A DNA stretch of 40,110 nucleotides from a virus. Its lineage: Duplodnaviria; Heunggongvirae; Uroviricota; Caudoviricetes. The stretch lies in the IMG/VR virus record IMGVR_UViG_2897369580_000002. The stretch is one strand, 5' to 3'. Under the pieces are notes generated by a model. That model did no database searches. It was not told the origin of the DNA and worked only from the letters and a program-made list of their open reading frames with translations. Of this stretch, positions 1-40,110 are shown in pieces; positions within the stretch are counted from its first letter, which is position 1, and the number at the start of each line of letters is the position of its first letter. The position numbers and the translations under genes were made by a program.

Positions 1-516
1 ATGAAATTTAAAAAATGTCTTCTGCCTGTGGCAATGTTAGCGTCATTCACTCTGGCAGGATGCCAGTCAAATGCTGATGATCATGCCGCCGATGTTTATC
101 AAACCGATCAACTGAATACCAAACAAGAAACTAAAACCGTTAATATTATTTCCATTCTTCCCGCAAAAGTTGCCGTAGACAACGCCCAAAATAAACGGAA
201 CGCACAAGCCTTCGGCGCGCTTATTGGCGCTGTCGCTGGCGGTGTTATCGGCCACAACGTCGGGTCTGGCAGCAATTCCGGAACGACGGCAGGTGCAGTT
301 GGCGGCGGAGCTGTAGGCGCGGCAGCGGGTTCTATGGTGAATGATAAAACCTTAGTGGAAGGTGTTTCTTTAACATATAAGGAAGGCACCAAAGTGTATA
401 CCTCCACCCAAGTGGGTAAAGAGTGCCAGTTTACGACAGGTTTAGCCGTTGTTATTACCACGACGTATAACGAAACGCGTATTCAGCCAAATACCAAATG
501 TCCTGAAAAGAGCTAA
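1..516 (+). CDS. yfgH: outer-membrane lipoprotein with glycine-zipper domain (YfgH-like, host)
   Basis: Lipobox LAGC after signal peptide; Gly/Ala-rich zipper GALIGAVAGGVIGHNVG; followed by a 179-aa partner as in the yfgH-yfgI pair. Symbol is tentative, assigned from size, order and the guaA remnant downstream. Confidence 0.6.
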   Translation: MKFKKCLLPVAMLASFTLAGCQSNADDHAADVYQTDQLNTKQETKTVNIISILPAKVAVDNAQNKRNAQAFGALIGAVAGGVIGHNVGSGSNSGTTAGAVGGGAVGAAAGSMVNDKTLVEGVSLTYKEGTKVYTSTQVGKECQFTTGLAVVITTTYNETRIQPNTKCPEKS

Positions 517-531
517 TAATCAGGAGGAGTC

Positions 532-1071
532 ATGAAGAAAGTTTTTCTTTGCGCCATCTTAGCCTCCTTAAGCTATCCGGCTATCGCCTCATCATTGCAG
601 GATCAACTCTCGGCTGTCGCAGAAGCGGAACAGCAAGGTAAAAATGAAGAGCAAAGGCAGCATGACGAATGGGTCGCGGAGCGCAACAGGGAAATCCAGC
701 AAGAGAAGCAACGTCGCGCAAACGCCCAGGCCGCGGCTAATAAAAGAGCGGCAACGGCAGCAGCGAATAAGAAAGCTCGTCAGGATAAACTGGACGCCGA
801 AGCCACTGCGGACAAAAAACGCGATCAAAGTTATGAAGATGAGCTACGTAGCTTAGAGATTCAGAAACAAAAACTGGCGCTGGCGAAAGAAGAAGCCCGC
901 GTTAAGCGCGAAAACGAATTTATCGATCAGGAACTGAAGCACAAAGCTGCGCAAACCGATGTGGTGCAATCTGAAGCTGACGCAAACAGAAATATGACTG
1001 AAGGCGGTCGCGATCTGATGAAAAGCGTGGGTAAAGCAGAAGAGAATAAATCAGATAGCTGGTTTAACTAA
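532..1071 (+). CDS. yfgI: secreted coiled-coil protein (YfgI-like, host)
   Basis: ATG with strong RBS CAGGAGGAG; N-terminal signal peptide; charged coiled-coil body; 179 aa. Symbol tentative (synteny-based). Confidence 0.55.
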   Translation: MKKVFLCAILASLSYPAIASSLQDQLSAVAEAEQQGKNEEQRQHDEWVAERNREIQQEKQRRANAQAAANKRAATAAANKKARQDKLDAEATADKKRDQSYEDELRSLEIQKQKLALAKEEARVKRENEFIDQELKHKAAQTDVVQSEADANRNMTEGGRDLMKSVGKAEENKSDSWFN

Positions 1072-1110
1072 ACGATGTTAGTAACTTCAAACCTATAATT
1101 CTTTAGGATA

Positions 1111-1142
1111 AAAAACCCTCTGTAGTAACAGAGGGTTTTGTT
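1111..1142. terminator. bidirectional rho-independent terminator
   Basis: AAAAA-CCCTCTGT-agta-ACAGAGGG-TTTTGTT: 8-bp perfect stem flanked by A-run and T-run. Confidence 0.8.
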
Positions 1143-1163
1143 CATTCATAGTGCAGGGTCAAA

Positions 1164-1178
1164 TCATTCCCACTCAAT
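1164..1178 (-). other. guaA 3'-terminal codons (att core remnant at left prophage junction)
   Basis: TCATTCCCACTCAAT is the reverse complement of ATT GAG TGG GAA TGA (I-E-W-E-stop), recalled as the GMP synthase C-terminus; phage genes start immediately to the right. Confidence 0.6.
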
Positions 1179-1288
1179 TATTTACGGATACCATAACCAA
1201 TTGAGTGATAACATTTTTCCAAAACTCAATTTTCCTCGTACCGTTTTATATACCGTCACCGGAAATCAGTACCATGAAAAATGCCATG

Positions 1289-1771
1289 CTATCTGGTCAG
1301 GGTGTCGTACTGTTTTTCACAGACTCTTCCGGCTTCGGCTGCCCGGTCAGCATACTCTGCCAGTTGTCTGTTTCTCTCGAGAGATTTACTGAGCACGTCG
1401 GCAAGCAAAACTCCGGTGTCTGCGGCTGACGTCCCAGCGCCGACAATGGCGTTATACTGCCTGAGCTGCTCACGGATGGCAACGAGCTGTTGCTGCAACC
1501 GGCCAGCGCGAGCGGCAGCATCAAGAGCATCATTGCGCGCCTGGTCGATCCTCTGCTGCGCTTCACGTTCATTGATCGCTTTCTCCTGTTCGTAGTGCTG
1601 ACGAATTCTCTCATCTTCGGTTTTGCGGTCTTCTTTCGCCTGCGCATACCCGGCGTCGTACTGACGACTGCCGTGTACACTCCAGGCAGCAACTCCTGAT
1701 ATGACCAGAACAGCAAGCACCGCCATGATAATCAACTGTTTCCGGTATGCTTTTACGAATGCCCAGATCAT
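1289..1771 (-). CDS. i-spanin (Rz-like)
   Basis: ATG start; N-terminal TM segment [18 protein letters not shown]; charged coiled-coil periplasmic domain; last gene of lysis cassette. Confidence 0.75.
1297..1533 (-). CDS. o-spanin (Rz1-like lipoprotein) embedded in +1 frame of Rz
   Basis: Internal ATGATG at 1533-1528 gives [14 protein letters not shown] with lipobox LAGC; Pro/Ser-rich mature part; wholly inside the Rz gene. Confidence 0.5.
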   Translation of the reverse strand: MMLLMLPLALAGCSNSSLPSVSSSGSITPLSALGRQPQTPEFCLPTCSVNLSRETDNWQSMLTGQPKPEESVKNSTTP

Positions 1772-2397
1772 ACCGCCAGCACCTTACTGGCAGCGATGTA
1801 CCGCGCGCGCCGGTCGTCGATGCCGTTCCGGCCACCATTGATAATCAGAGTTACACGTGCAATATCGCCGGTATACTTCATGCATCCTTTGCTGGCGAAG
1901 AACCACGCCGCGCTACGAGCCGCATATTCGTCCTGCGCCAGCAGTTCAGGGCTCTCCAGCAGGTCAACCTTCAGACCGTTTCCGCAATCACGATAGTTAT
2001 TCAAACCGGTAATCTGGATAAGTCCGCGCCCTCGGTAATTCCAGCCATCACCAGGGGCATTGTTCCCCATGCGTTTGCTGTATACCAGATTTGCGATCGC
2101 GCGCTGGCGCTCAAGTGGCAATGGTGGTTCACCAGCACGGCGCCCCAGTGCATTAGCCTGCCCCTGAGTGAGACGCCCAGCCCGAACGAAGTTAGCCAGT
2201 CCGCTGACACTGTAGTTGAAATTCTCCTGCAACCTGGTGAAGCCCCCAGACTCATGCCCGACTTGAGCAATAAACATTGCCTGATCTTCTGCTTTGCTGA
2301 TACCAAACTCTTTCATCGCAGAAGTTATATGCGAGAACCAGCGTGCGGCCAGCGCCTCGCTAATACCAGCAGCTCGCTGGAATTGTTTAATCTCCAT
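1768..2397 (-). CDS. endolysin, glycoside hydrolase family 19 (chitinase-like lysozyme)
   Basis: GH19-like motif [12 protein letters not shown]; ATG with RBS GAGGT; sits between membrane proteins and spanins. Confidence 0.8.
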
Positions 2398-2695
2398 GTT
2401 TAGACCTCGTTATCTTGAAAATCTGAACGACGTTACCGCGAGTTTTAAGAACCGCAGCAAGCATGACAGCGTTGATAATGACCTCAGATAAATCCACAGC
2501 CATTGGCGTGCGTAACCAGATTGCATAGGCGACTCGAACAGGAATACTGGCCGCAGCAACAATCAGGAAATAAGCAAGCCATCCTCCCCACCTTCGATGT
2601 TGAGAGCCGTTACGCCGGAATGTGACAACGCGAATTGCTATGCCAGTGCAAATAACTGCATTGGTGATAAGCAAAAAAAACTCATGCGTTACCAT
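2387..2695 (-). CDS. lysis-associated small membrane protein (holin or antiholin candidate)
   Basis: ATG preceded by GGGGAG; multiple hydrophobic segments; overlaps endolysin start. Confidence 0.55.
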
Positions 2696-3086
2696 CGTCT
2701 TTTCTCCCCGGAATTAACTCGCGTGGATTATCGGAACGGTGATAGAGCCATATACCAATACGCACAGCGACAATTGCTGACACGAATGCGCCTGCAGAGA
2801 AAACAATCCCTTTTTCAAAAGAGTCCTGCGTGATGGTAGGGATCAGGCTGGCTATGCCGATAAGAATTGATGCTGCTGGTTTGTAAAAGAGAAGGCCGCA
2901 AAGAAAGCTGAGCATCGACAGGAGCACCCGGCGACGGATGGGGTACTCTACTGCAGAGGTAACAAAAATTACCGCCCCAGCCAAAGCCCCTAAAGCAACC
3001 TCCGGAGGGACACCTGCAATAACCGCAGCAAGAGAACTAACACTAAGCCACTGATTTGAAGTTTCATTGGTTAGTTGGAATGACAT
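2682..3086 (-). CDS. putative holin (multi-pass membrane protein)
   Basis: Several predicted TM helices, charged C-terminus; first gene of lysis cassette downstream of tailspike. Confidence 0.55.
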   Translation of the reverse strand: MSFQLTNETSNQWLSVSSLAAVIAGVPPEVALGALAGAVIFVTSAVEYPIRRRVLLSMLSFLCGLLFYKPAASILIGIASLIPTITQDSFEKGIVFSAGAFVSAIVAVRIGIWLYHRSDNPRELIPGRKDDGNA

Positions 3087-3158
3087 AACGAAACCCGTTT
3101 ATTTGCAAACACCCTGCTTCAGGAAAAGTATACCGCGCAACAACACACCATTTACGGT

Positions 3159-5621
3159 TCAATTCCCTGTTAATTGCAAAACTTGCTCTTCCAGCTTTTT
3201 AACCCTGCGTCTCATCATCGCAGATTCCAGAATCAGAGCCTCTTCATAACGGATACCGTAACATTCACCAGCCTCGACGGCTTCGCGTACCAGAACCTTT
3301 GTCTGTATAAGTGGGTAAACTCCTGCAGAATGCTCTTCTTCCGTCACATCCCTGTATTCTGCCGGGGTCTCATTCCACTTGTCATAACAGATAAATGCCA
3401 GTCGTGACACATCTATGCCTTCATTCTGAAATACACTGATAACATGCTGCGCAACTGCACCAAAGTGCCATCTTGCTCCGTCTTTACCTTTCACTTCGAT
3501 CCTGTCAAGGTACTGGTATGAAACCCATTCCACTCTTTCCCATGCGTCCAGTATTTTCTCATCAATAACCTCTGGAGCAGTCTTGAAACGCGCATCGGAC
3601 AGCACCGTAAACGCTGACTGGGTAAATCCCCCCGACCATGCACGACCAGCCAACCCAAGAGAATAAGTATTCGTTGTCGATGGTGTCATGGCTGAATCAG
3701 AAAACTGTATATATTCTGAATTTCCAGTAGATATTCGAATATTTCCATTTATTAGCGACATAGTGCCTTTAGTATTATCACTATTGAATAATTTCAATTG
3801 CGAACTTATACCGCCTCCCACAGCCAGAGATACATCGCCTTCAGCAAGCATTCTGAATTTATCTGCAGAAACAAGCGTCTGGTTAGCAAGGTTAAAATAT
3901 TTAACCCACCATTCAAAACGCCCTGACATAGTCCCAACGTACTGACCAAGCGCAGGGACGTGAACAACATTGCTATTTGTAGTGCCGTCTATACTGGAAA
4001 TACCAGTCACCGCTGATGCAGAACTCAGAATATTATTTCTGTCACCCGGATGTTTAATTTCAACAAAGTTCCTGATACACCCTTCCTCGAAGGTAACCAC
4101 GCCGGAAGAACTATACATGGGGAATATTGACGCATAATTACTGCGTGCAGCATCTAAGAAACGAATGGTTGTAGATGTCTGCAGATCTCCTGATTCATTT
4201 TTCCCATCACACCCAGTCATTAGAATATTACTGGCAATATTATTATTTCCCTGAACGGTGACTCCGTGCGCCTGCTTTGCGTCCGATTCAGAGTAATCAA
4301 CCAGCACATTCGAAATCAGGTTACCAGTCCCCTTGCCAACAACTACTGCGGCGTATTTTGGGTTGTTAGCCATTACACTGCTAATGATATTATTCGTTGG
4401 GGCAGTTTCCGTCTCAGTTCCATTGTAAACAACGTGCTGACACTCTTCACCAATAACATTGCTGACAATGTTATATTTTGCTGCTGTTTTAAGTTCCACT
4501 GCACCAAACTGAGGATAATTTCTGGCTATCACACCATCAATTAGCGTATTTTGCGATGAATCAAAAAGCACACAACCTGCTTTTTTATTATTTGCGAACC
4601 CTAAATACTCTCCTCTTATATCTCTAACAATGTAACCTGACGGAATACCATTATTCGGATAAGCGATCAAGCTAAATCCTGTTCCTCGCGTATTTGTAAA
4701 TCTGATATTTTTAACCGATACATCATGGCCACCTGAAAATGACACCTGGTGTCCCTGCACACTATCATCTGATTTATTTCCCATAATTGTTAGCGTACTA
4801 AGCATGCCACCATCGGGCATGTTAAAAACCAGATGATTACCATCTCTGTCATACTGTTTTATCGTTCCCCCACCTGTTCCGTACAAGCCACAACGTGAAA
4901 GAGAAACTAAAGATGTATTGAATACCCCTTCCGGAACAAAAACACTGCTAAACGAATGTAATGATTTTGTAAAAGCATCCTTGTTATCATTTAAGATTCC
5001 ATTTTGAGCTCCAAAATCCTTAATGCTGACACCATCACGCATCTTATCCTGGAACGTTCTGTATACCGCTCCAGAACCATACTGAATAAACCAACCAAAA
5101 CCACCAATAACTCCGGCGATTGCAGCATCGACATAATTACGCATTGAGCGATTATTTACAGCGTCCTGCTCAAGTGATGGATCGGCAAGGTTAGATATTC
5201 TGTTTTGCTTTGCATCGTAATATTTTGCAAGCAAAGATGGTTTCATCAATGCACGTCTGAACCACCCAAAACATCGCTGGATCAGCATCGTCAGGTAGTC
5301 AAATGCATCCTCATGAACTTCGGGGAAAAATTTTCCCTGATTGCGAAGATCAGTCTCCTGCACCACATCAAGCACACGCTCTATCGTGATTCGCCAGCCA
5401 GCAGCAAGCGGCGACGGAAGAACCACTGCACCGCCACTATAAGTTCCCGCCCCTGTTACCGTATAACCAGCATCCAGCACTAGTTTTGTAACGTTACCGT
5501 TAAGGTCAGACACCTGAACAACCAGGTCGGATTTTTTGAAAATACGGAAGGTATACGGAAATGATGTCGTAACGCCGTTACCTGTGTATTCGTTGTGGTC
5601 AACTTCGGTTGAGACCGTCAT
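3159..5621 (-). CDS. tailspike / tail fibre with beta-helix domain and C-terminal intramolecular chaperone (peptidase S74-like)
   Basis: Central pectate-lyase-like signature (GVSIKDFGAQNGILNDNKDAF); C-terminal ~146 aa begin with SDARFK auto-cleavage-type motif typical of self-cleaving chaperone domains; RBS GGAG. Confidence 0.8.
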   Translation of the reverse strand: MTVSTEVDHNEYTGNGVTTSFPYTFRIFKKSDLVVQVSDLNGNVTKLVLDAGYTVTGAGTYSGGAVVLPSPLAAGWRITIERVLDVVQETDLRNQGKFFPEVHEDAFDYLTMLIQRCFGWFRRALMKPSLLAKYYDAKQNRISNLADPSLEQDAVNNRSMRNYVDAAIAGVIGGFGWFIQYGSGAVYRTFQDKMRDGVSIKDFGAQNGILNDNKDAFTKSLHSFSSVFVPEGVFNTSLVSLSRCGLYGTGGGTIKQYDRDGNHLVFNMPDGGMLSTLTIMGNKSDDSVQGHQVSFSGGHDVSVKNIRFTNTRGTGFSLIAYPNNGIPSGYIVRDIRGEYLGFANNKKAGCVLFDSSQNTLIDGVIARNYPQFGAVELKTAAKYNIVSNVIGEECQHVVYNGTETETAPTNNIISSVMANNPKYAAVVVGKGTGNLISNVLVDYSESDAKQAHGVTVQGNNNIASNILMTGCDGKNESGDLQTSTTIRFLDAARSNYASIFPMYSSSGVVTFEEGCIRNFVEIKHPGDRNNILSSASAVTGISSIDGTTNSNVVHVPALGQYVGTMSGRFEWWVKYFNLANQTLVSADKFRMLAEGDVSLAVGGGISSQLKLFNSDNTKGTMSLINGNIRISTGNSEYIQFSDSAMTPSTTNTYSLGLAGRAWSGGFTQSAFTVLSDARFKTAPEVIDEKILDAWERVEWVSYQYLDRIEVKGKDGARWHFGAVAQHVISVFQNEGIDVSRLAFICYDKWNETPAEYRDVTEEEHSAGVYPLIQTKVLVREAVEAGECYGIRYEEALILESAMMRRRVKKLEEQVLQLTGN

Positions 5622-5724
5622 GTTAAATCTCCAGATAGTCGCAGCACCCGTTGCGCCGCATATCTGGTTATTCTATTACCCAAAAAACCATATATGGATA
5701 GAAAGACTGTGAATATGAATAGAT

Positions 5725-5741
5725 ATTACCTTTCAGGTAAT
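5725..5741. promoter_or_regulatory. palindrome ATTACC-N5-GGTAAT (TTACC-N5-GGTAA family, copy 1)
   Basis: ATTACCTTTCAGGTAAT, perfect 6-bp arms; in divergent region between tailspike and the LexA-box gene. Confidence 0.6.
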
Positions 5742-5777
5742 TTGCAAAACGTGCTGGATAGCAAACAAATTATTTGC

Positions 5778-5797
5778 TACTGTATAAATATACAGTT
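5778..5797. promoter_or_regulatory. LexA (SOS) box
   Basis: TACTGTATAAATATACAGTT: CTGT-N8(AT-rich)-ACAG, near-consensus; about 20 bp upstream of the RBS of the 5818 gene. Confidence 0.75.
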
Positions 5798-5817
5798 ATT
5801 GCATGGAGAAGATTAAG

Positions 5818-6075
5818 ATGCAGCAGTATCACTATCCACTGGAAGAGGGATTTACCGAAAGGATTCACACGCCGGGAGGCGTCAGGTCACTGGTGGAGGG
5901 ATCGCACTTGATGAAATTACTCCGGGATCTCGATAAGGATGGATTTAATGTCGATGGCCCACTTGCCGAACTGACTGCACTGATTAACTACGTCACCAGC
6001 TCACAGATGTCTATGCAGGATCTGCAAACACATCTCGACTATTGTGCCGAACAATTACGAAAACAAACCAGATAA
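5818..6075 (+). CDS. small protein homologous to the C-terminal domain of the adjacent antirepressor
   Basis: ATG at 5818 with RBS GGAGAA (alternative ATG at 5803); aligns with the C-terminus of the 6391-7086 product (LMKLLRDLDKDGFNVDGPLAELT vs LMNLLNQLQEDGHDVSGAAAELT; DLQTH vs DIQTH). Confidence 0.6.
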   Translation: MQQYHYPLEEGFTERIHTPGGVRSLVEGSHLMKLLRDLDKDGFNVDGPLAELTALINYVTSSQMSMQDLQTHLDYCAEQLRKQTR

Positions 6076-6106
6076 GGTTTGCAATCACCAAATGGAGTGC
6101 TTATAT

Positions 6107-6121
6107 TTACCTTTGCGGTAA
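6107..6121. promoter_or_regulatory. palindrome TTACC-N5-GGTAA (copy 2)
   Basis: TTTACCTTTGCGGTAAA at 6106-6122. Confidence 0.55.
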
Positions 6122-6390
6122 ATTTACAACGCACTCCTCTTGTGCCATAGTAATCGAGCACTGGCAAAATCCAGTGCCGGGATTGGCGTCCCGGATTACT
6201 AAAAGGCGCATTCACCGCGCAAGCGGTTTTTTTATGCGTATAGCACGGCCACATTCGTATTATGGTGGGCTGTGTGGGGGCACCGAAAGGTGCGCCGGGT
6301 CCTTTTAGCCGGTTACGCCAACCCTGCACAGTTCACCACCAACCGATTGGCGTCGGTAGTGGTGATTAACCAGACTAAAAGGTAACCACT

Positions 6391-7086
6391 ATGACAGCTA
6401 CAAAAAGCACGTCCATTTTTTCTTTCGAATCCCAAGCCGATATACGGGTAATCGTCATTAATGGTGAGCCATGGTTTATCGCTTCAGATGTTTGTCGGGC
6501 TATAGGCATAGCAAACCATCGAGATGCTGTTCGAAAACTTGATGATGATGAGAAGGGCGTCGCTTCAACCGACACCCCTGGCGGTGAGCAAGAATCGATC
6601 ATCATCTCCGAGTCAGGCCTCTACACACTGATCCTCCGCTGCCGCGACGCAGTGACACCAGGCACTATCCCCTACCGCTTTCGTAAATGGGTTACAGGTG
6701 AGGTTCTTCCTCAGATCCGCCGCACCGGAAGTTACATTAAAAACTCGCTCCCGCAGGAAGAACGCATAAAGATGGTTGCCGACCAGGTAGCCAACGCCAC
6801 GGCGTCAGCAGTAATGCAGGCGATGAAGATAGAGAACAAAACCTACAGTGCCCCACTGAAGCCCGGCTACCGCAGCCTGATTCATTCGCCGTCTGGTGTT
6901 CTCGGCCTGACGGAGAACTCACTGCTGATGAATCTGCTGAACCAGTTACAGGAAGACGGGCACGATGTATCGGGCGCGGCGGCGGAGCTGACCACCATGT
7001 TCTGCTACATCGTCGGTGTGAGCAAATGCCTGCGTGATATCCAGACCCACGCGGAGTACATCAACGACAAAGCAGGATTCTTCTGA
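6391..7086 (+). CDS. Bro-N domain antirepressor (Ant-like)
   Basis: N-terminal Bro-N signature (FSFESQADIRVIVINGEPWFIASDVCRAIG); RBS AAGGTAACC; C-terminal domain shared with the upstream small protein. Confidence 0.75.
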   Translation: MTATKSTSIFSFESQADIRVIVINGEPWFIASDVCRAIGIANHRDAVRKLDDDEKGVASTDTPGGEQESIIISESGLYTLILRCRDAVTPGTIPYRFRKWVTGEVLPQIRRTGSYIKNSLPQEERIKMVADQVANATASAVMQAMKIENKTYSAPLKPGYRSLIHSPSGVLGLTENSLLMNLLNQLQEDGHDVSGAAAELTTMFCYIVGVSKCLRDIQTHAEYINDKAGFF

Positions 7087-7158
7087 CGGGCGGCGGCACA
7101 GGGATGTGCCTTTAAATAATTCTGTACAGATTGCAGACCGGGGGTGAATAGCGTACTA

Positions 7159-7173
7159 TTACCTTAAAGGTAA
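7159..7173. promoter_or_regulatory. palindrome TTACC-N5-GGTAA (copy 3)
   Basis: ATTACCTTAAAGGTAAA at 7158-7174, upstream of the 7216 gene. Confidence 0.55.
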
Positions 7174-7215
7174 ACCTGTTTTTATTTTATACCTGTAACT
7201 TACCGGAGATTAAAG

Positions 7216-7542
7216 ATGACAAAACTTGGATTCGTGATGAGAGGTCCGGTAAGAAGCGGAACTCATGCAAAGCGTAGCAAGAGTCGTATTTTTACTGGTA
7301 AGGTTGTAGCACGTAAATCAGCTATTGGCTCGTTCAATAGTGAAAATGCGGCATTGCGCCATATTTTTATCAGCACAAAGCCAAGAGCATCCGCTGATGT
7401 GCATACAATGTCTATTCCTATCACAAAGAATATCAAGCGGATAAAAAAGCTCTCATCTGCAGAATCAAAAGAGATATCTTTCCGCCAGCTTAACTCATTA
7501 GAAACGCATATGAAGGAAGAGGAATTCGATGTTTTTGAGTGA
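7216..7542 (+). CDS. hypothetical basic protein (AT-rich cargo operon, gene 1)
   Basis: ATG with RBS GGAG; Lys/Arg-rich; visibly lower GC than surrounding phage DNA; overlaps next gene. Confidence 0.5.
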   Translation: MTKLGFVMRGPVRSGTHAKRSKSRIFTGKVVARKSAIGSFNSENAALRHIFISTKPRASADVHTMSIPITKNIKRIKKLSSAESKEISFRQLNSLETHMKEEEFDVFE

Positions 7543-8041
7543 GTATAGCGGGAAGGTTATACCTACTGGTGAGTTTAAAACTGATGACTTTCTGATTTCG
7601 CTAAAAGATGCTTTTAAACAACACTGGCGTCATGGTCATCATCCTGATCTGGGAAAAGATACTCTTTTTGAAAGACCAGACGAAGTATTAGGCTTCCATC
7701 TCAGAAAGGTTCATGTCAATATTGGTGAATATGCATCATATTCATACTCATGTACTGAACAGTGTTGGGATGAGTGGTCATATGGATTGATTGATGAACA
7801 AGGAAATTACAGGCCAAAACCAACCAGTAACGCATATCTCATATATGCAGTCAATGAAATAAGAGATGCAGCCTTACTAGCTTATTGGGACCCGCCCGCA
7901 CACACCAAAGCTAACGCAAAAGTTTGGATGGATTCCGTATTGAATTTCACAAAATTATTTCATGAACGAACGAATACAGCTCCACTTAGTAGAAATGTTT
8001 ATCCGTGGGATTATTCGTACAAATCCAAAAAGCCTGCATAG
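7529..8041 (+). CDS. hypothetical protein (AT-rich cargo operon, gene 2)
   Basis: ATG with RBS AAGGAAGAGGAA; start overlaps end of gene 1 (coupled); aromatic and His-rich; no recognisable motif. Confidence 0.5.
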   Translation: MFLSEYSGKVIPTGEFKTDDFLISLKDAFKQHWRHGHHPDLGKDTLFERPDEVLGFHLRKVHVNIGEYASYSYSCTEQCWDEWSYGLIDEQGNYRPKPTSNAYLIYAVNEIRDAALLAYWDPPAHTKANAKVWMDSVLNFTKLFHERTNTAPLSRNVYPWDYSYKSKKPA

Positions 8042-8122
8042 TAGTTTTTTATGGACGAAACAAAAGTCAGTGCTACACTCATTGACGCCACATTGAGGTG
8101 GCTTATAGATGGAAATTTCACA

Positions 8123-8284
8123 ATGAAAAAAGCATTTGCTGCACTGTTCGTTTTGTTGTCTCTGGTAGCTTCAACTCAGGCCTTTGCCGGTCGTTGTCAG
8201 CACGACAGCGACACTGCTGCTGACGGCTCCCGCTGCGGTGGGCGTTCTGCGGATTCCCGCCCGGGTGGCGGTGGCATTCGTTAA
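8123..8284 (+). CDS. small secreted Gly/Ser/Arg-rich peptide with two Cys
   Basis: Internal ATG gives MKKAFAALFVLLSLVASTQAFA signal peptide then ~31-aa mature peptide; weak RBS; alternative TTG/ATG start at 8051 in ORF track. Confidence 0.35.
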   Translation: MKKAFAALFVLLSLVASTQAFAGRCQHDSDTAADGSRCGGRSADSRPGGGGIR

Positions 8285-8306
8285 AAACAAGGCCGCGAAA
8301 GCGGCC
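8281..8306 (-). terminator. rho-independent terminator ending the minus-strand structural transcript
   Basis: GGCCGC-gaaa-GCGGCC hairpin, followed on the minus strand by TTGTTTTTAA. Confidence 0.6.
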
Positions 8307-8307
8307 T

Positions 8308-8319
8308 GTGACATGTCAC
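8308..8319. repeat. 12-bp palindrome GTGACATGTCAC (copy A)
   Basis: Perfect palindrome; identical 12-mer also at 26008-26019 and 28282-28293. Confidence 0.7.
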
Positions 8320-8320
8320 G

Positions 8321-8881
8321 CTACATTGATATATGATTCATAAAGTAGCTTAAAGATTTACTTCCCAGAAAAGAAATTTCTTTTCCTGGATATGTCGCAA
8401 TAATTGAGCATGACTTATCCCCGTTAGAGGTAACAAATCCTGAATAACCTACTTGTTCTTTACCATTTTGTTGCTTGGCTAAAAAGTAGAGGTAGCTTAT
8501 CTTTTTGCCCTCTGGGTAAAACTCTGCCAAACCAGTATCGGTGATTGAATATTTTATTCTCCCGCCTTGAGTAACGTTTTCCATCTCAAGTTTAGCTATG
8601 TCTTTTCTGTTGTATTCAGCATTGATTTTCCTTTCGAAATCAATGTTGTTTTCAAATGAGTAGGAAGCAACAGTCTGAATAGATGGGAACACGTTTATCT
8701 GGATGCCCCCACAGTCGGCACAGGTATAAAGGTATGAATCAGATGGAATCCCCATAAAAGAAAACTGAGTTACCTTAAATTTATCGCTATCTCCAAAGTA
8801 TTGAAGTTCGCATTTAACATTTTGCCCTGCAAAAGAAAATGCAGACATCAATATTGAAACAAAAAATATAATTGCCTTCAT
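8321..8881 (-). CDS. secreted protein of unknown function (AT-rich, end of structural operon)
   Basis: ATG; signal peptide MKAIIFFVSILMSAFSFAG; AT-rich coding; directly follows the 849-aa internal protein. Confidence 0.55.
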   Translation of the reverse strand: MKAIIFFVSILMSAFSFAGQNVKCELQYFGDSDKFKVTQFSFMGIPSDSYLYTCADCGGIQINVFPSIQTVASYSFENNIDFERKINAEYNRKDIAKLEMENVTQGGRIKYSITDTGLAEFYPEGKKISYLYFLAKQQNGKEQVGYSGFVTSNGDKSCSIIATYPGKEISFLGSKSLSYFMNHISM

Positions 8882-8883
8882 TA

Positions 8884-11433
8884 TTATTTACCTAGCATGA
8901 ACTGCGATGGTGGGATCAGAAAGTCGTTCCCCTGCTCACGCTCAACACGGCGCTGATAACGCTCAAGAGAGCCTGGGTCAAGGGCATCTTGTATCCGGTT
9001 CAATATTAAACCATTCATCGCCGTACGAAGCCAGAACACGTTGAGGAATGGCGTATTGTCAAGTGCCGTGCGATACCAGTCACCCAAATCTGCATCCCCT
9101 CTCGTGGTCTGCTGGAGCAGCGTGATAATGCTGTCAGCGTTCGATGCTGCTGGCCCCATTAGCGACGTAACCGGCCCGGCCCCCATGCGGTTGACCTCAC
9201 CAAACATGAAGTCACCCAAGATGCCAAGACCGCCCCCCTGAGATGCGGCTGCGAGAAACGTCTTGGCATCTGCCGGGCGTGGTGTTTGCCCTTTCAGCAT
9301 GAGTTTTGACTGCATGGAGATATAACCAAACATAGTCGCCCAGACAAAGAGGTTTGCAGCACCAAGGAAAGCCCCCTTCCCGTTACGTAGCAGCGCATTC
9401 GTCAGCGATCCGGTTTTCGACTCACCAAGCCCAGCAGGAATATAACCACGCCCGAATACTTCGCGTCCTAGTACGTTCTGCATGAAGCTTGCAGTGAACG
9501 ATTTGTACTGACCAGCGAATCGTATTGCTTCCCCAGCCACCGTTCCTGGCACCGTGCCCATCTTCATAAACGCCTGCGTGCGATCGCCAGGCTCTGACAT
9601 GGCGATATTCAGACGGTCAAGGATGTAGCCGCGCAACTGCCCTTCCAATTGATCGCGTGCGTCAGCGATAGCGCGCTGCGTTGGTTTGATCCCCTTACTC
9701 TCTACATAACCGGCAATCACTTCGTCAGGCACGCCGCGGATGCCGCTGGTCGTCATGAACTTACGACCTTCGCTATCGGCCATGTCCATGTTGCGAAAAA
9801 TTTCCCACTCACGTTCGCCAATACCGTGCAGATCCAGCACGCGTCGCAGGTCTTCCGGTAGCCGCGCATGAGACTGGTCAGCATTCTTTGCAAGCCAGTT
9901 GGTTATCATCATGGCGTTGCTGTTGCGACCGCTCTCGGTCCAGAAGTTCATGAGGTTGTACTTAAAGAAAAGCTGCTGCGCGCGACCAAGCTTTCCATTC
10001 AGCGTGTCATCACCAGATATGCGCCGGATGATTTCCTGCGTCATGGAGTCGGAATAAACTCCGATAGAGGAAAGGATCTCTTTCTGCTCCGCGCTGTTGT
10101 AACGCGTGAAGCGGCCTCTCATAGCACCAAGCAACGCCTGCATAAAATTCTGCCCTTGGTAGCGCATCTCGGTAGCGGCGATAGGCACGTCGTTAAACGA
10201 TGAGATTACCGCGCCACCAAGTTGGCTCATACGCAACCAGCCGCGTACAGCCGCCGACGCATTGGCCCAGCCTACGCTGCCAGGAATATTTAGCGAGCCG
10301 TCAACCTGCGGCATTACGGTACGGTTAATGCGACGCACCTTCGTCATGTAGTCAGCCAACGCTGCCGGTCTTCCGGATTTGCTGATATCTTCAGCAATGG
10401 CGTCCGTCAGGTACTTAAACATGTTCTGTGGGTTAGTGCCCAGTACGCGCATCATGCCCGTTGTGCGGGCAGCGCTGTTTAAGCCACCAAACAGCGCTTC
10501 TCGCAGGCTGCCGGTGCCGAATTGCTGGTTGTACTCGTGCCACGAGATACCATCTTTGAAGTGCAAAATTCGCTCTTGGCTGGCGCGTTTAGCTGCGTTC
10601 GCCGATCCCTTAAAGCCATTCATCCAATCGGGCTTTTCAGATGTAAGATGCACGCCGGAAGCCAGCCCGTTATAAATGTTACGCATGAACTGCTCGCGGT
10701 CAGCCACGCCGTCAAAAGTGCGCTCATCAAGGCGCGGGAGAATAGCATTTCGCCATGCTTCATAACCTGCGGCGCGGATCTTCATGATGTCGTGTGACTG
10801 GCGCACTATATAGCCCGGCTCTTTGCGTATCCATGCCCCGGCGCGGTTCTCATCAATGCGCGCAGTTTCCTGCCATTTCATGATGATTTGTGCAGCGCTT
10901 ACGGATTGCTTTGTCATACCGTCAGTTGACTGCCCGCGCCCTATGCGCCACATTGCATCGGCAATTTCCCGGTCATTGCTGCCGCTGGCGATGAATTGCA
11001 CCAGCCCGGCACGGTCAAAATCGTAGTTGATACCGGAATGATACTTGCCGCGCAGTTGCGCCACCTCCGAAGATACCGACCGGCGGGCGCCGGTACGCGC
11101 ATCGTTGCGGCCAACCAGCATTGCTTCAAGCCCGATATCCGGGCGGTCTTTCCAGATAGTACGAAGCTCTCTAAGTCGTTGTGCGGCAATACGGGCGTCG
11201 ATTGCCTTATTGCGAGCCTCAATCTGTTTTGCCAGCATATCGGCATTGCTCAGTTCTTCCGCTGCGCGCATCGCGGCCTCTTCCAGAGACAGCGCCTCAT
11301 TGGTCGCCAGAATTCGCCTAGTGGTGTCGTTCATGTCACGCACCAGCGACTCCATCTCATCGGAAGAAAGCTCGCGACCAGCGGCAGCATTTACACTGCG
11401 CTCGCACTGCGTCAAAAATTCGTTTGCTGCCAT
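8884..11433 (-). CDS. large internal virion / ejection protein
   Basis: ORF-track start at 11436 is GTG; ATG at 11433 with RBS GGGGGA overlaps the stop of the upstream gene (ATGA); large mostly helical protein in the structural block. Confidence 0.6.
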   Translation of the reverse strand: MAANEFLTQCERSVNAAAGRELSSDEMESLVRDMNDTTRRILATNEALSLEEAAMRAAEELSNADMLAKQIEARNKAIDARIAAQRLRELRTIWKDRPDIGLEAMLVGRNDARTGARRSVSSEVAQLRGKYHSGINYDFDRAGLVQFIASGSNDREIADAMWRIGRGQSTDGMTKQSVSAAQIIMKWQETARIDENRAGAWIRKEPGYIVRQSHDIMKIRAAGYEAWRNAILPRLDERTFDGVADREQFMRNIYNGLASGVHLTSEKPDWMNGFKGSANAAKRASQERILHFKDGISWHEYNQQFGTGSLREALFGGLNSAARTTGMMRVLGTNPQNMFKYLTDAIAEDISKSGRPAALADYMTKVRRINRTVMPQVDGSLNIPGSVGWANASAAVRGWLRMSQLGGAVISSFNDVPIAATEMRYQGQNFMQALLGAMRGRFTRYNSAEQKEILSSIGVYSDSMTQEIIRRISGDDTLNGKLGRAQQLFFKYNLMNFWTESGRNSNAMMITNWLAKNADQSHARLPEDLRRVLDLHGIGEREWEIFRNMDMADSEGRKFMTTSGIRGVPDEVIAGYVESKGIKPTQRAIADARDQLEGQLRGYILDRLNIAMSEPGDRTQAFMKMGTVPGTVAGEAIRFAGQYKSFTASFMQNVLGREVFGRGYIPAGLGESKTGSLTNALLRNGKGAFLGAANLFVWATMFGYISMQSKLMLKGQTPRPADAKTFLAAASQGGGLGILGDFMFGEVNRMGAGPVTSLMGPAASNADSIITLLQQTTRGDADLGDWYRTALDNTPFLNVFWLRTAMNGLILNRIQDALDPGSLERYQRRVEREQGNDFLIPPSQFMLGK

Positions 11434-13130
11434 CACATCCCCCGGTTAATCATACAGGCGGCAAATGCCCGGAAAGCGTTGCTCATGCTATTGTCGCTGG
11501 CGTCGGCACGAATATCATTGAGTTTCTGGCGCAACGTGGTCGCAAGATCAGGGTTATCGACAGCGATATCGTCAAGCAGGGCGTTACTCAGGTTGAGCTC
11601 GTTATCAAGGTCTGCAGCGGCAGCGGTAATTTCATGATCTGCCTTTTGCGTTTCTTGATAAACCCGATCGGCTGTTTCGCTTGCTGGGCGAGCCGTTTCA
11701 TCAACCTGCCGTGCCGGGTTCTGTATGCGATGGATGGCGCGTTCACGCAGTGCTGGTTTGTGCAGTTCATAGAAGGGCTCAACATCTGGGCTACGTCCTT
11801 CCATCATGTGTGCCAGCGCAGCGCGATACGCCTGCTGGTTCACGTTCCAGTCAGCATCCCTGATGGCGCTTGCGGCAGTGCGAACTGCGCCAGCGACCGG
11901 CGACATCTGCATGCCGTCCAGGATCTGCTGCGCACGCTCGGAAATGGTGACTTTCAGGTCGTCGGGGATCTCGCCGCGGGAAATCTGAGACTGGCGCCAG
12001 CGCGCCTGCTCTGCTGTCGCGTTCTGCTCCAGCGATGTGTTGATCTCCTGATTGCGTGCAGCGATGGCGTCTTTCTCGGCCTGAATCTCTTTCAGTGCCC
12101 TAGAGCGCGCATCCTTAAACTTCATCCGCTGCCCCTGATACTTTTTGGTGCGCTGCTGCAGCGTCGCATCAAGCGAGTCAGCATGACGTTGATTAGCCGC
12201 AAGCTCGGCACGCAGGTCGGCAACGTTACCGATCTGCCCGCTCTGTAACTCCTGCTGGCGCGCCATATAGTCAGGAACCACGTCGTCATAAGCTCGGCTG
12301 TATGCGTAGCTCTCCGCTTCACTGGAAATGGCCGCCGCCAGATCTGCGTTAGCGCCAACCTCAGGGATATTCACGCCCGCCGGAATGTTGTCAGGCGTTA
12401 TCACTGGGGTTGGCTGCGCATCGCCAGAAAACGCCGGGGACTCTCCCGTTGCAGCATCGGGAACGCGACGCGGTCGCACGATATCGGCGATAAGGCCGCC
12501 GCCGGCATGCATTAGACCGCCAGCCATCGTGTTAAAGAAAGTACTTTCCAACGCGTTGCTATAGGTGAAGTCGTCACCTTCCGCCGCCGCTGCCAGCCCG
12601 GTAAGCGGCACGGTCACCAACGCCTGCGCTGCCCCCATGCGTGCACCAGCAACAAATCGCTCGCCAAATCGGCCAAGCACAGAAGCCGCCTTTGCTTCTC
12701 CAGCGAACGGAACCAGCGCCAGCGCCACGTTACCAGGATCTGCCATTGAACCAGCTAGGCTGGCTGCGAAATTAAGCGGCGTGGCTACCCACCCGCTCGG
12801 TGCCGACATCGCGATCTGCTGGCGTGCCAGAGAATCTTTGCGTTCGGCAATAACATGATCGAGAAAAGCCTGCGTAACGCCAGAATCTGGCACGTTTATG
12901 CTCTTTACGCCGTACTGCTTCAGGAGCTCATCCGCTTCCTGCTTACTGATAACTGTAGAGTTTGGGTCATTCGCCAGCGAGTCGGCCTGCGCAAAGCGGT
13001 AGCCGGACATGACCGGCCCCTCTTCAAATCCCTGCTTAAGGGAAGAAAGCAGCGATTCGCCAAGCCCTGCTGGCGCGTTGCCAATTGGCTGGTTAATTCC
13101 CTGTCCCGGATCATCTGTGTAAATTGGCAT
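11433..13130 (-). CDS. internal virion / ejection protein
   Basis: ATG start overlapping the upstream stop (TAACATG); Ala/Gly-rich N-terminal part and charged helical C-terminal part. Confidence 0.55.
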   Translation of the reverse strand: MPIYTDDPGQGINQPIGNAPAGLGESLLSSLKQGFEEGPVMSGYRFAQADSLANDPNSTVISKQEADELLKQYGVKSINVPDSGVTQAFLDHVIAERKDSLARQQIAMSAPSGWVATPLNFAASLAGSMADPGNVALALVPFAGEAKAASVLGRFGERFVAGARMGAAQALVTVPLTGLAAAAEGDDFTYSNALESTFFNTMAGGLMHAGGGLIADIVRPRRVPDAATGESPAFSGDAQPTPVITPDNIPAGVNIPEVGANADLAAAISSEAESYAYSRAYDDVVPDYMARQQELQSGQIGNVADLRAELAANQRHADSLDATLQQRTKKYQGQRMKFKDARSRALKEIQAEKDAIAARNQEINTSLEQNATAEQARWRQSQISRGEIPDDLKVTISERAQQILDGMQMSPVAGAVRTAASAIRDADWNVNQQAYRAALAHMMEGRSPDVEPFYELHKPALRERAIHRIQNPARQVDETARPASETADRVYQETQKADHEITAAAADLDNELNLSNALLDDIAVDNPDLATTLRQKLNDIRADASDNSMSNAFRAFAACMINRGM

Positions 13131-13131
13131 G

Positions 13132-15753
13132 TTATCGTCCTGATTGCTGGCCGTTCTGGAAAATGTTAATCAGGTTGTCGCGCTGACTTTCTGCGCTGTA
13201 TTCCTTAGACTGTCCGGGAGTATATTTCACCGGAGTATCAATGAACTTGGTAATGCTGTTCCATACTGATCGGTTGGTTGTTCCCAGTTTCGCCAGATCG
13301 TTGAACGGCACCGTAATCGGGTTGCCGTCGGCACCGTTGACGATCAGCCCGTTGAGCATCAGGGTAAGTCCTGTTTCGTCGCTGTTGGTAACCCACTGCG
13401 CATTATCACGAATGCGGGAGATACTCTGCTCACGGTTGACCTCATCAGGTAGCCTTGGGTCACCAATAAGCGGCATAATCTGATCTGCTGACAGGTTTTT
13501 CAGATACGCATTGGCACCATCGTTAACGTCACGAATATCTATCCCTGCACGCTTAGGTAGCCGCCAAGTGCCATTGGTCTGGTACTGCTCGCCGAGGATG
13601 TCCTGATACGCCTGTTTTGCTGCATCAGACGCCGACATTCCGCGCTGCATGTTGATGTAAGTAAGTCGTTTTCCCTGCTCGTTGAAGTTATTCCACACGG
13701 CAGTGCCACCAGGCTGAACAACCATCGTGCCAGCAAAATCTTTCGATTGGTCATTCCATGACGAGTCGGCGCTATCCGCGTCGGTTTTCTCAAGACTGCC
13801 GCGTAAGTCAGCAGTTTTAACGCTACGGTTTTGCCAGAGCGCATTTGCCGCGCGCGGGTTCTCGGTAGCCATGACAACCTGCAACGCAGGATAAGCGCTC
13901 TTCTGAACCTGCTGCATCACCTGATCCGAGTATTTGCCGAACGACTGCGCCACCGACTGAATGGCCTTTACGCTAGATTCCTGCGTGTTGTCAATACGCT
14001 GCAGTACGTCGTTGACCATGGACTCCGGTAAAACTTTTTTGCTCATTATCCCCAGGCGGTCTTTTTCAGACTGTATGCGGGAAACTAGGTATTCACCAGA
14101 TGAAGGGTCATTCAGGTACTGCTGGAATGCAGCCTGCACAACCGGAGAGTTTTGTTGCAGCCATGCCCCCGGATCCGCTTCCCGCGCCTTCAGTACCTGC
14201 CCAAGCTTGACCTTTGCCGATGCATAAAGCTCTGCTTTGTATTTAAAGTCAGGGTCGTTTTCCTGCGGTGCCATTGCCTGCACGGCGGCGGTACCCTGCT
14301 GGACGTTGCCCTGCATAATGGTCTGATAAACAGGTTGTAGCGTCATTGCCTGCTGGTATTGCTGGAAGGTTTTTTCCATCTGCAGGCGCTCGGCAGGCGC
14401 TGCCTGAAGCGGCATAACGGCGGCCCATTCGTGCGCTGAAATAGGCGTCACCTGCTTACCGGCCTCAATTTTGGATAGGTCGTCCTGCATTCGACTCTGT
14501 AGCGCAACGCGACCGGCTGAAGCCTGCATGTCGTACATGCCAGCAACCTTGCTCATCATCTGCGACTTTTTGTCCGGACTCATGGCGTTCCAGAATGGCT
14601 GTGCGATGAGGTTTTCCATCGTCGCAGATCCAGGAATAGCTCCAGCACTGCCAGTTACTTTTGCCACATAATTGCGCGTCTCGTCGTATGGGATAGCTGC
14701 GGCAAACTGGGCGTTACTGACTTCGCCTGTGCGCGGATCGCCAATCTGTTTAATCCAGCCGTCAACCTTTCCTGGGCCAGCGTTATAGGCAGCTACTGCC
14801 AGAACCGGGTTATTGTCGTATTTCTTCATCTGCGCGCCGAAATAAGCTTGCCCCAAGCGGGCATTATAGCGCGGGTCATTCAACCATTTATCTCGGTCCC
14901 ACGGCACGCCAGCAAGGCGGGCAGCTTCGGGGCCAGTATCTTCCGTCACCTGCGCTACGCCAACAGCGCCTTTTGGCGACACCAGAGGTGTTCCGTCCTT
15001 TCCGTACTGATTTCCGCCACTCTCCTGCCAGATTATTGCAGAGAATAACTGCGCCTCACTCGGTGTATCGGTTACCTCAATCTTGCCGTTCGGACCCATC
15101 ATCTGTTGATACATCGGCACATACCACGCCTCCGCCGCACCGTTCGCGGCATTCTCGCGCCACGAAACCCAGTTCTGTTCGATCTCTTCCTGACTCTGGC
15201 CGTGGGCTTCGCCGTAAGCGATGATGCTATGATATGCCTTCAATCCTGCCTGGTTTGCCATTGTCGGGTTACGGAACTGCATCGATAGGTTTTTTAGTGT
15301 CGCATCCTGCATATCCGCCTCATACTGGCGAACCTGTCCTATTTCGTACCTCCCGGCCTGCGTAGTGAACTGAATGCGCTGCTGCTGCGCCTGCTGCATG
15401 AAAGCATTACGAGCCTGTTCATCCGGCAGCGACATAGCCAGTTGTTCGACCTGAGCATCAAACTGCTGCGTATACTCATGGCCTTTTCCAATAGCATTTT
15501 TCCCTTTCAGGTTAAGCAATCCTGTTTCAGGATTATTCAGCAGATCGCTGCTTATCTGACTGAGGTTAAGAGATGCCTCCTGAGCCAGAGCGATATTGGC
15601 ACGCTGTTTTGCCTGCCCCAAAACATCAATTGCCTCTGTCCCTGCCCGAACAAAAGCATCACCAATACCTGGCTGAGAAAACGTCTGCAAGCCTGCTGAC
15701 TGAACTCCACGACTCTCAACCTGACGTCCGGATACTGTTGGTACGACTGGCAT
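13132..15753 (-). CDS. internal virion protein with lytic transglycosylase (SLT) domain
   Basis: SLT signature IIWQESGGNQYG ... AYNAGPGKV; start corrected to ATG at 15753 (RBS GGAGG, TAATG overlap with upstream stop) rather than 15828. Confidence 0.75.
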   Translation of the reverse strand: MPVVPTVSGRQVESRGVQSAGLQTFSQPGIGDAFVRAGTEAIDVLGQAKQRANIALAQEASLNLSQISSDLLNNPETGLLNLKGKNAIGKGHEYTQQFDAQVEQLAMSLPDEQARNAFMQQAQQQRIQFTTQAGRYEIGQVRQYEADMQDATLKNLSMQFRNPTMANQAGLKAYHSIIAYGEAHGQSQEEIEQNWVSWRENAANGAAEAWYVPMYQQMMGPNGKIEVTDTPSEAQLFSAIIWQESGGNQYGKDGTPLVSPKGAVGVAQVTEDTGPEAARLAGVPWDRDKWLNDPRYNARLGQAYFGAQMKKYDNNPVLAVAAYNAGPGKVDGWIKQIGDPRTGEVSNAQFAAAIPYDETRNYVAKVTGSAGAIPGSATMENLIAQPFWNAMSPDKKSQMMSKVAGMYDMQASAGRVALQSRMQDDLSKIEAGKQVTPISAHEWAAVMPLQAAPAERLQMEKTFQQYQQAMTLQPVYQTIMQGNVQQGTAAVQAMAPQENDPDFKYKAELYASAKVKLGQVLKAREADPGAWLQQNSPVVQAAFQQYLNDPSSGEYLVSRIQSEKDRLGIMSKKVLPESMVNDVLQRIDNTQESSVKAIQSVAQSFGKYSDQVMQQVQKSAYPALQVVMATENPRAANALWQNRSVKTADLRGSLEKTDADSADSSWNDQSKDFAGTMVVQPGGTAVWNNFNEQGKRLTYINMQRGMSASDAAKQAYQDILGEQYQTNGTWRLPKRAGIDIRDVNDGANAYLKNLSADQIMPLIGDPRLPDEVNREQSISRIRDNAQWVTNSDETGLTLMLNGLIVNGADGNPITVPFNDLAKLGTTNRSVWNSITKFIDTPVKYTPGQSKEYSAESQRDNLINIFQNGQQSGR

Positions 15754-16298
15754 TATAATCCTCCGGGTAATCTGGTTCCTGCTGCTGCCCCGATTGGCGC
15801 AGGAGTGCTTTGAGTAAACGGACTCCACGTCCCACCAAACATCTGGTACGCACCGTATGCCTTCAGAGGCGCAGTGAGCAATGTTGTTGCTGCTCCCACA
15901 TTCCCCTGTTTACGGGCTGAACTGGCTTCTGCTTTATAGTTGGCAGCCTGAACCTGATAACCGTAAGCCTCGCGTTGCGCGTTATTCACCGTCGTCAGCG
16001 AATCAAGAGCGCCGAACTGAGCAGTGTCACCAAATATATCCAGCGCGTTACCTGTAGATAAATCAGCGCCGGTAGCCCCCATTGTCGCCGCCTGTGTACC
16101 AAGCCGCTGTCGGGTCTCTCTGCGCCGTTGCTCAGCTTCAGCGTTACCTCTGTTTATTGCATCATTTGCCTGAGCTGTGGCTATATCTGCGTTCGCTTCT
16201 GCAACCTTCGAGGCATACTTTCCCTGTTGGTACTGGGTGTATGCCTGAATGCCACTCATGGCGAGCATTGCGCCACCAGCAATAACCGGATCGCACAT
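15753..16298 (-). CDS. virion structural protein (unknown function)
   Basis: ATG with RBS GGAGAGAA; translationally coupled on both sides. Confidence 0.5.
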   Translation of the reverse strand: MCDPVIAGGAMLAMSGIQAYTQYQQGKYASKVAEANADIATAQANDAINRGNAEAEQRRRETRQRLGTQAATMGATGADLSTGNALDIFGDTAQFGALDSLTTVNNAQREAYGYQVQAANYKAEASSARKQGNVGAATTLLTAPLKAYGAYQMFGGTWSPFTQSTPAPIGAAAGTRLPGGL

Positions 16299-16762
16299 TA
16301 TTTTCTCTCCATGTGAAATCTGTGGAAATTAAGACCAAGAGCACCATAAGGCGCGGCTTCTTCAAGCCTGAATCCAAGCCAGTGCAGCCATGCTTTGGCA
16401 ACATGGTTTCGCTCGTCGACGTAGTTTTCCAGGCGCGGATAAACTGCCAGCATCTGCTGCAATACAGGGCGGCAGTGGCGAAGAAATGTCTTCTGATATT
16501 TTTCAATACGGCTGGTTCCTACCAGCCAGGGCGTACCATTGCCACCGATCATTGACGCCGGAGATACGCCAAACATGGTTACCAGTTCTCCGTTCGCAAA
16601 TCCTGACCAGGCCATAGTCGCAGTGCGAAGACCAACACGCAGCGCATCTTCGGTAGTCATCAGTGATACCGCATACAGTTCGTCAATATCAGCCTGACGA
16701 ACATCCGGCAAAATCATCTGAAGATGCTCTTCGGTTGCGGGAATAATTTGAACATCGATCAT
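16298..16762 (-). CDS. hypothetical structural-module protein
   Basis: ATG overlapping upstream stop (ATGA); 154 aa; no confident domain call. Confidence 0.45.
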   Translation of the reverse strand: MIDVQIIPATEEHLQMILPDVRQADIDELYAVSLMTTEDALRVGLRTATMAWSGFANGELVTMFGVSPASMIGGNGTPWLVGTSRIEKYQKTFLRHCRPVLQQMLAVYPRLENYVDERNHVAKAWLHWLGFRLEEAAPYGALGLNFHRFHMERK

Positions 16763-19233
16763 CAGAACCCACCAACAGTAAGGCGAGGAATAACGGCAAG
16801 AACAGACAGCGGCAACGGATCAAGCTGACGGATTTTTACACGTCCGTTTTTGCCCCAGTTACTGTCCAGTTTCACTTCTACTTTTCCGGTAGCATCATCA
16901 ACAGGATCATCGTAGAACTCGAATTCACGCTGTGGATATTCGTACCATTTGCCGCCGGGCGTAGTCGCCCAGATGCCGCGGCTGGCATTCACAACCAGAG
17001 TAACGGAGGGGATCACCTGTTTTTTGTCCAGCAGCGTTTCCTGTCCGTTAATGTTGATATCCAGTGTTTCGAATTCAGCAGTTATTGGCAGGCCGATGTG
17101 CACAACAGCCCCCGGAGATTCCAGCGTGACGGCACCTCCGGAAACAACTTTCTGTGGTTCCACGTTCGCATCAGAGAGAATGTTTACGGTCTGGCCTTCA
17201 AGATGAGACAGGCCTCCAAATGTCCGGCGCGCCATCTGCCAGTTCGTGGTGGCCACATTCCTGAGGGATGGCGGGACGTTCCTGTTAGCACGAACCACTA
17301 CAGCGGTGTTGCTGGTTACAGAAATAATGTCGCAACGTAATTCTTTTGACACTTCATCGCCAGTATCAGGATCAGTTCCGGTATAAGGGAACTGTAGTTG
17401 CGCACCGACATCACTACTGGTGAAGTACGCACCACCAGAAACACTGATTGTATATTCCTCGCGGTAATCCCATTCGCCAGAACCACCAGTGATGATCATC
17501 GTTCTGTCAGACGTATTTCTTCCATCATAGCTAAGGCCAGAATCAACAAAGAAAGCATCTTCATCGCTGGTAAATAAACGGCTGGACAGTCGCTCGATGT
17601 ATCTCACTGTTTGCCCGTTAACGGTTCGGTTAACGACGAAATACACCGCATCTTCATTGCCTTCACTGATACTGCATGTGCTTTCATATTTTCCGGTACT
17701 GGATTGTGGTGCCCATGCAAAAACCTGCTGATCACGCAAATAGGTCATCACCAGTAATTTACCGTCATCACGAATGCAGAAGGCGCTGGAGTAAGGGACA
17801 ATAGAGAAGCACCAGTCAACAATGCTGTGCTTCTGAAAAAGATGATTGGCAAGGATGGTCAGGTCGTTCCCCTGATAGCCGTCAACATCGAATGAGTAGG
17901 CCAGATCACGGACAACACTGCCTTTCTCCTGGACGAACAGAGCAATATTCGCCACGGCAATTGGTGGGACATTGCTCGAGCCATTTGATCCCTGAGAGCT
18001 GAATGCAAATGATGATGGGGTAAGCACTTTGTTCTGGTCGCCAGTGATGACGTACTCACCTCCGGAAGTCAGCGCCACCAGCGAACCAACATCAATCAGG
18101 TGACGGATCTCATTAACCTGACGCCCGGCATAGGTGTAGATAATTCTGTCGTCATCCTGCGTAGGGTTGCTTTTGCCAAAATCCTTATAATCCCCGGTAC
18201 GGCTGGCCCAGATAGTCTGAGGAAACGCAGTCGATGCGGCGAAGTAAAGACGTTGTTGATAATAAACAACAGTGCCAGGATAACCATTAACACTGTTCCA
18301 GGCATATTTAGCCCATTTATAGCTGGCATTATCCTCGCCAACTACCTGCGAAGGGATATAGGAAATCACCTCGGCAGTTGCAGTAGTTCCATTTGCAGCA
18401 GAGATACGGGCAATGCCAAAACCACTGTGCAGATACTCCCACTCAATGCCGGTATCATCATCACCGGATCCGCCCCAGCCATCCCATGATGTGCCTTCTG
18501 TATGCGAAGGGCGCAAAGTGCCTGTTTTGCCTACTGTAACGGCGCGATAGTAGTTACTGTCTGCACGGCGAATATCGCCAATTGACGTACTCTTACTGGT
18601 TTCCCATACCGGCACAGAATCCACTGCAGGCTGTTCCAGATAGAACAATTTGCCTACCTGCTCCGCGCCAAAAATAGAGGCGCTTGCCGTTAGCGTAATT
18701 GTCCCGGTGCTGGCGCTGGCATAAACCGTCACTGACTCGTCAATATTGATATCTTCAAATGGCCCGTTCTTCGTTACCACATCAACCAGTTGCCAGTTGT
18801 CATGCGCATAGCGGCGCAACTCTTTCGGCGGGTATGCCGGATGAACCAGCGTAAGCACGTCTGCGCTTTGCGTGAATTTAATTCGGAACAGATCGGCTTC
18901 AGTATATGGCGTGGAAATTTCATAAATAACATTGCTGCTGTTCAGCACCAACGCACCATCTTTGATAACGCGCATGTACTGGTGTCCGAACTCCAGAGCA
19001 TAAGTCTGAACCGTCGAGAACTGGAACGGGATCAGGCGGCATTTCCGATTTGGATATTTGGCGGCACCGACAAAACGCGTACCAGGTCGATTCTCAACGC
19101 CGCCATACTGCCGCACGATAAAGTTATCGCACTTGCGCAATGCCACCTGGTACTTCGCCATGTCGATACGTCCGTACAACGACGGTCCAATCTCACCACC
19201 AGCAAAGCTGGGCTGGATCCAACTGATAGCCAT
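16762..19233 (-). CDS. large virion structural protein (tail hub/tube candidate)
   Basis: 823-aa ORF, ATG overlapping upstream stop; position between head-completion genes and internal proteins. Confidence 0.5.
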   Translation of the reverse strand: MAISWIQPSFAGGEIGPSLYGRIDMAKYQVALRKCDNFIVRQYGGVENRPGTRFVGAAKYPNRKCRLIPFQFSTVQTYALEFGHQYMRVIKDGALVLNSSNVIYEISTPYTEADLFRIKFTQSADVLTLVHPAYPPKELRRYAHDNWQLVDVVTKNGPFEDINIDESVTVYASASTGTITLTASASIFGAEQVGKLFYLEQPAVDSVPVWETSKSTSIGDIRRADSNYYRAVTVGKTGTLRPSHTEGTSWDGWGGSGDDDTGIEWEYLHSGFGIARISAANGTTATAEVISYIPSQVVGEDNASYKWAKYAWNSVNGYPGTVVYYQQRLYFAASTAFPQTIWASRTGDYKDFGKSNPTQDDDRIIYTYAGRQVNEIRHLIDVGSLVALTSGGEYVITGDQNKVLTPSSFAFSSQGSNGSSNVPPIAVANIALFVQEKGSVVRDLAYSFDVDGYQGNDLTILANHLFQKHSIVDWCFSIVPYSSAFCIRDDGKLLVMTYLRDQQVFAWAPQSSTGKYESTCSISEGNEDAVYFVVNRTVNGQTVRYIERLSSRLFTSDEDAFFVDSGLSYDGRNTSDRTMIITGGSGEWDYREEYTISVSGGAYFTSSDVGAQLQFPYTGTDPDTGDEVSKELRCDIISVTSNTAVVVRANRNVPPSLRNVATTNWQMARRTFGGLSHLEGQTVNILSDANVEPQKVVSGGAVTLESPGAVVHIGLPITAEFETLDININGQETLLDKKQVIPSVTLVVNASRGIWATTPGGKWYEYPQREFEFYDDPVDDATGKVEVKLDSNWGKNGRVKIRQLDPLPLSVLAVIPRLTVGGF

Positions 19234-19838
19234 CAGGACAACCTCGCAATGGTAAACTCGTCAACCGGTGGCTGTGGTTCCTGTGATTCATTCTGGCTAT
19301 GCGAGCCAGCACTAAGAATCACGCGATTGTACATATTGAGGGCAAACGTACCGAGGTCTGCATTCCCAGTCAGCGCCATGTTAATAGCTGCCGCAAGACG
19401 CCAGGCCAACGCCTCCATAAAAATGGCATCAAACATGTTCACATCTGTAACGCGAGAGACATACTTGAGCCATGCCTGAGGCTGGTCTGTGTAGATCAAC
19501 TTTCCTGTTCCGTTGGTGTCTGCACCAACTTCGTACTGAACGCGCATTGCTGCTGTTGGATTGCGTACACCAGGAAGCATAATTTCAGTAATGCGCAGAC
19601 AATCTGACGGGTACTGGTACGCATATTCCCAGTCAGGCGGTGGATTGCTCGTATCTGCAAGCGCCACGCGTTTGGTAGCAAAGTTCCAGTCAAAATCAGA
19701 AAGCACAGTATCACGGCAGGCCTCAAAGTGCAGCGAACATTCCCCCGCTTCCTTGCTGGCTTCCGTCAGGCTGTTAATGCTGCGGCTGTTGCCAATATTG
19801 GACAGCGCACGATTACAGATCTCTACTACAGAGGCCAT
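19233..19838 (-). CDS. virion protein (head-tail adaptor candidate)
   Basis: ATG at 19838 with RBS GGAGGT (ORF-track start at 19841 is GTG); coupled to flanking genes. Confidence 0.45.
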   Translation of the reverse strand: MASVVEICNRALSNIGNSRSINSLTEASKEAGECSLHFEACRDTVLSDFDWNFATKRVALADTSNPPPDWEYAYQYPSDCLRITEIMLPGVRNPTAAMRVQYEVGADTNGTGKLIYTDQPQAWLKYVSRVTDVNMFDAIFMEALAWRLAAAINMALTGNADLGTFALNMYNRVILSAGSHSQNESQEPQPPVDEFTIARLS

Positions 19839-20161
19839 CACTCACCTCCGTTACCGTACAGAGTTTCAGCCGCTGATTTTTCTACATCCCCGGAAACAGG
19901 AGCGATCGCCATATCAGTGATCTGCAGATCGGCGCTGCGATTAACGCCATCGTCAGTTTCTCTGGCAGACAGGCCTCGGATAACAGCCTTTGCAGTTATC
20001 ATCACTTCTGTTCCGACGCCCTGAGGTTGCGCCTTCAGCTTATTCAATGTGTCGTTATTCAGCGTGATGCACAGCCCCCACGGGTATTCATCGCGAGTTC
20101 TGGTTTCTCCGCTCTCATCCTGGTAGCTGTCAGTGCCGGTTTTGAGGTTTACGAGTTCCAT
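19838..20161 (-). CDS. small virion-module protein
   Basis: ATG at 20161 with RBS AGGAG (ORF-track start at 20167 is GTG). Confidence 0.45.
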   Translation of the reverse strand: MELVNLKTGTDSYQDESGETRTRDEYPWGLCITLNNDTLNKLKAQPQGVGTEVMITAKAVIRGLSARETDDGVNRSADLQITDMAIAPVSGDVEKSAAETLYGNGGE

Positions 20162-20211
20162 ATACACTCCTGCAATAAAGGGGCCGAAGCCCCTTGTCTC
20201 ATCCGCGAGGC

Positions 20212-20547
20212 TTACACGCCCAGTTCTTTACGCTTATCTGCGATCTTCTCGCGGAGCGTTTCTGCTTTGGCGTTATGGTGTGGCTTCTCGTTAAAGAGCA
20301 ATTCGTACTCTTCACGGAGCTTATCCAGTTCACCATCATCTGACACATCGTTGATGATTTTGGTGCTGGTTGCTGCCATAGACACCTTTCCTGCTACCTT
20401 TGCTTTTGCCTGTCTGGCTGCATCGTTAACAGGTTCCAGTGCGCTACCAGGCTCACCTTCGTATTCGATTTCTGCCCCCTCCGGCCACAGAGTGTTATGG
20501 ATATGAGAGAGGCGCAGAACGCGGTATCTTGGTTTCTCACCTGACAT
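20212..20547 (-). CDS. hypothetical head-module protein
   Basis: ATG at 20547 with RBS AAGGTGA (ORF-track start at 20556 is GTG); charged protein. Confidence 0.45.
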   Translation of the reverse strand: MSGEKPRYRVLRLSHIHNTLWPEGAEIEYEGEPGSALEPVNDAARQAKAKVAGKVSMAATSTKIINDVSDDGELDKLREEYELLFNEKPHHNAKAETLREKIADKRKELGV

Positions 20548-20557
20548 CAATATCACC

Positions 20558-20995
20558 TTAACCAGTTACTTTTGAGCGGATCGGATACGGCGTATTGGCA
20601 TCAACATCAAGACTGATACCAGCAGTGAATTCGCCAGCCGTTAGTGGGCCAGTTGCGACGGAGTAGTTAACACGCAGATATCGCTGAACACCGGCAGGCA
20701 CCTTTGCAGAAACAACTCGTTTACCTGCTGTCAGGGCGGTCTTTGCCAGTGCGCCACTATCATAAATAGTGGTCCATGAGCTGTTATCCTCACTCGTCTG
20801 CAACTGGATGTTTACAGTTGCATCACCGCTTGCCGCGGCGGCTGTGTTAACCAGCGCCCAAAACTCAAGCGGGTAACCCACGCCGATATCACGACGTTTT
20901 CCGTCAATTGGACCGAGATCGATTACGTCAGTAGAAGCCGCGGTATTCGTAACCGCCTGAGCTTCGGAGAACATCAACAGTTTGTCGGTGATCAT
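20558..20995 (-). CDS. capsid-associated protein (decoration candidate)
   Basis: ATG with RBS GGAG; directly downstream of major capsid gene; 145 aa. Confidence 0.4.
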   Translation of the reverse strand: MITDKLLMFSEAQAVTNTAASTDVIDLGPIDGKRRDIGVGYPLEFWALVNTAAAASGDATVNIQLQTSEDNSSWTTIYDSGALAKTALTAGKRVVSAKVPAGVQRYLRVNYSVATGPLTAGEFTAGISLDVDANTPYPIRSKVTG

Positions 20996-21046
20996 CTTCT
21001 TTCTCCATTAGTGGGTCTGTTACGACCCACAGGTTAATAACAGGCG

Positions 21047-22039
21047 TTACACCACGCGGGCTTCTGTTTCCAGAAGCGCATCAGTCTCACGGATTGGTAC
21101 ACCACGGAATGAAGTCCACCACTCGCCTTCTGTCTCTTTTACGCTGATCGCCAGAGATGTTTTCTCCAGAGATTGCAGATCAAGCGCCTGGCCTACAGTG
21201 CGGTTCATGTAGAACACCGGGCTGCCCATGCCACGGTTTGGAATGCGATGCAGTGCTTTAACCATCAACTTCGCAATATTTGCTGCAGAGGAAGGTTCTG
21301 AAAGATTGCTGACATCGATGTTTGCAATGCGAACAACATAACGCCAGTCACGGAGAGCAAGCCCGTTGTCCCATTTGTAATGGGTACGGTAGCCTTCGTA
21401 CTTGCCGCCATCCGCATCTTTCAGTGTCACCTGGCCTTTATCTTCCATCTGGATGCCAGCCTTCTGCCCTTTCGGGAAGATGCCATGCACGGTGTTTTCG
21501 CCCCACACCACTAACCAGATTGAGGTGTTATCTGTACCCGTGCCACCAGCATCAATGATGTTCTGAGCATTACCCGCAGACAGGCTGGAATAGCGGGAGG
21601 ACAGTCCCATAAACTGCTGAGGGTTAACGCTGGAATCACCATAAAACAGCGTCTGCGCCATCTGCTGATTCATCGCTTCAATAAATGCGCGGTCTTCAGA
21701 CAGGCGGAATTCGGCGGTATTGCCGTTCAGATCAGCCAGTGACTTATCGACTTCAGCATAGGTTTCCAGCATGCCAACGGAATCGGTTACCTGCACTGTG
21801 GTTGATTTGCTTGGCTGTACGCCATAGTTCAGCAAACGCCAGGTAGCTGAAGGTAAACCAGAACGAATGGTGGTTCGGTGTCCGGTAGGAAGGTTCCCTT
21901 CGACAAAAGGCATATCCTGAAGGATCGGGTTAGTTTGACCGAGAAGCTCGATAATCTTATCGACTTTCCCGTTTGGATCGACGCGCTTACCCCAGTCAGC
22001 CAGCGTTAGCGCAGTTAAGCCTTTAACAGCCATTGTCAT
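21047..22039 (-). CDS. major capsid protein (HK97-fold candidate)
   Basis: 330 aa, ATG with RBS AGAGAGGAA; follows scaffold-like gene; order terminase-portal-scaffold-capsid. Confidence 0.75.
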   Translation of the reverse strand: MTMAVKGLTALTLADWGKRVDPNGKVDKIIELLGQTNPILQDMPFVEGNLPTGHRTTIRSGLPSATWRLLNYGVQPSKSTTVQVTDSVGMLETYAEVDKSLADLNGNTAEFRLSEDRAFIEAMNQQMAQTLFYGDSSVNPQQFMGLSSRYSSLSAGNAQNIIDAGGTGTDNTSIWLVVWGENTVHGIFPKGQKAGIQMEDKGQVTLKDADGGKYEGYRTHYKWDNGLALRDWRYVVRIANIDVSNLSEPSSAANIAKLMVKALHRIPNRGMGSPVFYMNRTVGQALDLQSLEKTSLAISVKETEGEWWTSFRGVPIRETDALLETEARVV

Positions 22040-22047
22040 TTCCTCTC

Positions 22048-22743
22048 TTATTTGCCATAGAGCACTTCGGCCGCACTACGCTGGCCTTCATTACCACCGG
22101 TGACCATGCCATCTTCAGACATCGCCTTTCCGATTTTCACGAACGTCTTGACCAGATCAGGGTGATTACCCAGTCCGGTGGTGTTCAGATATTCTTTGAG
22201 CTCAGGTGTCCCGAACTGGTCAAGCGCACGCTGCGCGGCGCTAAGGTTAGAAATCAACTTGTCGCCACCGATTTCTTTGTCAGCTTTTACATCCGCAGCC
22301 CACTGCTCGGTTGTTTTCTGCCAGGCTTCTGCCTGGCGCTGCTGAACACCTGCCAGAATCTTCGGATAAGCATCAACCAGCTTTTGCGCTTGCTCGTTGG
22401 TCAGGTTAAGTTCTCGCGCCACCGGCTCGAATTCCTTCAACGCTTCTGTATCCAGCTCTACGCCTTCGGCAGCCTGAAACTCGTACTTCTCAGGCGCACC
22501 CTCTGGTTTATCGCCGTCCTTTTTTTCATCCTGCTTATCGTTTTCAGGCTTTTTGTCATCAGCAGGTTTATCGCCATCAGCAACAGGTTGTGGCTTATCA
22601 CCTTCCTGTTGTGATGGATCACCAACTGGAGCAGGGTTATCACCTGCAGGAGCTGACGGTTCTGACGCAGCCGGAGCTGCTCCACCATCGACTGGTTGCT
22701 CATTGCAAAGACGGCTATACAGCAAACGCTCAAATAAATTCAT
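22048..22743 (-). CDS. scaffolding protein
   Basis: ATG at 22743 with RBS AGGAG (ORF-track start at 22749 is GTG); acidic low-complexity region with repeated GDKP; helical C-terminus. Confidence 0.65.
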   Translation of the reverse strand: MNLFERLLYSRLCNEQPVDGGAAPAASEPSAPAGDNPAPVGDPSQQEGDKPQPVADGDKPADDKKPENDKQDEKKDGDKPEGAPEKYEFQAAEGVELDTEALKEFEPVARELNLTNEQAQKLVDAYPKILAGVQQRQAEAWQKTTEQWAADVKADKEIGGDKLISNLSAAQRALDQFGTPELKEYLNTTGLGNHPDLVKTFVKIGKAMSEDGMVTGGNEGQRSAAEVLYGK

Positions 22744-22745
22744 GA

Positions 22746-23042
22746 TCACTCCTGTTCACTGGCCTCTTTGGCCATCTTCAAATACTGTTCAGGGCAATGC
22801 GCCATAACGCGCTGAAACAGTTCCAGCGCCAGATTGCGTTGCCCCTCATTAAATGCCATTGCCATAGCGTCCATCGGTGAGATAGCGGAAAACACACGGC
22901 CTTTCTCCAGCACCGACCAGACAACGCGACGCCCTTGTTCACTGCTCATGACAAAGCGAATGTCATCAATTTCACGCTGCGCCATGTCACGTTGCTTACG
23001 GGCGTTTTCTTCTTTCAGTTGATCGTCTTCGTAATCTGTCAT
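22746..23042 (-). CDS. hypothetical head-module protein
   Basis: ATG overlapping portal stop; 98 aa. Confidence 0.45.
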   Translation of the reverse strand: MTDYEDDQLKEENARKQRDMAQREIDDIRFVMSSEQGRRVVWSVLEKGRVFSAISPMDAMAMAFNEGQRNLALELFQRVMAHCPEQYLKMAKEASEQE

Positions 23043-24718
23043 TGTGATTGCCCACCCTGACCACTAACTGCATTCGCCATAGCTGTCAAAACACTCGGAT
23101 CCGAAGTTTTAGCTTCGCTTAGCGTCTTGGCACCCTGTGCCGCCGCCATCCCCACCGCCATCATTTGTTGTTGCTGTTGCTGCTGTGCCCGTTGCTGGCG
23201 AGCCTGCTCAACCTGTTCCTGCGGAACAATGACGGTTGGAGACACTCCGGACATATCAGCGAATGCATCGATCGCCTGATCAACGTTGAGTTTGTCGAGA
23301 GCTTCTGGTTTCGCTTGCGCAAGTTGACCAATGAAGTTAACCGTGGACGCCAGACTGGACAGGCCGATAGACTTCTGCGCCTGAGCCATGACGGAAATGT
23401 ATTCGACCTTCAGGGGCATACCTTCCATCACGTCTGGCGGTGGCGGCAGCATGTTTTTACGCACCATCATCGAGAAAGCGCGGTCAATGAGAGGATTAAG
23501 ACATTCGTCGTTCAGGCGCTCCAGAACCGGCCCCAACATCAGAAGTTTTTCTTCTTTCATTTCGATCACCGCTTCAACAGGCATCGAGCGGGTATTGATG
23601 TTCTGCAACATCATGAACAGATCGACAAAGTAGGCGCTGTTAATGATTTGACGAGTGTCCTGAATGTCTGCTACCAAATCTGCTGTACTGGGGTTAACCA
23701 GATAAGCAGGCCTGAAGCCATCCTGACCAGTAATCTGATCGATATACGTGATGTCGCCAGGAAGAAGGGAGGCGCGCTGATTCTTGAGGGAAGTCGGAGC
23801 AACCATCGGCGGATTGGTGGCTTTATCAATCAACTGCGACTTGCGCTTCTGGAGAAGCTGCAATGCCTTAACAGGTCCAAGCGCCAGCATACCCGGGCAT
23901 GATGATCCATAAACATCTTCGCCGTTAACTTCCCAGCGCGGAGCCATAATTGGAAACTCATCAAATCCGGACTCACGCAACAACTTGTCGTTATCGCCAC
24001 CAACCTCGTAATAAACCGATTTGAATGGCTTGTTCTTGCTATCCAGCTTCGATGTATCGCGGTCAATGTTCGGGTAAACCGAATGCATCACGTCAATCCA
24101 CTTCTCGTAGGTGCCGCTTTCCCACATGCTTTTTACGGATTCGCTGACGTTATTTAGCCCGAACTCCTGAACAAGCTGACGAACAGTCATAGAGAACTTG
24201 CGAAAACAGGTGTCCACACTGCCACGAGGTGAGTTAGCCAGGTAGTAACTGCCTATCGGGAATGGCATTGTGCGAATGATGTCCTCGTCATCCTCCAGCA
24301 CCGCCATTGCACCAGTGCTGTATGTGCCGAGGCTTCCGTATAACTGCGGAAGAGACTGGTAGAGATTCGACTTATTGAACATATCGTTCATGCGGTTCTG
24401 CACCGCCTCGAGCCACAACTTAACAGGACCATAATCCATCATTTCAGGATCTGGCGTAGCCAGGCGAAACCACGGACGCGCAGGGCTTGTGATGCCTGAC
24501 ATCATGCCGCTGGCGAGAGTGCGCGCCGCCATAGTCCCGGTCGAATCAATAATGCGTGTATTGCGTCGATCGTTACGGTTGACCTCAGAAGTCAGAAAGC
24601 GGGAACCACGCGGGTTGATGTAATCACTCAACTCGCGCCAGTGCGGCTCGAACGACTGACGCTCGCTTTCAAGTTGTGCGAACTGTTTGTTCAATCGCTC
24701 TTTAGTTGTTTCCGCCAT
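23039..24718 (-). CDS. portal protein
   Basis: 559 aa directly downstream of terminase region; poly-Gln tract near C-terminus; ATG with RBS GGAG. Confidence 0.8.
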   Translation of the reverse strand: MAETTKERLNKQFAQLESERQSFEPHWRELSDYINPRGSRFLTSEVNRNDRRNTRIIDSTGTMAARTLASGMMSGITSPARPWFRLATPDPEMMDYGPVKLWLEAVQNRMNDMFNKSNLYQSLPQLYGSLGTYSTGAMAVLEDDEDIIRTMPFPIGSYYLANSPRGSVDTCFRKFSMTVRQLVQEFGLNNVSESVKSMWESGTYEKWIDVMHSVYPNIDRDTSKLDSKNKPFKSVYYEVGGDNDKLLRESGFDEFPIMAPRWEVNGEDVYGSSCPGMLALGPVKALQLLQKRKSQLIDKATNPPMVAPTSLKNQRASLLPGDITYIDQITGQDGFRPAYLVNPSTADLVADIQDTRQIINSAYFVDLFMMLQNINTRSMPVEAVIEMKEEKLLMLGPVLERLNDECLNPLIDRAFSMMVRKNMLPPPPDVMEGMPLKVEYISVMAQAQKSIGLSSLASTVNFIGQLAQAKPEALDKLNVDQAIDAFADMSGVSPTVIVPQEQVEQARQQRAQQQQQQQMMAVGMAAAQGAKTLSEAKTSDPSVLTAMANAVSGQGGQSQ

Positions 24719-24732
24719 TTCAATGACTCCGG

Positions 24733-24939
24733 TTACTGACCAAGCAGCGTTTTACCGCTGGTATTAGCGGTTGATGTGTCGCCCTGAGAACCGGTAAGCA
24801 GCGTAGAACTACGACCAGCAGCAGCGCGACGGCGACGTGTTTCTTCGTCGCGGGCATCAACAACGGCGGCATCCTGCTCCTGTGGTGCTGCCTGAACTTC
24901 TGGTGTTGCAGGCACTGATGGTGAGCTACCCATGCACAT
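24733..24939 (-). CDS. small hydrophilic protein upstream of portal
   Basis: ATG; shares the 12-nt initiation-region sequence CGGAGTCATTGA with the portal gene. Confidence 0.35.
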   Translation of the reverse strand: MCMGSSPSVPATPEVQAAPQEQDAAVVDARDEETRRRRAAAGRSSTLLTGSQGDTSTANTSGKTLLGQ

Positions 24940-25029
24940 ATCAATGACTCCGTACGCAATTAAATTATTACCAATTTAACCACATATGATTTATTTATCG
25001 TAGAAGGTTGACATTTGACGCGCGAATTA

Positions 25030-25044
25030 TTACCTTTCAGGTAA
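25030..25044. promoter_or_regulatory. palindrome TTACC-N5-GGTAA (copy 4)
   Basis: ATTACCTTTCAGGTAAC at 25029-25045; TTGACA hexamer at 25008-25013 just upstream. Confidence 0.55.
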
Positions 25045-25366
25045 CTAAAGAGCTCATTCCGGCTACTAACCTGACTGGCTTGTCGTTAAATTGAACAGGT
25101 GGAGTGAGATTTTATTTTGAGCAGTACGGCGTATGGCACATGCGCCGATAGCGGTCTGGATACGTTTAAGGGGCACCCTCCCTTGCTCGGGCAAACGAAC
25201 CAGGTAGCCGGAATGTGCAAGTCGAGCGGTTTTATTCCGCGCACGGGGATTCACCATCCTGGCGATTCGGTGTGACGCCTCGGAAGAGACGAGAGTACAA
25301 CGATGAGAGCATTTATGGAGCCGCGACAAAGTGTGGCGCCTTAACAGGCTAAGTGCTCTCAGCGTT

Positions 25367-25443
25367 GTGGTATTAGCTCAGTTGGACAGAGCAACCGCCT
25401 TCTAAGCGGTTGGTCGCAGGTTCGAATCCTGCATGCCACGCCA
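25367..25443 (+). tRNA. tRNA-Arg (anticodon TCT), phage-encoded
   Basis: Hand-folded cloverleaf: acceptor GTGGTAT/ATGCCAC, D-arm GCTC..GAGC, anticodon stem ACCGC/GCGGT with loop CTTCTAA, T-arm GCAGG-TTCGAAT-CCTGC, discriminator G, encoded CCA. Confidence 0.9.
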
Positions 25444-25486
25444 GAATCACGCCTAAGGACCGTGATACCAGAAGTTCCAGGTGCTT

Positions 25487-25528
25487 GGCGGTGATGGTTT
25501 CCCTTGAAGGACTATCACCGCCCTTTTT
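25487..25528 (+). terminator. rho-independent terminator downstream of tRNA
   Basis: GGCGGTGAT ... ATCACCGCC stem followed by CTTTTT. Confidence 0.6.
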
Positions 25529-25606
25529 ACAGCAGGACGCCATTGCGATGACTTCATGCTGTAAACCCGTACAGCCACGGAAGGCATAACTCATTGCTTC
25601 CAGTTC

Positions 25607-25630
25607 GCCCGGTTCGCCGGGCATTTTTTT
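25607..25630 (+). terminator. terminator/attenuator hairpin immediately upstream of the 25642 gene
   Basis: GCCCGG-ttc-GCCGGGC followed by ATTTTTTT; RBS AAGGTGAG begins right after the T-run. Confidence 0.5.
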
Positions 25631-25641
25631 AAGGTGAGATT

Positions 25642-26013
25642 ATGAACGACCAGCAAATCGAAAAAGAAATCGTTGAGAAAGGCAAAACGGCACCGCGCGT
25701 TACGCCAGACCATATCGAAGGCATTATTGCTCAGGAGGCATATTTCACAGCAGAAGATGGTGCCTTTGGCAAAGCCATAAAAGCGAAACATACTGGCGGA
25801 GAGGTAAACTACCAGCCGCACGAATCACTTTCTCTGCTGACGTTCTGCGTCCTGGTGCTGCGCAACGGCTTCACCGTCACCGGAGAGAGCGCCTGTGCAA
25901 GCCAGGAAAACTTTGATGCAGAAATTGGTCGGAAGATTGCCCGGCAGAATGCTGTAAACAAAATCTGGATGCTCGAAGGTTACTTGCTGAAGCAGAAGCT
26001 AAGCGAGCAATAA
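25642..26013 (+). CDS. hypothetical phage protein (cargo gene between terminase and portal)
   Basis: ATG with RBS AAGGTGAG; 123 aa; opposite orientation to flanking late genes; own terminator. Confidence 0.6.
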   Translation: MNDQQIEKEIVEKGKTAPRVTPDHIEGIIAQEAYFTAEDGAFGKAIKAKHTGGEVNYQPHESLSLLTFCVLVLRNGFTVTGESACASQENFDAEIGRKIARQNAVNKIWMLEGYLLKQKLSEQ

Positions 26014-26019
26014 CACCGT
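26008..26019. repeat. 12-bp palindrome GTGACATGTCAC (copy B)
   Basis: Overlaps the stop codon of the 25642 gene; lies just beyond the 3' end of the terminase large-subunit gene. Confidence 0.7.
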
Positions 26020-26023
26020 GACA

Positions 26024-26050
26024 TGTCACAAACAGCCAGCCGATGAGCTG
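26024..26050 (+). terminator. rho-independent terminator
   Basis: AGCCAGC-cgatg-AGCTGGCT followed by TTGTTTT. Confidence 0.65.
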
Positions 26051-26103
26051 GCTTTGTTTTATCCTCATCAGAGGATATCAACGACATTATCCCCACCAGC
26101 GGA

Positions 26104-27579
26104 TTAAGCATATGGATCGTAATCTGTGATGGCCTTGCCTTGCTGGTTCTGCTGCCCGGGAATTCGCAGACGCTTCGACACAGGGAACGCAAACGTCAGC
26201 AGTAGCGCATCGCCTTTACCAGGAGAACGCCCAAGCCGCTCCTTGATATCTTCCTTCGGTTCGATAACGATTTTACCGTCCACTCGAACTTTGTACTCTG
26301 CCGCAGACAGGTCGTCCGCTGTTTCCTGGTCATCCAGCATGCCGCCCAGCCTCAGCCATGTCTTGCATGAGTTGAACATCTCCCCACGCTTGTTGAGCAT
26401 CTGCGGGTCAGTAGACGCGCCACCGAACGGAACAAGTTGCCATGTACGACCCCAGCCATCACCGATTGACTTCAGACCAGTTCCGTAACCGAAGTCGATG
26501 AACACCGCGTCAGCCTGGTACTGGTCTTCAAAGTCAGCGATACGCTTCGCCATAATCAGATCGTCGGTGGTCTTGTTACCAGTCCATAGCACCTTACTGT
26601 GCAGCCCCTGCCGCAGGTATATCACCGCGTCATCAACGCCTGAATATGCCGGGTCAACACCGATTATCACCGGAGCATGCGCCACCTGCGCAGCGGTTAC
26701 CACCCGTTTCATTGCCTCATCAGTAAGACCGGTAGGGATAAACTGCAATTCAGATGCATCAGGGAATATGCCGCGCACACGGATTTTAACGAAGTCGCTG
26801 TCTTCCCCGTAGTCATCAACCCATTTCTGCAACTGCTGTTTGTTAGTGCCTTCCACCGTCCGGCTGTCAATCTGCGCAGTTTTCCAGCGGTGTTTATATT
26901 TGCGGAAACATTCACGGAATCGCCCGGTATTACGCGTCGGGTTTCCGAACGCCACCCAGATAATCTCAGTGTCTTCGTCCGTTAGCGCACCTTCGGCAAC
27001 TTCCCACACCAGATCCGCAATATTCGACGCTTCATCGAATACCACGATGATGCGTTTGCGCTCGTTGTGTAGTCCGGCGAATGCCTCAGTGTTGTGCTCA
27101 GACCAGGGGATTGCGTCAGCTCGCCACCGCTTGTCGTGTCCAGGGTCATTGCTGTACATCGCGGTAGCTGTACAGGTAAACCAGTCTTTCGTGATAGCAA
27201 GGTTTGACCACTTGATAATTTCCGGCCAGGTCTTCGTTCGTAGCTGGTTGTCGGTGTTGGCGGTCACCACGACCTTACAATCCTCGCAAGTGGACATGCC
27301 CCAGTTGATCAGCATTGAGATGAATGCGGATTTACCAATACCGTGACCCGAAGCACGTGCCAGCATAAGCGGCTGATAGCGCGTCTCTGGATTCTGCAGG
27401 TGATCACGTATCTCTCGGAACGCATCAGCCTGCCACTTACGTGGGCCGGTAGCATGTGCCAGTTCAGTCCCCTCTTCCCCCCACGGGAACGCATAGAGGG
27501 CATAGCCAAGCGGATCGTGAGTGAACCCTGCAATATCCTCGATCAACTGCTCTTCAGGAGATAACGCTGTATCTGTCAC
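26104..27579 (-). CDS. terminase large subunit
   Basis: 491 aa; GTG start overlapping small-subunit stop (GTGA); ATPase P-loop-like GHGIGKS and C-terminal nuclease region. Confidence 0.85.
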   Translation of the reverse strand: MTDTALSPEEQLIEDIAGFTHDPLGYALYAFPWGEEGTELAHATGPRKWQADAFREIRDHLQNPETRYQPLMLARASGHGIGKSAFISMLINWGMSTCEDCKVVVTANTDNQLRTKTWPEIIKWSNLAITKDWFTCTATAMYSNDPGHDKRWRADAIPWSEHNTEAFAGLHNERKRIIVVFDEASNIADLVWEVAEGALTDEDTEIIWVAFGNPTRNTGRFRECFRKYKHRWKTAQIDSRTVEGTNKQQLQKWVDDYGEDSDFVKIRVRGIFPDASELQFIPTGLTDEAMKRVVTAAQVAHAPVIIGVDPAYSGVDDAVIYLRQGLHSKVLWTGNKTTDDLIMAKRIADFEDQYQADAVFIDFGYGTGLKSIGDGWGRTWQLVPFGGASTDPQMLNKRGEMFNSCKTWLRLGGMLDDQETADDLSAAEYKVRVDGKIVIEPKEDIKERLGRSPGKGDALLLTFAFPVSKRLRIPGQQNQQGKAITDYDPYA

Positions 27580-28172
27580 TGATTACCATCCTGACGTTCT
27601 TTGAGTCGCTTCCTGGCTGCTGCTATGCGATCAGCAATTGTCACATTCACATTAACATCCAGACGTTCTTTGAACGCGTTGACATCAACATGCTTACCAA
27701 TCAGCTCAAGGTTCTTCACCTTGTCAGGCCATTTAATTTTTTTGAGGATTGTCTCTATCGAATCCTCGTTCATGTTCATGATGGTCGATGACAGATCAAA
27801 GCCACTAAGCGTAGTGCGCCAGATTTTCGGCCACTCACGGATTGGTTTAAGGCTCCCATCGTCGTTGAGGATGTCGATCACGTCCATCTGGTCGATCTCC
27901 ACCAGGCGCATGAGAACGTAATCAGCACTGACGCGCATTCGTTTGTTGCGCTCCTCCATCAACTCGGCAATCCGTTTTTGAATGCGTTCATCGCGCATCA
28001 TGACGCTGGCTTTAACTGCCGCTGTATTTGGGGAGAATCCTGCGTTAATCGCTGCCTGAGTCTGGTTTTCAGGCGTTTTGATGTATGACTGGCAATAAGC
28101 CTCCTGCATTGCTGTTAGTGGCTTAAATTGCGTTGATTTGCGTTTATAGGTTTTAGGTTCAGCAGGCATCAT
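27576..28172 (-). CDS. terminase small subunit
   Basis: Small-terminase-like helix-turn-helix region (AMQEAYCQSYIK...QTQAAINAGFSPNTAAVKAS); start placed at internal ATGATG (28172/28169) because the ORF-track N-terminal 32 codons are encoded by palindromic GGTAATAGTTACC repeats; alternative start 28268. Confidence 0.7.
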   Translation of the reverse strand: MMPAEPKTYKRKSTQFKPLTAMQEAYCQSYIKTPENQTQAAINAGFSPNTAAVKASVMMRDERIQKRIAELMEERNKRMRVSADYVLMRLVEIDQMDVIDILNDDGSLKPIREWPKIWRTTLSGFDLSSTIMNMNEDSIETILKKIKWPDKVKNLELIGKHVDVNAFKERLDVNVNVTIADRIAAARKRLKERQDGNQ

Positions 28173-28189
28173 AACCACCGTGGTAATAG

Positions 28190-28204
28190 TTACCGTTTTG
28201 GTAA
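28190..28204. promoter_or_regulatory. palindrome TTACC-N5-GGTAA (copy 5) within nested GGTAATAGT(T)ACC repeats
   Basis: GTTACCGTTTTGGTAAT at 28189-28205; flanked by GGTAATAGTTACC (28182-28194) and GGTAATAGTACC (28200-28211). Confidence 0.5.
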
Positions 28205-28281
28205 TAGTACCATGCAAAATAAAGCCGCCATAGTTGGCGGCAGTATCCAAAACCGTCAAATTCATCATGCATAATCTACTC

Positions 28282-28293
28282 GTGACATGTCAC
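28282..28293. repeat. 12-bp palindrome GTGACATGTCAC (copy C)
   Basis: Overlaps stop codon of the 28290-28637 gene, upstream of terminase small subunit. Confidence 0.7.
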
Positions 28294-28637
28294 ACTATTA
28301 ATTTCGTTTCATGCCAGCCTTTAGTCACCCAGCATTGCGAGTCACCATTACACGGGCATGAATTAACTGGAACTCTCTCGCCGCACTTACCGCAACGTTT
28401 TCTGCTGATCGATTTTATACGCCCGCGCACACGTGCATCATCCTGGCGGATCAGCAGCGCGATGTACTCGGCCATTTCATAGGGATCGCGACCAGGGCGC
28501 CGGGCGGCGCAGTTCCGCGCCAGCATTTCCTGCTCCTGCTTATCCAGCACCAGTTCAATTTTGCGCTCACCGGCGGCGGACTGCCGAGCGCGCTGCGCGG
28601 CTTTGCGTTCTGCGGGGGATTTAGCCACGAATCGCAC
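28290..28637 (-). CDS. hypothetical protein with C-terminal Cys-rich (zinc-ribbon-like) motif
   Basis: GTG start; basic helical N-terminus; C-terminal CGKCGERVPVNSCPCNGDSQC; directly upstream of the terminase genes. Confidence 0.5.
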   Translation of the reverse strand: MRFVAKSPAERKAAQRARQSAAGERKIELVLDKQEQEMLARNCAARRPGRDPYEMAEYIALLIRQDDARVRGRIKSISRKRCGKCGERVPVNSCPCNGDSQCWVTKGWHETKLIV

Positions 28638-28743
28638 TCCACGCCAGATTGATTAATGACTCCCAGGTAATATAAACCCGGATACCAGCAGCCAGGCCGA
28701 AACCAATCACCATGGCATAAAGCAGAGCGTTGCACTTGTTCAT
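28621..28743 (-). CDS. small single-pass membrane peptide
   Basis: ATG at 28743 overlapping upstream stop, strong RBS GGAGGTGAAG; 40 aa hydrophobic (MNKCNALLYAMVIGFGLAAGIRVY...). Confidence 0.45.
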   Translation of the reverse strand: MNKCNALLYAMVIGFGLAAGIRVYITWESLINLAWSAIRG

Positions 28744-29651
28744 CACTTCACCTCCTGCGGCGGTTCTGGTAGCGGCATCCAGTGTGACGGTTTCCACGAC
28801 GCACCAGGAATTATCCACCCATCATTAGCGTCAGGATGCCCCGGGATGTAAGTCGCCCATTTCATTCGCCAGTCACCTTTCCTGTCAAACTCCACGGCAA
28901 CAAGAACGGCTGTTTTGGTATCCGGCATTCGCTCACTACAGCTTATCAAACCATCCGGAGTTACCGGATAGTTGCCAGCCAGTCTACGCAAAACAGTCTT
29001 AACCGCCTCAATACGGTCATCATCGCAACTTTCCAGCGTATCTATGCGATCGAGCATGATGATGGCGTTATCAATATCAGGATTGCCGGTCCACTCATTA
29101 CCGCGATTGGATTCGGCAGCCTGGTTGCCGCGTACTGGTTGATTATCGGCTTTACCCAGTCTGTCGTTGCTGCATGAATGCCCTTCCAGCAAGGCCAATG
29201 CTTGTCGCATGAAATACGCAATATGTTTGCCGTGGTAATCGTCTTCATCGATGTGAAAAGCGATACTGCGGATGTATTCAATTGCGTTTTCAATGGCCTC
29301 AGGCGTTATCGGAGTTGGTCCATCGAATTCGGGCATGTCAGGACCTTTTCTGATAGCTTTAGCCAGCTCCAGCGGGTCATCGTAAAGCCAGTCGCCAGTT
29401 TGTGGGTGATTTGCTTCTGCAAGCTGCGCAGCCCATTCAAGACCATCTTTTTGACCTTGGAGATAATCAAGTGGCAACTCTTCATGATTACTTGCAGGTT
29501 CGGCACTATCAGCTTCGCGCCGCTTCTGTAGCTCTGCTGCCATTGCTCTCACGACTTCAACTGGTGCCCTTGCAGCAAACTCTATGTTGGTGATCAGCTC
29601 ATTAAGATATTGCTCGCCTGGATACTGTTTCTTATCGGTTATAGTGGTCAT
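28743..29651 (-). CDS. hypothetical protein with DUF551-like C-terminal domain
   Basis: Start corrected to ATG at 29651 (RBS AAGGAGAG; ORF-track start 29672 is TTG); C-terminal region with conserved Trp/Pro pattern (WMPLPEPP) resembling DUF551. Confidence 0.5.
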   Translation of the reverse strand: MTTITDKKQYPGEQYLNELITNIEFAARAPVEVVRAMAAELQKRREADSAEPASNHEELPLDYLQGQKDGLEWAAQLAEANHPQTGDWLYDDPLELAKAIRKGPDMPEFDGPTPITPEAIENAIEYIRSIAFHIDEDDYHGKHIAYFMRQALALLEGHSCSNDRLGKADNQPVRGNQAAESNRGNEWTGNPDIDNAIIMLDRIDTLESCDDDRIEAVKTVLRRLAGNYPVTPDGLISCSERMPDTKTAVLVAVEFDRKGDWRMKWATYIPGHPDANDGWIIPGASWKPSHWMPLPEPPQEVK

Positions 29652-29652
29652 A

Positions 29653-30012
29653 TCACTCTCCTTTGATGCCAATGTTTACAGCTTGGCAAGCCTCTCTGAG
29701 CACCCAGTCAACAGCATCCTTCCATGCTCCTGTTTCGACTGGCGGATTCTCACGCTTTACCTGTTCATAAAAGCGCACGGCTTTAACCAGTCCTTCTGAT
29801 GTCACCGGGACTGGCGGGCCGATGAATAAGGCCTGAATTTCATAGTTCGGCCTGTCGTTACAATCCTCTTTTGTCGGTACATATTTCCAGTCACCAGCCC
29901 ACGGCTTCCCCTGAAAGTCTGTAACGTCTTTTTTCACGTAGCGATATCGCCATGCAACTGGTTTTGCCTGCCCTGCCGTTTCATGCCCTTCCTGATAATT
30001 AATCTCGCTCAT
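29653..30012 (-). CDS. hypothetical protein
   Basis: ATG start; 119 aa; coupled to flanking small genes. Confidence 0.45.
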   Translation of the reverse strand: MSEINYQEGHETAGQAKPVAWRYRYVKKDVTDFQGKPWAGDWKYVPTKEDCNDRPNYEIQALFIGPPVPVTSEGLVKAVRFYEQVKRENPPVETGAWKDAVDWVLREACQAVNIGIKGE

Positions 30013-30185
30013 TCATCGCCCCACTCATCACAATATGCTTCGACCGGAGTTTTTCCTGCTTCATAATCATCACGCCATGCTTCAGCATCAGCAGCACTGC
30101 CACCACGTAACTCTGCATAGTCCATTAACAGTTCATGCCATGCTTCAAAACTGACGTTGTATTTAGTTGAACCAAAATCAGCCAT
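30009..30185 (-). CDS. small hypothetical protein (below ORF-track length cutoff)
   Basis: ATG at 30185 with RBS GAGGAAGAG; 58 codons; stop overlaps the next ATG (ATGA). Confidence 0.3.
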   Translation of the reverse strand: MADFGSTKYNVSFEAWHELLMDYAELRGGSAADAEAWRDDYEAGKTPVEAYCDEWGDE

Positions 30186-30265
30186 TTTGCTCTTCCTCTT
30201 CGTCTTTTATTTCGTGATATGAGTAATTGCAGTAGTTAAAAATCGCGGCATCGACAAGCTCTCTG

Positions 30266-30580
30266 TTAGTCATTCTTTTTCCGCTCACTGGCTGCCTCCT
30301 TTACTGGGCTTTCGAATGTATCAAACTCAAACAACTTAACTACGTCATCAAACAGGACATAATCGCCATCAGAATCTTCAGTCATGTCAGCGCCACAATC
30401 CTGACCGAACGAGTCACAACCATCCATATCAAGCTCGTATCGCTTCAGGTTTGCGATATTTGATAAATTCAGCGCCAGTACAGCCAGGTCATAAACCTCA
30501 TCAGCGGTATACCCGGCACCATGCCCATACATTTCAATGCGGGATATGATTTCTTCTACACGTTGTTTTGTGATCGTCAT
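30266..30580 (-). CDS. hypothetical acidic protein
   Basis: ATG with RBS AGGAAGGTGAG; 104 aa. Confidence 0.45.
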   Translation of the reverse strand: MTITKQRVEEIISRIEMYGHGAGYTADEVYDLAVLALNLSNIANLKRYELDMDGCDSFGQDCGADMTEDSDGDYVLFDDVVKLFEFDTFESPVKEAASERKKND

Positions 30581-30582
30581 TT

Positions 30583-31107
30583 TTACTCACCTTCCTGTTC
30601 TTCCAGAAAAATACGCATAGCCTCAAGCATCTCTTCGGTGTCATACGGTGACAACTTGTCACGCAGGATGTGTTCAATGCTGTTAATGAACTTGCGGATT
30701 GCTTTGCGTTCAATTTCAGCCAGAAAAGCATCGGTGGCTGGAGTTTCGCTGTGGTGCAGGGCATCGTTGATAATCATTGCAGCAACTCCGGCCTGCCCTG
30801 CATCCGTGACCGACACATGCTCAAGAGTTACAGCCATTGCATGTTTCAGCCCCGCATTCTCCGCTGCCAGCGCCGAAAACTTCTCGTGTGCCAACTTAAC
30901 AGCTGCATCAGCCTGCTTAATTGACTCAATCGCTTTCTGCTGGTCTTCGGCCAGCGCATTAGCACGCACCAGTTGCACTTCCAGTTGCGTTGCCAAATCG
31001 CTGATCAGCTTTGCCACACTGCGCATATCAACGGCACCACATTCTGCTTTCAGTTCCGAAGCCATCTCATGCCCGGCGGCAACTAACCCTTTGATATTAC
31101 TTTCCAT
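30583..31107 (-). CDS. hypothetical protein
   Basis: ATG with RBS GAGGGTAAAG; 174 aa, helical. Confidence 0.45.
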   Translation of the reverse strand: MESNIKGLVAAGHEMASELKAECGAVDMRSVAKLISDLATQLEVQLVRANALAEDQQKAIESIKQADAAVKLAHEKFSALAAENAGLKHAMAVTLEHVSVTDAGQAGVAAMIINDALHHSETPATDAFLAEIERKAIRKFINSIEHILRDKLSPYDTEEMLEAMRIFLEEQEGE

Positions 31108-31119
31108 CTTTACCCTCGC

Positions 31120-31128
31120 TTATCCACA
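31120..31128. promoter_or_regulatory. DnaA-box-like 9-mer TTATCCACA
   Basis: Exact match to the DnaA box consensus in the intergenic region upstream of the 30583-31107 gene; tandem TTGATAAC repeats at 31136-31152 nearby. Confidence 0.3.
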
Positions 31129-31168
31129 TAACTTATTGATAACATTGATAACTAAAAAGATCGTCGAT

Positions 31169-31513
31169 TCAGAACTCTTCGATATTCCAGCCACCACCTG
31201 CTTTCTTTGGTTTAACCGTTACCCCGATGATTCGGAACGGATACTGATCTGCGGCGACTTTGGTTTTCACCCTGGCGTCGTCGGTCCAGAAACCTTTCAC
31301 TTCGTGCAGTTCCATCTCGCCGGTGGCGAGCATCACAGCAAAATCGGGCGTATAGAACGTGTTGTCAGCTAACCGCAGCTTGATACCCTCAAATCGATAC
31401 CAGACGATTTCTCCTGCACGTTTACGCAGCTCAAGGTGCTGGCAATACGCAGATTCTGTTTTGTTCATCTGACCTGTTTTGAGTCGACCAAGAGCCTGTA
31501 TCTGTTTTCTCAT
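31169..31513 (-). CDS. DUF1064-like phage protein (putative nuclease)
   Basis: ATG with RBS GAGGTAAATC; pattern ...ELRKRAGEIVWYRFEG...FYTPDFAV...ELHEVKG resembling DUF1064 phage proteins. Confidence 0.5.
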   Translation of the reverse strand: MRKQIQALGRLKTGQMNKTESAYCQHLELRKRAGEIVWYRFEGIKLRLADNTFYTPDFAVMLATGEMELHEVKGFWTDDARVKTKVAADQYPFRIIGVTVKPKKAGGGWNIEEF

Positions 31514-31516
31514 GAT

Positions 31517-31531
31517 TTACCTCTGAGGTAA
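31517..31531. promoter_or_regulatory. palindrome TTACC-N5-GGTAA (copy 6)
   Basis: TTTACCTCTGAGGTAAT at 31516-31532, 4 nt upstream of the DUF1064 start codon (one arm doubles as Shine-Dalgarno). Confidence 0.55.
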
Positions 31532-31578
31532 TTAAAAACCACATAAGACACGAAATCAATAGATTTTAGAATATTTTA

Positions 31579-31593
31579 TTACCTAACAGGTAA
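31579..31593. promoter_or_regulatory. palindrome TTACC-N5-GGTAA (copy 7)
   Basis: ATTACCTAACAGGTAAT at 31578-31594, perfect 6-bp arms. Confidence 0.6.
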
Positions 31594-31630
31594 TTGTCGA
31601 GGCGTAAAAAAATGCGCTATCGCGCTGGTA

Positions 31631-32416
31631 TTACTTGATAAATCCTGCCGCCTTTCCCCGCCTGTATTCCTCCATCAGCCACTGCGCCGGTGTTATTCCC
31701 CCAAGGGTGGCGGCGTTAGGCATGCACCCGAAACTTCGCCCTGGTGGATGGTAAACGTCTCTCCCTGTGTCCGGAGGCGTACTCATGGGCTCTGGCTTTG
31801 CCTGTATGCTGATCACCGGATCGGGTATCTGCTGTCCGGAAGCCACCTTTTTCGCCCAATCATCGAGCAGCCTGCGTGCGTGTTTCTCAACCTCAATCTC
31901 GCTAAGCTGGCGCTGATACATTGCACGGCGGGTATCACATACGACCCAGTACATAACCGGATGTCGCCACGGGAATCTTTCGGGACCACCAGGATATAAA
32001 CTTTTTTCCTTGCTGTACCGGTGAAACTCCGCCATCACATCGTCAATGGTGACGCCAAGAACCATCTTGCTGTCTTTGCACCACTTGATAAATTGCCCTG
32101 GAGACGGCCAGAACGGAGATTCACTGGCGCGGGCGTGGCGCATACCAGCAGAAACCTGTTCACGGGTTCGGATCCCCCCTTCGGCAAACGCAGCAATCCA
32201 CTGCTGTTTTGCAGCAACTTCCTGCTCTGGCGTCTTCAGGTTGGTTACCACTGCCGCCGGAAACAGTTGTTTCAGCTGTTTAAAAAGGGCATCAACAAGC
32301 CTCTCTGCTGACATGTTCACCACATTGTCATTGTTGACGTACTGATGCTCATAACCTGACATGCGAGAAAGGGCTTCTCCGTCACGGTTTTGTATCGCGG
32401 TAAAAACGTTGTTCAC
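31631..32416 (-). CDS. replication protein P-like (helicase loader)
   Basis: Matches recalled lambda P motifs (FWPSPGQFIKWC vs FLPSPGQFVAWC; GIRTREQVSAGMRHAR vs GITTMEQVNAGMRVAR); likely GTG start at 32416 with RBS GGGAGG overlapping the O-like stop. Confidence 0.75.
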   Translation of the reverse strand: MNNVFTAIQNRDGEALSRMSGYEHQYVNNDNVVNMSAERLVDALFKQLKQLFPAAVVTNLKTPEQEVAAKQQWIAAFAEGGIRTREQVSAGMRHARASESPFWPSPGQFIKWCKDSKMVLGVTIDDVMAEFHRYSKEKSLYPGGPERFPWRHPVMYWVVCDTRRAMYQRQLSEIEVEKHARRLLDDWAKKVASGQQIPDPVISIQAKPEPMSTPPDTGRDVYHPPGRSFGCMPNAATLGGITPAQWLMEEYRRGKAAGFIK

Positions 32417-33204
32417 AAGAAATCCTCCCATGCTTCAGGGCTGTTCCAGTGCGGAACGTTGTTATCAGGTAATGTTGATTGCTTCTGTCTGCTAATCTGC
32501 AGCCGCCTTGCCAGCTTCTGCTCCCACTGTGCCTGATGGTATGCCTTACCCTCAGCCATCCAGTAAATTCTGAACTCTGCAAGTTCCTGTGCCGTTGGCA
32601 GACTGTCCAGGTAGATCCCCTGCAATGAGCTTTTCCGAAGAAAGTCATCTGATGGCTGCCATTGTTCATGCATGACAAATTTGCCTAATTGCCCTGGCCC
32701 ACCAGGAGGAACAAAGTTATTCATCACGGCGTTGTTTGCGCCGGGGTCATGAGGCACAGAATCCCCGCTTTTTGTCCTGCTCTCCCTCTCTTGGTTAAAT
32801 GACTGGTTATATGACTGGTTCTGGATCCCGTTTTTGGGATCATTCAACATCCCGTTTTTGGGTATATTCCCGTTTTCGGTAACATTACCGTTTTCGGGTT
32901 CATTGCCCCCCTCCCGGTTGCCTTTAATGTTCCCGTTTTTGGTTATATTAAGAGAGAAAACCCGCACTCTTTTTGTCGCTCCCTTTCTCTCTCCGGTATC
33001 TGAAATAAGCCCCATTTTCATGAGCGATATAAGCCCGGCCTGCACGGTTTTTTTATTCAGGCAAGTGTCTTTAACGAGGCGTTCTATGCTGGGGTAGCAG
33101 AGGTTATATTCATCGGCTCTGTCAGCCATCGAGAGCAGTATGAGCTTTAATGATGAGCTACCTGGATCTGTCTCCCAGGCCCAATCTGTTGCATGTCTGC
33201 TCAT
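32413..33204 (-). CDS. replication initiator (lambda O-like) with internal iterons
   Basis: ATG with RBS GGAG; N-terminal winged-helix-like region; central repetitive peptide (NGNIKGN..NGNVTENGNIPKNG) encoded by iteron repeats; upstream of P-like gene. Confidence 0.65.
   Translation of the reverse strand: MSRHATDWAWETDPGSSSLKLILLSMADRADEYNLCYPSIERLVKDTCLNKKTVQAGLISLMKMGLISDTGERKGATKRVRVFSLNITKNGNIKGNREGGNEPENGNVTENGNIPKNGMLNDPKNGIQNQSYNQSFNQERESRTKSGDSVPHDPGANNAVMNNFVPPGGPGQLGKFVMHEQWQPSDDFLRKSSLQGIYLDSLPTAQELAEFRIYWMAEGKAYHQAQWEQKLARRLQISRQKQSTLPDNNVPHWNSPEAWEDFL
32825..32946. repeat. iteron array (candidate origin of replication) inside the O-like gene
   Basis: Five direct repeats of about 16-18 bp with core CCCGTTTT(T/C)GG at 32826, 32850, 32869, 32888 and 32931. 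Confidence 0.65.
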
Positions 33205-33219
33205 GATTAATCTCCGCTA

Positions 33220-33420
33220 TCAGCTTGAGTGTTGTGGGGAGGAATTAATCATGATCTGCTTAATCTCTGCCCTGATGCGACGGTTTGATTCCATGGTGCA
33301 CTCAACACAGTGTCCGTTGTAAACCCAGCGTTCACTGTCATGTCCGTGCTTACATGGTTTTCCGGTGTAGTAGCGTTTAAGTCCGCGCTTTGCGGCATCA
33401 ATACGTGTAATGATTTCCAT
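33220..33420 (-). CDS. small protein with Cys/His motif (CKHGH...CVEC)
   Basis: Probable ATG at 33420 (MEIITRIDAAKRG...); ORF-track start 33483 adds a hydrophobic extension; between Cro-like and O-like genes. Confidence 0.4.
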   Translation of the reverse strand: MEIITRIDAAKRGLKRYYTGKPCKHGHDSERWVYNGHCVECTMESNRRIRAEIKQIMINSSPQHSS

Positions 33421-33500
33421 GGTAAGCCCTGTTATTAGTATTGGGATTACGGTTATTTTGTGCTGACACAAAAAAAAGATCAACCATATTTGGTTTTTTA

Positions 33501-33515
33501 TTACCTTTAAGGTGC
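33501..33515. promoter_or_regulatory. degenerate TTACC-N5-GGTGC palindrome (copy 8)
   Basis: ATTACCTTTAAGGTGCG at 33500-33516; right arm GGTGC instead of GGTAA. Confidence 0.4.
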
Positions 33516-33570
33516 GAATAGATATGAAAAGACCGCCGGGTGGCGGTCTACAGAGGGGTGTAGCTGGATA

Positions 33571-33801
33571 TCATGAGTAGAAGAAGTATGCCAGTTCTGC
33601 TTTTGAGCGCAACCATTGTCTTGTTTTACAGGCTTTAAAAAGCCCATTCATCAATACTTTACCTGGCATTTTGCGCTTACCTGTTAAGTGAGTCTGGATA
33701 TAGTGACTCGTCGTTCCGGCTTCCTGTGCGAAGGCTTCACGCTCATCCGGAGTAAGTGCAAGCCAGTGCTTTTTGAAATCGAAATGTCCGTTATCGCTCA
33801 T
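33571..33801 (-). CDS. Cro-like small HTH regulator (first gene of rightward/early-replication operon)
   Basis: 76 aa, divergent from the repressor gene; HTH-like segment EAFAQEAGTTSHYIQTHLTG. Confidence 0.5.
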   Translation of the reverse strand: MSDNGHFDFKKHWLALTPDEREAFAQEAGTTSHYIQTHLTGKRKMPGKVLMNGLFKACKTRQWLRSKAELAYFFYS

Positions 33802-33813
33802 AGCTATTGCCTG

Positions 33814-33837
33814 ATATTTATTTCAGATAATAAATAT
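33814..33837. promoter_or_regulatory. AT-rich inverted repeat in the immunity-region divergent promoter
   Basis: ATATTTATT-tcagat-AATAAATAT, perfect 9-bp arms. Confidence 0.5.
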
Positions 33838-33868
33838 TCACCCATAAGGTAACAAAAATCAAGGATAG

Positions 33869-33883
33869 TTACCTATGAGGTGC
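33869..33883. promoter_or_regulatory. degenerate TTACC-N5-GGTGC palindrome (copy 9)
   Basis: GTTACCTATGAGGTGCA at 33868-33884. Confidence 0.4.
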
Positions 33884-33885
33884 AT

Positions 33886-33900
33886 TTACCCGTTGGGTAA
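33886..33900. promoter_or_regulatory. palindrome TTACC-N5-GGTAA (copy 10)
   Basis: TTTACCCGTTGGGTAAT at 33885-33901, between divergent Cro-like and repressor genes. Confidence 0.55.
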
Positions 33901-33955
33901 TATTGCTTTAAATTGAATCATCTACTGATTCATATATGAGGCGATTTTCCAGAAA

Positions 33956-34540
33956 ATGAAAAGTATCCAGGACGTCCGCAGGCAAAATCTCAACGACTTG
34001 ATCGACCGTGAATTCAATGGTGTTCAGACGCGGATGGCAGAAAAACTTGGAACTCAGGCAAATCTGGTAAACCGCTGGGCTCTTGGCAAGAAGGTTATCG
34101 GCGACCAGGTTGCGCGAAAAATTGAAGCTGCCGCCAATAAACCACGTAACTGGCTTGATATCGATCGCTCGCTTTCTCAGGAAGGTTTTCAGCCTGTCGG
34201 CCCAAGCGACATTGGTCAGCTGGCGGCTCACAACCTGGAACGCTGGATGAGCGAAAGCCGCGACCTTTCAACACAGGGAAAACTTCACCGCGCATCCGGC
34301 GTCGCCCAGGTGACAATCAGCCGCCTGTTAAACAATGAGGTCAGCGTTTCCATTTCCACCCTGGAGAATGTTGCATCCGCATTCGGGCGTCACGGCTATG
34401 AATTACTGATTCACCCGCACGACCCTGCGACCATCAACTATGACCGCTCGCGCTACGCATTGTTACCCGAAACCGAGAAAGCAAAGATCGAAAGTTATAT
34501 TGAATTTGTCATCAACCAGAACGAAAAAAACAAACAATAA
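33956..34540 (+). CDS. prophage repressor candidate with tandem HTH domains, no autocleavage domain
   Basis: Two HTH-like regions (QTRMAEKLGTQANLVNRWALGKK and GKLHRASGVAQVTISRLLNNEVSVS); no Ala-Gly / Ser-Lys peptidase S24 signature seen; own terminator. Confidence 0.55.
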   Translation: MKSIQDVRRQNLNDLIDREFNGVQTRMAEKLGTQANLVNRWALGKKVIGDQVARKIEAAANKPRNWLDIDRSLSQEGFQPVGPSDIGQLAAHNLERWMSESRDLSTQGKLHRASGVAQVTISRLLNNEVSVSISTLENVASAFGRHGYELLIHPHDPATINYDRSRYALLPETEKAKIESYIEFVINQNEKNKQ

Positions 34541-34560
34541 AATCATACTTTTCAGTAAGT

Positions 34561-34586
34561 AAGCCGCCTTCTGGCGGCTTTTTTAT
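34561..34586 (+). terminator. rho-independent terminator after repressor gene
   Basis: AAGCCGCC-ttct-GGCGGCTT followed by TTTTATT. Confidence 0.8.
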
Positions 34587-34597
34587 TGCCTATACTA

Positions 34598-34612
34598 TTA
34601 CCTAATAGGTAA
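34598..34612. promoter_or_regulatory. palindrome TTACC-N5-GGTAA (copy 11)
   Basis: ATTACCTAATAGGTAAT at 34597-34613, perfect 6-bp arms. Confidence 0.6.
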
Positions 34613-34632
34613 TTTTTTTTAACTCATATCTA

Positions 34633-34659
34633 TTGACATCAAACCAAATACGCATAATT
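34633..34659 (+). promoter_or_regulatory. sigma70-like early-left promoter
   Basis: TTGACA (34633-34638), 15-16 bp spacer, CATAAT/ATAATT (34654-34660); operator-like palindrome begins at 34660. Confidence 0.55.
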
Positions 34660-34660
34660 A

Positions 34661-34675
34661 TTACCTCAACGGTAA
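34661..34675. promoter_or_regulatory. palindrome TTACC-N5-GGTAA (copy 12), overlapping early-left promoter -10/+1
   Basis: ATTACCTCAACGGTAAC at 34660-34676. Confidence 0.6.
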
Positions 34676-34694
34676 CAGACCGAGGTAACAAGTT

Positions 34695-34847
34695 ATGCAG
34701 TGGAAAATCATCAACGGTTGGTACTGCGTTACTGCATGCGGATTCATGAGCTGGAAGTTCCGCACCTTACAGGAAGGCATTAAGTGGGCTTTCGTCAGCA
34801 AAGAAGCTCGCGATGTGGCCAACGATAACGAGATATGGGAGGGCTGA
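34695..34847 (+). CDS. small Trp/Cys-rich peptide, first gene of early-left operon (Kil-like candidate)
   Basis: ATG with RBS GAGGTAACAAGTT; 50 aa; stop 3 nt before next start. Confidence 0.45.
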   Translation: MQWKIINGWYCVTACGFMSWKFRTLQEGIKWAFVSKEARDVANDNEIWEG

Positions 34848-34849
34848 TA

Positions 34850-35149
34850 ATGAACGTTAATCAGCAGAAAAATCTTCAAAAAATCATGCTGGCATTCGAC
34901 AAGGACTACCGCCTGTCAGAACAGCTATATGACCGACAAGTTGAACTGATCGAGAGCATCCGGCTTCATCAACTGGCCTCAACTTTTGACGCTGTAACAG
35001 GCAAAGGAGTTCGCCAGGAAGTGCTGGAGGCAGCTAAAGACAGCCATGAGTTCGAAGAACTTATGGATGCCTACCGGCGCGAGGCAATGGCAATTATCGC
35101 CCGCTGGGATCTGGCGGATCGGATTGATGGGCAGAGGGAAGCGGCATGA
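34850..35149 (+). CDS. hypothetical early protein
   Basis: ATG at 34850 with strong RBS GGGAGGG (ORF-track start 34835 lacks an RBS); 99 aa. Confidence 0.55.
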   Translation: MNVNQQKNLQKIMLAFDKDYRLSEQLYDRQVELIESIRLHQLASTFDAVTGKGVRQEVLEAAKDSHEFEELMDAYRREAMAIIARWDLADRIDGQREAA

Positions 35150-35967
35150 AACCGGGAATTTATTTCGACATCAGCAACGAAGACTACCACGCCGGTGACG
35201 GCGTGAGTAAGTCGCAACTGGACATGGTTGCCAAGAATCCGGCGCTTCTTAAATGGGTTCAGGCAGCACCAGAAGACGAAGAGAAAAAGTCTGCACTGGA
35301 TATGGGAACCGCATTGCACTGTCTGCTTCTGGAGCCTGGAGAATTCGACAAACGCTTCATTGTTTCACCGAAGTTCGATCGTCGGACAAAACAAGGTAAA
35401 GCTGACGAAGAAGCATTTCTTCGTGATGTGGCGGATATGGGTATTACGGTACTTGATGTCGAGCAGTGGCGAAAACTGGAGCTGATGCGTGATAGCGCAA
35501 TGGCTCATCCGGCGGCACGCTGGATGCTGGAAGCACCTGGTTACTGCGAAGCATCAATGTACTGGAACGATGAAGAGACGGGTGAGTTGTGCCGAATTCG
35601 TCCAGACAAATGGCTGAACGAGCACAACGTGATCGTCGACGTGAAAAAGGTTGCAGATATGGACCGTTTTGCACGCCACATCGAGGAATTCCGCTACCAC
35701 GTGCAGGACGCAATGTACCGCGAAGGCGCAATGAGGGTTACTGGTCAGCCGCATGGTTTTTTCTTTCTTGCCGTCAGCGAAAGCATTGATTGTGGTCGGT
35801 ATCCGGTACGCGTGTTCGAGCTGGATGCGCCAGATGTCGATGCCGGGCACGCTCTGTTCCGCCGGGATCTGAATACCTATCACGAATGCCGCATCAACGA
35901 TGAATGGGGCGGAGTGGAAATTATTAAACGCCCTGACTGGGCACGTAAACAGGATATGTACGTATGA
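35146..35967 (+). CDS. PD-(D/E)XK family exonuclease (RecE-like C-terminal domain type)
   Basis: N-terminal GIYFDISNEDYHAGDGVSKSQL and Asp/Glu/Lys pattern typical of phage exonucleases paired with RecT; ATGA overlap with upstream gene. Confidence 0.6.
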   Translation: MKPGIYFDISNEDYHAGDGVSKSQLDMVAKNPALLKWVQAAPEDEEKKSALDMGTALHCLLLEPGEFDKRFIVSPKFDRRTKQGKADEEAFLRDVADMGITVLDVEQWRKLELMRDSAMAHPAARWMLEAPGYCEASMYWNDEETGELCRIRPDKWLNEHNVIVDVKKVADMDRFARHIEEFRYHVQDAMYREGAMRVTGQPHGFFFLAVSESIDCGRYPVRVFELDAPDVDAGHALFRRDLNTYHECRINDEWGGVEIIKRPDWARKQDMYV

Positions 35968-36845
35968 GCAATGATATCGCAATCACATCACAACCAGGCG
36001 CAACTGTAGGCACTGCTGCGGCAATCTTCAGCCCCGAGGGCATGAATCAACTGGTGCGTTTCGCTGAGTTGATGTCACAAAGCAAAGCGACTGTACCGAA
36101 ACATCTTGAAGGCAAACCTGCCGATTGCCTGGCGGTGACCATGCAGGCGGCACAGTGGGGAATGAACCCTTTCGCCGTGGCGCAGAAAACGCATGTGGTA
36201 AACGGAACGTTAGGCTACGAAGCACAGTTGGTAAACGCGGTCGTATCCTCTTCCAGCCTGCTAGCGACACGCCTGAATTATCGCTGGAGCGGTGACTGGT
36301 CGAATGTTAACGGCAAAACAGATAAATCACCGAATCTGACGGTAACTGTGTCAGCAGTCCTTAAAGGAGAAGCAGAACCACGTGAGCTTACCATCAGTAT
36401 GGCGCAAGCCGGAGTGCGTAACTCTCCATTGTGGGAACAGGATCCGCGCCAGCAACTTGCCTATCTTTGCACGAAACGATGGGCTCGCCTGCACGCTCCT
36501 GATGTACTTCTTGGTGTTTACACCCCTGACGAATTACAGGAAACGGCACCGCGCGTTGAGCGAGACATTACTCCGCAAACAACTACTGCTGCGGGAATGA
36601 ACAGTCTGATCAACGCTAAACCAGTGAAAAAGCCTGATGAGCAAACGCGTAAAGCGGATAGCCGTGATCCAGAAGAAATGCTGATGGCCTTTACCAGCGC
36701 AGCGATGAATTACAGCACTGTCTCCGAACTGGATAAGGCTTACAAATACATTGCACAAAAACTTTCAGATGATGACGAACTGCTGGCAAAAGCCACCGAC
36801 GTTTACAGCGTTCGTCGGGAAGAATTAAACGAAACATCTATGTAA
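35964..36845 (+). CDS. RecT-family single-strand annealing recombinase
   Basis: Conserved core CLAVTMQAAQWGMNPF...VNGTLGYEAQL; immediately downstream of and overlapping the exonuclease gene. Confidence 0.75.
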   Translation: MSNDIAITSQPGATVGTAAAIFSPEGMNQLVRFAELMSQSKATVPKHLEGKPADCLAVTMQAAQWGMNPFAVAQKTHVVNGTLGYEAQLVNAVVSSSSLLATRLNYRWSGDWSNVNGKTDKSPNLTVTVSAVLKGEAEPRELTISMAQAGVRNSPLWEQDPRQQLAYLCTKRWARLHAPDVLLGVYTPDELQETAPRVERDITPQTTTAAGMNSLINAKPVKKPDEQTRKADSRDPEEMLMAFTSAAMNYSTVSELDKAYKYIAQKLSDDDELLAKATDVYSVRREELNETSM

Positions 36846-36894
36846 CCACCACCGCGGCGCCACACGCGCCGCACTGCAACCAAGAGAGGTATTT

Positions 36895-37143
36895 ATGAAA
36901 GGTGCATTAGGTAAGAAGGAACTCCTGGCGGTGGTGCCACTGTCATGGAGCACTATCGACCGTATGGAGCGCGCAGGGGAATTTCCTAAACGCTGGTATA
37001 TCACTGACAAACGCTGCGCATGGAACCGTGACGAAGTTGAGCGTTGGCTTGATGAACGTCAGGCAGCAAGCCCGGCAGAGTTCCAGGGTAAAAAACCTCC
37101 TGTTCAGCAACGTGTATATCGTCCCGTGAGCAACGCTGCATGA
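36895..37143 (+). CDS. AlpA-family HTH regulator / excisionase candidate
   Basis: LLAVVPLSWSTIDRMERAGEFPKRWYITDKRCAWNRDEVERWL matches the AlpA/Xis-type motif; RBS AGAGAGG. Confidence 0.65.
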   Translation: MKGALGKKELLAVVPLSWSTIDRMERAGEFPKRWYITDKRCAWNRDEVERWLDERQAASPAEFQGKKPPVQQRVYRPVSNAA

Positions 37144-37252
37144 GTGCGCTGCTAAGGCACTGGATCAAATGGTCAGGATGGTACTTATTCCTGGCCTCTG
37201 TTTCAGCATGGCTTTATCTGCTGGCATTAATTTTCAGAGAGGGTTGGATTAA

Positions 37253-37552
37253 GTGAGAAAGTTAAGCCGACTTGAAAAATATCACATGAATAAGGTTTCA
37301 ATGCGCAGTCCGTCAAAGATTGTCGCCGTTACTCCTGCGGCGATAGAGATCGAAAAACGCGCGATTGAAAGAGAGAAAAAAGGGCAGTTCCGCATTGCCG
37401 CCCACCTTTGGCTTCAGTGTATGGATGTTGCTTCTGGTGATGTTGAACGTGCAAGGATCGCGATTCTCAGGGACCAATGTATCACAAAAGGTAACGGACT
37501 TCGCCGTGGCGACTATAGCGGCATAGGATGTTGTGGGGTGGTTTATGACTAA
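37253..37552 (+). CDS. hypothetical small protein
   Basis: GTG start with RBS GAGGG upstream; alternative internal ATG; 99 aa. Confidence 0.4.
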   Translation: MRKLSRLEKYHMNKVSMRSPSKIVAVTPAAIEIEKRAIEREKKGQFRIAAHLWLQCMDVASGDVERARIAILRDQCITKGNGLRRGDYSGIGCCGVVYD

Positions 37553-38195
37553 GAAATACACACTAATCTATGCAGATCCACCCTGGGCATACCGGGACAA
37601 AGCCACAGATGGTAATCGCGGTGCCGGTTTTAAATATCCGGTTATGAGTGTGCTGGATATCTGCCGCCTTCCTGTGTGGGATTTGGCCGGTGAAAACTGT
37701 CTGTTGGCCATGTGGTGGGTGCCAACACAACCACTCGAAGCACTAAAAGTTGTTGAAGCCTGGGGATTTCGTCTGATGACGATGAAGGGCTTCACGTGGA
37801 TAAAATGTGGTAGTCGACAACCAGATAAACTGGTTATGGGTATGGGACACATGACTCGCACCAATAGTGAAGATTGCCTGTTTGCGGTAAAGGGAAAACT
37901 ACCTACGCGCATTAATGCAGGGATCGTTCAGTCATTTACCGCACCGCGGCTTGAGCATTCAAGAAAGCCAGATATCGTTCGTGAAAAACTTGTGCAATTA
38001 TTAGGCGATGTTTCTCGCATTGAACTGTTCGCCCGCCAGACGTCTCATGGCTTTGATGTTTGGGGTAATCAGTGCGAAGACCCGGCAGTGCAACTACACC
38101 CTGGATACGCGTTGGATATTGGCGGATTAACAAATGCATTCAGCAATGCTCCGCTGTCACCAATAGACAACCAGGGGCGGGAGCGTGCAGCATGA
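37545..38195 (+). CDS. DNA N6-adenine methyltransferase, MT-A70 family
   Basis: Catalytic DPPW motif ([10 protein letters not shown]); start placed at ATG 37545 with RBS GGGGTGG (ORF-track start 37533 is GTG). Confidence 0.8.
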
Positions 38196-38851
38196 GCCTA
38201 TATCAACGCATCAATGGCGCTGACTGGTGCAATATCTTCGTCGTCGGCGATCTGCATGGGTGCTACACGCTGCTGATGAACGAACTCGACAAAGTTTCAT
38301 TCGACCCGGCGCGCGATTTACTTATTTCCGTTGGTGACCTTGTTGACCGCGGCGCTGAAAACCTCGAATGCCTGGATTTGATTACTATGCCGTGGTTCCG
38401 AGCTGTTCGTGGCAACCATGAGCAGATGATGCTGGATGCACTGGTCAACGGCGGAAGTTTCGGACATTGGATGTCAAACGGCGGTGGATGGTGGCACCAA
38501 CTTGATTCTGAGCAGGATGTGCAAATCAAATACCTTCTGCCAAAGATTGCCAACCTCCCGATGATTATCGAACTGGTTACCGGCAATAAGAAGGTCGTCA
38601 TCTGTCACGCAGACTACCCGCACAACGAATACGCATTCGATAAGCAAGTACCAGAAGAAATGGTGATATGGAATCGTGAGCGGGTTAGCGACGCGCAGGA
38701 CGGTATTGTCTCGGAGATAACCGGTGCCGATTTGTTCATCTTCGGTCATACGCCAGCACATCACCCACTGGTGTATGCAAACCAGATGTACATCGACACC
38801 GGCGCAGTGTTCTGCGGAAATCTGACGCTTATCAAAGTCCAGGAAGGATAG
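38192..38851 (+). CDS. Ser/Thr protein phosphatase (lambda PPase-like metallophosphatase)
   Basis: Metallophosphatase motifs GDLHG, GDLVDRG, GNHE; ATG overlaps methyltransferase stop (ATGA). Confidence 0.85.
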
Positions 38852-38853
38852 AA

Positions 38854-40110
38854 TTATTTATTACTGTCTTCCATCCACTTCTCAAACTTCGACGGGGAGA
38901 ACGGAATCAGATCCGTATGCTCCCCGTCAATCCAGGAATCAATCATATCTGCCCACTGCTGCAACATGTAGGCGCGCTGTCTGGCGTATTCCGCTTTGTT
39001 ATATACGGCGCGCACACCTTTCTGCTCATGTGCCAGAGCCTTTTCAATCCAGTCTGAAGGATAACCAGCCTCATGCAACAACGTACTGGCTGTACGGCGC
39101 ATATCGTGTACGGTGAAGTCCTGAATATGCTCACCATCTTCATTTATTATTTTCACCGTTCTGTCGATCAGAGAGTTCAACGCGGCATTAGATAATGGCT
39201 TCCGGAAATTGTAACGACCAGGAACCAGGTATTCACTTCCACCAGCGCACATCTGCAACCCAACCAATATATCCTGTGCTTGTTTAGGCAGGTAAATAAC
39301 GTGCGCCCGGCTTCCCTTCATGCGGCCTGAAGGAATTGTCCATGTCCATTTTTTAAAATCTATTTCATCCCACGTTGCATTGGTGAATTCGCCTTTACGA
39401 ACCATAGTGATAAGCACCAGCTTTAAAGCCATTTTCATAGTGCCCATAGCACCAATGGCATCCAGCGTGCGGAAGAACAGACCAATTTCTTCTGGTGTCA
39501 GTGTTCGCTCTCGTGGTTTAAATATGGCGATAGACGAAGGTTTAATGTCAGCAGCAGGATTAAACAAACCATGACCACGGTCATTGGCGTGACGGTATAC
39601 GCTGCTGATGATCTCCCTGGCCTGTACTGCTGTTGCCCGACCACCGCGTTCGACAATCCGGTCACACAAATCACGAACCATCGATGTGGTAATTTCAGCC
39701 ATCATTTTGTTGCCAAGAACCGGAAGTATGTCACGGTCGATCACCGCCTGCTTCATTGCGCGGGTACTTTCAGCCAGGATGACGTGTTTCATATAACTGT
39801 CGGTATGTACCGCAAACGTCTCGGCACCACGAATCTTTTTGATACCGTCACGTTTAGCCGCAGCCGGCGACTGGCCTGCTTTAAGCAGCTTCTTTGCAGC
39901 AATCAGTTCTTCTCGCGCTTCTGCCAGGCTGATACCGTCACGCCCATACTGCCCGATTACCAGTGTTTCGCGGCGACCGTTGATACGGTAGTCATAGCGA
40001 AACGAGACCGTACCTGACGTAAGCACAGCTACATACAGCCCGTCACGATCGGAAACTTTGTACAGTTTGTCCTGTGGCTTGAGGTTTTTTAATTTTGTAT
40101 CGGTAAGCAC
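38854..40110 (-). CDS. tyrosine integrase (P4/CP4-57-like, N-terminal arm-binding domain); 5' end at or beyond window edge
   Basis: Catalytic residues in HDMRRTAST and ALAHEQKGVRAVY; N-terminal DGLYVAVLTSGTVSFRYDY arm-binding-like domain; ORF touches window end (GTG at edge). Confidence 0.9.
   Translation of the reverse strand: MLTDTKLKNLKPQDKLYKVSDRDGLYVAVLTSGTVSFRYDYRINGRRETLVIGQYGRDGISLAEAREELIAAKKLLKAGQSPAAAKRDGIKKIRGAETFAVHTDSYMKHVILAESTRAMKQAVIDRDILPVLGNKMMAEITTSMVRDLCDRIVERGGRATAVQAREIISSVYRHANDRGHGLFNPAADIKPSSIAIFKPRERTLTPEEIGLFFRTLDAIGAMGTMKMALKLVLITMVRKGEFTNATWDEIDFKKWTWTIPSGRMKGSRAHVIYLPKQAQDILVGLQMCAGGSEYLVPGRYNFRKPLSNAALNSLIDRTVKIINEDGEHIQDFTVHDMRRTASTLLHEAGYPSDWIEKALAHEQKGVRAVYNKAEYARQRAYMLQQWADMIDSWIDGEHTDLIPFSPSKFEKWMEDSNK

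Follow-up and report, generated by a model that had tools for sequence, protein, structure and literature searches.

An attL junction at the 3' end of guaA in an epsilon15/phiV10-like prophage, with a proposed lambda-like layout of its phage arm

What becomes of guaA when a prophage is joined to its last codons, and what is served by the 9-bp inverted repeat that lies at the same place? A preliminary description of the DNA analysed here, a stretch of 40,110 nucleotides (the window), placed the left junction of a prophage at the 3' end of guaA and read the repeat beside it as a possible integrase binding site. We conclude that window positions 1162-1260 are very probably the attL site (host arm, core and phage P' arm) of an epsilon15/phiV10-like (Uetakevirus) prophage of about 39.1 kb, for which a lambda-like arm layout is proposed, and that the repeat most likely marks, as judged from its sequence, a binding site for the host DNA-bending protein IHF. 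The attL junction at guaA is an already known integration site, since the same 17-mer has been published as an attP/attB core and the junctions of phage ZX5 have been verified (PMC9782041). Our contribution is instead a testable map of the attL arm, with its proposed overlap, C' half-site, IHF site and arm-type sites. The host and phage features that frame the junction are the following.

1-516, plus strand: yfgH, host flank, glycine-zipper lipoprotein (Pfam PF05433; annotated as yfgH in strain 4/0 and K-12)
532-1071, plus strand: yfgI, host flank, DUF5384 (Pfam PF17358, E 4e-62; annotated in strain 4/0 and K-12)
1112-1139, no strand: bidirectional host terminator common to yfgI and, at the empty site, guaA; perfect 12-bp inverted repeat AAAACCCTCTGT/ACAGAGGGTTTT, identical in the K-12 empty site
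1289-1771, minus strand: Rz-like spanin (DUF2514), the first phage gene (Pfam PF10721, E 5e-41)
36895-37143, plus strand: AlpA-family small DNA-binding protein, candidate excisionase (Pfam PF05930, E 3e-5)
38854-40110, minus strand: tyrosine integrase with Arm-DNA-bind_3 (PF13356), Phage_int_M (PF22022) and Phage_integrase (PF00589); its start codon is at the window's last base

Homology to phages begins at about position 1161-1163 of the window. The Rz-like spanin, the GH19 endolysin and the holins share about 90-96% identity with Escherichia phages ZX5, phiv142-3 and phiV10 and about 82% with epsilon15, while the integrase, in which Pfam recognises the arm-binding, central and catalytic domains, is 99% identical to the phiV10 Int and 87% identical to that of epsilon15. 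Phage lysis genes immediately to the right of the junction and an integrase at the opposite end, as the preliminary description had it, are indeed what the annotation gives. A phage-borne tRNA-Arg (anticodon TCT) lies between the portal and terminase blocks at 25367-25443 on the plus strand.

The sequence TCATTCCCACTCAAT, at 1164-1178, is the reverse complement of the final four codons and stop of guaA (ATT GAG TGG GAA TGA, encoding I-E-W-E-stop). It matches the annotated K-12 terminus exactly, being identical to the low end of the K-12 guaA CDS (L002 3459-3473; CDS 3459-5036, minus strand). The proposed convergence of guaA on yfgI across a shared terminator is likewise found in K-12, where the end of guaA lies 92 bp from the yfgI stop with a bidirectional terminator between them. 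This terminator, at window positions 1112-1139, was not flagged by a simple terminator scan; once the prophage is in place, its position is downstream of the minus-strand phage lysis operon. At the junction itself two features are superimposed.

1162-1178, no strand: att core (common core O of attL), 17 bp, AATCATTCCCACTCAAT; identical in attL, attR, phiV10 attP, epsilon15 attP and K-12 attB
1164-1178, minus strand: orphan guaA end (last four codons plus stop), identical to K-12 guaA

When attL, attR, phiV10 attP, epsilon15 attP and K-12 attB are aligned, the flanks swap exactly at the two ends of the 17-bp core, which is present as a single copy in the window even if 3 mismatches are allowed. 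Window 1162-1178 is the exact reverse complement of attgagtgggaatgatt, the core reported for attP and attB of phiV10, epsilon15 and vB_EcoP_ZX5, located 190 bp from the integrase start and at the guaA 3' end (PMC9782041). The attB, attL and attR junction PCR products of ZX5 were verified there by Sanger sequencing, and the phage was also found to be spontaneously induced (PMC9782041); in a separate study the target of the epsilon15 integrase cluster is given as the guaA 3' flank (PMC8138268). By our explanation, the phage tyrosine integrase joined attP to an identical stretch of 17 bp, made up of the last 15 nt of guaA and 2 nt downstream. Because this identity covers the end of the gene, guaA is left intact at attR and a 15-nt orphan remains at attL; the window's copy of guaA is that orphan.

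If so, a second core next to an intact guaA should lie to the right of the window, and this is what extension of the sequence reveals. E. coli ATCC BAA-2469 matches the window at essentially 100% over 22 kb, with a 1-nt difference in length, and carries the second core, in direct orientation, at L005 26301-26317, 190 bp past the integrase start. There the core is fused to a full-length annotated guaA (a 1578-nt CDS, not a pseudogene) with guaB and xseA beyond, and the prophage measures about 39.14 kb from core to core. The RefSeq record of this strain is 1 nt shorter over window 18000-40110, and it annotates a frameshift in a PerC-family ORF that is intact in the window (37253-37552, plus strand, 99 aa); the discrepancy probably reflects a difference in sequencing or assembly.

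Comparison with the unoccupied locus points the same way. K-12 and many other genomes have an uninterrupted yfgI-guaA region with a single core copy and the same flanks, and many E. coli genomes contain, at 100% identity, the 400-bp empty site that results from joining the window's left flank to the right-hand flank of attR. The contiguous yfgI-guaA site is present in 4570 of 5425 genomes, about 16% being without it, and this particular left junction occurs in 362 of 5416 complete E. coli genomes (~7%). Synonymous guaA differences just inside attR (AGTTGCTGGTGG versus GGTAGCTGGCGG in K-12) were considered as phage-derived; the idea was rejected, because this allele is also present in empty sites that are 100% identical. 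The second core with its intact guaA, the empty sites and the published core thus uphold integration into the guaA 3' end. The accompanying claim that the phage supplies a replacement terminus has to be refined: what it supplies is a 3' UTR and a terminator, and guaA is never truncated, since its last 15 nt lie within the attP/attB identity. The left boundary of the prophage is now fixed to the base and guaA is confirmed as undisrupted, results whose importance is limited.

The inverted repeat poses a different problem. It consists of CACTCAATT (1171-1179) and AATTGAGTG (1199-1207), which are perfectly inverted over 9 bp and stand 19 nt apart, and a repeat search extends it to 17-nt arms (1171-1187 and 1191-1207) that are 82% complementary and separated by 3 nt. 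Perfect inverted repeats of at least 9 bp with spacers of up to 30 nt number 13 in the window, against 3.5 +/- 1.8 expected from first-order Markov simulations, and a random flank would yield a repeat of this kind, anchored in the 17-bp core, with a probability of about 0.001. When viral contigs were scanned for the core, 76 attL, 22 attR and 17 attP junctions were recovered, which provided 70 distinct phage-side arms. The distal arm of the repeat agrees with the core arm at 9/9 positions in 36 of these, at 8/9 in 33 and at 6/9 in one (epsilon15), so the repeat, which retains at least 8 of its 9 positions in 69 of the 70, is more than a chance occurrence.

Conservation along the arm falls into blocks. 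Nearly invariant among the 70 arms are TATTTACG (1179-1186), CATAAccAATTGA.TGatAACA (1192-1213), TTT (1216-1218) and TACCGTTTTATATACCGTCACCG (1239-1261), and the stretches 1187-1191 and 1219-1237 are variable; within the repeat, 37 arms have G and 31 have C at position 1205. All three occurrences of the 8-mer ACTCAATT in the 40-kb window fall inside 1172-1231. Its third copy (1224-1231) was considered as the member of a triplet and dropped, as it lies in a variable stretch and is missing from phiV10 and epsilon15. One attP variant on a metagenomic viral contig (L010 4827-4860) is without about 52 bp between the core and the equivalent of 1224-1231, and thus has neither the TATTTACG block nor the distal repeat arm, with the arm-type sites kept; either a natural deletion or an artefact of assembly could account for it. 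Our reading of the attL arm rests on the following elements.

1169-1175, no strand: proposed 7-bp overlap (crossover), CCCACTC; placed from the dyad and the GIsul2 site described below
1171-1179, no strand: proximal repeat arm CACTCAATT, within the plus-strand IHF-like 13-mer ACTCAATTATTTA (1172-1184)
1176-1187, no strand: proposed core-type half-site C', AATTATTTACGG; placed from the dyad with the P-arm half-site
1194-1206, minus strand: IHF-consensus 13-mer ACTCAATTGGTTA, proposed H'-type bending site; one mismatch to WATCAANNNNTTR
1214-1218, no strand: T tract (a minus-strand A tract 8-12 nt upstream of the 13-mer); TTT at 1216-1218 conserved in 70 arms
1238-1259, minus strand: two predicted tandem arm-type integrase sites, GTACCGTTTT (1238-1247) and ATACCGTCAC (1250-1259), 12 bp start to start; invariant in 70 arms

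The 13-mer at 1194-1206 includes 8 of the 9 bases of the distal repeat arm (1199-1207). In this register all 70 arms have at most one mismatch to WATCAANNNNTTR, although consensus matches are weak predictors of IHF sites. The bases that the consensus specifies (TCAA, TTA and W) are invariant in the 70 arms, and variation is confined to two of the four N positions and to consensus position 2, which is mismatched in 69 of the 70; one arm matches the consensus perfectly, as does a divergent arm (L051) whose core-adjacent sequence differs and yet keeps CATAACCAATTGA at the same distance. An earlier register at 1198-1210 (TATCACTCAATTG), which fitted only 17 of 70 arms under strict and 50 of 70 under relaxed matching, has been superseded by this one. 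The RefSeq record of epsilon15 carries predicted IHF sites at equivalent positions, including that of 1188-1210. Matches to the consensus within one mismatch number only 33 in the 40-kb window, and three of them fall at 1172-1210.

The proximal arm is part of a similar sequence, as the plus-strand 13-mer ACTCAATTATTTA at 1172-1184 is also one mismatch away from WATCAANNNNTTR. Since both 13-mers are this close to the consensus and lie in inverted orientation, the extended repeat with its 17-nt arms can be described as two inverted IHF-like 13-mers, and we propose that the repeat exists for this reason. The proximal 13-mer itself cannot be an ordinary IHF site, because it overlaps the core, where the integrase must bind. 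The distal IHF-type site at 1194-1206, on the other hand, would bend the arm, and such a bend might allow integrase bound at the arm-type sites to reach the core.

The suggestion that the repeat is an integrase binding site accordingly survives in part. Its proximal arm overlaps the probable crossover region and C' half-site, but at its distal arm the IHF consensus is matched in every one of the 70 phage-side arms, and the predicted integrase arm motif across the family is GACGGTAT/ATACCGTC, not the inverted repeat. Most of the guaA-targeting integrase loci that we examined, which range from the Enterobacterales to Beta- and Alphaproteobacteria and reach down to 48% integrase identity, have 2-7 copies of this motif upstream of int. 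In the int-proximal arm it forms one inverted and two tandem copies, and the epsilon15 record annotates an integrase site at the equivalent of 1250-1259. TGACGGTAT occurs five times in the window, where 0.22 occurrences are expected. Three copies are within the integrase gene (39590-39598, plus strand; 39842-39850 and 39932-39940, minus strand) and one is in a tail gene (10916-10924, minus strand). Two copies encode RDGI and sit at positions (+171 and +261) that carry the motif in relatives down to about 59% identity. In the epsilon15 record, two of the intragenic copies are annotated as integrase sites.

The position of strand exchange can be proposed from the symmetry of the core. CTGTTAATCATT, CCCACTC and AATTATTTACGG form a dyad with 9 of 12 positions symmetric (shuffle P = 0.023), and no other strong dyad places its overlap within the block of identity; attB reaches only 5/12 in this register. 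Because this dyad falls in the identity block and its centre lies within the GIsul2 site GAGTGGGA, we place the overlap at 1169-1175 and the C' half-site at 1176-1187, and a half-site there would explain the invariance of TATTTACG. In this arrangement, the C-terminal domains of the integrase monomers would sit on the core half-sites and the N-terminal domains on the ATACCGTC repeats, for which the DNA between would have to be bent sharply. The IHF-like block at about 1192-1218 is the sole conserved element between the core and the ATACCGTC repeats, and it is placed like lambda H'.

The attP of lambda has a C-O-C' core, the H' IHF site between the core and the arm-type sites, and the arm-type sites P'1-P'3. 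The order predicted on this arm is lambda-like, namely a core half-site, then a site with the IHF consensus at about 20-35 bp from the centre of the overlap, and finally tandem arm-type sites at about +66 to +87. There are also differences, since the integrase belongs to a different subgroup (its N-terminal arm-binding domain, PF13356, is IntSXT/P4-like), the IHF 13-mer points the other way, and this arm has two arm sites rather than three. In addition, unlike lambda, this phage integrates at the end of a protein gene, and its sites are predictions from sequence.

Other explanations of the repeat have to be weighed against IHF binding. One of these, which we consider possible but unlikely, is that the distal arm is an auxiliary core-type integrase site, so that the core-binding domain would read the inverted right half of the core in the P' arm and, in attP, also a mirrored left half in the P arm, thereby helping to assemble or orient the intasome. 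The distal arm does resemble the overlap plus C', since the extended arms CACTCAATTATTTACGG and CCATAACCAATTGAGTG are complementary at 14 of 17 positions, and the mirror GGAATGATT/AATCATTCC in the P arm gives attP a symmetry that IHF alone leaves unexplained. However, the half-sites would stand tail to tail instead of head to head on either side of an overlap, the conserved distal block reaches past the repeat (ATAACA and the T tract), and the divergent arm L051 keeps the IHF positions and loses the GTG part of the repeat. The split at position 1205 (37 arms with G, 31 with C) also speaks against a recognised half-site, and the P-side copy can be read equally as direct repeats of AYAGCWAA. It is less probable still, and in our view very unlikely, that the repeat has no function and is a by-product of A/T-rich, TCAATT-containing core and arm sequences. 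Such a view would accommodate the third ACTCAATT copy (1224-1231), which is unconserved even in phiV10, and the dozen further 9-bp inverted repeats in the window, but it is difficult to reconcile with a chance probability of about 0.001 and with a distal block that, between variable neighbours, has been kept in the 70 arms as well as in the divergent L051.

The least probable of the alternatives is that the repeat acts as RNA: the minus-strand late (lysis) transcript would form a hairpin in its 3' UTR, which might, for instance, stabilise the message or be a target of RNase III. The minus strand of 1160-1220 folds at -18.4 kcal/mol (z = -4.2), the mean over the 70 arms is -16.4 kcal/mol (z -4.2) compared with -8.1 for the plus strand, and the minus-strand fold is upheld in 97% of arms. 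Of the three fixed mismatches of the stem in DNA, two become G-U pairs on the minus strand, and predicted RNase III sites are annotated nearby in the epsilon15 record. Nevertheless, this G-U asymmetry is not significant (an estimated ~0.07-0.25), a G.G mismatch falls in mid-stem in 31 of 70 arms, and the outer extension and the loop-closing pairs are unconserved. Compensatory change is absent as well; the core arm being fixed by guaA, no such change is possible, and the RNA fold is therefore inseparable from the DNA repeat. An Rfam search of the repeat gave a single match, with E 0.74, far under its gathering score. A role of the repeat as terminator or promoter was rejected, as scans of 1000-1500 for both found nothing and no terminator-like T tract. 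In place of an integrase site, the reading that we retain for the repeat is thus IHF binding at the distal arm, together with the core itself.

The int-proximal arm, seen at attR in ATCC BAA-2469, contributes both to the fate of guaA and to the symmetry of attP. It gives guaA a new 3' UTR and terminator, AACCCTCTGTTTTTGCAGAGGGTT followed by the T-rich tail TTTGTTTTTA. The phage-arm terminator (L005 26233-26256, CCCTCTG-CAAAAA-CAGAGGG) has the same stem as the host terminator at 1112-1139 (CCCTCTG-TAGTAA-CAGAGGG). In the same arm, at L005 26274-26309 (about 165-200 bases past the window's right end), a perfect inverted copy of AATCATTCC, namely GGAATGATT, is found 18 nt away from the core. In 25 of 26 distinct int-proximal arms this mirror of the left core half retains 7-9 of its 9 positions at a fixed spacing. 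The attP layout is therefore GGAATGATT-N18-AATCATTCC followed by CACTCAATT-N19-AATTGAGTG, each half of the core being inverted 18-19 nt away in its own arm. That this mirror layout is functional beyond one IHF site seems quite unlikely to us. If true, the guaA-targeting integrase family would have a feature so far undescribed, which might be either a set of auxiliary core-type integrase sites that determine directionality or a pair of hairpins, in the 3' UTRs of guaA and of the late operon. No match to the IHF consensus within 1 mismatch and no sigma-70-like integrase promoter was found in scans of the int-proximal arm. GAATAG (CTATTC) repeats, which are CTATCG in distant relatives, flank the int-proximal terminator across the guaA-targeting integrase family (L005 26200-26285; L126-L164), and may be sites for the AlpA-like excisionase.

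Uses of the same site by other elements place this junction in context. GIsul2 inserts by means of its integrase at 5'-GAGTGGGA-3' in the guaA 3' end (PMC9376610). The same guaA codons are targeted, and its 8-bp site coincides with the middle of the 17-bp core, the proposed overlap included; however, GIsul2 is a sul2 resistance island and not a phage, and only these 8 bp are common to the target. The guaA site is commonly used, the codons at which this prophage resides being hit by a resistance island as well. Much closer are phiV10, epsilon15 and vB_EcoP_ZX5 (Uetakevirus), whose attP/attB have the same 17-bp core at the same 190-bp distance from the integrase start. They share the gene order in which the integrase lies on one side of attP and Rz, endolysin and holin on the other, and their att region differs only by single bases in the variable stretches of the arm. 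In contrast, the tail spike and some early genes differ from those of the three phages. The tail spike (3159-5621, minus strand; 820 aa), with a beta-helix and a C-terminal endosialidase-chaperone (Peptidase_S74) domain, is the portion of the lysis-proximal region that differs among related phages.

What the first reader, a model, noticed from the sequence alone, without database searches (positions are those of the whole stretch)
3159..5621. Tailspike with beta-helix domain and self-cleaving C-terminal chaperone
The 820-aa protein combines a pectate-lyase-like beta-helix signature with a C-terminal ~146-aa domain (encoded at about 3162-3599) that begins with an SDARFK motif, matching the intramolecular chaperone auto-processing domains of tailspikes and endosialidases. 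It is a likely host-range determinant with polysaccharide depolymerase activity.
Basis: partly seen in the sequence, partly recalled or inferred. Interest (0 to 1): 0.5.

Follow-up and report, generated by a model that had tools for sequence, protein, structure and literature searches.

The report
Prophage K5-lyase tailspike with self-cleaving chaperone

Summary
The protein has three modules:

- **Residues 1-165:** an epsilon15/phiV10-type particle-binding domain.
- **Residues ~199-674:** a right-handed beta-helix plus stalk, 60% identical to the crystallised K5 (heparosan) lyase KflA (2x3h, E=6e-185). The residues I recall as catalytic, F372/E376/K378/Y399, are conserved.
- **Residues 675-820:** a Peptidase_S74 intramolecular chaperone with the Ser675-Lys680 dyad, the GAVAQ motif and a terminal helix.

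An AF2 model and Foldseek confirm both folds. The gene opens the spike-lysis unit of an intact phiV10-like prophage beside yfgI.

The lyase part occurs, at >=99% identity, in 67 of 5,426 complete E. coli genomes. About 36 of those 67 also carry the K5 gene kfiC, against about 4% of other genomes. The remaining lysogens have K1, another capsule, or no kps at the usual site, which suggests capsule switching after lysogeny.

It is very probably the published prophage K5 lyase ElmA or a near-identical allele, but I could not obtain that sequence.

Verdict: interpretation supported and sharpened; already known; low interest.

The parts
3159..5621 (-). Complete tail spike CDS (820 aa plus stop at 3159-3161); predicted 89.7 kDa precursor
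   Evidence: ORF list; PHROG tail spike families phrog_14895 E=1e-223 and phrog_1171 E=6e-205; masses
5629..5632 (-). Shine-Dalgarno GGAG, 7 nt upstream of the ATG
   Evidence: Sequence read directly...CTGGAGATTTAAC-ATG
5127..5621 (-). N-terminal particle-binding (adaptor) domain, aa 1-165, epsilon15/phiV10 type
   Evidence: 68% aa identity to the phiV10 tail fiber gp25 N-terminus over 165 aa, with no similarity beyond. 80-96% identical N-termini sit on many E. coli prophage spikes with other catalytic modules. Match to Dpo31/Dpo36 N-terminal domain structures, E=6.5e-30. The DNA mosaic junction with phiV10 lies just inside the gene.
5028..5126 (-). Linker/neck, aa 166-198; low-confidence region and module junction
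   Evidence: AF2 pLDDT <50 for residues 147-194; homology to K5 lyases starts at about aa 190-199
4047..5027 (-). Right-handed parallel beta-helix lyase domain, aa ~199-525
   Evidence: 2x3h (K5A lyase) E=5.8e-185 by sequence. Foldseek top hit is 2x3h_A at 60% identity and TM 0.75 over the target, followed by HK620, CBA120 and Sf6 beta-helix spikes. AF2 pLDDT 85-97 with periodic short strands. GC 0.41 against ~0.52 for the prophage backbone.
4425..4508 (-). Putative catalytic cluster: F372 (4506-4508), E376 (4494-4496), K378 (4488-4490), Y399 (4425-4427)
   Evidence: These map to KflA F202/E206/K208/Y229. E376, K378 and F372 are conserved in all 18 K5-lyase-type homologs and Y399 in 16 of 18; all differ in 3 relatives with other central domains. 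The residue list comes from my memory of Thompson et al. 2010; only the residue identities at those positions were checked here.
3600..4046 (-). C-terminal stalk, aa ~526-674 (intertwined trimerisation region in KflA), ending at the cleavage serine
   Evidence: Aligned to the C-terminal part of 2x3h, whose deposited chain ends at the Ser aligned with S675. AF2 strands at 552-647 have low-to-moderate confidence, as expected for a monomer model of an intertwined trimer.
3162..3599 (-). Intramolecular chaperone / auto-processing domain (Peptidase_S74, CIMCD/ICA), aa 675-820, predicted 16.9 kDa released fragment
   Evidence: Pfam PF13884 E=1.4e-13; 3gw6 and 3gud sequence matches; Foldseek 3gud TM 0.88 at rmsd 2.8 A; S675, K680, G721 and A724 invariant and Q725 nearly invariant (>=90%) across 21 homologs; terminal helix 792-819
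3582..3599 (-). Cleavage motif S675-D-A-R-F-K680 (Ser-Lys dyad)
   Evidence: Same S-x4-K spacing as endoNF S911/K916 (alignment; dyad described in PMC8326128 and PMC3742440)
1289..3086 (-). Lysis cassette immediately downstream on the same strand: two holins, GH19 endolysin, DUF2514 spanin-like protein
   Evidence: Pfam Phage_holin_8, Phage_holin_3_7, Glyco_hydro_19 and DUF2514; RefSeq annotation of the identical locus

Best explanation
The gene encodes the receptor-binding tail spike of an intact phiV10/epsilon15-type temperate podovirus integrated beside yfgI. The 89.7-kDa precursor trimerises with the help of its C-terminal chaperone domain, whose terminal helices form a coiled coil that nucleates folding of the intertwined stalk. 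Once folded, the Ser675-Lys680 dyad cuts the chain at Ser675. This releases a ~17-kDa fragment and leaves a stable ~73-kDa-per-chain trimer. The N-terminal 165 residues dock the trimer on the phage tail. The beta-helix binds the E. coli K5 capsule (heparosan, -4GlcA-beta1,4-GlcNAc-alpha1-) and cleaves it by beta-elimination at a site that includes E376, K378 and Y399. That lets the virion tunnel through the capsule to the outer membrane and makes the phage K5-specific. Shown here: ORF, domain architecture, folds, conserved motifs, prophage context, statistical association with kfi genes. Inferred: trimerisation, self-cleavage, lyase chemistry and heparosan specificity. It is most likely the published chromosomal K5 lyase ElmA or a close allele.
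For: - **Domain architecture and homology:** Peptidase_S74 lies above the Pfam cut-off. Tail spike PHROGs score E~1e-223. 2x3h K5 lyase scores E=5.8e-185, 9vvr E=1.3e-225, and the chaperones 3gw6 and 3gud also match.
- **Relation to named K5 lyases:** The protein is 54-57% identical to phage proteins named K5 lyase, including record Y10025 of phage K5.
- **Catalytic positions:** KflA positions 202/206/208/229 are F/E/K/Y and are conserved here as F372/E376/K378/Y399. Identity to the KflA type peaks at 75% in residues 381-440, next to these residues.
- **Structure:** The AF2 model's best PDB match is 2x3h (60% identity), and the CTD matches 3gud at TM 0.88.
- **Chaperone motifs:** The Ser-Lys dyad and GVIAQ-type motif are documented for this domain, and K5 lyases 'e.g. 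ElmA' are listed among its families (PMC8326128 and PMC3742440).
- **ElmA in the literature:** ElmA is described as a prophage lyase of E. coli K5 that specifically cleaves heparosan (PMC3594737; PMC12834895).
- **Prophage context:** The packaging-to-tail module is 97.7% identical in DNA to phiV10 and the gene order is the same.
- **Ecology:** About 36 of 67 genomes with this lyase also carry kfiC, against about 233 of 5,359 without it (odds ratio 26). Strain 4/0, with a 100% identical spike, has a full kfiDCBA locus.
Against: - About 31 of 67 lysogens lack kfiC. MCJCHV-1 has a K1 neu locus. ATCC BAA-2469 has a wecB/wecC-type region 2. One ST131 isolate has no kps between hyb and pheV. The spike therefore does not match the present capsule of nearly half its hosts.
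- Identity to the enzymes of proven specificity is only 57-60%, and 31% at the start of the helix.
- The kfiC association is inflated by clonal relatedness, since many lysogens look like a few lineages.
- The catalytic residue list is from memory, because the primary paper was not held.
- The ElmA sequence could not be obtained, so identity with it is unverified.
Confidence: 0.8

Rival explanations
1. The architecture and mechanism are the same (a trimeric beta-helix lyase spike with a self-cleaving chaperone), but the natural substrate is not K5 heparosan. It could be another uronic-acid polysaccharide, or the enzyme could have broader or dual specificity.
For: Nearly half of the lysogens lack the K5 locus, with K1, another type, or no kps at the usual site. 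Identity to KflA is only 57-60%, and the first helix turns are 31% identical. Tail spike specificity can change with few substitutions (general knowledge).
Against: The putative catalytic residues and their surroundings are the most conserved part. There is a 12-fold enrichment of kfiC among lysogens. Non-K5 lysogens show signs of local capsule replacement in an otherwise identical pheV island: BAA-2469 and 4/0 share flanking protein accessions but differ in kpsD/C/S and region 2. Strains with near-identical genome coordinates differ in kfiC (MS10711 against MS10858 and MS8324). The literature describes a prophage K5 lyase, ElmA, of exactly this kind.
Confidence: 0.12
2. The gene is an inert relic. 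The prophage is cryptic and the spike is no longer expressed or assembled, so it has no present function.
For: It persists in hosts whose capsule it cannot target. A prophage fixed in clonal lineages could be decaying.
Against: The window holds a complete gene set with intact long ORFs co-linear with phiV10: integrase, terminase, portal, protease, capsid, tail and ejection proteins, spike and lysis cassette. The spike is >=99% identical and full length in all 67 genomes. All functional motifs are intact.
Confidence: 0.05
3. The C-terminal domain acts only as a retained trimerisation or attachment module and is not cleaved off.
For: Cleavage was not observed here. The endoNF helper residue R897 has no exact counterpart in an ungapped alignment: A661 aligns with it and R660 is adjacent (direct reading).
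Against: S675 and K680 are invariant across 21 homologs. The deposited mature KflA chain ends at the aligned serine. In MyRF, cleavage needs only the dyad and trimerisation (PMC8326128).
Confidence: 0.03

Closest known systems
ElmA, the chromosomal/prophage N-acetylheparosan (K5) lyase of E. coli K5 (Legoux et al. 1996; Clarke et al. 2000)
   Same: It is an E. coli prophage-borne K5-lyase homolog with the C-terminal chaperone domain, and the literature lists 'K5 lyases (e.g. ElmA)' among ICA-domain families. It is present in only a subset of E. coli genomes (67 of 5,426). My recollection, unverified, is that ElmA is also 820 codons long. Among 5.8 billion proteins, only this cluster and one 89%-identical cluster (P0016, same prophage type and site) are E. 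coli chromosomal proteins of this architecture.
   Different: The sequence identity could not be checked, because neither the ElmA sequence nor the primary papers are held. RefSeq annotates this protein only as 'tail fiber domain-containing protein'.
KflA, K5 lyase tail spike of coliphage K5A (PDB 2x3h; Thompson et al. 2010), and its relatives in K1-5, Kayfunavirus, Vectrevirus and Kagunavirus phages (including PDB 9vvr)
   Same: It shares the beta-helix lyase domain, stalk and self-cleaving CTD, at 57-60% identity over aa 199-817. The F/E/K/Y catalytic positions are conserved. The mature KflA chain ends at the equivalent serine.
   Different: The N-terminal adaptor differs: epsilon15/phiV10 type here, and T7-type (PF03906) or others there. 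The CTD has a ~25-residue insertion at aa ~750-783. It is carried by a temperate phage rather than a lytic one.
Endosialidase endoNF of phage K1F and its C-terminal intramolecular chaperone domain (PDB 3gw6); GA-1 gp12 (3gud); T5 L-shaped tail fibre (4uw8)
   Same: The CTD is homologous, with the Ser-Lys dyad, the same spacing, the GxxAQ motif and a terminal coiled-coil helix.
   Different: The catalytic domain is unrelated: a beta-propeller sialidase in endoNF against a beta-helix lyase here. The substrate is also different (polysialic acid).
phiV10 gp25 / epsilon15 gp20 tail spikes (Uetakevirus)
   Same: Same virion type, same gene position, and 68% identical N-terminal 165 aa. The upstream DNA is ~98% identical.
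   Different: The receptor-binding part is unrelated, since phiV10 targets O157 O-antigen. phiV10 also has the receptor-modifying O-acetyltransferase gene oac after the spike, which is absent here.

Membership tests
Peptidase S74 / C-terminal intramolecular chaperone (CIMCD, ICA) domain | Sequence match to the family model above the curated threshold | tested here: met
   PF13884 at 51.3 bits against a cut-off of 22, residues 675-735; phmmer hits to 3gw6 and 3gud
Peptidase S74 / C-terminal intramolecular chaperone (CIMCD, ICA) domain | Ser-Lys catalytic dyad with S-x4-K spacing at the domain start (endoNF S911/K916) | tested here: met
   S675 and K680, invariant in 21 homologs; the dyad is described in PMC8326128 and PMC3742440
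Peptidase S74 / C-terminal intramolecular chaperone (CIMCD, ICA) domain | Conserved G-[VI]-[IV]-A-Q trimerisation motif and C-terminal helix forming a coiled coil | tested here: met
   G721-A-V-A-Q725, with G721 and A724 invariant and Q725 nearly invariant; AF2 helix at 792-819; the motif is described in PMC3742440
Peptidase S74 / C-terminal intramolecular chaperone (CIMCD, ICA) domain | Fold of the solved chaperone domains | tested here: met
   Foldseek 3gud_B TM 0.88 at rmsd 2.8 A; 3gw6 E~6e-9
Peptidase S74 / C-terminal intramolecular chaperone (CIMCD, ICA) domain | Autoproteolytic release after trimer folding | not testable with these tools
   Requires expression and SDS-PAGE or mass spectrometry. 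Predicted products are 72.9 and 16.9 kDa.
K5 (heparosan) lyase tail spikes (KflA/ElmA) | Homologous single-stranded right-handed beta-helix catalytic domain | tested here: met
   2x3h E=5.8e-185 and 60% identity; AF2 beta-helix at pLDDT 85-97
K5 (heparosan) lyase tail spikes (KflA/ElmA) | Proposed catalytic residues of KflA (F202, E206, K208, Y229; list recalled from Thompson et al. 2010) | tested here: met
   F372, E376, K378 and Y399 are conserved here and across K5-lyase-type homologs. Caveat: the residue list itself could not be verified because the paper is not held.
K5 (heparosan) lyase tail spikes (KflA/ElmA) | Beta-eliminative cleavage of heparosan | not testable with these tools
   An enzyme assay is needed (A232, product mass spectrometry).
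K5 (heparosan) lyase tail spikes (KflA/ElmA) | Association with K5-encapsulated hosts | tested here: inconclusive
   About 36 of 67 lysogens carry kfiC against about 4.3% of other genomes, and this was verified directly in strain 4/0. However, K1, another capsule type and a kps-less lysogen also exist, and the test is not corrected for phylogeny.
K5 (heparosan) lyase tail spikes (KflA/ElmA) | Sequence identity with the published ElmA | not tested
   The ElmA sequence and the primary papers were unavailable.
Epsilon15/phiV10-type (Uetakevirus) tail spike | Shared N-terminal adaptor domain and position before the lysis genes in a phiV10-like genome | tested here: met
   68% identity over aa 1-165 to phiV10 gp25; co-linear genome with 97.7% DNA identity over the structural module
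   No pectate lyase Pfam family appeared at E<=1. Only the generic Beta_helix model matched, below its threshold. The resemblance is at the level of fold only.

The most novel reading that the evidence does not exclude
An intact, >=99% conserved spike persists in successful extraintestinal lineages that no longer make K5 (K1, another capsule, or no kps at the usual site). This could mean the protein has a second role or target. It might recognise another bacterial surface glycan, or it might bind or cleave unsulfated (heparosan-like) domains of host heparan sulfate when released by spontaneous induction. In that case it would act as a colonisation factor and not only as a phage receptor-binding protein.
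Probability: 0.06. Interest if true: 0.55.

Novelty: already known. Interest (0 to 1): 0.15.

Why it matters
The main value is annotation. RefSeq calls this protein only 'tail fiber domain-containing protein' in 67 complete E. coli genomes, yet it can be assigned with good confidence as an ElmA/KflA-type K5 (heparosan) lyase tail spike with a self-cleaving chaperone. Such enzymes are used to size heparosan for bio-engineered heparin and as anti-capsule agents, so a correct label is useful. A secondary point is that the prophage may mark past K5 encapsulation in lineages that have since switched or lost their capsule. That would be a small but testable epidemiological observation. Nothing here challenges current understanding.

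Tried and rejected
- **Primary papers not held.** I tried to read Legoux 1996 (ElmA), Clarke 2000, Thompson 2010 (KflA structure) and O'Leary 2013. The KflA catalytic residue list and ElmA's length therefore rest on memory. I checked the residue list only by confirming that KflA positions 202/206/208/229 really are F/E/K/Y.
- **ElmA sequence or primers not found.** Papers and supplements gave nothing usable. Cluster member names were generic.
- **All lysogens are K5: rejected.** The first three inspected were K1, another capsule type, and kps-less at the usual site. A chimeric-query survey replaced this expectation with a 54% against 4.3% association.
- **endoNF Arg897 counterpart: inconclusive.** An ungapped reading puts A661 there, with R660 adjacent, so I make no claim.
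- **Pectate-lyase family membership: rejected**.
- **Regulatory scan uninformative.** The sigma-70 promoter and terminator scan around the gene found no more sites than shuffled sequence.
- **Plus-strand ORFs inside the gene:** the 60-92 aa ORFs listed were not searched against any library. They lie wholly inside a strongly supported CDS, so I treated them as mechanical.
Full report
**Observation.** The window has an ATG-initiated ORF of 820 codons at 3159..5621 on the minus strand. It is preceded by a GGAG ribosome-binding site 7 nt upstream. SDARFK occurs once, at residues 675-680.

**What the protein is.** Pfam places Peptidase_S74 ('chaperone of endosialidase') at residues 675-735, well above its curated threshold (E=1.4e-13). 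The generic Beta_helix model hits residues 278-438 only below threshold, and no pectate lyase family matches. PHROGs assigns the protein to tail spike families (E~1e-223).

Against solved structures:
- Residues 192-814 match a full-length tail spike (9vvr, E=1.3e-225).
- Residues 199-675 match the coliphage K5A lyase KflA (2x3h, E=5.8e-185). Its deposited mature chain ends at the serine aligned with S675.
- The C-terminus matches the intramolecular chaperones of endosialidase endoNF (3gw6), GA-1 gp12 (3gud) and the T5 L-shaped fibre.

An AlphaFold2 model built from a 60-sequence alignment is confident (pLDDT 85-97) over residues ~200-500, with the strand periodicity of a beta-helix. It is less confident where a trimer is needed. 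Its best PDB match is 2x3h (60% identity, TM 0.75 over the target), followed by other beta-helix spikes. The C-terminal domain superposes on 3gud (TM 0.88, rmsd 2.8 A). The refutation condition 'structure lacks a beta-helix' is therefore not met.

**Functional residues.** From memory, Thompson et al. 2010 implicated KflA F202, E206, K208 and Y229. The paper is not held. I checked that a 632-aa KflA-type sequence has exactly those residues at those positions. They map to F372, E376, K378 and Y399 here. They are conserved in the K5-lyase-type homologs and differ in three relatives with another central domain. Identity to the KflA type is 60% over the lyase and stalk. It peaks at 75% in residues 381-440, beside the catalytic positions, and is lowest (31%) in the first turns.

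For the chaperone domain, the literature defines four things (PMC8326128 and PMC3742440):
- a Ser-Lys dyad (endoNF S911/K916) that cuts at the serine once the trimer has formed;
- a conserved GVIAQ-type trimerisation motif;
- a terminal coiled-coil helix;
- the member families, listed as endosialidases, 'K5 lyases (e.g. ElmA)', T5 LTF and gp12.

The window protein has S675 and K680 with the same spacing, GAVAQ at 721-725, and a helix at 792-819. S675, K680, G721 and A724 are invariant in 21 homologs, and Q725 is nearly so. The predicted products are 72.9 kDa and 16.9 kDa.

**Surroundings.** The window is an E. coli chromosomal segment: yfgH and yfgI at 1-1071, then a complete prophage up to an integrase at 38854-40110. 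The packaging-to-tail module is 97.7% identical in DNA to Escherichia phage phiV10 (Uetakevirus, the epsilon15 group), and the gene order is the same. The spike is the first gene of a co-directional unit with two holins, a GH19 endolysin and a DUF2514 protein. An opposite-strand accessory block separates it from the structural operon.

The protein is a mosaic. DNA is ~98% identical to phiV10 through the upstream region and the first ~55 nt of the gene. Identity then falls to ~75% across the N-terminal domain (68% at the amino acid level over 165 residues) and disappears afterwards. The same N-terminal domain (80-96% identical) heads many E. coli prophage spikes with GH28-like, peptidase G2 or GDSL modules. 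The lyase and stalk modules have GC 0.41, against ~0.52 for the backbone. This is the usual modular exchange of receptor-binding domains.

**Distribution and a test of specificity.** The whole gene is 100% identical in many complete E. coli chromosomes, where it is annotated only as 'tail fiber domain-containing protein'. The lyase-plus-chaperone part occurs in exactly 67 of 5,426 genomes, all at >=99% identity. Most are human extraintestinal isolates, including ST131 and MCJCHV-1.

If the spike targets the K5 capsule, lysogens should be or have been K5. The first three I inspected were not:
- MCJCHV-1 has a K1 neu locus.
- ATCC BAA-2469 has a wecB/wecC-type region 2.
- An ST131 isolate has no kps between hyb and pheV, with IS1 at the junctions.

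I then took kfiC from the K5 locus of ABU 83972 and ran a chimeric query of 1,100 nt of lyase plus 600 nt of kfiC. It returned 300 records and 336 places. So 36 genomes have both segments, which is 36 of 67 lysogens (54%) against about 233 of 5,359 other genomes (4.3%), an odds ratio of 26. Strain 4/0, with a 100% identical spike, was checked directly and has kfiD, kfiC, a kfiB-like gene and kfiA between kpsS and kpsTM.

The exceptions look like capsule replacement after lysogeny. BAA-2469 and 4/0 share the same pheV-island flanking proteins by accession but differ in kpsD/C/S and region 2. Strains with nearly the same genome coordinates differ in kfiC, for example MS10711 against MS10858 and MS8324. 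The association is supportive but not corrected for clonal relatedness.

**Mechanism.** The precursor trimerises through the chaperone domain, and the stalk folds. The Ser675-Lys680 dyad then releases the 17-kDa domain. The mature trimer docks on the tail through residues 1-165 and depolymerises heparosan by beta-elimination, giving the phage K5 specificity. The architecture, folds, motifs and context are shown. The processing, chemistry and substrate are inferred from close homologs.

**Comparison with what is known.** The literature already describes ElmA, a prophage-borne heparosan lyase of E. coli K5. Among 5.8 billion proteins, only this cluster and an 89%-identical one, in the same prophage type at the same site, are E. 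coli chromosomal proteins of this architecture.

**Verdict.** The feature is real but already known, and interest is low. The only mildly unexpected point is the mismatch between spike specificity and the present capsule in nearly half of the lysogens. Capsule switching explains this most simply.

Noticed in passing
window 5803-8881; compare L002 (phiV10) 19345-20800: A low-GC (0.41-0.45) accessory block sits between the ejection-protein genes and the spike, mostly on the opposite strand. It holds a 90-aa protein (5803-6075), a Bro-N/Ant-like protein (6391-7086), a 108-aa ORF overlapping a YafO-family toxin-like gene (7216-7542 and 7529-8041; Pfam YafO is sub-threshold, RefSeq calls it a YafO family toxin), a 77-aa ORF (8051-8284) and a 186-aa protein on the minus strand with an N-terminal hydrophobic stretch resembling a signal peptide (8321-8881). 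It is larger than the equivalent block of phiV10. It may be a toxin-antitoxin or superinfection-exclusion cargo.
   Followed up: partly
window 5803-6072 and 6391-7083 (+ strand): The 90-aa protein next to the spike is 42% identical (E=5e-17) to the C-terminal ~80 residues of the Bro-N/Ant-like protein two genes away. This is a duplicated C-terminal module of unknown role.
   Followed up: partly
window 3087-3158, compared with L002 23636-24652: phiV10 carries the O-acetyltransferase gene oac right after its spike. It modifies the receptor and gives superinfection immunity. In this prophage the spike is followed directly by the holin gene, so no receptor-modifying gene accompanies the K5-lyase spike.
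   Followed up: partly
Lysogen genomes: L005 (MCJCHV-1 kps), L006 (ATCC BAA-2469 kps), L007-L009 (ST131 isolate 46), L012 (strain 4/0 kps): Hosts with a >=99.9% identical K5-lyase spike carry different capsule loci: K1, a wecB/wecC-type region 2, none at the usual site, or K5. The pheV-island flanks of BAA-2469 and 4/0 are the same by protein accession while kpsD/C/S and region 2 differ. This suggests capsule switching after prophage acquisition.
   Followed up: partly
window 25367-25443 (+ strand): A tRNA-Arg (anticodon TCT) gene lies inside the prophage, between the terminase and portal regions. The O157 typing phages 9 and 10 and phiv142-3 carry one too.
   Followed up: no
window 32825-32905: Four tandem copies of a ~21-nt motif (ATCCCGTTTTTGGGATCATTC and variants, spaced 18-24 nt) lie in the early or replication region of the prophage. 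They look like iterons or operator sites.
   Followed up: no
window 3270-3370 (aa ~750-783 of the spike): The chaperone domain has a ~25-residue insertion relative to KflA-type lyases (NETPAEYRDVTEEEHSAGVYPLIQTKVLVREAVE). It is modelled with low confidence. By position in the domain it may extend a beta-hairpin that contacts the stalk, like the 'tentacle' described for endoNF in PMC8326128, but I did not map it onto the endoNF secondary-structure elements.
   Followed up: no
window 1072-1288: The prophage end (attR) must lie in this 217-nt gap between yfgI and the last lysis gene. The window stops at the integrase start codon, so the other junction is outside it. The att core was not determined.
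   Followed up: no

Follow-up and report, generated by a model that had tools for sequence, protein, structure and literature searches.

A dispersed family of TTACC-N5-GGTAA dyads, probable operators of the repressor Rep, in a Uetakevirus prophage

Introduction

Repressors and repressor sites of the kind treated here are known from the phages epsilon15 and SPC32H. SPC32H Rep is a tetramer that binds palindromic DNA and, unlike lambdoid repressors, it is inactivated by Ant (PMC9638917), and the solved Rep homologue comprises, from the N-terminus on, domains for DNA binding, dimerisation and tetramerisation (PMC9986798). In phage ZX5, overexpression of a Rep 100% identical to that studied here abolished free phage and lowered holin and endolysin mRNA levels by more than 99.9% (PMC9782041). 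The RefSeq record of epsilon15 labels seven sites 'protein_bind: repressor, lysogeny', although 11 exact dyads are present, and among the labelled sites are the ones that precede the terminase, gp3/portal and tail-fibre genes. The role of these dyads as repressor sites is already known in the genus Uetakevirus.

Other temperate phages offer partial parallels. P1 C1 binds as a monomer to asymmetric operators of 17 bp, and the C1 fold is presumably unrelated to that of the HTH, tetramer-forming Rep described below. The L5 stoperators are asymmetric and orientation-dependent, lie mostly within transcribed regions, and stop elongation. In the 434 operator, the central bases are without sequence-specific contact. 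Operators of lambdoid repressors are not known from late, packaging or accessory units; an antitermination cascade controls these.

The stretch of DNA analysed here (the window, 40,110 nt) is a Uetakevirus (phiV10/epsilon15-like) prophage. It shares with epsilon15 and SPC32H the TTACC-N5-GGTAA dyad, extended to ATTACC...GGTAAT, a homologous repressor with an Ant/LexA induction module, and sites before terS, before gp3, at ant/tail fibre, at OL and OR, and in the post-replication region. On the other hand, the half-sites in the window favour TTACCT, whereas those at OL/OR of epsilon15 favour TTACCA; OL has two sites in the window and three in epsilon15; and the window has additional sites at two units that epsilon15 lacks, an isrK-C4-BroN module and a cargo cassette.

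Results

A motif search across the whole window recovered 10 exact dyads (Table 1), against an expectation of 0.02 in dinucleotide-preserving shuffles and of 0.08-0.10 under order-3 and order-4 Markov nulls. A preliminary description of this DNA had reported the recurrent family and suggested a count against shuffled background; the enrichment is evident there and holds under the higher-order nulls, and the starts it gave for the exact copies are correct except for 5725, which is the A of ATTACC, the dyad itself starting at 5726. The GGTGC-arm variants it had named were both confirmed, at 33501 (TTACCTTTAAGGTGC) and 33869 (TTACCTATGAGGTGC). Their position, and their conservation among related phages, add two one-mismatch members, 28172, which is 18 bp from 28190, and 33838, which completes a cluster of three between rep and cro, giving a family of 14 sites.

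Table 1. Coordinates of the predicted repressor sites and related features in the window. A slash marks the end of the -10 hexamer where the site abuts it.
Feature	Position	Strand	Remarks
Ant, small antirepressor	5803..6075	+	homologue of SPC32H ant, epsilon15 gp19, phiV10 p24
Late box, TCATATRTGGTT-N5-GGTAATA	5674..5697	-	before tailspike gene; conserved, invariant in tailspike-ant alignment
Late box, second copy	24966..24989	-	before gp3/portal; conserved
Tailspike site, exact	5726..5740		between tailspike late box and LexA-controlled ant gene
isrK-C4-BroN site, exact	6107..6121		abuts -10 of TTGCAA-17-TATATT/ACC
Cargo-cassette site, exact	7159..7173		abuts -10 of TTGCAG-17-TACTAT/TACC, before swappable cassette 7216-8284
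gp3/portal site, exact	25030..25044		between gp3/portal late box and divergent tRNA-Arg/p03 unit
Second terS site, 1 mismatch	28172..28186		18 bp from 28190; overlaps terS Shine-Dalgarno (GGTGGTTATgATG) and start
Site before terS, exact	28190..28204		directly after extended -10 TGgTACTAT/TACC, minus strand, past gp49 terminator
Post-replication pair, proximal, exact	31517..31531		62 bp from 31579; abuts -10 of TTGATT-17-TTTAAT/TACC
Post-replication pair, distal, exact	31579..31593		fills spacer of TCGACA-16-TAAAAT, minus strand
Degenerate site, 2 mismatches	33501..33515		between cro terminator (33549-33530) and gp40 homologue
Cro-like small regulator	33571..33801	-	divergent from rep; epsilon15 gp39 homologue; 100% identical to phiV10 p41
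OR site, 1 mismatch	33838..33852		inside spacer of leftward cro promoter
OR site, 2 mismatches, GGTGC arm	33869..33883		17 bp from 33886
OR site, exact	33886..33900		rep/cro divergent region
Rep, prophage repressor, 194 aa	33956..34540	+	100% identical to phiV10 p40 and ZX5 ORF21 repressor
OL2, exact	34598..34612		63 bp from OL1, just past rep terminator (34561-34580)
OL1, exact	34661..34675		overlaps -10 and +1 of early-left promoter (PL), TTGACA-17-AATTAT/TACC

All 14 sites lie wholly in non-coding DNA, which makes up 6.9% of the window, and the chance of the 10 exact sites all falling there is approximately 2e-12; no exact dyad was found in coding DNA or in the window flank 1-1160. The only remaining matches with at most one mismatch, at 5494 and 8505, are both intragenic and fit the chance expectation of ~0.6. 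Two-mismatch matches numbered 27 against 10.5 expected, and outside the family 25 were observed against 18 ± 4 under the order-3 null. This apparent excess is mostly compositional, since TTACC/GGTAA pentamers are frequent in coding DNA; 114 copies fall outside the family, where dinucleotide frequencies predict about 50. When the window sites were pooled with those of SPC32H, the ACC...GGT core was invariant in 27 of 27 sites, and the central base was A or T in 52 of the 54 symmetrised counts. The dyads show a flank preference (A-TTACC...GGTAA-T), and their flanks have no mutual similarity beyond promoter elements. As described earlier, the arms are conserved and the spacers vary between copies; in addition, the flanks diverge across relatives.

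Rep matches PDB entries 5D50 and 5D4Z, the crystallised SPC32H Rep (E=4e-42), and is only about 42% identical to gp38/Rep-SPC32H and, over the divergent Reps of the relatives compared, 42-45% identical. Residues 1-70 are its best-conserved part, and the NLVNRW helix is invariant in four Uetakevirus Reps. Rep has a Pfam HTH_3 match at residues 106-147 and a weak YdaS-like HTH at 21-61; judged by position, the HTH_3 match would fall in the dimerisation domain. The label 'tandem-HTH', previously given to this repressor, is misleading, as the second HTH would correspond to the dimerisation domain reported for the homologue (PMC9986798).

Sites lie on both sides of rep in OL/OR style, 34598/34661 on one side and 33838/33869/33886 on the other. 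The early-left promoter (TTGACA at 34633, -10 ending at 34661) and the arms are conserved in five genomes, and OL1 and OL2 lie 62-63 bp apart in each of the five. OL1 is the copy that had been placed over the -10/+1 of this promoter, and the one copy noticed before between the divergent repressor and Cro-like genes is accompanied by two more. The leftward cro promoter is TTGTTA-17-TATTAT at 33855-33827 on the minus strand. Orthologous OR clusters are found in epsilon15 (33341/33358/33388), SPC32H (34390/34407/34437) and BUCT711 (6402/6419), in each of which the OR pair again has a spacing of 17 bp and consists of two exact sites. The Cro-like protein belongs to PHROG 35 'transcriptional repressor' (E=5.6e-13) and, as in lambda, probably uses at least the OR sites too. 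No promoter was evident at the 33501 site, so this site may be a roadblock or a relic; orthologous one-mismatch sites are present in phiV10 (33112) and BUCT711 (6032).

In total, putative operators were assigned to the early-left promoter (two), rep/cro (three), the post-replication promoter pair (two) and terS (two), as well as to gp3/portal-tRNA-Arg, tailspike-ant, isrK-C4-BroN and the cargo cassette. At five promoters (PL, 31517, 6107, 7159 and 28190) the last base of the -10 hexamer is also the first T of the site, and the site fills the -35/-10 spacer at two further promoters (33838 and 31579). The whole 31517/31579 block is conserved in an alignment of five genomes; in epsilon15 it precedes a different gene (RuvC-like), and homology stops at the ATG. 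The terminase site reported before corresponds to 28190, together with 28172; 28190 is orthologous to epsilon15 12-27, annotated 'repressor', and the pair is also found in phiV10 (87/105) and epsilon15 (12/30). The 6107 promoter heads isrK (6158-6233), C4 RNA (6258-6343) and a Bro-N gene (6391-7086), and orthologues of the site occur in phiV10 (20497), BUCT711 (17377) and TL-2011b (L006:1521). Thus, of the sites formerly assigned to cargo genes, 7159 does precede the cargo cassette, whereas 6107 heads a P1 immI-like module. The alignment with TL-2011b is near-identical through the 7159 site and the 3 bp that follow it; beyond this point the two sequences diverge.

The sites described earlier in front of portal and tailspike genes are present, but they stand upstream of a separate late box and adjoin the tRNA-Arg/p03 unit and the LexA-controlled ant gene, respectively. 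Both are orthologous to epsilon15 sites annotated 'repressor' (2931-2947 for 25030 and 19895-19911 for 5726). In the gp3/portal-region alignment, the arms of 25030 are invariant and the upstream flank is unalignable. The late box, of which there are exactly two copies per genome, is a separate element and not a Rep dyad; the tailspike and gp3 sites are 28-40 bp upstream of it, not over it. Because of this position and the adjoining divergent units, the target promoter of the two sites is ambiguous. The ant gene is preceded by a LexA box at 5778-5797, and its homologue is labelled ant in the SPC32H record.

Exact dyads number 8 in phiV10, 11 in epsilon15, 10 in SPC32H and 9 in Klebsiella phage BUCT711. 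They occupy orthologous places in the E. coli, Salmonella and Klebsiella phage relatives, and the alignments show invariant arms and divergent spacers and flanks. No relative with a different repressor specificity, suitable for examining repressor-operator covariation, was found. In the Pseudomonas siphophage PseuP_224, four TTACC-N4-GGTAA sites (three exact and one with one mismatch) flank cI, against 0.11 expected, and the N-terminal DNA-binding domain of this cI is homologous to that of Rep on a different C-terminal domain.

Discussion

The sequence evidence makes it very likely that the dyads are operators of the prophage Rep (epsilon15 gp38/SPC32H Rep family). The genome-wide operator regulon proposed in the preliminary description is supported because the sites are conserved, annotated in epsilon15, in promoter register and with kept pair spacing; the layout around rep and the PseuP_224 half-site point the same way. 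Each of two N-terminal HTH domains of Rep would contact one TTACC half-site; the centres of the half-sites are separated by 10 bp, or one helical turn, with an A/T-rich stretch in the middle. A single tetramer, or adjacent ones, would probably bridge two sites; the 62-63 bp spacing (six turns) is conserved, and spacings of 17-18 and 30-31 bp occur within clusters. Given the observed -10-abutting or spacer-filling geometry, bound Rep would exclude RNA polymerase, and with predicted operators at practically all of the phage's transcription units, Rep alone would directly silence early, middle, packaging and accessory units in the lysogen. Induction would run via the small Ant, itself under LexA control, which is the route reported for SPC32H.

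This arrangement resembles that of P1 C1 in that a single repressor has operators dispersed over many units, rather than an immunity region plus a cascade, and 6107 resembles Op51/immI (c4-icd-ant) of P1 as an operator heading a C4-RNA/antirepressor module. Unlike the P1 operators, the window sites are symmetric dyads, predicted to be read by a tetramer-forming HTH protein. As with the stoperators of L5 gp71, a short putative repressor site recurs many times in both the early and the late regions of a temperate phage, and 33501 and the Shine-Dalgarno-overlapping 28172 and 31517 are downstream of promoters, so that they could serve as roadblocks; however, the window sites are palindromes, the majority of them placed over -35/-10/+1 elements. 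The dyad clusters to either side of the repressor gene, together with the divergent rep/cro pair, recall OL/OR of lambda, 434 and P22, and the A/T-rich central bases recall 434, whereas Rep is without the RecA-cleavable S24 domain of lambdoid repressors. PseuP_224 cI has the same half-sites beside it and an N-terminal domain 39% identical to that of Rep over residues 4-68, but it differs in the 4-nt instead of 5-nt spacer, in the different and longer C-terminal domain, and in that its four sites are only beside cI and not dispersed.

Among the alternatives, it is improbable, though the least so, that the main ligand of the sites outside the immunity region is a different phage factor, such as the Cro-like protein, a gp49-like regulator (28290-28637) or a late activator, which would use the sites for lytic temporal control. 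The window does encode several further small regulators, the late box has the GGTAAT half-site in common with the dyad, and in lambdoid phages Cro and repressor use the same operators. Nevertheless, the outlying sites match the OL/OR sites in sequence and length, the half-site also goes together with a DNA-binding domain of the Rep type in an unrelated Pseudomonas phage, and the epsilon15 annotators credited the outlying sites to the repressor.

We regard as very improbable the alternative raised earlier, that the dyads are RNA hairpins sequestering ribosome-binding sites, or processing or stability signals. The dyad 19-mers are able to fold, and two sites overlap a Shine-Dalgarno sequence, 28172 and 31517; the overlap at the latter was remarked previously, and its distal arm supplies the Shine-Dalgarno sequence of the DUF1064 gene (GAGGTAAatcATG). 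However, folding is weak (-1.1 to -6.2 kcal/mol), the variant arms TCACC, GGTGC and TAACC disrupt pairing and are uncompensated, the arm sequence itself, beyond its pairing ability, is invariant across genera, and 12 of the 14 sites are away from any ribosome-binding site. Moreover, at the promoters whose -10 shares the first T of the site, the transcript would begin inside the site, without the 5' arm.

Recognition by a host transcription factor, or by a replication or packaging protein, is similarly hard to credit. Dyads of this kind can serve other proteins, as in P22, where TTACCAGATCGGTAA and a one-mismatch copy lie within the annotated replication origin. However, P22 has a single exact copy against 8-11 in Uetakeviruses, and the sites in the window are at promoters and flank rep, not in an iteron-like array, with none in coding DNA or in the flank of the window. 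Finally, TTACC/GGTAA pentamers are generally over-represented, but an origin by chance, by composition or by the spread of a small mobile repeat through common descent is effectively refuted by the exact-dyad enrichment (at most 0.1 expected under every null, the higher-order ones included), the exclusively non-coding placement, and the unlike flanks and differing spacers.

Repressor of the prophage

The window is a Uetakevirus prophage, ~97% identical to phiV10, phiv142-3, TL-2011b, ZX5 and PAS61, and lies in the orientation opposite to that of the phiV10 record. It encodes a Rep-family repressor (Rep; window 33956-34540, 194 aa). Its identity was 100% with both phiV10 p40 and the ZX5 repressor and 42% with epsilon15 gp38, and it matched the crystallised repressor of phage SPC32H (PDB 5D50 and 5D4Z; E=4e-42 for 5D50_A over residues 1-190). 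The SPC32H repressor binds palindromic DNA as a tetramer (PMC9638917), and its three domains serve DNA binding (N-terminal), dimerisation (middle) and tetramerisation (C-terminal), the last of these also binding the antirepressor (PMC9986798). In Rep, the Pfam HTH_3 match covered residues 106-147 and, judged by its position, would fall within the middle domain, so that the term "tandem-HTH repressor" used in the preliminary description is not accurate for DNA reading, which in the SPC32H homologue falls to the N-terminal domain (PMC9986798). Residues 1-70 were the best-conserved part of Rep, with an NLVNRW helix invariant in the four Uetakevirus Reps. When the 74-aa DNA-binding domain was used as a protein query, near-identical fragments only were returned.

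Distribution of the dyads in the window

The 40,110-bp window contained ten exact copies of TTACC-N5-GGTAA (5726, 6107, 7159, 25030, 28190, 31517, 31579, 33886, 34598 and 34661), whereas 0.02 copies were expected from dinucleotide-preserving shuffles and 0.02 to 0.10 from Markov nulls of order 1 to 4. All ten copies of the preliminary description were thus recovered, their excess over a shuffled background was confirmed, and the GGTGC-arm variants described at 33501 and 33869 were both found. We also counted the one-mismatch copies at 28172 and 33838 as members, on the basis of position and conservation. The resulting 14 sites were grouped into 8 regions, and every one of them was held entirely by non-coding DNA, which makes up 6.9% of the window. 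When the window and SPC32H sites were pooled, the ACC...GGT core was invariant, the central base was A or T, and the flanks favoured ATTACC...GGTAAT.

Two further one-mismatch matches (5494 and 8505) were intragenic, agreed with chance expectation and were treated as chance. Two-mismatch matches in coding DNA (25 versus 18 +/- 4 under an order-3 null) were likewise not taken as extra operators, being mostly due to the common pentamer. Note that TTACC/GGTAA pentamers outside the family were over-represented (114 versus ~50 expected from dinucleotide composition), which is accounted for by higher-order (codon-level) composition.

Conservation of the sites in related phages

The RefSeq record of epsilon15 carries seven features annotated as "protein_bind: repressor / lysogeny", and a TTACC-N5-GGTAA match was present at 7/7 of them (listed in the table). 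The window sites have the same form, an (A)TTACC-N5-GGTAA(T) dyad of 15-17 bp, and occupy orthologous map positions, namely terS, gp3, ant/tail fibre, the early-left region (OL), the rep/cro divergent region (OR) and the post-replication pair. A 17-bp consensus is reportedly given in the epsilon15 paper; our text search of the literature for the dyad motif gave no relevant match. Exact copies numbered 11 in epsilon15, 8 in phiV10, 10 in SPC32H and 9 in Klebsiella phage BUCT711, while the expectation for matches with up to one mismatch was 0.4-0.65 per genome. Four exact epsilon15 dyads (24704, 33341, 33358 and 35969), including both exact OR sites, lie outside the seven annotated features. Unlike at epsilon15 24704, no lysis-gene Rep site was found at window 3087-3158, and the conversion genes at that lysis-side place are absent from the window prophage.

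In four orthologous intergenic alignments of five genomes (tailspike-ant, gp3/portal, post-replication pair and OL), the arms were invariant and the spacers variable, despite repressors that are only 42-45% identical overall; in the gp3/portal alignment the site was conserved although the DNA upstream could not be aligned. Furthermore, the spacing within clusters was kept, at 62 bp for the post-replication pair in 5/5 genomes, 62-63 bp for the OL pair, 17 bp and 30-31 bp for the OR cluster, and 18 bp at terS. One-mismatch sites ~50 bp upstream of int were conserved in epsilon15, phiV10, SPC32H and BUCT711; the window ends before the equivalent place.

Orthologous placement, promoter register and the epsilon15 annotation together support, at the level of sequence, that the dyads are members of the Rep operator set known from epsilon15/SPC32H, and that the genome-wide operator regulon proposed in the preliminary description would be that of Rep. 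Overexpression of the identical repressor in ZX5 abolished free phage and lowered the transcripts of holin and endolysin by >99.9% (PMC9782041), which is consistent with this model and fits direct and indirect repression alike. Since dispersed dyads are annotated in epsilon15, dispersed repressor sites of this sequence, including those before packaging and virion genes, are already on record for the genus. The gain is confirmation in a phiV10-type prophage and a finer map; the promoter register, the kept pair spacing, the operators of the isrK-C4-BroN and cargo units, the homology breakpoints and the Pseudomonas half-site are new but incremental.

A related half-site in a Pseudomonas phage

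The Rep homologues (37 records, 42-100% identity) went with the same arms in every phage examined, and thus offered no heteroimmune contrast in which repressor and operator covary; we used the cI of Pseudomonas siphophage PseuP_224, the only Rep match outside the genus, as an independent link. Its N-terminal 65 residues were 39% identical to Rep, and its C-terminal domain was different and longer. PseuP_224 has TTACC-N4-GGTAA at 19922, 19961, 20797 and 20823 (three exact and one with one mismatch; 0.11 expected), two on each side of the cI gene. The half-site is the same as in the window but the spacer is one base shorter. Such a combination, with another oligomerisation domain alongside, would be expected were TTACC read by the N-terminal domain that the two proteins share. 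P22, which is without a Rep-type repressor, had one exact copy, in its replication origin. There, at 32861-32899, the annotated origin has TTACCAGATCGGTAA and, 24 bp away, a copy with one mismatch.

Register of the sites with promoters

At five places, the last base of the -10 hexamer coincided with the first T of a site, including the early-left promoter, whose overlap with an operator had been noted earlier and holds for site 34661; two other sites were located in promoter spacers. A terminator directly preceded four of these operator-bearing promoters, so that each unit would be insulated and separately repressible.

Coordinates of features associated with the Rep sites (window unless epsilon15 is named)
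Feature	Position or site	Strand	Context
Promoter TTGACA-17-AATTAT	site 34661		early-left promoter
Promoter TTGATT-17-TTTAAT	site 31517
Promoter TTGCAA-17-TATATT	site 6107
Promoter TTGCAG-17-TACTAT	site 7159
Extended -10 TGgTACTAT	site 28190
Promoter TCGACA-16-TAAAAT	site 31579		site in spacer
Promoter TTGTTA-17-TATTAT	site 33838		site in spacer
Late box	5674-5697	-	before tailspike gene
Late box	24966-24989	-	before gp3/portal
LexA box TACTGTATAAATATACAGTT	5778-5797	+	near-consensus, just before ant
isrK sRNA	6158-6233	+	Rfam, 77.9 bits
C4 antisense RNA	6258-6343	+	Rfam, 77.7 bits
Bro-N gene	6391-7086		directly downstream of isrK and C4
tRNA-Arg(UCU), anticodon TCT	25367-25443	+	divergent unit beside site 25030, then p03 gene
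epsilon15 repressor feature	12-27		before terS
epsilon15 repressor feature	2931-2947		before gp3 and portal gene
epsilon15 repressor feature	19895-19911		gp19/tail fibre gene interval
epsilon15 repressor feature	32479-32494		OL
epsilon15 repressor feature	32554-32570		OL
epsilon15 repressor feature	32616-32632		OL
epsilon15 repressor feature	35906-35922		after replication genes

The promoter-distal arms of 31517 and 28172 double as the Shine-Dalgarno sequence for whichever gene follows, and this AGGTAA-type overlap is what favours the alternative, raised in the preliminary description, that the dyads act as RBS-sequestering or regulatory RNA hairpins. However, only 2/14 sites are so placed, folding was weak (-1.1 to -6.2 kcal/mol), and variant arms broke the pairing without compensation, the conserved feature being arm sequence rather than pairing. 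In addition, where the -10 abuts a site, the transcript should begin inside it. We rejected hairpins as a general explanation of the dyads. As in epsilon15, terS probably starts at the ATG(ATG) that immediately follows site 28172 (window 28167-28172, - strand); with the start farther upstream given in the phiV10 record (224 aa), both operators would fall within the gene.

Sites near the portal and tailspike genes

Sites had been described as lying in front of the portal and tailspike genes. They are indeed upstream of both, but a separate conserved element intervenes and a divergent unit adjoins, and each of the two sites may act on the promoter of either side. The window, epsilon15 and BUCT711 each had precisely two copies of the intervening 24-nt late box, TCATATRTGGTT-N5-GGTAATA, located 26-52 nt ahead of the gp3 and tailspike start codons, with the Rep sites 28-40 bp further upstream. 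It contains a GGTAAT half-site. A sigma-70 reading gave no acceptable -35/-10, and the late box was therefore left as a candidate activator-dependent late promoter, which it probably is.

The divergent unit at site 5726 is the small antirepressor gene ant, and the LexA box before it was conserved in 5/5 aligned genomes and is the sole such box in the window. Beside site 25030, the ORF that phiV10 annotates as hypothetical protein p04 overlaps the tRNA-Arg gene in antisense orientation and is probably spurious; SPC32H is annotated with tRNA-Arg at the equivalent place.

Comparison with P1 and L5

Site 6107 heads isrK, C4 and Bro-N, which form a P1 immI-like antirepressor module; with the small LexA-controlled Ant, the prophage thus has two antirepressor systems. 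The P1 C1 operator is an asymmetric 17-bp sequence read by a monomeric C1-family repressor, and L5 stoperators are asymmetric, orientation-biased with respect to transcription, and located inside transcribed regions away from promoters. The likeness to these systems put forward earlier held in part. As in P1, the sites are dispersed over many separate units, and because one of them heads the immI-like module, comparison with P1 C1 and its immI operator is apt in function. However, the window sites are symmetric dyads, and Rep combines HTH_3/Cro-C1-type matches with a tetramerisation domain, so that the likeness to P1 C1 is functional only and not by ancestry. The L5 parallel failed, since these sites are palindromes that mostly lie over or next to a -35/-10, and 0/14 are inside genes.

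Implications and module boundaries

One tetrameric repressor would directly repress nearly every unit, including accessory cassettes and the P1-like antirepressor module, and such direct control would stand in place of a lambda-style cascade. Such wiring bears on the engineering of phiV10-type reporter phages and on forecasts of the prophage cargo genes that stay silent in lysogens and of immunity among the Uetakeviruses of E. coli, Salmonella and Klebsiella.

The unit headed by site 7159 is a cargo cassette. Comparison of window 7080-7260 with TL-2011b (2494-2680) showed near-complete identity until 3 bp past this site, where it ended, and homology between window 31505-31640 and epsilon15 (35850-35995) ended at the ATG that follows operator 31517. 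Beyond these breakpoints the genes differ, being YafO-like cassette variants in the former and DUF1064 (window) versus RuvC-like (epsilon15) in the latter. Because homology ends so close to the operators, we tentatively raise the idea, which we consider rather unlikely, that the invariant operator-promoter block is a portable "socket" that sets module boundaries and that Rep specificity became fixed through having a dozen dispersed sites. Recombination at such blocks would exchange cargo genes, which would then automatically be Rep-controlled. Given that Reps 42% identical, from E. coli, Salmonella and Klebsiella phages, keep one half-site, cross-immunity between Uetakeviruses of different host genera is predicted if this is true.

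PADLOC and NCBIfam searches of the cargo genes gave no matches. Window 1-1160, beyond the Rz gene, was matched by TL-2011b from base 1, so this flank may be cargo carried by the phage instead of host DNA; it contains one ORF with a weak YiaD/OmpA-like match.

Follow-up and report, generated by a model that had tools for sequence, protein, structure and literature searches.

A predicted LexA-Ant-Rep switch with an adjoining, probably RNA-gated Bro-N::Ant cassette in a phiV10/epsilon15-like prophage

How is a prophage induced by DNA damage when its repressor carries no recognisable self-cleavage domain, and what is the part of a second antirepressor gene lying next to the first? The question is raised by a stretch of 40,110 nucleotides (IMG/VR record IMGVR_UViG_2897369580_000002; this whole stretch is called the window below), which is a phiV10/epsilon15-like (Uetakevirus) prophage. 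The DNA of the region is 99% identical to vB_EcoP_ZX5 (ZX5) and 95.6% identical to phiV10. At least 238 of 5,426 complete E. coli genomes carry a prophage of this family, to which the O157 serotype-converting phage phiV10 belongs.

The locus is a module on the + strand whose neighbours, the genes for the tailspike (3159-5621) and for a virion protein (8884-11436), are late genes on the − strand; the immunity region is 28 kb away. This agrees with the first-pass annotation, and the three open reading frames that it had named, the small gene, the Bro-N gene and the repressor gene, were also recovered as claimed (Table 1). The four downstream genes at 7216-8881 gave no PADLOC match. We consider it likely, with a probability of about 0.8, that the prophage carries a SPC32H-type LexA-Ant-Rep switch together with an adjoining RNA-gated Bro-N::Ant cassette.

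Table 1. Features of the antirepressor module and of the immunity region in the window
Feature	Position	Strand	Basis or remark
TTACC-N5-GGTAA palindrome, Rep-type operator	5726-5740	.	upstream of ant promoter, divergent from tailspike gene
Predicted ant promoter	5755-5783	+	-35 TGGATA 5755-5760, 17-nt spacer, -10 TACTGT 5778-5783
LexA (SOS) box TACTGTATAAATATACAGTT	5778-5797	.	2 mismatches to 20-mer consensus
ant, 85 aa	5818-6075	+	Shine-Dalgarno GGAG 5805-5808; SPC32H Ant orthologue
Promoter-like site P1, TTGCAA-17-TATATT	6079-6107	+	promoter scan
Rep-type operator palindrome TTACCTTTGCGGTAA	6107-6121	.	overlaps P1 start region, abuts P2 -35
Promoter-like site P2, TTTACA-17-TGcCATAGT	6123-6151	+	promoter scan
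isrK-type RNA	6158-6233	+	Rfam RF01394, 77.9 bits (gathering score 50)
C4 antisense RNA	6258-6343	+	Rfam RF01695, 77.7 bits (gathering score 45)
C4 loop a' CCUUUUAG	6301-6308	+	complementarity, covariation
C4 loop b' ACGCCAACCC	6315-6324	+	complementarity, covariation
C4 target b2 GATTGGCGTC	6345-6354	+	Bro-N ant leader
C4 target a2 CUAAAAGG	6375-6382	+	spans Shine-Dalgarno AAGG, 8 nt before ATG 6391
Second antirepressor, Bro-N::Ant, 231 aa	6391-7086	+	Pfam Bro-N aa 17-107, E = 2.3e-21
Operator palindrome cluster	33838-33900	.	between rep and divergent cro-like gene (33571-33801, − strand)
rep, SPC32H Rep-type prophage repressor, 194 aa	33956-34540	+	PDB 5D50_A 'Repressor'

The LexA box and the small antirepressor gene

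A LexA box upstream of the small gene and of the Bro-N gene had been reported in the first-pass annotation, and we confirmed it. The box lies 20 nt 5' of the 85-aa gene and is the sole match to the consensus with at most three mismatches in the 40 kb; no match of this quality arose in 100 shuffles. Its heterology index is 1.6, whereas 19 E. coli SOS boxes taken as reference have a median of 5.4 and the next best 20-mer of the window scores 11.3. Two CTGT-N8-ACAG motifs at 21017 and 25559 have GC-rich spacers and were set aside as chance occurrences; the index of the site at 25559 is 13.2, and the site at 21017 does not appear in the set of 20-mers with an index below 15. In an alignment of six phages (the window, phiV10, Tyrion, the Klebsiella prophage, SPC32H and epsilon15), which come from four host genera, the position of the box is common to all and its spacer is variable, while five of the six retain both half-sites, ATGT replacing CTGT in the Klebsiella copy.

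The box could still be a chance match or a relic, with induction arriving by another route, for instance spontaneous loss of Rep or another host signal, and the spontaneous release of 1e7 PFU/mL by ZX5 lysogens (PMC9782041) would suit such a route. Nevertheless, the shuffles, an index better than that of most genuine E. coli boxes, and half-sites kept around a variable spacer across the four genera with one substitution all speak against it. ZX5 is also inducible by mitomycin C, which raised its titre 100-fold (PMC9782041; LexA is mentioned 0 times in that paper), and the SPC32H ant orthologue is reported as LexA-controlled (PMC7380047). We therefore hold a chance box to be extremely improbable.

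The −10 hexamer of the predicted ant promoter falls within the box, and the alignment of the six phages shows conservation of its −35 as well as of its −10. Since the site failed a stringent consensus scan, this is a promoter that we infer. An alternative −35, TTTGCA at 5741-5746 abutting the palindrome, is neither accompanied by an acceptable −10 nor conserved, and TGGATA-17-TACTGT was therefore preferred. The palindrome itself (5726-5740) is kept in the six phages with a variable spacer, and the equivalent site is annotated as 'protein_bind repressor' in the epsilon15 record. This operator could let Rep influence ant, which would complicate a switch governed by LexA only; alternatively, it may serve the divergent tailspike promoter.

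The product of the small gene matched PDB 5D50_E, 'Anti-repressor protein', with E = 1.6e-47 over aa 2-84, and shares 89% identity with SPC32H Ant (tblastn), its only relative among the solved structures in PDB. The location of the gene, between the virion gene and the tailspike gene, is shared with SPC32H as well. It turned out that 35 of the 36 phage records encoding a Rep homologue also have an Ant homologue. Pfam gave no significant match for Ant (DUF724 was sub-threshold, 17.6 bits with a cut-off of 38.4), and in PHROGs the protein belongs to phrog_450 ('unknown function'; E = 1e-47). Judged by its sequence, the small gene is of a proven antirepressor type and sits directly behind the LexA box, and a family widely annotated as 'hypothetical protein' is now identified as an SOS antirepressor.

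The repressor and its candidate operators

Rep matched 5D50_A over its full length (E = 4e-42), with 42% identity to SPC32H Rep over the full length, and is 100% identical to the repressors of phiV10 and ZX5. For this protein Pfam found HTH families only and no Peptidase_S24; thus no match to the S24 domain (Ser-Lys dyad, cleavage site) of autocleaving repressors of the LexA/lambda-cI type was seen for Rep. When all stop-to-stop ORFs of at least 50 aa in the whole window were searched for a LexA/UmuD-like product, the best E was 0.79. The earlier description of a repressor without S24 thus holds. The proposal made with it, that an antirepressor under LexA control brings about induction by acting on a repressor unable to cleave itself, is supported by the SPC32H orthology, the conserved box and the absence of S24, and holds in substance.

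With at most one mismatch, 14 copies of TTACC-N5-GGTAA occur in the window (0.53 expected), and SPC32H has 18 copies in equivalent places. Rep probably binds these operators, which are scattered across the genome. In SPC32H, Ant synthesis depends on LexA and Rep is inactivated (PMC7380047), and the Ant tetramer breaks the Rep tetramer (PMC9638917); these two papers summarise the original work (Kim & Ryu 2013, J Virol 87:11775; Kim et al. 2016, PNAS 113:E2480). LexA binding in the window, and release of DNA by an Ant-Rep complex, are predicted from this orthology.

The isrK-C4 cassette and the Bro-N::Ant fusion

Features of the interval 5726-6390 that the first-pass annotation had not recorded are a pair of structured RNAs, a terminator, promoters inside the interval and palindromes of the repressor-operator type. 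The predicted start of promoter P2 (~6158) coincides with the 5' end of isrK, and the pair of promoters P1 and P2 is also present in Tyrion and in the Klebsiella prophage. Between them, the geometry of operator and −10 at 6107-6121 (TATATT-TACC) matches the arrangement seen in the strong early promoter (34633-34675, AATTAT-TACC). The isrK-type RNA carries copies of the C4 targets, b1 (6181-6190) and a1 (6199-6206), and is closed by a predicted and conserved intrinsic terminator whose stem (6214-6227) is short, with 5 bp, and whose U-run extends to 6233. The c4-a1b1 model (RF03163) scores 43.1 bits, slightly below the cut-off of 46.7.

The complementarity between C4 and its targets is exact, with 8 bp for a and 9-10 bp for b. 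To compare cognate with non-cognate pairs we counted contiguous pairing restricted to the a' loop in eight phages, and the loop forms 8-12 contiguous bp with its own a1/a2 and mostly 3-7 bp with non-cognate partners. This count was used in place of duplex energies between the whole C4 core and the leader RNA, which did not tell cognate pairs from non-cognate ones, b' being common to most phages. Target a2 lies on the Shine-Dalgarno sequence or the start codon of the antirepressor in all eight phages compared, and covariation among b', b1 and b2 is seen in Tyrion and APSE-8. The isrK-C4 pair has matches in 279 phage records, and in all loci annotated in this analysis (Stx2a_F723, SfV, 2H10, APSE-8 and the Yersinia phage) it precedes antirepressor-type ORFs.

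We rejected a conserved leader ORF of the icd or orf45 kind overlapping C4, as its length is not conserved. Starting from the conserved AUG in C4, the ORF has 35 aa in the window, 15 aa in Tyrion and APSE-8 and 8 aa in the Yersinia phage; for the loci of Klebsiella, SfV and 2H10, 100 codons were translated and contained no stop. Because no conserved leader ORF precedes the Bro-N gene, the details of coupling differ from the models for phage P1 and Gifsy-1. Fold prediction for the read-through RNA pairs a1/b1 in cis with a'/b' and places the Shine-Dalgarno sequence in a loop, so the sign and the timing of control by C4 would depend on RNA processing.

The second antirepressor consists of Bro-N followed by a C-terminal domain resembling Ant (aa ~148-229), which matched 5D50_E (E = 1e-13) and phrog_450 (E = 4e-36) and shares 42% identity with the Ant encoded in the window itself (E = 7e-16). 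The C-terminus was assigned by this sequence homology (5D50_E, phrog_450), which we judged sufficient. A P22-type ANT/KilAC C-terminal domain was not found in the 231-aa protein, for which Pfam gave Bro-N only. Since the fusion shares its Rep-binding domain with Ant, its target is most likely the same Rep. The Rep-binding Ant domain is a portable module: a duplicate of it has become joined to Bro-N and has apparently come under the control of an antisense RNA. The fusion protein is 100% identical to ORF4 of ZX5, in which overexpression of the Bro-N antirepressor lowered lysogens about 1000-fold and overexpression of the repressor abolished free phage (PMC9782041). In phiV10 the gene has a frameshift in the Ant-like domain, so the second antirepressor is probably dispensable; the phiV10 record names it 'putative anti-immunity protein'.

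The small gene and the Bro-N gene had been placed behind one LexA box by the first-pass annotation. The box does adjoin the small gene, now Ant, but the Bro-N gene is not a simple second cistron of the LexA operon, since an intrinsic terminator, promoters of its own with a Rep-type operator, and a ribosome-binding site targeted by C4 stand before it. A stricter version of the same idea would make 5818-7086 a single LexA operon, with the Bro-N protein as the SOS antirepressor, the small gene as an accessory and the RNAs without regulatory weight. Scans of the window, Tyrion and the Klebsiella phage found no terminator between the ant stop codon and isrK, so that transcripts under LexA control run on into the cassette, the isrK terminator has its 5-bp stem and a Gifsy-1 counterpart that is read through (PMC4825925), and the Bro-N protein does act as an antirepressor when overexpressed in ZX5 (PMC9782041), all of which would be expected of one operon. 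Against this, the orthologue of the characterised Ant is the small gene rather than the Bro-N gene, SPC32H and epsilon15 carry the small gene only, without isrK, C4 and Bro-N, and the phiV10 fusion is frameshifted. Moreover, conserved promoters and an operator belong to the cassette itself, and a covarying antisense target covers its ribosome-binding site. A single operon is thus improbable, and we return to the reading of a LexA-Ant-Rep switch with an adjoining cassette.

Proposed working of the two units and comparison with known systems

According to this preferred reading, lysogeny would be maintained by the non-cleavable SPC32H-type Rep, and LexA bound to the box in the lysogen would overlap the −10 and the start of the ant promoter. 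DNA damage would remove LexA, the 85-aa Ant would be made, and Ant would bind Rep and strip it from DNA; we infer these steps because they have been shown for the SPC32H orthologues. Directly downstream of ant, a separate cassette of the P1-immI/Gifsy-1-isrK type follows, with tandem promoters flanking a Rep operator and the order isrK with decoys a1/b1 and a leaky terminator, C4 antisense RNA, second antirepressor gene. As the Shine-Dalgarno sequence of this gene is the C4 target a2, we propose that C4 keeps Bro-N::Ant untranslated. The timing of the fusion would be set by the balance of isrK decoy and C4 and by the occupancy of the operator by Rep. Once made, the fusion may reinforce commitment when Rep falls, or give anti-immunity on superinfection, or both.

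The two units might also be independent of each other, the LexA-Ant part being the induction switch and the isrK-C4-Bro-N::Ant part serving purely for superinfection or anti-immunity, with no SOS role. An incoming phage would then express the cassette against the immunity of a related prophage, and a resident C4 of the same specificity would silence it, as in the immI of P1/P7 and P22. The a' loop varies among phages along with matched targets, which is the hallmark of immI heteroimmunity types. The position of the isrK-C4 pair before antirepressor-type ORFs at every locus annotated here, its spread over the 279 records and the label in the phiV10 record fit the same explanation, as do the Salmonella members without the cassette, which remain inducible. 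However, in all three composite phages scanned the cassette follows ant directly, in the same orientation and without a terminator in between, the Rep operator in its promoter links it to the resident switch and its state, and the homologous cassette of Gifsy-1 drives induction of the resident prophage (PMC4825925). We regard complete independence as possible but somewhat unlikely.

At the other extreme, both units could form one feed-forward commitment switch. With no terminator between ant and isrK, LexA-controlled transcripts would enter the cassette and pass through isrK, and the 3' end of every ant mRNA would be the a1/b1 decoy. This SOS-made decoy would titrate C4, Ant would clear Rep from 6107-6121 and so derepress the cassette promoters, and translation of the second antirepressor would be unlocked, making induction irreversible. 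This extension is tentative, and we think it unlikely. If it is true, the LexA signal of the host is wired into an antisense-RNA immunity circuit of the phage through a shared transcript, and such coupled controls would offer a compact model for how a host damage signal and an RNA-based immunity circuit work together in phages.

An induction mechanism is hereby assigned to the prophage family counted above. The LexA-Ant-Rep logic is already established, so the gain in this respect is incremental, while the architecture with two antirepressors is apparently undescribed in the literature, as far as we could find.

Among close relatives, Rep is the same in ZX5 and phiV10, and ZX5 shares the Bro-N protein too. 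In the vB_EcoP_ZX5 record the small ant is a 'hypothetical protein', no RNA gene is annotated in this stretch, and an ORF over C4 is labelled 'ash family protein'. The first-pass annotation had likened the module to 186 Tum, Gifsy and N15-type phages, and these stand as functional analogues: 186 Tum, Gifsy GfoA/GfhA and N15 AntC follow the same logic, in which a non-cleavable repressor is inactivated by a small antirepressor that is itself under repression by LexA. No sequence relationship of these proteins to Ant was detected by Pfam families and solved structures (at E ≤ 0.01 Pfam, a family-level comparison, reported no Tum or DinI family for Ant), and the precise family is the SPC32H Rep/Ant of epsilon15-like phages.

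The closest characterised switch is therefore the SPC32H Rep-Ant pair (PDB 5D50, 5D4Z), whose Ant and Rep are orthologous to those of the window and whose LexA box and genome position are alike, with the TTACC-N5-GGTAA palindromes at equivalent sites. Rep is far more diverged than Ant between the two phages. In SPC32H ant stands alone and is followed by a terminator, whereas the window adds isrK, C4 and Bro-N::Ant downstream.

The cassette resembles the isrK-orf45-anrP region of Gifsy-1, which has an isrK with a leaky terminator, a processed RNA (STnc1160) and a translationally silent antirepressor (Hershko-Shalev et al. 2016, PMC4825925); there, the isrK operon is transcribed and anrP stays untranslated until IsrK acts in trans, leading to prophage induction (PMC4825925). 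The orf45 coupling ORF is not conserved in the window, the target in Gifsy-1 is the AntQ/Gifsy repressor circuit, and, unlike the window, Gifsy-1 has no reported upstream paralogue under LexA control.

The immI region of P1/P7 reportedly consists of the c4 antisense RNA, the targets a1/b1 and a2/b2 and icd-ant, as Citron and Schuster are said to have described in 1990. The window shares with it the C4 RNA model, the upstream decoy targets and the downstream targets over the antirepressor ribosome-binding site, and its tandem promoters, one of which is overlapped by an operator of the prophage repressor, are presumably comparable to Op51/P51b of phage P1. In contrast to P1 immI, no conserved icd-like leader ORF is present in the window, the antirepressor is a Bro-N::Ant fusion instead of P1 Ant1/2, the repressor is an SPC32H-type Rep instead of C1, and a LexA-controlled ant lies directly upstream.

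The LexA box, Ant and Rep

Between 5600 and 7200 the prophage is 95-99% identical to the Escherichia phages phiV10, vB_EcoP_ZX5 (ZX5) and TL-2011b; its identity to Enterobacter phage Tyrion is 77%, and all four are Uetakevirus (epsilon15-like) podophages. The window contains an integrase, lambda-P-like and DnaT-like replication genes and a divergent rep/cro pair. A tRNA gene separates its terminase genes from its block of head genes, and the record of Salmonella phage SPC32H likewise has an annotated tRNA-Arg between terminase and head genes.

The LexA box that the first-pass annotation had placed ahead of the small gene (ant) was borne out. It has two mismatches to the 20-mer LexA consensus and is the only match with at most 3 mismatches in a scan of the 40-kb window, while none of 100 shuffled windows had such a match. 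Its Lewis-type heterology index, with 19 E. coli SOS boxes as reference, is 1.6 (reference median 5.4; next best 20-mer of the window 11.3). Two further CTGT-N8-ACAG matches in the window, with GC-rich spacers, were set aside. In SPC32H, TACTGTATGTTTATACAGTG precedes ant with the same spacing to the start codon, and a six-phage alignment (Escherichia, Enterobacter, Klebsiella, Salmonella) retains the CTGT and ACAG half-sites around a variable spacer, with one half-site substitution in the Klebsiella copy.

The three reading frames claimed for ant, the Bro-N gene and the repressor gene rep are all present. It turned out that the single solved-structure match of the ant product is PDB 5D50 chain E, “Anti-repressor protein” of SPC32H (E 1.6e-47), and that the rep product aligns along its whole length with 5D50 chain A, “Repressor” (E 4e-42). 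Of 50,697 phage records, the same 35-36 contain homologues of both, and SPC32H ant is located likewise, with a small membrane-protein gene on one side and the divergent tailspike gene on the other. The claim that the repressor lacks an S24 signature also held, as Pfam matches of Rep are to HTH-type families only and no frame of the window encodes a LexA- or UmuD-like ORF. Kim et al. reportedly found in 2016 that Rep binds DNA through its N-terminal domain and that the tetramerisation domain, to which Ant binds, comprises residues 92-198.

Across the genus, Ant is much more conserved than its target (89% identity to SPC32H Ant by tblastn, 42% for Rep), and the two phages share the same operator half-sites despite the divergence of Rep, which suggests that Ant, or else a small conserved surface of Rep, is strongly constrained.

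For these Salmonella prophages, a passage of PMC7380047, citing Kim & Ryu 2013, states that LexA self-cleavage leads to Ant synthesis and that Ant inhibits the repressor by protein-protein contact, and a passage of PMC9638917 states that tetrameric Ant binds two Rep dimers and breaks the DNA-binding Rep tetramer. Induction through a LexA-controlled antirepressor, as predicted, is thus supported by the SPC32H homology, the conserved box, the lack of an S24 signature or LexA/UmuD-like ORF and the literature on relatives. As shown in relatives, LexA would repress ant, and DNA damage would lead to Ant that disables the non-cleavable Rep. This switch is the known SPC32H system and is not new.

Features of the antirepressor locus, its surroundings and the Rep operators
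Feature	Position	Length	Detail
Palindrome upstream of ant	5726-5740		
LexA box	5778-5797		TACTGTATAAATATACAGTT
ant	5818-6075	85 aa	
P1, promoter-like	6079-6107		TTGCAA-17-TATATT; upstream of isrK
Palindrome between P1 and P2	6107-6121		
P2, promoter-like	6123-6151		TTTACA-17-TGcCATAGT; upstream of isrK
a1/b1-target model match	6145-6197		43.1 bits, slightly below threshold (46.7 bits)
isrK RNA	6158-6233		Rfam, 77.9 bits
b1	6181-6190		GAUUGGCGU(C); within isrK
a1	6199-6206		CUAAAAGG; within isrK
Predicted isrK intrinsic terminator	6214-6227 (stem)		stem plus U-run; 3' end of isrK
C4 antisense RNA	6258-6343		Rfam, 77.7 bits
a'	6301-6308		CCUUUUAG; C4 loop, complementary to a1 and a2
b'	6315-6324		ACGCCAACCC; C4 segment, complementary to b1 and b2
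b2	6345-6354		GAUUGGCGU(C); directly 3' of C4
a2	6375-6382		CUAAAAGG, identical to a1; contains Shine-Dalgarno AAGG of the Bro-N gene
Bro-N::Ant fusion	6391-7086	231 aa	ATG at 6391; Pfam Bro-N, aa 17-107
Palindrome ahead of first downstream gene	7159-7173		Rep-type
First downstream gene	within 7216-8881	108 aa	
Downstream gene	within 7216-8881	170 aa	weak, sub-threshold YafO_toxin match
Downstream gene	within 7216-8881	77 aa	phrog “membrane associated protein”, moron category
Downstream gene	within 7216-8881	186 aa	- strand
tRNA gene	25367-25440		+ strand; Rfam, 71.1 bits
rep	33956-34540	194 aa	
Palindromes at early promoter	34598, 34661		flank strong early promoter just downstream of rep
All palindromes of the window	5494, 5726, 6107, 7159, 8505, 25030, 28172, 28190, 31517, 31579, 33838, 33886, 34598, 34661		

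The isrK-C4 cassette and the second antirepressor

The 316 bp between ant and the Bro-N gene are not mere spacer, but hold an isrK RNA, a C4 antisense RNA and their paired target copies. The predicted P2 start (~6158) is the isrK 5' end, and the pair P1 and P2 also exists in Tyrion and a Klebsiella prophage. We compared eight phages (the window, Tyrion, the Klebsiella prophage, an Stx2a phage, APSE-8, SfV, a Yersinia phage and 2H10), among which the a' loop varies and a1 and a2 change in step. Contiguous a' pairing is 8-12 bp for cognate and mostly 3-7 bp for non-cognate combinations, and in all eight a2 overlaps either the Shine-Dalgarno or the start codon of the antirepressor gene that follows; in Tyrion and APSE-8, b' also covaries with b1 and b2. 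The same elements are annotated in APSE (PMC7313666 and APSE records). SPC32H and epsilon15 lack the entire isrK-C4-Bro-N cassette. From sequence and covariation, C4 would block translation of the fusion, and isrK would supply decoy targets for C4. In the predicted fold of a read-through RNA, a1/b1 pair in cis with a'/b' (z = -4.7), similar to the inactive and active isoforms of Gifsy-1 IsrK (PMC4825925), so the direction of C4 control would depend on RNA processing.

The ZX5 record has a 37-aa “ash family protein” (window 6272-6385; ZX5 1872-1985) lying wholly over C4 and the b2/a2 targets, whose frame is not conserved in related phages and which looks like an annotation artefact from a conserved RNA. 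SfV “orf37: immunity region” likewise spans isrK and C4, and in Yersinia phage vB_YpM_41 a ryfA RNA match (172-470; 134.6 bits) lies ~1 kb upstream of the cassette.

The Bro-N protein has two domains, and its C-terminal one (~148-229) matches SPC32H Ant (E 1e-13), the small-Ant family phrog_450 (E 4e-36) and the window's own Ant (42% identity, E 7e-16). The fusion is common in Enterobacteriaceae, with full-length relatives of 70-99% identity in Escherichia, Salmonella, Citrobacter, Enterobacter and Klebsiella. Since antirepressors after isrK-C4 in Stx and APSE phages have unrelated C-termini, the arrangement would fit a modular build, with the target set by the C-terminal domain.

The fusion is 100% identical to ZX5 ORF4, and Rep to ZX5 ORF21. 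In ZX5, ORF4 overexpression cut lysogens from 1e9 to 1e6, no free phage appeared when the repressor was overexpressed, and with mitomycin C the titre went up from 1e7 to 1e9 (PMC9782041, where LexA occurs 0 times). The ZX5 record labels ant “hypothetical protein” and has no RNA gene annotated here. In phiV10, the type phage of the group, the Bro-N gene (3287-3966 of its record) is frameshifted inside the Ant-like domain into 194-aa and 29-aa ORFs; therefore phiV10 probably has no functional second antirepressor and the fusion is probably not essential.

The four genes downstream of the fusion, absent from phiV10, where a small membrane-protein gene comes directly, belong to PHROGs of unknown function and gave no PADLOC match. 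They are probably a moron insertion, and ZX5 has at least the first two.

Rep operators and possible coupling of the two antirepressors

The window has 14 copies of TTACC-N5-GGTAA with no more than one mismatch (0.53 expected), and SPC32H has 18. Both genomes have them at equivalent places, with three sites between rep and cro, two on either side of the strong early promoter, further ones ahead of late operons and one upstream of ant. In the epsilon15 RefSeq record these palindromes are labelled as repressor-binding sites. They are dispersed genome-wide before late-gene as well as early operons, recalling the scattered C1 operators of phage P1.

phiV10, Tyrion and the Klebsiella phage all retain the palindrome between P1 and P2. 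Since the -10 of P1 joins the palindrome (TATATT-TACC) in the geometry also seen at the early promoter, 34656-34675 (AATTAT-TACC), we infer that Rep represses P1; at P2, whose -35 abuts the operator, Rep could repress or activate. At least one cassette promoter would be under Rep control.

In none of the three composite phages scanned was a terminator found between ant and isrK, and transcripts of ant made on SOS induction should therefore end in isrK. The shared transcript would allow, but not prove, a feed-forward link from the SOS signal to release of the second antirepressor, which we consider unlikely (roughly one chance in four). The arrangement of C4, a1/b1 and a2/b2 matches the layout of P1/P7 immI, and the main rival, that the cassette is only a superinfection anti-immunity device as in phages P1 and P22, is possible but rather doubtful.

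Relation to known systems

We found no description in the searchable literature of the combined locus, in which two antirepressor genes 316 bp apart have one Rep-binding domain in common, the first controlled by LexA and the second by both a C4 antisense RNA and a Rep operator. Its components are already known: Rep/Ant from SPC32H, with a crystal structure; C4, isrK and a1b1 as Rfam families; and Bro-N antirepressors, with overexpression data from ZX5.

Follow-up and report, generated by a model that had tools for sequence, protein, structure and literature searches.

An 85-residue ortholog of SPC32H Ant as the probable SOS-controlled antirepressor of an epsilon15/phiV10-like phage

The ant locus and its control elements

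The DNA analysed here (the window, a single stretch of 40,110 nucleotides) comes from an epsilon15/phiV10-like temperate podophage of the genus Uetakevirus, and between positions 5600 and 7200, it is 95-99% identical to the E. coli phages ZX5, TL-2011b, and phiV10 and their relatives. The small antirepressor gene, ant, lies divergent from a tailspike-like gene and upstream of the block of virion genes (Table 1), a slot that is conserved in the Salmonella phage SPC32H. In the phages PAS61 and YDC107_2, the homology to the window ends at position 6075 (query position 476), which is the final base of the small ant stop codon.

The stretch from 6076 to the virion genes (at about 8880) is a variable cargo slot, the contents of which differ among relatives (isrK/C4/Bro-N ant, DUF2335, and YafO-like genes). 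In the window, it also holds two overlapping cargo ORFs 3' of the Bro-N ant gene, 7216-7542 (108 aa) and 7529-8041 (170 aa), which belong to phrog_5933 and phrog_1651, both of unknown function. The second of these gives a sub-threshold match to YafO_toxin (E = 9.5e-4, 19.7 bits against a cutoff of 25), and related prophages have a YafO-like 181-aa gene in the same slot; the two ORFs may be a toxin-antitoxin pair.

Table 1. Genes, RNAs, and sequence elements of the two antirepressor genes and of the presumed target repressor
Feature	Position	Strand	Basis or remark
Tailspike-like gene, 820 aa	3159-5621	-	divergent from small ant
Palindrome TTACCTTTCAGGTAA, putative Rep operator	5726-5740		40 bp upstream of LexA box
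LexA (SOS) box CTGTATAAATATACAG	5780-5795		CTGT-N8-ACAG; aligned with SPC32H box
Shine-Dalgarno GGAG of small ant	5805-5808	+	sequence
Small antirepressor gene ant, 85 aa + stop, SPC32H Ant ortholog	5818-6075	+	homology, synteny
Second palindrome copy, 1 mismatch	6107-6121		between two predicted promoters
Predicted sigma-70 promoter TTTACA-17-CATAGT, TG before second hexamer	6123-6151	+	consensus scan only
c4-a1b1 target region	6145-6197	+	Rfam 43.1 bits, just below gathering 46.7
isrK-like RNA	6158-6233	+	Rfam isrK 77.9 bits (gathering 50), full model covered
a1 TTGGCG	6183-6188	+	exact repeat
b1 CTAAAAGG	6199-6206	+	exact repeat
Intrinsic terminator of isrK-like RNA	stem 6214-6227 + T-run, to 6233	+	terminator scan
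C4-type antisense RNA	6258-6343	+	Rfam C4 77.7 bits (gathering 45)
C4 loop b' CCTTTTAG	6301-6308	+	complementary to b2
C4 loop a' CGCCAA	6316-6321	+	motif
a2 TTGGCG	6347-6352	+	exact repeat
b2 CTAAAAGG, Bro-N ant ribosome-binding site	6375-6382	+	8 nt before ATG 6391
Bro-N antirepressor, 231 aa	6391-7086	+	Pfam Bro-N E = 2.3e-21, residues 17-107
Ant-like C-terminal domain of Bro-N protein	residues ~148-229 (about 6832-7077)	+	5D50_E, phrog_450
Rep, presumed target repressor, 194 aa	33956-34540	+	homology to SPC32H Rep

The program-made list of open reading frames extended the small ant frame to an upstream ATG at 5803. We place the start at 5818 because three observations agree on it: the position of the GGAG element, the annotations of phiV10 and ZX5 (both of which start at the equivalent of 5818), and the first residues (MQRQYHH) of the SPC32H protein that was crystallised. 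The sequence-only reading of this locus had put the gene directly under a LexA box, and rightly so: the box is near-consensus and ends 22 nt 5' of the ATG. Only three CTGT-N8-ACAG sites, this one among them, occur in the 40-kb window; as an extended 20-nt element, the box matches the consensus TACTGTATATATATACAGTA at 18 of 20 positions, and the Klebsiella relatives keep it with one mismatch. A consensus promoter scan found no promoter for small ant; a candidate picked out by eye (TGGATA-17-TACTGT) is weak and conserved.

The palindrome upstream of the LexA box is one member of a larger set. The pattern TTACCT-N3-AGGTAA occurs 18 times in the window with up to two mismatches (0.9 expected), clustered around rep, with sites at 5726, 6107, 7159, 25030, 31517, 31579, 33838-33900, 34598, and 34661. 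Copies flank rep on both sides, and others precede the two ant genes and the portal operon. SPC32H has the same pattern, including a copy upstream of its own ant, and the copy upstream of small ant is conserved in E. coli, Salmonella, and Klebsiella relatives. We suggest that the palindrome probably serves as the Rep operator, in copies dispersed across the genome like the C1 operators of P1. The expected start of the predicted promoter that follows the second copy fits the 5' end of the isrK-like RNA at 6158.

The small protein and its presumed target

By tblastn, the small Ant is 89% identical over its full length (85-86 aa) to the ant product of the Salmonella phage SPC32H/SPN1S, and the gene is annotated "ant: anti-repressor protein" in both SPC32H and SPC32N. 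A phmmer search aligned residues 2-84 with residues 3-85 of chain E of PDB entry 5D50 ("Anti-repressor protein", 86 aa) at E = 1.6e-47; in this entry, SPC32H Ant is crystallised with its repressor, Rep. The upstream regions of the two phages also align, with the LexA box, a GGAGAAG stretch, and the ATG all conserved. The suggestion, made from the sequence alone, that the small protein could be the actual inducer is supported by this identity, the shared slot, and the shared LexA box. Across 849 bp around ant, SPC32H and its derivative SPC32N show two differences only, a substitution in the tailspike gene and a change in the right arm of the LexA box (ACAG to AAAG). The two phages are reportedly just two nucleotides apart, and Kim and Ryu, in 2013, are said to have found that Rep stays uncleaved during the SOS response, that it is inactivated by the small, LexA-repressed Ant, and that the LexA-box mutation causes constitutive Ant synthesis in SPC32N. 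In structure, Ant is said by the SPC32H authors to differ from the LexA-controlled antirepressors Tum (coliphage 186), GfoA/GfhA (Gifsy), and AntC (N15); the likeness to these seen here is one of regulatory logic, and no Pfam or NCBIfam family in common was found. The shared logic, as set out in a review, is that of a non-cleavable repressor inactivated by a small protein under LexA repression (PMC7380047). The mechanism by which SPC32H Ant acts on Rep has been described, and Ant is reported there to be a tetramer (PMC9638917).

Small Ant matches phrog_450, a family of stand-alone proteins of about 88 aa, at E = 1e-47; both it and the Bro-N protein also hit the C-terminal part of phrog_1760 ("anti-repressor", 232 aa). 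In our phage collection, tblastn found the gene at full length in 35 records at 59-99% identity, and its homologues form 138 protein clusters, mostly of 85-86 aa. When the fused copy in the Bro-N protein was aligned with eleven stand-alone sequences (small Ant of the window, SPC32H Ant, and nine database homologues), 20 columns were invariant, including Y4, P7, I16-H17, P19, G21-V22, G42, A50-E51-L52, Y58, and H72. The 85-aa protein and the Ant-like C-terminal domain fall in no Pfam or NCBIfam family; the sole match, DUF724, was below threshold and was dismissed. Nearly every database entry, and the records of the E. coli Uetakeviruses (ZX5 included), label the 85-aa gene "hypothetical protein". 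A profile search of 1.84 billion representative proteins returned only 61 members of the Ant-domain family at E ≤ 0.001, which are either free-standing (about 80-95 aa) or longer, with the domain at the C-terminal end and Bro-N, AntA, or Phage_pRha at the head.

The presumed target, Rep of the window, shares 42% identity with SPC32H Rep, and its match to 5D50_A has E = 4e-42. Its only recognised domain is a helix-turn-helix (Pfam HTH_3); an S24 peptidase domain was not found by Pfam, and Rep is therefore not a repressor that cleaves itself as lambda CI does. Rep variants from phages of E. coli, Enterobacter, Klebsiella, and Salmonella are 43-78% identical overall, and the most conserved stretch across them is the last ~30 residues, with 14 invariant positions in the pattern I-x-Y-D-x3-Y-x2-L-P-x2-E-K-x-K-I-x3-I-x-F-x3-Q-N (residues ~160-194; window 34430-34540). 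This tail corresponds to the tetramerisation domain of SPC32H Rep ("CAD", with a p53-like fold), which is also reported to be the domain of interaction with Ant (PMC9986798). The domain that the sequence-only reading had presumed to bind repressor is thus a demonstrated repressor-binding domain in SPC32H; since the Rep of the window is just 42% identical to the Rep used in the structural work, we infer the binding of the window's own pair from the conservation of the tail. The distribution of the two families agrees with such a pairing: in the phage collection, the Rep family occurs in 37 records and small Ant in 35, essentially the same phages, and the Ant-like domain, free or fused, is found only in records with a Rep-family repressor.

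Small Ant is thus like SPC32H Ant in its position and orientation beside the tailspike gene, its LexA box, Shine-Dalgarno, and start codon, and a repressor of the Rep family with a conserved C-terminal tail. It is unlike SPC32H Ant in that the host is E. coli, the cognate Rep is much diverged overall, and an isrK/C4/Bro-N ant module follows the gene. A Rep 100% identical to that of the window is also found, annotated as a VapI antidote, in Escherichia phage BP9 (PP488543.1, 138 kb; 133604-134185), a phage that is absent from the small-Ant matches; the BP9 record may be chimeric or contaminated, or may represent a Rep without an Ant.

The Bro-N neighbour and its RNA module

The C-terminal domain of the Bro-N protein matches 5D50_E at E = 1e-13 and phrog_450 at E = 4e-36. 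Aligned by BLASTP, small Ant and residues 150-223 of the 231 share 31 of 74 identities (42%) without a gap at E = 7e-16. The alignment with the C-terminus of the neighbouring antirepressor, from which the sequence-only reading had started and which it proposed to check by pairwise alignment and structure prediction, is therefore significant, and small Ant resembles its neighbour because the Bro-N protein bears the same Rep-binding domain at its C-terminus. Structure prediction was informative for one half of the Bro-N protein: the AlphaFold2 model is confident for the Bro-N half only, and the C-domain has a pLDDT of <70, as would be expected for a domain that forms oligomers or complexes. Because the C-domain is poorly modelled, a Foldseek search of the PDB with this model yielded nothing at E ≤ 0.001; the matches listed were only weak, SKI/Dachshund-like ones of about 91-96 columns, with no 5D50 among them.

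Homologues of the whole fusion (Bro-N::Ant-C) with 70-80% identity occur in E. coli, Salmonella, and Klebsiella; all those sampled adjoin an 85/86-aa small Ant and lie in Uetakevirus-like prophages, and the pair is a recurrent design. The domain has also been joined to other heads. In P0241, a 216-aa AntA-domain protein, the last ~80 aa are identical to those of the Bro-N protein of the window (6838-7086), and Ant-domain modules have therefore been swapped between unrelated heads at the linker. We also considered whether the fusion is widespread in lambdoid Stx phages and rejected the idea: the Stx matches cover the isrK/C4 segment only, and the Ant-like domain was not found there.

An isrK-like RNA and a C4-type antisense RNA lie between the two ant genes, and the 243-nt RNA has the expected hairpins in its predicted fold (z = -4.8). 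Both RNAs are also found ahead of the Bro-N ant of phiV10 and of a Klebsiella prophage, and where there is no Bro-N ant, neither RNA is present. The arrangement is like that of the immI region of P1/P7 (c4 - icd - ant) in its C4, its a2/b2 repeats, the placing of b2 over a ribosome-binding site, and its putative a1/b1 sites, where the repeats are exact and the Rfam score is just under threshold. It is unlike immI in that the b2 of the window sits directly at the ant Shine-Dalgarno and icd is missing: no icd homolog was detected, and there is no gene between the C4 end (6343) and ant (6391). The arrangement is also like isrK-orf45-anrP of Gifsy-1, where an isrK RNA with a terminator lies upstream of an antirepressor gene and where IsrK in trans activates anrP translation (PMC4825925). 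Both likenesses concern the RNA control module of the Bro-N ant and not the small ORF. By analogy with these systems, the C4 region probably prevents the Bro-N ant from being translated until RNA bearing a1/b1 becomes abundant.

A 37-codon ORF (6272-6385) lies over the C4 RNA gene and is annotated as an 'ash family protein' in ZX5; NCBIfam gave no match for it. It stops 5 nt before the ATG at 6391 and does not overlap it, whereas orf45 of Gifsy-1 overlaps the antirepressor start (AUGA). The ORF is either a mis-annotation of an RNA gene or a counterpart of Gifsy-1 orf45, a leader ORF coupled to anrP.

Two antirepressors and prophage induction

We conclude, with a probability of about 0.88, that the ORF at 5818-6075 is the SOS-controlled Ant of this epsilon15/phiV10-like phage and that the SPC32H mechanism transfers to it. 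In a lysogen, host LexA bound at the box would silence ant; DNA damage would lead to LexA cleavage and hence to synthesis of Ant, which would bind the C-terminal tetramerisation domain of Rep and split the DNA-binding Rep tetramer into dimers, so derepressing the lytic genes. We regard the mechanism as transferable because the Rep tail is conserved and Rep and Ant co-occur. What was observed here is homology, synteny, a LexA box, a Rep homolog with its conserved tail, and the RNA elements; LexA control, Rep binding, and tetramer disruption come from the literature on the ortholog, and each would carry over to the window phage. On this reading, the Bro-N protein is a second, accessory antirepressor, acquired together with the isrK/C4 antisense-RNA control module.

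That the Bro-N protein is an antirepressor at all is supported by work on ZX5. The protein of the window is 100% identical to ORF4, the 'anti-repressor' of E. coli phage vB_EcoP_ZX5, a nearly identical phage whose Rep is likewise identical to that of the window. When ORF4 was overexpressed, the lysogen titre fell from 10^9 to 10^6 (about 1000-fold) and repressor transcription fell by 75%; the paper treats the Bro-N protein as the antirepressor and neither mentions nor cites SPC32H (PMC9782041). ORF4 is like small Ant in its Ant-like C-terminal domain and unlike it in being a 231-aa Bro-N fusion under C4/isrK RNA control rather than LexA control. The same result bears on the possibility that the two proteins divide their targets, with small Ant acting on the resident Rep and the Bro-N Ant acting in trans on the repressors of other prophages. 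The C-domains are indeed just ~40% identical and the fused clade is distinct, and trans-acting antirepressors are documented for Gifsy (PMC3121763). However, the Ant-like domain is confined to phages with a Rep-family repressor and ORF4 affected ZX5 itself, for which reasons we consider separate targets unlikely; the position of every sampled Bro-N::Ant-C homologue beside a small Ant in Uetakevirus-like prophages also speaks against them.

The sequence-only reading had offered, as its other suggestion, that the small protein is a modulator or decoy of the full-length Ant, for example through mixed oligomers that tune or block the large protein. Both proteins contain the same domain, mixed oligomers are conceivable given that SPC32H Ant is reported as a tetramer (PMC9638917), and the genes adjoin in many E. 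coli, Salmonella, and Klebsiella prophages. Small Ant nevertheless occurs where there is no Bro-N gene to modulate, in SPC32H, epsilon15, BUCT711, PAS61, and YDC107_2. PAS61 and YDC107_2 have a Rep 100% identical to that of the window. In phiV10, whose Rep is also 100% identical, small Ant is intact beside a Bro-N ant (2287-2985) that is frameshifted inside its Ant-like C-terminal domain (the product ends in SLLMNRTTGMMYQARRRS), so that, by its sequence, the accessory antirepressor seems to have been knocked out naturally. These identical-Rep phages make a decoy role unnecessary, and as the small Ant of SPC32H is itself reported as the inducer, we judge such a role highly improbable as the main function. 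The five phages without the Bro-N gene, the point at which the homology of PAS61 and YDC107_2 breaks off, and the phiV10 frameshift lead us to regard small Ant as the constant element and the Bro-N Ant as accessory.

That the 3' end of the neighbouring ant was recently duplicated in place to give the small ORF, or that this ORF is a functionless remnant, as the adjacency and 42% identity of the two might suggest, is scarcely credible when the stand-alone copies (small Ant of the window and SPC32H Ant) and the fused C-domain fall in separate clades of a rough neighbour-joining tree, the protein is conserved at full length across the 35 records and 138 clusters, the gene has its own LexA box and Shine-Dalgarno, and its ortholog has been crystallised. 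From the separate clades, we conclude that the two genes of the window are old paralogs. The paralogy that was read from the sequence is therefore real as far as the shared domain goes, and the notion of a free copy made locally is not: of the two, it is the small gene that is resident and conserved, and the Bro-N fusion that is accessory cargo.

With small Ant taken as the SOS-controlled inducer, the two genes could be linked in a two-input feed-forward circuit, in which one Rep-binding domain is used twice, once gated by LexA and once by C4/isrK. We put this forward tentatively, at well below even odds. Because there is no terminator between 6075 and the isrK terminator (6214-6233), which is the sole plus-strand terminator found downstream of small ant, SOS transcripts of ant should carry a1/b1. 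Such a transcript would make Ant and bear the a1/b1 (IsrK-like) sequence in its 3' UTR; this RNA could titrate C4 and allow the Bro-N::Ant fusion to be translated, and the fusion might add to small Ant or co-assemble with it on Rep. The putative Rep operators at 5726 and 6107 would provide positive feedback once Rep is removed.

As the small gene is the ortholog of the experimentally and structurally characterised SPC32H Ant, the finding is largely already known, and it may be only the two-input design that is under-described. Some points are perhaps not explicit in the accessible literature: that this Ant is present, under a hypothetical-protein annotation, in the E. coli Uetakeviruses; that the C-terminus of the "BRO-like" antirepressor is the same Rep-binding domain; and that shuffling has joined the domain to Bro-N, AntA, and Rha heads, with one copy under LexA control and the other under C4/isrK control. 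The pairing of several signals extends known principles and adds no new one. The main value of the analysis is in annotation: recognising the small gene as a LexA-controlled Ant explains how DNA damage is sensed by these prophages, some of which reside in O157 and other pathogenic E. coli. Small, mobile, and without a Pfam family, the Rep-binding domain gives a handle on the variable C-termini of "BRO-like" antirepressors, and the LexA-gated and RNA-gated copies of this one domain make multi-signal prophage induction testable.

Follow-up and report, generated by a model that had tools for sequence, protein, structure and literature searches.

What does a prophage carry in the short low-GC stretch between its antirepressor module and its structural genes? 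The window analysed here, 40,110 nucleotides in full, is a Uetakevirus (epsilon15/phiV10-like) prophage of E. coli. Two plus-strand genes in it, for proteins of 108 and 170 aa, run antiparallel to the late and structural genes, with the Bro-N antirepressor gene on one side and the ejection-protein genes on the other (Table 1). The initial annotation of this DNA had described a translationally coupled pair, coding for a strongly basic and an aromatic, histidine-rich protein and lying opposite to the late operon between the two modules, and this description is borne out. The two ORFs overlap by 14 nt and each is preceded by a Shine-Dalgarno sequence (GGAG at 7205-8 for the first gene, AGGA at 7520-3 for the second), the last codons of the first gene doubling as the Shine-Dalgarno sequence and start codon of the second. 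The 108-aa protein has a pI of 10.6, whereas the 170-aa protein is 15% aromatic and contains 8 His residues. The most probable interpretation, to which we give a probability of about 0.7, is that the pair is a bicistronic YafO-type toxin-antitoxin (TA) cassette, residing in a variable slot of an epsilon15-like prophage and controlled by an operator.

Table 1. Features of the locus, with their coordinates in the window.
Feature	Coordinates	Strand	Basis or remark
Hairpin GGCACA-GGGA-TGTGCC followed by TTTAAATAATT	7095..7110	+	Read from the sequence; directly 3' of the Bro-N stop codon
Putative sigma-70 promoter: TTGCAG, 17-nt spacer, TACTAT	7131..7159	+	Read from the sequence; conserved phage backbone
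Operator palindrome TTACCTTAAAGGTAA (TTACC-N5-GGTAA)	7159..7173	.	Overlaps the last -10 base and the +1 region
108-aa putative antitoxin (WP_000163643.1, phrog_5933)	7216..7542	+	Gene position, conservation, AF2
Conserved C-terminal module (~36 residues) of the 108-aa protein, ending ...ISFRQLNSLETHMKEEEFDVFE	7432..7539	+	hhalign, AF2
170-aa YafO-family (BECR/RelE-fold) toxin (WP_000479990.1, phrog_1651)	7529..8041	+	RefSeq, Pfam, hhalign, predicted fold
53-aa signal-peptide protein (phrog_14503, phrog_3117)	8123..8284	+	PGAP start; alternative start at 8051 gives 77 aa
GC-rich hairpin terminator AGGCCGC-TTTC-GCGGCCT with T-run	8290..8307	-	Terminator scan

The cargo slot and its flanks

The region occupied by the pair (7216-8041) has a GC content of 0.397, whereas 826-bp windows across the prophage average 0.503 (sd 0.041), with fewer than 1% of them equally low. 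The sequences of related phages part right after the operator, where other cargo follows, and the cargo between the same flanks differs in phiv142-3, TL-2011b and EC.W1-9. Low GC combined with different cargo between identical flanks in related phages supports horizontal acquisition of the pair; atypical composition and variable presence between conserved flanks are also traits of a moron. A third gene, for a small secreted peptide with cysteines, had been counted as part of the same low-GC island. Its product does carry a signal peptide, with two Cys residues in a predicted mature form of ~31 aa, but the gene has a GC content of 0.574, i.e., it is not AT-rich, and it is found at 98-100% identity in phages devoid of the pair. 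Thus, this gene belongs to the conserved phage backbone, lying downstream of the cargo slot and outside the AT-rich cassette, and the claim of a low-GC island stands for the pair only. Of its two possible starts, the one at 8123 is likelier, since it is the PGAP call and the ATG at 8051 has no Shine-Dalgarno sequence.

On the upstream side, the Bro-N antirepressor gene follows a C4 RNA and an isrK-like RNA, and the hairpin behind this gene is possibly a weak terminator parting the antirepressor unit from the pair. The hairpin is kept in phiv142-3, TL-2011b and EC.W1-9 and was not called by the terminator scan. The terminator on the opposite side closes the convergent late operon, and phiV10 has an annotated 'terminator' under the matching sequence; this element probably also stops the plus-strand unit.

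The YafO-like 170-aa protein and its partner

According to the initial annotation, the 170-aa protein had no recognizable motif and the pair was a candidate for an undescribed system. Neither claim survives: RefSeq already lists the protein as 'type II toxin-antitoxin system YafO family toxin', so the pair is not an undescribed system, and both Pfam and profile-profile comparisons relate the protein to YafO. The Pfam profile PF13957 (YafO_toxin) aligns over positions 7-100 of 101 with a score of 19.7 bits, below the gathering cut-off of 25 (E 9.5e-4). An exhaustive HMM search yielded 41 representatives of the family, 26 of which match PF13957 at E<=0.01 (best E 6.8e-23), and a relative that is 76% identical to the 170-aa protein, P0009, has a precomputed match to the same profile. 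A third homologue search added only ~12 further sequences, all distant. When the profile of the 41 sequences is compared with E. coli K-12 YafO using hhalign, residues 20-145 align with residues 13-128 at a probability of 95.4% (E 1.7e-8), and the motifs GKD/GRD, HxH and AH/PH coincide; the profile of close relatives alone reaches a probability of 20%. Pairwise BLASTP against E. coli YafO gave no significant match, nor did NCBIfam contain one for the 170-aa protein. A structure search of BFVD returned no match at E<=0.001, and searching PDB sequences with the two family profiles turned up nothing of relevance, including no YafO structure for direct comparison. Weak matches to lectin, DUF1319, HxsA3 and NlpE fall far under the cut-offs and were taken as chance.

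Residues G36, G42, D44, P50, H62, S100, Y106 and H125 are invariant or nearly so in the 41 sequences. Those in common with E. coli YafO are Gly42-Lys43-Asp44, His62, Tyr106 and His125, which align with G39-R40-D41, H62, Y88 and H109 of YafO (numbering from the translated sequence), and the conserved polar and His residues are candidate catalytic residues. The predicted fold is a RelE-like alpha/beta fold, in agreement with the RelE/ParE (BECR-fold) superfamily. Compared to E. coli YafO, the 170-aa protein has a Trp/Cys-rich insertion of ~17 residues (at about residues 65-98) and a C-terminal extension of ~25 residues, the insertion being predicted with low confidence (pLDDT 52-65). The gene is under strongly purifying selection (dS saturated, dN 0.12-0.28). 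Judging from its sequence and predicted fold, the protein is a divergent, enlarged YafO-family member of the RelE/ParE superfamily, and it would be expected to cleave mRNA and block translation. The sub-threshold Pfam score, the large insertion with the C-terminal extension and the poorly modelled insertion could also be read to mean that the toxin is catalytically inert or domesticated, that the small basic 108-aa protein has nothing to do with it and that the two are selfish or neutral cargo lacking RNase activity. We find this very improbable: G42, D44, H62, Y106 and H125, invariant in the family, are present and align with their E. coli YafO counterparts, the toxin is under strongly purifying selection, and the two genes strictly keep their pairing and their overlap.

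The 108-aa protein matches no known family in Pfam, NCBIfam, PADLOC or the PDB. Its residues 1-78 have a pI of 12 and are predicted to be disordered, and residues ~73-108 are predicted to form an acidic C-terminal helix module; the AF2 model, which is of low confidence (pLDDT 56, pTM 0.20), shows disorder and a helix at residues 89-107. No DNA-binding domain was detected by Pfam, NCBIfam or PDB profile searches, and the same low-confidence model has no folded N-terminal domain. Homologues vary in the middle of the protein and are conserved at both termini, and a dN/dS of 0.2-0.6 points to purifying selection on the gene. Upstream partners of other long YafO-like toxins are otherwise unrelated to the 108-aa protein and have just its last ~36 residues in common with it. 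In hhalign comparisons, this module matches the 139-aa partner from EC.W1-9 (E 5.5e-5) and a 113-aa type (E 9.8e-4), with both alignments reaching the C-terminus. That only this region is common to the partners fits an antitoxin with a neutralizing tail and no DNA-binding domain. The C-terminal helix may thus bind and neutralize the toxin, and position, overlap and architecture suggest that the 108-aa protein acts as the cognate antitoxin, of a type not described before. The genes of the pair are small, co-directional, coupled and co-inherited, the putative antitoxin gene being upstream, as in type II TA systems.

Two related YafO-like pairs are found in other Uetakevirus-type genomes. The pair of TL-2011b (gp45/gp44) fills the corresponding slot and has the same promoter and operator ahead of it, whereas that of EC.W1-9 (WYA78249/WYA78250) lies in another slot, the slot considered here holding a 108-aa + DUF2335 pair in that genome. 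The toxins are 33% (TL-2011b) and 47% (EC.W1-9) identical to the 170-aa protein, and their partners, of 59 and 139 aa, respectively, end in the same C-terminal motif as the 108-aa protein but have unrelated N-termini. None of 12 partner proteins matches a Phd/YefM family of Pfam.

The closest characterized counterpart is YafN-YafO, encoded in the dinB-yafNOP operon of E. coli K-12. The toxins are alike over the whole core, with GRD/GKD, HxH, Y and PH/AH kept, and in both systems the genes overlap or abut in the order antitoxin, then toxin, which is the order of the YafO family (PMC11980606). YafO cleaves mRNA endonucleolytically, and whether it needs the ribosome to do so is debated (PMC8546651). 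The two systems differ in toxin length (170 aa versus 132 aa in YafO, with a PF13957 score below threshold in the former) and in setting, with a promoter of the phage backbone and an operator of the phage here and the LexA-regulated dinB operon in the case of YafNO. The antitoxins differ as well: the 108-aa protein is not a Phd/YefM-type antitoxin like YafN, it is basic overall where YafN is acidic, and no folded DNA-binding domain is predicted in it. BLASTP gave no alignment between the two proteins, and hhalign gave a probability of 0.2%. By eye, the C-terminus of the 108-aa protein (...SAESKEISFRQLNSLETHMKEEEFDVFE) resembles the tail of YafN (...SAARLEEITRRAEQYLNDMTDDDFNDFKE), but the resemblance is compositional and homology was rejected: against an HMM of the C-terminal module, about half of 5000 shuffled sequences scored at least as well as YafN. 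An AbrB-like N-terminus (MTKLGFVMRG...) was likewise discarded, having no Pfam support at E<=1. HigBA, RelBE and DinJ-YafQ are more distant, with toxins sharing 8-18% sequence identity with the one described here. Their antitoxins have DNA-binding domains of the RHH, HTH or Phd type and regulate their own operons. By contrast, neither such an antitoxin domain nor a cassette-specific operator was found in the present pair.

Promoter, operator and possible roles

The cassette has no promoter of its own. A putative promoter in the conserved flank is overlapped by the operator (Table 1); it is weak, agreeing with the consensus at 7 of 12 positions and falling under the threshold of the promoter scan, and we infer its function from the sequence. 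The operator is one of 14 TTACC-N5-GGTAA sites present in the window with at most one mismatch, versus 0.53 expected. Among them are sites in the interval separating cI from the cro-like gene (33571-33801) and sites at the PL-like promoter, and the map takes in the cI/cro region, the antirepressor and tRNA/gp49 units, the PL-like promoter and the cargo slot. The geometry of the -10 element and operator is identical at three promoters, namely, the one ahead of the pair, the PL-like promoter (34633-34661) and the Bro-N/isrK promoter (6079-6107). Upstream of homologous pairs, at eight loci, the half-sites are conserved and the spacer is variable. The palindrome, the only one upstream of the pair, was considered as an antitoxin operator specific to the cassette, which was rejected when it turned out to be phage-wide and part of the conserved flank; a LexA box upstream of the pair (CTG-N9-CAG at 7122-7136) was dismissed because of its wrong spacing.

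Since the promoter -10 abuts a phage-wide operator, the pair is probably repressor-gated rather than a constitutive moron. Of the moron interpretation in the initial annotation, horizontal acquisition is thus retained, supported by low GC and swapped cargo, whereas autonomous expression is weakened, there being no promoter of the cassette's own and an operator at the backbone promoter. CI may be the repressor concerned. The arrangement has a parallel in phage P1, where, as Lobocka and colleagues reportedly described in 2004, the repressor C1 acts through many scattered operators, one of them on an antirepressor operon headed by the C4 antisense RNA. The 14 scattered operator-like sites and the C4/isrK-like RNAs ahead of Bro-N resemble this C1/immI (c4-icd-ant) system; the differences are that the operator here is a symmetric 15-bp palindrome and the repressor a 194-aa HTH_3 protein (33956-34540) unrelated to C1. 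P1's own TA system, phd-doc, is autoregulated and not repressor-gated.

In the TA cassette reading, the prophage repressor would probably silence the pair in the lysogen, and the pair would be transcribed together with the early genes and the antirepressor upon infection or induction. The analysis shows homology, fold, gene architecture, conservation and the distribution and geometry of the operator sites; what we infer is RNase activity, a neutralizing function of the C-terminal helix, CI as the repressor and the biological role, which may be early translation modulation or exclusion/addiction. A tentative elaboration, which we consider doubtful, is that of a repressor-gated YafO-type RNase module without autoregulation, wired to the CI/Cro operator of the prophage, firing only when repression is lifted (by infection, induction or a foreign antirepressor) and serving as an immediate-early translation shut-off or a dead-man switch that punishes repressor loss. 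Tight repression by CI is awkward for a classical TA system with a labile antitoxin, because the toxin would be set free in newly established lysogens; this leaves partial repression, or a pair that departs from the textbook addiction module.

The initial annotation had proposed TA, anti-phage defence or exclusion functions. The first of these was rightly named. Under the view of a defence or exclusion module expressed in the lysogen, the pair would act as an abortive-infection TA system, in which an infecting phage causes loss of the antitoxin and the YafO-type RNase halts translation. This view is consistent with a RelE-superfamily TA pair residing in an accessory prophage slot of low GC and variable content, defence roles are on record for RelE/ParE-superfamily modules (PMC11980606), the neighbouring variable cargo of related prophages includes Rap1a and secreted proteins, and a single operator might leave basal expression. 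However, PADLOC models match neither protein of the pair (0 of the 4 proteins encoded at 7216-8881 matched PADLOC-DB v2 at E<=1), and a literature search found no experimental evidence for it. Moreover, the operator lies over the -10/+1 region of the backbone promoter, as at the PL-like promoter, and the pair has no other promoter, which predicts silence in the lysogen; expression there is doubtful because a repressor-type operator covers the promoter. We therefore regard lysogen-expressed defence as unlikely.

The distribution of the pair bears on a further alternative, a function in phage development. Of 5426 complete E. coli genomes, 68 contain the pair intact at >=99% identity. It is found again, overlapping by the same 14 nt, in E. 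coli, Citrobacter, Serratia and metagenomic prophages, and both overlap and pairing are kept at every locus with a type-A homologue examined; a scan of species-representative genomes returned one locus only. In a developmental role, as opposed to a TA function in addiction or defence, the toxin would be an immediate-early RNase that remodels or shuts off host or early phage mRNA during lytic growth, with the 108-aa protein as a timer or buffer, or as a partner binding RNA or the ribosome through its very basic N-terminal 78 residues. The promoter/operator geometry shared with early promoters and the adjoining C4/isrK-Bro-N antirepressor unit are compatible with such a role, as is the same genomic position across genera, which is more like that of a lineage gene than of a sporadic moron. 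Yet, the pair is absent from the sequenced plaque-forming relatives phiV10, phiv142-3 and ZX5 and is thus dispensable, its 68 E. coli genomes compare with about 500 that contain the flanking backbone, and no precedent was found in the literature search. A developmental function hence appears quite unlikely. The accessions and PHROGs of the pair were not mentioned in the literature searched.

Implications for YafO toxins and Uetakeviruses

What is new here is the putative antitoxin type; the toxin family and its fold are known already, as is the fact that toxin families mix their antitoxins. Even if the TA cassette reading is true, the pair would alter current understanding little. The YafO family, with about 1K Pfam entries and no solved structure, would gain a phage-borne long subfamily, and its antitoxin would be of a type consisting of little beyond a disordered basic chain and a C-terminal neutralizing helix. 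The TA cassette would be transcribed under the control of the prophage repressor and not of its own antitoxin. A low-GC TA pair in a prophage is usually read as defence expressed in the lysogen; the promoter architecture described here argues instead for expression upon derepression only. Should the pair act as a repressor-gated RNase module, it would mark out a new family of antitoxins and, in Uetakeviruses, a slot for interchangeable cargo downstream of a promoter under repressor control; the map of TTACC-N5-GGTAA operators offers a practical handle on the regulation of these phages.

Putative toxin and partner of the low-GC pair

The entire 40-kb window is an annotated prophage in E. coli ATCC BAA-2469, and its region 7100-8900 is 100% identical to that chromosome. 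The gene order is integrase, RecT/exonuclease, HTH regulator, replication genes, then terminase, portal, capsid and ejection proteins, and lastly a tail fibre and a lysis cassette. The nearest phage records are those of Uetakevirus (epsilon15-like): phiv142-3, TL-2011b, phiV10, ZX5 and EC.W1-9. A pair of plus-strand genes, encoding 108-aa and 170-aa proteins, lies in the interval bounded by the Bro-N antirepressor gene and by the 3' end of the ejection-protein genes. Both ORFs of the initial annotation were confirmed, as were their 14-nt overlap, the strongly basic character of the 108-aa protein (pI 10.6), the aromatic/His-rich composition of the 170-aa protein (15% aromatics, eight His) and the low GC content of the pair (0.397 versus 0.503±0.041 in equal-sized prophage windows, fewer than 1% of which are as low). 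The pair is intact in 68 of 5426 complete E. coli genomes, the flanking backbone being present in about 500. Plaque-forming relatives lack the pair, which is thus dispensable. We consider it probable (about 0.7) that the pair represents a YafO-type toxin, which would cleave mRNA and thereby halt translation, and a cognate antitoxin, the C-terminal helix of which would neutralise the toxin.

No motif had been recognised in these genes, which does not hold for the 170-aa protein: its relation to YafO is apparent from the RefSeq name (WP_000479990.1, 'type II toxin-antitoxin system YafO family toxin'), from PF13957 and from a family profile. The protein itself scores 19.7 bits against Pfam YafO_toxin (cut-off 25 bits) over nearly the whole profile. 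NCBIfam and PADLOC searches gave no match, pairwise BLASTP against K-12 YafO was not significant, and a profile of close relatives only matched YafO with 20% probability. An HMM of the toxin family, run exhaustively against 1.84 billion representatives, hit just 55 clusters. PF13957 is matched by 26 of its 41 full-length members (best E 6.8e-23), and the profile of these 41 members matches E. coli YafO across the core with 95.4% probability (E 1.7e-8). The invariant residues G36, G42, D44, P50, H62, S100, Y106 and H125 have counterparts in the GRD, HIH, Y88 and PH109 of YafO in the profile alignment. The toxin is longer than YafO by a Trp/Cys-rich insertion at about residues 65-98 and by an extension of the C-terminus. 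Its gene is under strong purifying selection (dN 0.12-0.28 at saturated dS). Judged by these comparisons, the 170-aa protein belongs to the YafO family as a divergent, enlarged form and is a putative RNase. YafO is classed with the BECR-fold RelE/ParE toxins, with the gene order antitoxin-toxin (PMC11980606), and degrades mRNA, its ribosome dependence being disputed (PMC11980606; PMC8546651). A further long YafO-like subfamily (L046-L053; 170 aa, 23-25% identical in the alignment) occurs in plasmid-like contexts (MobA, Rep3) behind an unrelated, non-overlapping 73-aa gene and is another case of partner swapping in the YafO-like family.

The 108-aa protein has no relative in Pfam, NCBIfam, PADLOC or PDB searches and is assigned to PHROG 5933 (function unknown). 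It was rejected as a YafN relative, a likeness of the two tails seen by eye having failed in every test. The protein is bipartite, with a pI of 12.0 for residues 1-78 and 4.5 for residues 79-108, and its final codons (…KEEEFDVFE) contain the Shine-Dalgarno sequence and start codon of the toxin. In homologues of 41-51% identity, both ends of the protein (MTKLGFVMRG…KRRK at the N-terminus, …ISFRMLNSLEDRMKEEEFDxFE at the C-terminus) are retained, as is the 14-nt overlap onto a homologue of the 170-aa toxin, and the middle is variable; dN/dS is 0.2-0.6. In the AF2 model, the chain is disordered except for a single helix spanning residues 89-107 (pLDDT 70-81 within the helix, 56 overall). Long YafO-like toxins of greater distance, drawn from 31 viral contigs and phage records, have partners with unrelated N-terminal parts (113 aa, MSKIVALIA…; others 139-183 aa; 59 aa in TL-2011b), and all these partners carry a similar ~36-residue C-terminal module overlapping the toxin start. 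In hhalign comparisons of the 108-aa protein with the EC.W1-9 partner (E 5.5e-5) and of partners of the window's type with those of the 113-aa type (E 9.8e-4), the alignment comprises only this module and runs to the very C-terminus. A toxin-proximal tail that stays conserved while the N-termini are exchanged is the pattern expected for the neutralising segment of an antitoxin, which we predict the module to be. A natural chimeric toxin (P0017, L056 122-953) joins a stretch of the window's type (residues 1-125) to an end of ~45 residues of the type found with 113-aa partners, and the adjacent partner is of the window's type. Since this partner matches the type of residues 1-125 and not that of the toxin's end, the chimera, found on a single 1.1-kb metagenomic contig that may be an assembly chimera, hints that what the partner's tail recognises is the core of the toxin and not its C-terminal helix.

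A putative backbone promoter with exchangeable cargo

The palindrome upstream of the pair retains its half-sites TTACC/GGTAA in eight divergent homologous loci in which the 5-nt spacer varies, a pattern typical of protein-binding sites. TTACC-N5-GGTAA occurs in the window at 14 sites with at most one mismatch, 10 of them exact, versus 0.53 expected. The operator is phage-wide, not a feature of the cassette alone, and probably denotes the regulon of the repressor. Sites are found upstream of every plus-strand accessory unit, and most related loci have 2-5 copies. In three promoters, the -10 hexamer and the operator share one base, the final T of the former being the first T of the latter; the putative promoter upstream of the pair is weak by consensus and was not called by the promoter scan.

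Coordinates of features in the window
Feature	Position	Strand	Remarks
Structural operon		-	window orientation
Operator	5494		1 mismatch
Operator	5726		upstream of 85-aa gene
Promoter	6079-6107		TTGCAA-17-TATATT
Operator	6107		upstream of Bro-N unit
isrK Hfq-binding sRNA	6158-6233	+	Rfam 77.9 bits, above gathering score
C4 antisense RNA	6258-6343	+	Rfam 77.7 bits, above gathering score
Bro-N antirepressor gene	6391-7086	+	
Promoter	7131-7159		TTGCAG-17-TACTAT; putative
Operator palindrome	7159		TTACCTTAAAGGTAA; upstream of the pair, 43 nt from 108-aa start
108-aa ORF	7216-7542	+	Shine-Dalgarno present
170-aa ORF	7529-8041	+	Shine-Dalgarno present
Hairpin terminator	8290-8307		closes convergent late operon; annotated as terminator in phiV10
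Operator	8505		1 mismatch
Operator	25030		upstream of tRNA-Arg/gp49-family unit (+)
tRNA-Arg	25367-25440		within + strand insert
N4 Gp49/Sf6 gp66-family protein	25642-26013		within + strand insert; PF13876, E 1.8e-34
Operators	28172, 28190		start of small terminase gene
Operators	31517, 31579		between replication gene P and next gene
Operators	33838, 33886		between 194-aa HTH regulator and divergent cro-like gene; degenerate copy at 33869
Likely prophage repressor, 194 aa	33956-34540	+	HTH_3 at residues 106-147
Operators	34598, 34661		just downstream of repressor gene, at strong leftward-operon-type promoter
Promoter	34633-34661		TTGACA-17-AATTAT

The corresponding slots of phiv142-3, TL-2011b and EC.W1-9 are near-identical across the Bro-N terminator hairpin, promoter and operator, and diverge completely directly after GGTAA(A). 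Beyond it, the cargo differs and consists of small ORFs, of a further YafO-like pair or, in EC.W1-9, of a pair formed by a 108-aa protein and a DUF2335 membrane protein. This alignment argues that promoter and operator are phage backbone, behind which the toxin-antitoxin cassette is a swap-in load, consistent with the partner having no DNA-binding domain. In some related prophages, another slot holds a second, divergent YafO-like pair: L021 (6518-7087, minus strand), L025 (6394-7005, minus) and EC.W1-9 (L014; 3592-4507, plus).

Neighbouring genes and other accessory units

A third small gene had been included in the AT-rich cargo. However, its GC content is 0.574, its likelier start at 8123 (plausible Shine-Dalgarno sequence, also the PGAP call) gives a 53-aa protein with a signal peptide, and phages without the pair carry its DNA at 98-100% identity; therefore, this gene (8123-8284, plus strand) is phage backbone rather than cargo. 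The protein belongs to phrog_14503 ('membrane associated protein') and, once mature, is rich in Gly, Arg, Asp and Ser and contains two Cys; DNA identity is 98-100% across many Uetakeviruses, and the gene is present in about 500 E. coli genomes. Appended to the end of the late operon is a minus-strand gene (8321-8881) of very low GC content (0.357); its 186-aa product (phrog_11983) begins with a signal peptide and has no Pfam match. Since at least 80% of 7100-8900 is present in no more than 6 of 5426 complete E. coli genomes, this gene is a moron of its own, and a rarer one.

The S24 peptidase domain was absent from the likely repressor in the domain search, and prophage induction is therefore presumably antirepressor-driven, in agreement with experiments on ZX5 (PMC9782041). 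The isrK and C4 RNA matches are situated in the leader that separates an operator-bearing promoter from the Bro-N gene, and the whole looks like an RNA-controlled antirepressor unit of the P1 immI/Gifsy-1 IsrK type. The plus-strand insert between the terminase and portal genes (25030-26013) is apparently another accessory unit under the same operator.

Novelty and biological role

The YafO toxin family, its fold and gene order, and antitoxin shuffling among toxin families are already established. The pair does not bear out the proposal of an undescribed system, its toxin already having a RefSeq name. The literature searched contained no description of the partner family or its C-terminal module, of a long, phage-borne YafO subfamily, or of the placement of the cassette behind a presumably repressor-controlled backbone promoter.

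Given that promoter and operator upstream of the pair are part of the backbone, we place the pair, by inference, in the regulon of the repressor and possibly also of Cro. It would be mostly silent in the lysogen and transcribed alongside early genes upon infection or induction. Such gating argues against constitutive expression, making it unlikely that the pair is a constitutively expressed abortive-infection module, one form of the defence role envisaged in the initial annotation. For a YafO-type toxin with its antitoxin, repressor gating would agree with a role early in lytic growth, with a repressor-loss switch or with a merely selfish cassette. A classical toxin-antitoxin system with a labile antitoxin, tightly shut off at lysogeny, would poison new lysogens; thus, either the repression is leaky or the stabilities of both proteins depart from the textbook case.

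Follow-up and report, generated by a model that had tools for sequence, protein, structure and literature searches.

A GTGAC-N2-GTCAC palindrome at transcription-unit ends of an epsilon15/phiV10-type phage, a candidate operator of a ribbon-helix-helix regulator

Three copies of a 12-base palindrome at unit boundaries

The window, i.e. the whole stretch of 40,110 nucleotides that was analysed, is an epsilon15/phiV10-type (Uetakevirus) temperate phage. It contains exactly three exact copies of the palindrome GTGACATGTCAC, named sites 1 to 3 (Table 1), compared to 0.01 expected, and none of 100 shuffles of the window contains three copies or more. When two mismatches are allowed, a single extra site is found, at 22979, which is within chance. 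The window shuffles, together with the counts across related loci given below, rule out a chance origin of the three copies.

Along the transcript that is terminated, each of the three sites precedes an intrinsic terminator by 0-40 nt. The units closed by these terminators are the early-right unit, the cargo transcript converging on terS-terL, and the main structural unit. The terminator that follows site 1 is kept in epsilon15 and Tyrion, and the true start of terS is probably 28172, not 28268. Site 2 begins 4 nt past the stop of a plus-strand, Sf6-gp66-like cargo gene (25642-26013), convergent with terS-terL, and is read in both directions. For the plus-strand cargo transcript, the adjoining hairpin makes a good terminator. 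In the late (minus) direction this shared hairpin has only a weak T-tract, and the search gave no terminator for terS-terL.

The motif is not part of the terminator hairpins, as it lies outside their stems and remains fixed while their sequences vary. No conserved promoter or pause element was found to accompany the sites; a weak, non-conserved promoter-like match overlaps site 1, which is followed by the terminator. No known RNA family was found at the three sites in Rfam. Elsewhere in the window, the Rfam matches are isrK, C4 and a tRNA only.

These results are in agreement with part of the original prediction, which had described three identical copies with differing flanks, one at the end of the structural operon and the other two bracketing the terminase genes. 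Parts of the placement have to be corrected: the middle copy, given as 26008-26019, is shifted by 10 positions and, while it does lie just beyond the 3' end of terL, it is separated by the 4-nt gap from the cargo gene stop that it was said to overlap. Likewise, between terS and the copy described as just upstream of it, a terminator and a CI-type operator intervene.

Table 1. Coordinates of the palindrome copies and neighbouring features in the window
Feature	Position	Strand	Description
Candidate cognate regulator	28290..28637	-	115 aa as called; PHROG 536
Site 1, GTGACATGTCAC	28282..28293	.	Holds the TGA stop (28290-28292) of the regulator gene; end of early-right transcription unit
Intrinsic terminator, GCCGCCAACTATGGCGGC + TTTATTTTGC	28224..28241	-	40 nt downstream of site 1, between regulator gene and terS
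CI-type operator	28190-28204		Between site 1 and terS, beside terminator 28241-28224
Site 2, GTGACATGTCAC	26018..26029	.	75 nt beyond terL stop (26104)
Hairpin adjoining site 2	26034..26053	+	Between site 2 and terL stop
Site 3, GTGACATGTCAC	8308..8319	.	Between last late-operon gene stop (8321) and its terminator
Intrinsic terminator, AGGCCGCTTTCGCGGCCT + TGTTTTTAAC	8290..8307	-	Directly 3' of site 3, end of structural operon

Conservation of the motif and its pairing with a candidate regulator gene

In phiV10, epsilon15 and Tyrion, the corresponding three places are occupied by the same 12-mer, within unrelated flanks. In 77 of the 79 evaluable Uetakevirus loci, site 1 overlaps the stop codon of the regulator gene or follows it by no more than 40 nt. 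The distance of site 2 from the terL end is 31 or 78 nt regardless of the cargo that comes next, and about a quarter of related loci have lost the site or retain a decayed form; as it stays at the end of terL in loci devoid of the gp66-like gene, it does not belong to that cargo cassette. Of 69 related loci, 57 have site 3, and the terminator hairpin that it immediately precedes varies widely in sequence. Altogether, a terminator is adjacent to 101 of 141 Uetakevirus sites, compared to 34 of 628 random positions. This adjacency does not hold outside Uetakeviruses (0/58 P2-like, 2/108 N15-like and 0/8 Vibrio sites), so that a role in boundary control may be lineage-specific.

The palindrome of this phage is one form of a more general motif, GTGAC-N2-GTCAC, of which 389 exact copies are present in 4.1 Mb of related loci, compared to 3.9 expected, while its one-mismatch forms are at background level (105 vs 117 expected). 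The enrichment is restricted to the 2-bp spacer, spacers of 0, 1 and 3-7 bp being not enriched. Everted and composition-matched control palindromes are essentially at background, with the exception of CACTG-N2-CAGTG (16 copies in P2-like loci), and lambda, used as a single control genome devoid of the regulator gene, has no site. The flanks of the 12-mer carry about 0.2 bits per position, which rules out a longer repeat unit surrounding it. The central dinucleotide depends on the lineage (AT, TG, GC, CG or AC), as does the beta-strand predicted for the regulator. This palindrome is real and under strong selection. The count in related phages called for by the original prediction clearly shows the motif to be neither missing from relatives nor present at chance frequency. 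The 12-mer was not found in the literature, and the ZX5 paper does not treat it.

The candidate regulator has homologues of mostly 112 aa (range 112-115 aa) and is composed of a basic N-terminal arm, a ribbon-helix-helix (RHH) core and a Cys-rich (CxxC...C...C) C-terminal tail. Its structure, modelled as a monomer without DNA, is predicted to adopt a strand-helix-helix fold matching RHH proteins; the best structural matches are classical RHH repressors, and MatP (3vea) is also among the neighbours. The putative Zn-binding, Cys-rich tail is modelled at low confidence. At the sequence level, no match was found in Pfam, RHH models included, even at E up to 5, nor in the PDB, and nothing significant in NCBIfam, where the sole sub-threshold match is the LexA-regulated protein PRK11675 (E 0.049). 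No match to Q proteins was found in these three databases either.

The family (PHROG 536) includes epsilon15 gp49, phiV10 p55 and N15 gp46, the latter not to be confused with the 'gp46' of the telomere-phage paper, in which the numbering differs and this name designates the cB repressor. It comprises about 200 clusters at 50% identity, which lack a model in Pfam and NCBIfam and bear the annotation 'hypothetical' or 'transcriptional regulator'. They come from prophages of Escherichia, Salmonella, Klebsiella, Citrobacter, Enterobacter and Yersinia, Vibrio phages and N15-type phage-plasmids.

Gene and motif were considered linked when the motif was on the stop codon of the gene or within 40 nt after it. 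They are paired in 49/49 N15-like phage-plasmid loci and in 50/50 P2-like loci, as well as in locus L190. A more distant subfamily was fetched with a query at about 1e-12 from the profile, its members being 41-45% identical to that query; one exact copy or paired one-mismatch copies (GTGAC-CG-GTCAC type) are found at the gene end in 4 of its 6 evaluable loci. The pairing also recurs in Vibrio siphophages, and the Vibrio phage K233, whose protein is 35% identical, has three sites compared to 0.035 expected. Searches for further distant lineages, with P0275 against genome contigs and P0288 against viral contigs, gave no match. Part of this co-occurrence is inevitable, one site being located on the gene itself; in loci L181-184, the motif is found 10 nt past a separate stop, and coding constraint therefore does not explain it. 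Loci within a lineage are not independent, which reduces the effective sample to about 5-6 lineages. Gene and site are co-inherited, as one module, in at least five lineages, among them mutually unrelated temperate phages.

A candidate operator and the alternatives

We propose that GTGAC-N2-GTCAC is the cognate DNA-binding site of the RHH protein, which would modulate stopping or read-through at unit ends; we give this reading a probability of about 0.6. The protein would sit on the palindrome as a dimer, its conserved N-terminal arm and flanking residues reading the invariant GTGAC half-sites and its variable beta-ribbon facing the central dinucleotide, which differs among lineages. In this module, which gene and site form together, one copy of the motif is found at the stop codon of the gene or shortly behind it. 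Bound at the three unit boundaries, the protein would modulate the stopping of RNA polymerase versus its read-through, and such a control would link early to late transcription and insulate cargo islands.

That this protein binds the motif is most likely, in view of the co-occurrence of gene and site, and the location of the sites 0-40 nt upstream of terminators indicates that the motif probably controls stopping or read-through at unit ends. The bound protein might act as a roadblock or termination aid or, in the opposite direction, as an antiterminator, and it might affect the timing of late genes. It is unlikely to be a universal late-gene switch, since separate late activators are found in N15 (Q-like gp40), P2-like phages (Ogr-like gp51) and L269 (PHROG 836). 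A tentative and rather unlikely extension is that this RHH protein with its Cys tail, positioned within a few bp of intrinsic terminators on their upstream side, decides between stopping and read-through of RNA polymerase, or bridges the three sites into loops as MatP does, in a previously undescribed operon-boundary system that depends on DNA sites.

The motif could alternatively be a promoter element, as GTGACA is a near-consensus -35 on both strands and could belong to late or antisense promoters, whether or not the regulator acts as their activator. Scans find GTGACA-18-CATGAT pointing at terS and GTGACA-18-TATGAT at site 3 on the plus strand, and GTGACA-17-TAAATT can be read by eye at site 1 in epsilon15 and Tyrion. 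The -10-like hexamers are however not conserved among relatives or lineages, promoter-like matches are not above shuffles in number, and transcription from the site 1 candidate would begin within a strong terminator or right at it. Furthermore, only 13-19 nt separate the motif copies of the Vibrio phage and N15 from a start codon, too little for a promoter to fit, and we consider this explanation improbable. The same copies, which lie just upstream of ribosome-binding sites, could instead point to an action in RNA, with a GUGA-loop-UCAC hairpin stacking on the terminator or acting as an RNA-binding site and affecting termination, processing or translation. A 4-bp hairpin is indeed predicted directly 5' of the terminator stem in the three transcripts of the window, but it reaches only -1.2 kcal/mol, no better than shuffles. 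Perfect two-fold symmetry, with 5-nt arms and a free 2-nt centre, points to selection by a DNA-binding dimer rather than for an RNA stem, transcripts cross site 2 in either direction, and the associated protein has a predicted dsDNA-binding fold, making an RNA element very improbable. As for packaging, sites 1 and 2 do bracket terS-terL and one of the Vibrio phage sites is 19 nt before the terS start codon, which speaks for pac recognition sites. A single pac site is nevertheless hard to reconcile with three identical sites over 20 kb, many relatives do without site 2, and N15 and P2-like phages are cos phages in which the motif-gene pair is far from the terminase genes; a packaging role is thus hardly credible.

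Another reading takes the palindrome to be primarily a recombination boundary, i.e. a linker or a nuclease or recombinase target for module exchange or cargo insertion. Among 844 HSP ends, 103 fall within the 210 nt around the three sites (0.5% of the window), in many relatives similarity ends at 8320-8323, the cargo after sites 1 and 2 is variable, and the sequence of L078 diverges exactly at the palindrome centre. On the other hand, a 12-bp sequence is not long enough for homologous exchange to be efficient, breakpoints of equal strength are found at motif-free gene boundaries (e.g. 28620, 8880, 30950 and 25640), and no dedicated recombinase co-occurs with the motif, which is in a conserved, non-mosaic context in N15-like and P2-like loci, including inside repA. 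As a conserved island between variable modules is an expected crossover point whatever its function, we read the coincidence as a by-product of the sites sitting at module ends and give this explanation little weight. Finally, a host factor could bind the sites, either MatP, on matS-like sequences, or another palindrome binder such as SlmA. The half-sites GTGAC/GTCAC are presumably those of matS (GTGACRNYGTCAC), and we take all the hosts seen here (Escherichia, Salmonella, Klebsiella, Yersinia, Vibrio) to belong to MatP-containing groups. All sites are nevertheless 12 bp long, unlike the 13-bp consensus GTGACRNYGTCAC, so that an identity with canonical matS sites is not supported, and the spacer is strictly 2 bp: N2 spacing accounts for 59-142 copies in each of the three large lineage sets and for 8 in the small Vibrio set, compared to 0-1 per set for the matS spacing (N3). 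The motif also tracks a phage gene, at that gene's end, through five lineages, its central dinucleotide follows the phage lineage and not the host, and lambda lacks any site, all of which renders a host factor quite improbable.

Among the three candidates of the original prediction, the binding site of a phage regulator is therefore the one that the comparative evidence favours, and the 28290-28637 protein can be named as its candidate reader. The recombination boundary retains the coincidence with breakpoints without any sign that the motif causes exchange, and the packaging site is not supported.

Under the rather unlikely extension above, the early, terminase, structural and tailspike units would be chained into a late programme that needs no Q- or N-type factor, by a module common to podo-, sipho- and myovirus temperate phages and phage-plasmids, with the specificity for the centre retuned. 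We found no assigned mechanism of late-gene control in epsilon15/phiV10-type phages, which are in use as reporter and typing phages. Their layout, from CI-type operator to genes, GTGAC site and terminator, suggests how units are separated or linked. A protein family with only a generic label also gains a concrete candidate DNA target, the evolution of RHH specificity could be studied in a small natural system, half-sites that stay invariant around a centre that changes with the lineage, and the motif is a practical landmark of module boundaries for annotating or engineering these phages.

Comparison with known systems

The CI-type operators of Uetakeviruses (ATTACC-N5-GGTAAT, annotated as 'repressor' sites in epsilon15) are likewise dispersed palindromes at unit boundaries of the same genomes (before terS, gp3/portal and tailspike). 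They are however a different palindrome, TTACC-N5-GGTAA, so that the motif is not the prophage repressor operator, and they mark the starts of units and the immunity region, whereas the GTGAC motif marks ends: in the window, sites of the TTACC-N5-GGTAA type are found in the immunity region at 33838-33900, where no GTGAC motif is found even with 2 mismatches. In parB-parS and sopB-sopC, a cis site is also found directly downstream of the gene of its binder, with more copies elsewhere. A partition function is nevertheless not implied for the phage pair, which has no ParA partner and single 12-mers instead of arrays, in a phage that integrates.

MatP-matS, the organiser of the Ter macrodomain in E. 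coli, shares with the phage pair a GTGAC/GTCAC palindrome, an RHH reader (predicted in the phage) and sites that are few, single and dispersed, not arranged as operator arrays. It differs by its 13-bp site with a 3-bp centre, where that of the phage motif is strictly 2 bp, and by MatP itself, a chromosomal protein with a four-helix bundle and a coiled coil but no Cys-rich tail, which organises DNA and not transcription; no sequence similarity between MatP and the phage protein is detectable. Like the lambdoid Q gene, the regulator gene is the last early-right gene, directly before the terminator and the late genes, with a DNA site just upstream of that terminator. The fold is however unrelated to that of Q, there are three sites and not one, no promoter or sigma-dependent pause element is found here, and N15 carries both the Q-like gp40 and the RHH family.

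The operators of classical RHH repressors (P22 Arc, Mnt, CopG, omega, MetJ and type II antitoxins) overlap promoters, usually upstream of their own operon, whereas in the phage the gene has its site at its 3' terminus, on the stop codon and near terminators, and the phage protein, which no Pfam RHH model matches, is extended by a basic N-terminal arm and a Cys-rich tail. As proposed for the phage pair, these pairs nevertheless associate small RHH dimers with short palindromes, their genes adjoin their sites, and their proteins are the best structural matches to the phage protein model.

The palindrome and its neighbourhood in the window

The window represents an epsilon15/phiV10-type (Uetakevirus) temperate podovirus, whose late genes lie on the minus strand. 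The palindrome GTGACATGTCAC, of the general form GTGAC-N2-GTCAC, is present exactly three times, where shuffled sequences predict 0.01 copies, and allowing two mismatches adds a single further site, at chance level. These results confirm the original prediction of three identical copies with differing flanks, the latter being unrelated. The middle coordinate had been misplaced by 10, and this copy begins beyond the cargo-gene stop codon that it was said to overlap.

Sites of the palindrome and other features of the window
Feature	Position (nt)	Strand	Remark
Site 1	28282-28293		contains the TGA stop codon of the 115-aa ORF
Site 2	26018-26029		past terL and the hairpin below; starts 4 nt beyond the cargo-gene stop
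Site 3	8308-8319		between the last late gene and the late-gene terminator
115-aa ORF	28290-28637	minus	candidate regulator
Intrinsic terminator	28241-28224		past site 1
terS start, as called mechanically	28268
terS start, probable	28172		ATG; 198-aa product
Cargo gene	25642-26013	plus
Hairpin	26034-26053		good terminator for the convergent cargo transcript only
Late-gene terminator	8307-8290		adjoins site 3
TTACC-N5-GGTAA, 11 copies	5726-5740, 6107-6121, 7159-7173, 25030-25044, 28190-28204, 31517-31531, 31579-31593, 33838-33852, 33886-33900, 34598-34612, 34661-34675		CI-type operators; copy at 28190-28204 precedes terS
LexA-box-like CTGTATAAATATACAG	5780-5795		perfect; upstream of the tailspike gene
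Tailspike gene	3159-5621	minus
isrK sRNA and C4 antisense RNA	6158-6343		Rfam; just upstream of the antirepressor gene
Bro-N/Ant antirepressor gene	6391-7086
tRNA-Arg(TCT)	25367-25443	plus	variable cargo region

Past site 1, the intrinsic terminator is followed by a CI-type operator and then by terS. The mechanically called terS ORF encloses both elements; comparison with epsilon15 and Tyrion indicates that translation probably starts at the later ATG. The prophage repressor operators are a different palindrome, TTACC-N5-GGTAA, which matches the "repressor" binding sites annotated in the epsilon15 record, and identity of the 12-mer with them is therefore ruled out. Outside the immunity region, TTACC-N5-GGTAA lies directly before terS, gp3/portal, the tailspike gene and the ant island, which suggests that CI controls the late units directly or acts as a roadblock to them. 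The placements of operator, motif and terminator therefore define a unit layout: CI-type operator, genes, GTGAC motif, terminator.

Other elements lie nearby. The LexA-box-like sequence stands beside a CI-type operator. The isrK/C4 pair points to a P1/N15-like antisense control of anti-immunity, and the plus-strand antirepressor operon terminates at the terminator adjoining site 3. Between terL and the portal gene, the variable cargo region holds, besides the tRNA, an Sf6 gp66-like gene (PF13876).

Conservation among Uetakeviruses

Epsilon15 (Salmonella), Tyrion (Enterobacter) and phiV10 each carry the 12-mer at the three corresponding positions, in DNA that is otherwise only about 78-83% identical or unrelated. 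The phiV10 GenBank record is cut inside site 1 (39101-39104 plus 1-8); joined across the record ends, the site reads GTGACATGTTAC, with one mismatch, and nearly all close relatives differ from it.

Site 1 is intact in 77 of the 79 evaluable IMG/VR relatives, and site 3 is found in 57/69 loci, with many different terminator hairpins behind it. Site 2 lies a constant 31 or 78 nt past terL, irrespective of the cargo that follows; roughly one related locus in four has lost it or shows it with a single mismatch. A terminator accompanies 101 of 141 Uetakevirus sites, as against 34 of 628 random positions, and, in the direction of the terminated transcript, the site invariably precedes the hairpin.

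The sequence that follows site 1 is variable. In three loci (L063, L064 and L078), a LexA box (TACTGTTTAAATATACAGTA) and a UmuD-like gene replace the terminator/terS leader, about 10 to 80 nt past the site, and in some 30 others a small extra ORF begins 10 nt past the motif. In L078, the left half of site 2 alone remains (12890-12915; TTGTGACAT joined to TTAAAAAAATGCCCGG), and identity to other relatives breaks off right at the centre of the palindrome, apparently because the gp66-like gene has been deleted.

The candidate regulator and the motif in other lineages

The 115-aa protein is a homologue of phiV10 p55 and epsilon15 gp49. It has no family in Pfam or NCBIfam and no sequence match in the PDB; PHROG 536 labels it "transcriptional regulator". 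Its family is small (204 representatives at 50% identity), with members named at source "hypothetical protein", "uncharacterised protein" or "phage protein", and the alignment displays a basic N-terminal arm that is conserved, followed by a strand-helix-helix core and a CxxC...C...C tail.

Distant homologues occur in unrelated phage types, each with GTGAC-N2-GTCAC. Over the 4.1 Mb of fetched loci, exact forms number 389 (3.9 expected) and one-mismatch forms 105 (117 expected). The motif is thus neither absent from relatives nor at chance frequency, and the observation itself is solid, with wide conservation. Only the 2-bp spacer is enriched, with a lineage-specific central dinucleotide (AT, TG, GC, CG or AC). 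Of the three copies in N15, one is on the gp46 stop codon and is kept in 49/49 N15-like loci. Yersinia P2-like phages carry one copy on the stop codon or 10 nt past it (50/50 loci), and Vibrio phage K233 has three, one of them 19 nt upstream of the terS start codon. In a further subfamily, four of six evaluable loci have, within 40 nt of the stop codon, either an exact GTGAC-CG-GTCAC or two copies with one mismatch each. A different phage type (L065), whose protein is 84% identical, lacks a site at the regulator gene end and has three copies elsewhere, two of them at gene ends, one of these immediately ahead of a terminator.

The further two sites of N15 (33237-33248 and 28550-28561) have the same sequence as the gp46 one, GTGACTGGTCAC, with one in inverted orientation. 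One falls within the repA coding sequence and recurs in 45/49 N15-like loci, these being all the loci with enough upstream flank to cover it; the second is between genes 33 and 32, with a terminator downstream. In L189, whose homologue shares 62% identity with the window protein, the GTGAC motif is missing after the regulator stop codon; a CI-operator-type palindrome, ATTACCGCGCCGGTAAT, is found there (1 to 22 nt past it), with a copy of GTGACATGTCAC 2.9 kb further downstream. Alongside the 12-bp sites, a few GTGAC-N3-GTCAC sequences of 13 bp, which have matS spacing, occur in the Vibrio phage (L085, 19491-19503) and in three loci of a distant subfamily (L264, L267 and L270, GTGACCGCGTCAC; L267 additionally has GTGACACCGTCAC). 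Lambda contains no GTGAC-N2-GTCAC and two GTGAC-N1-GTCAC, where about 0.05 are expected.

A putative regulator-operator module

The simplest account is that the motif and the 115-aa protein could form a regulator-operator module. From their co-occurrence and the fold, we infer that a dimeric ribbon-helix-helix protein would bind the 12-bp palindrome, one site being held at the 3' end of the gene for this regulator, an arrangement that would have the two inherited together. In Uetakeviruses, the association with terminators and the constant upstream side of the hairpin suggest that the protein governs whether transcription stops or reads through where units end, and it might do so by either helping or suppressing termination. 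Since the other lineages compared do not show this association with terminators, and several of them carry their own late activators, the protein is unlikely to be a universal late switch.

The sites could alternatively be recombination boundaries, as originally proposed. They do fall at mosaic breakpoints, and L078 diverges at the very centre of its site 2 palindrome, but gene boundaries devoid of the motif are breakpoints just as often and the motif is also found in non-mosaic contexts; the coincidence is here treated as a consequence of position instead. At sites 1 and 3, GTGACA can be read as the -35 hexamer of promoter-like matches, which would make the motif a promoter element, but these matches are not conserved. 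As an RNA hairpin, the motif is too weak to convince, and a packaging role, the other original suggestion considered here, fits poorly with its presence in cos phages. That the sites are canonical matS, as in the MatP/matS system, is excluded by the spacing, only the 2-bp spacer being enriched; binding of a 12-mer by MatP itself would be a less likely reading.

The 12-mer was not found in the literature searched, and it is unannotated in the epsilon15, phiV10 and Tyrion records, as are N15's own three sites in its record. The putative regulator-operator module is a fresh instance of a familiar type, a phage regulator with its palindromic site, made unusual by the placement on the gene's stop codon, the placement beside terminators and the composite architecture of the protein.
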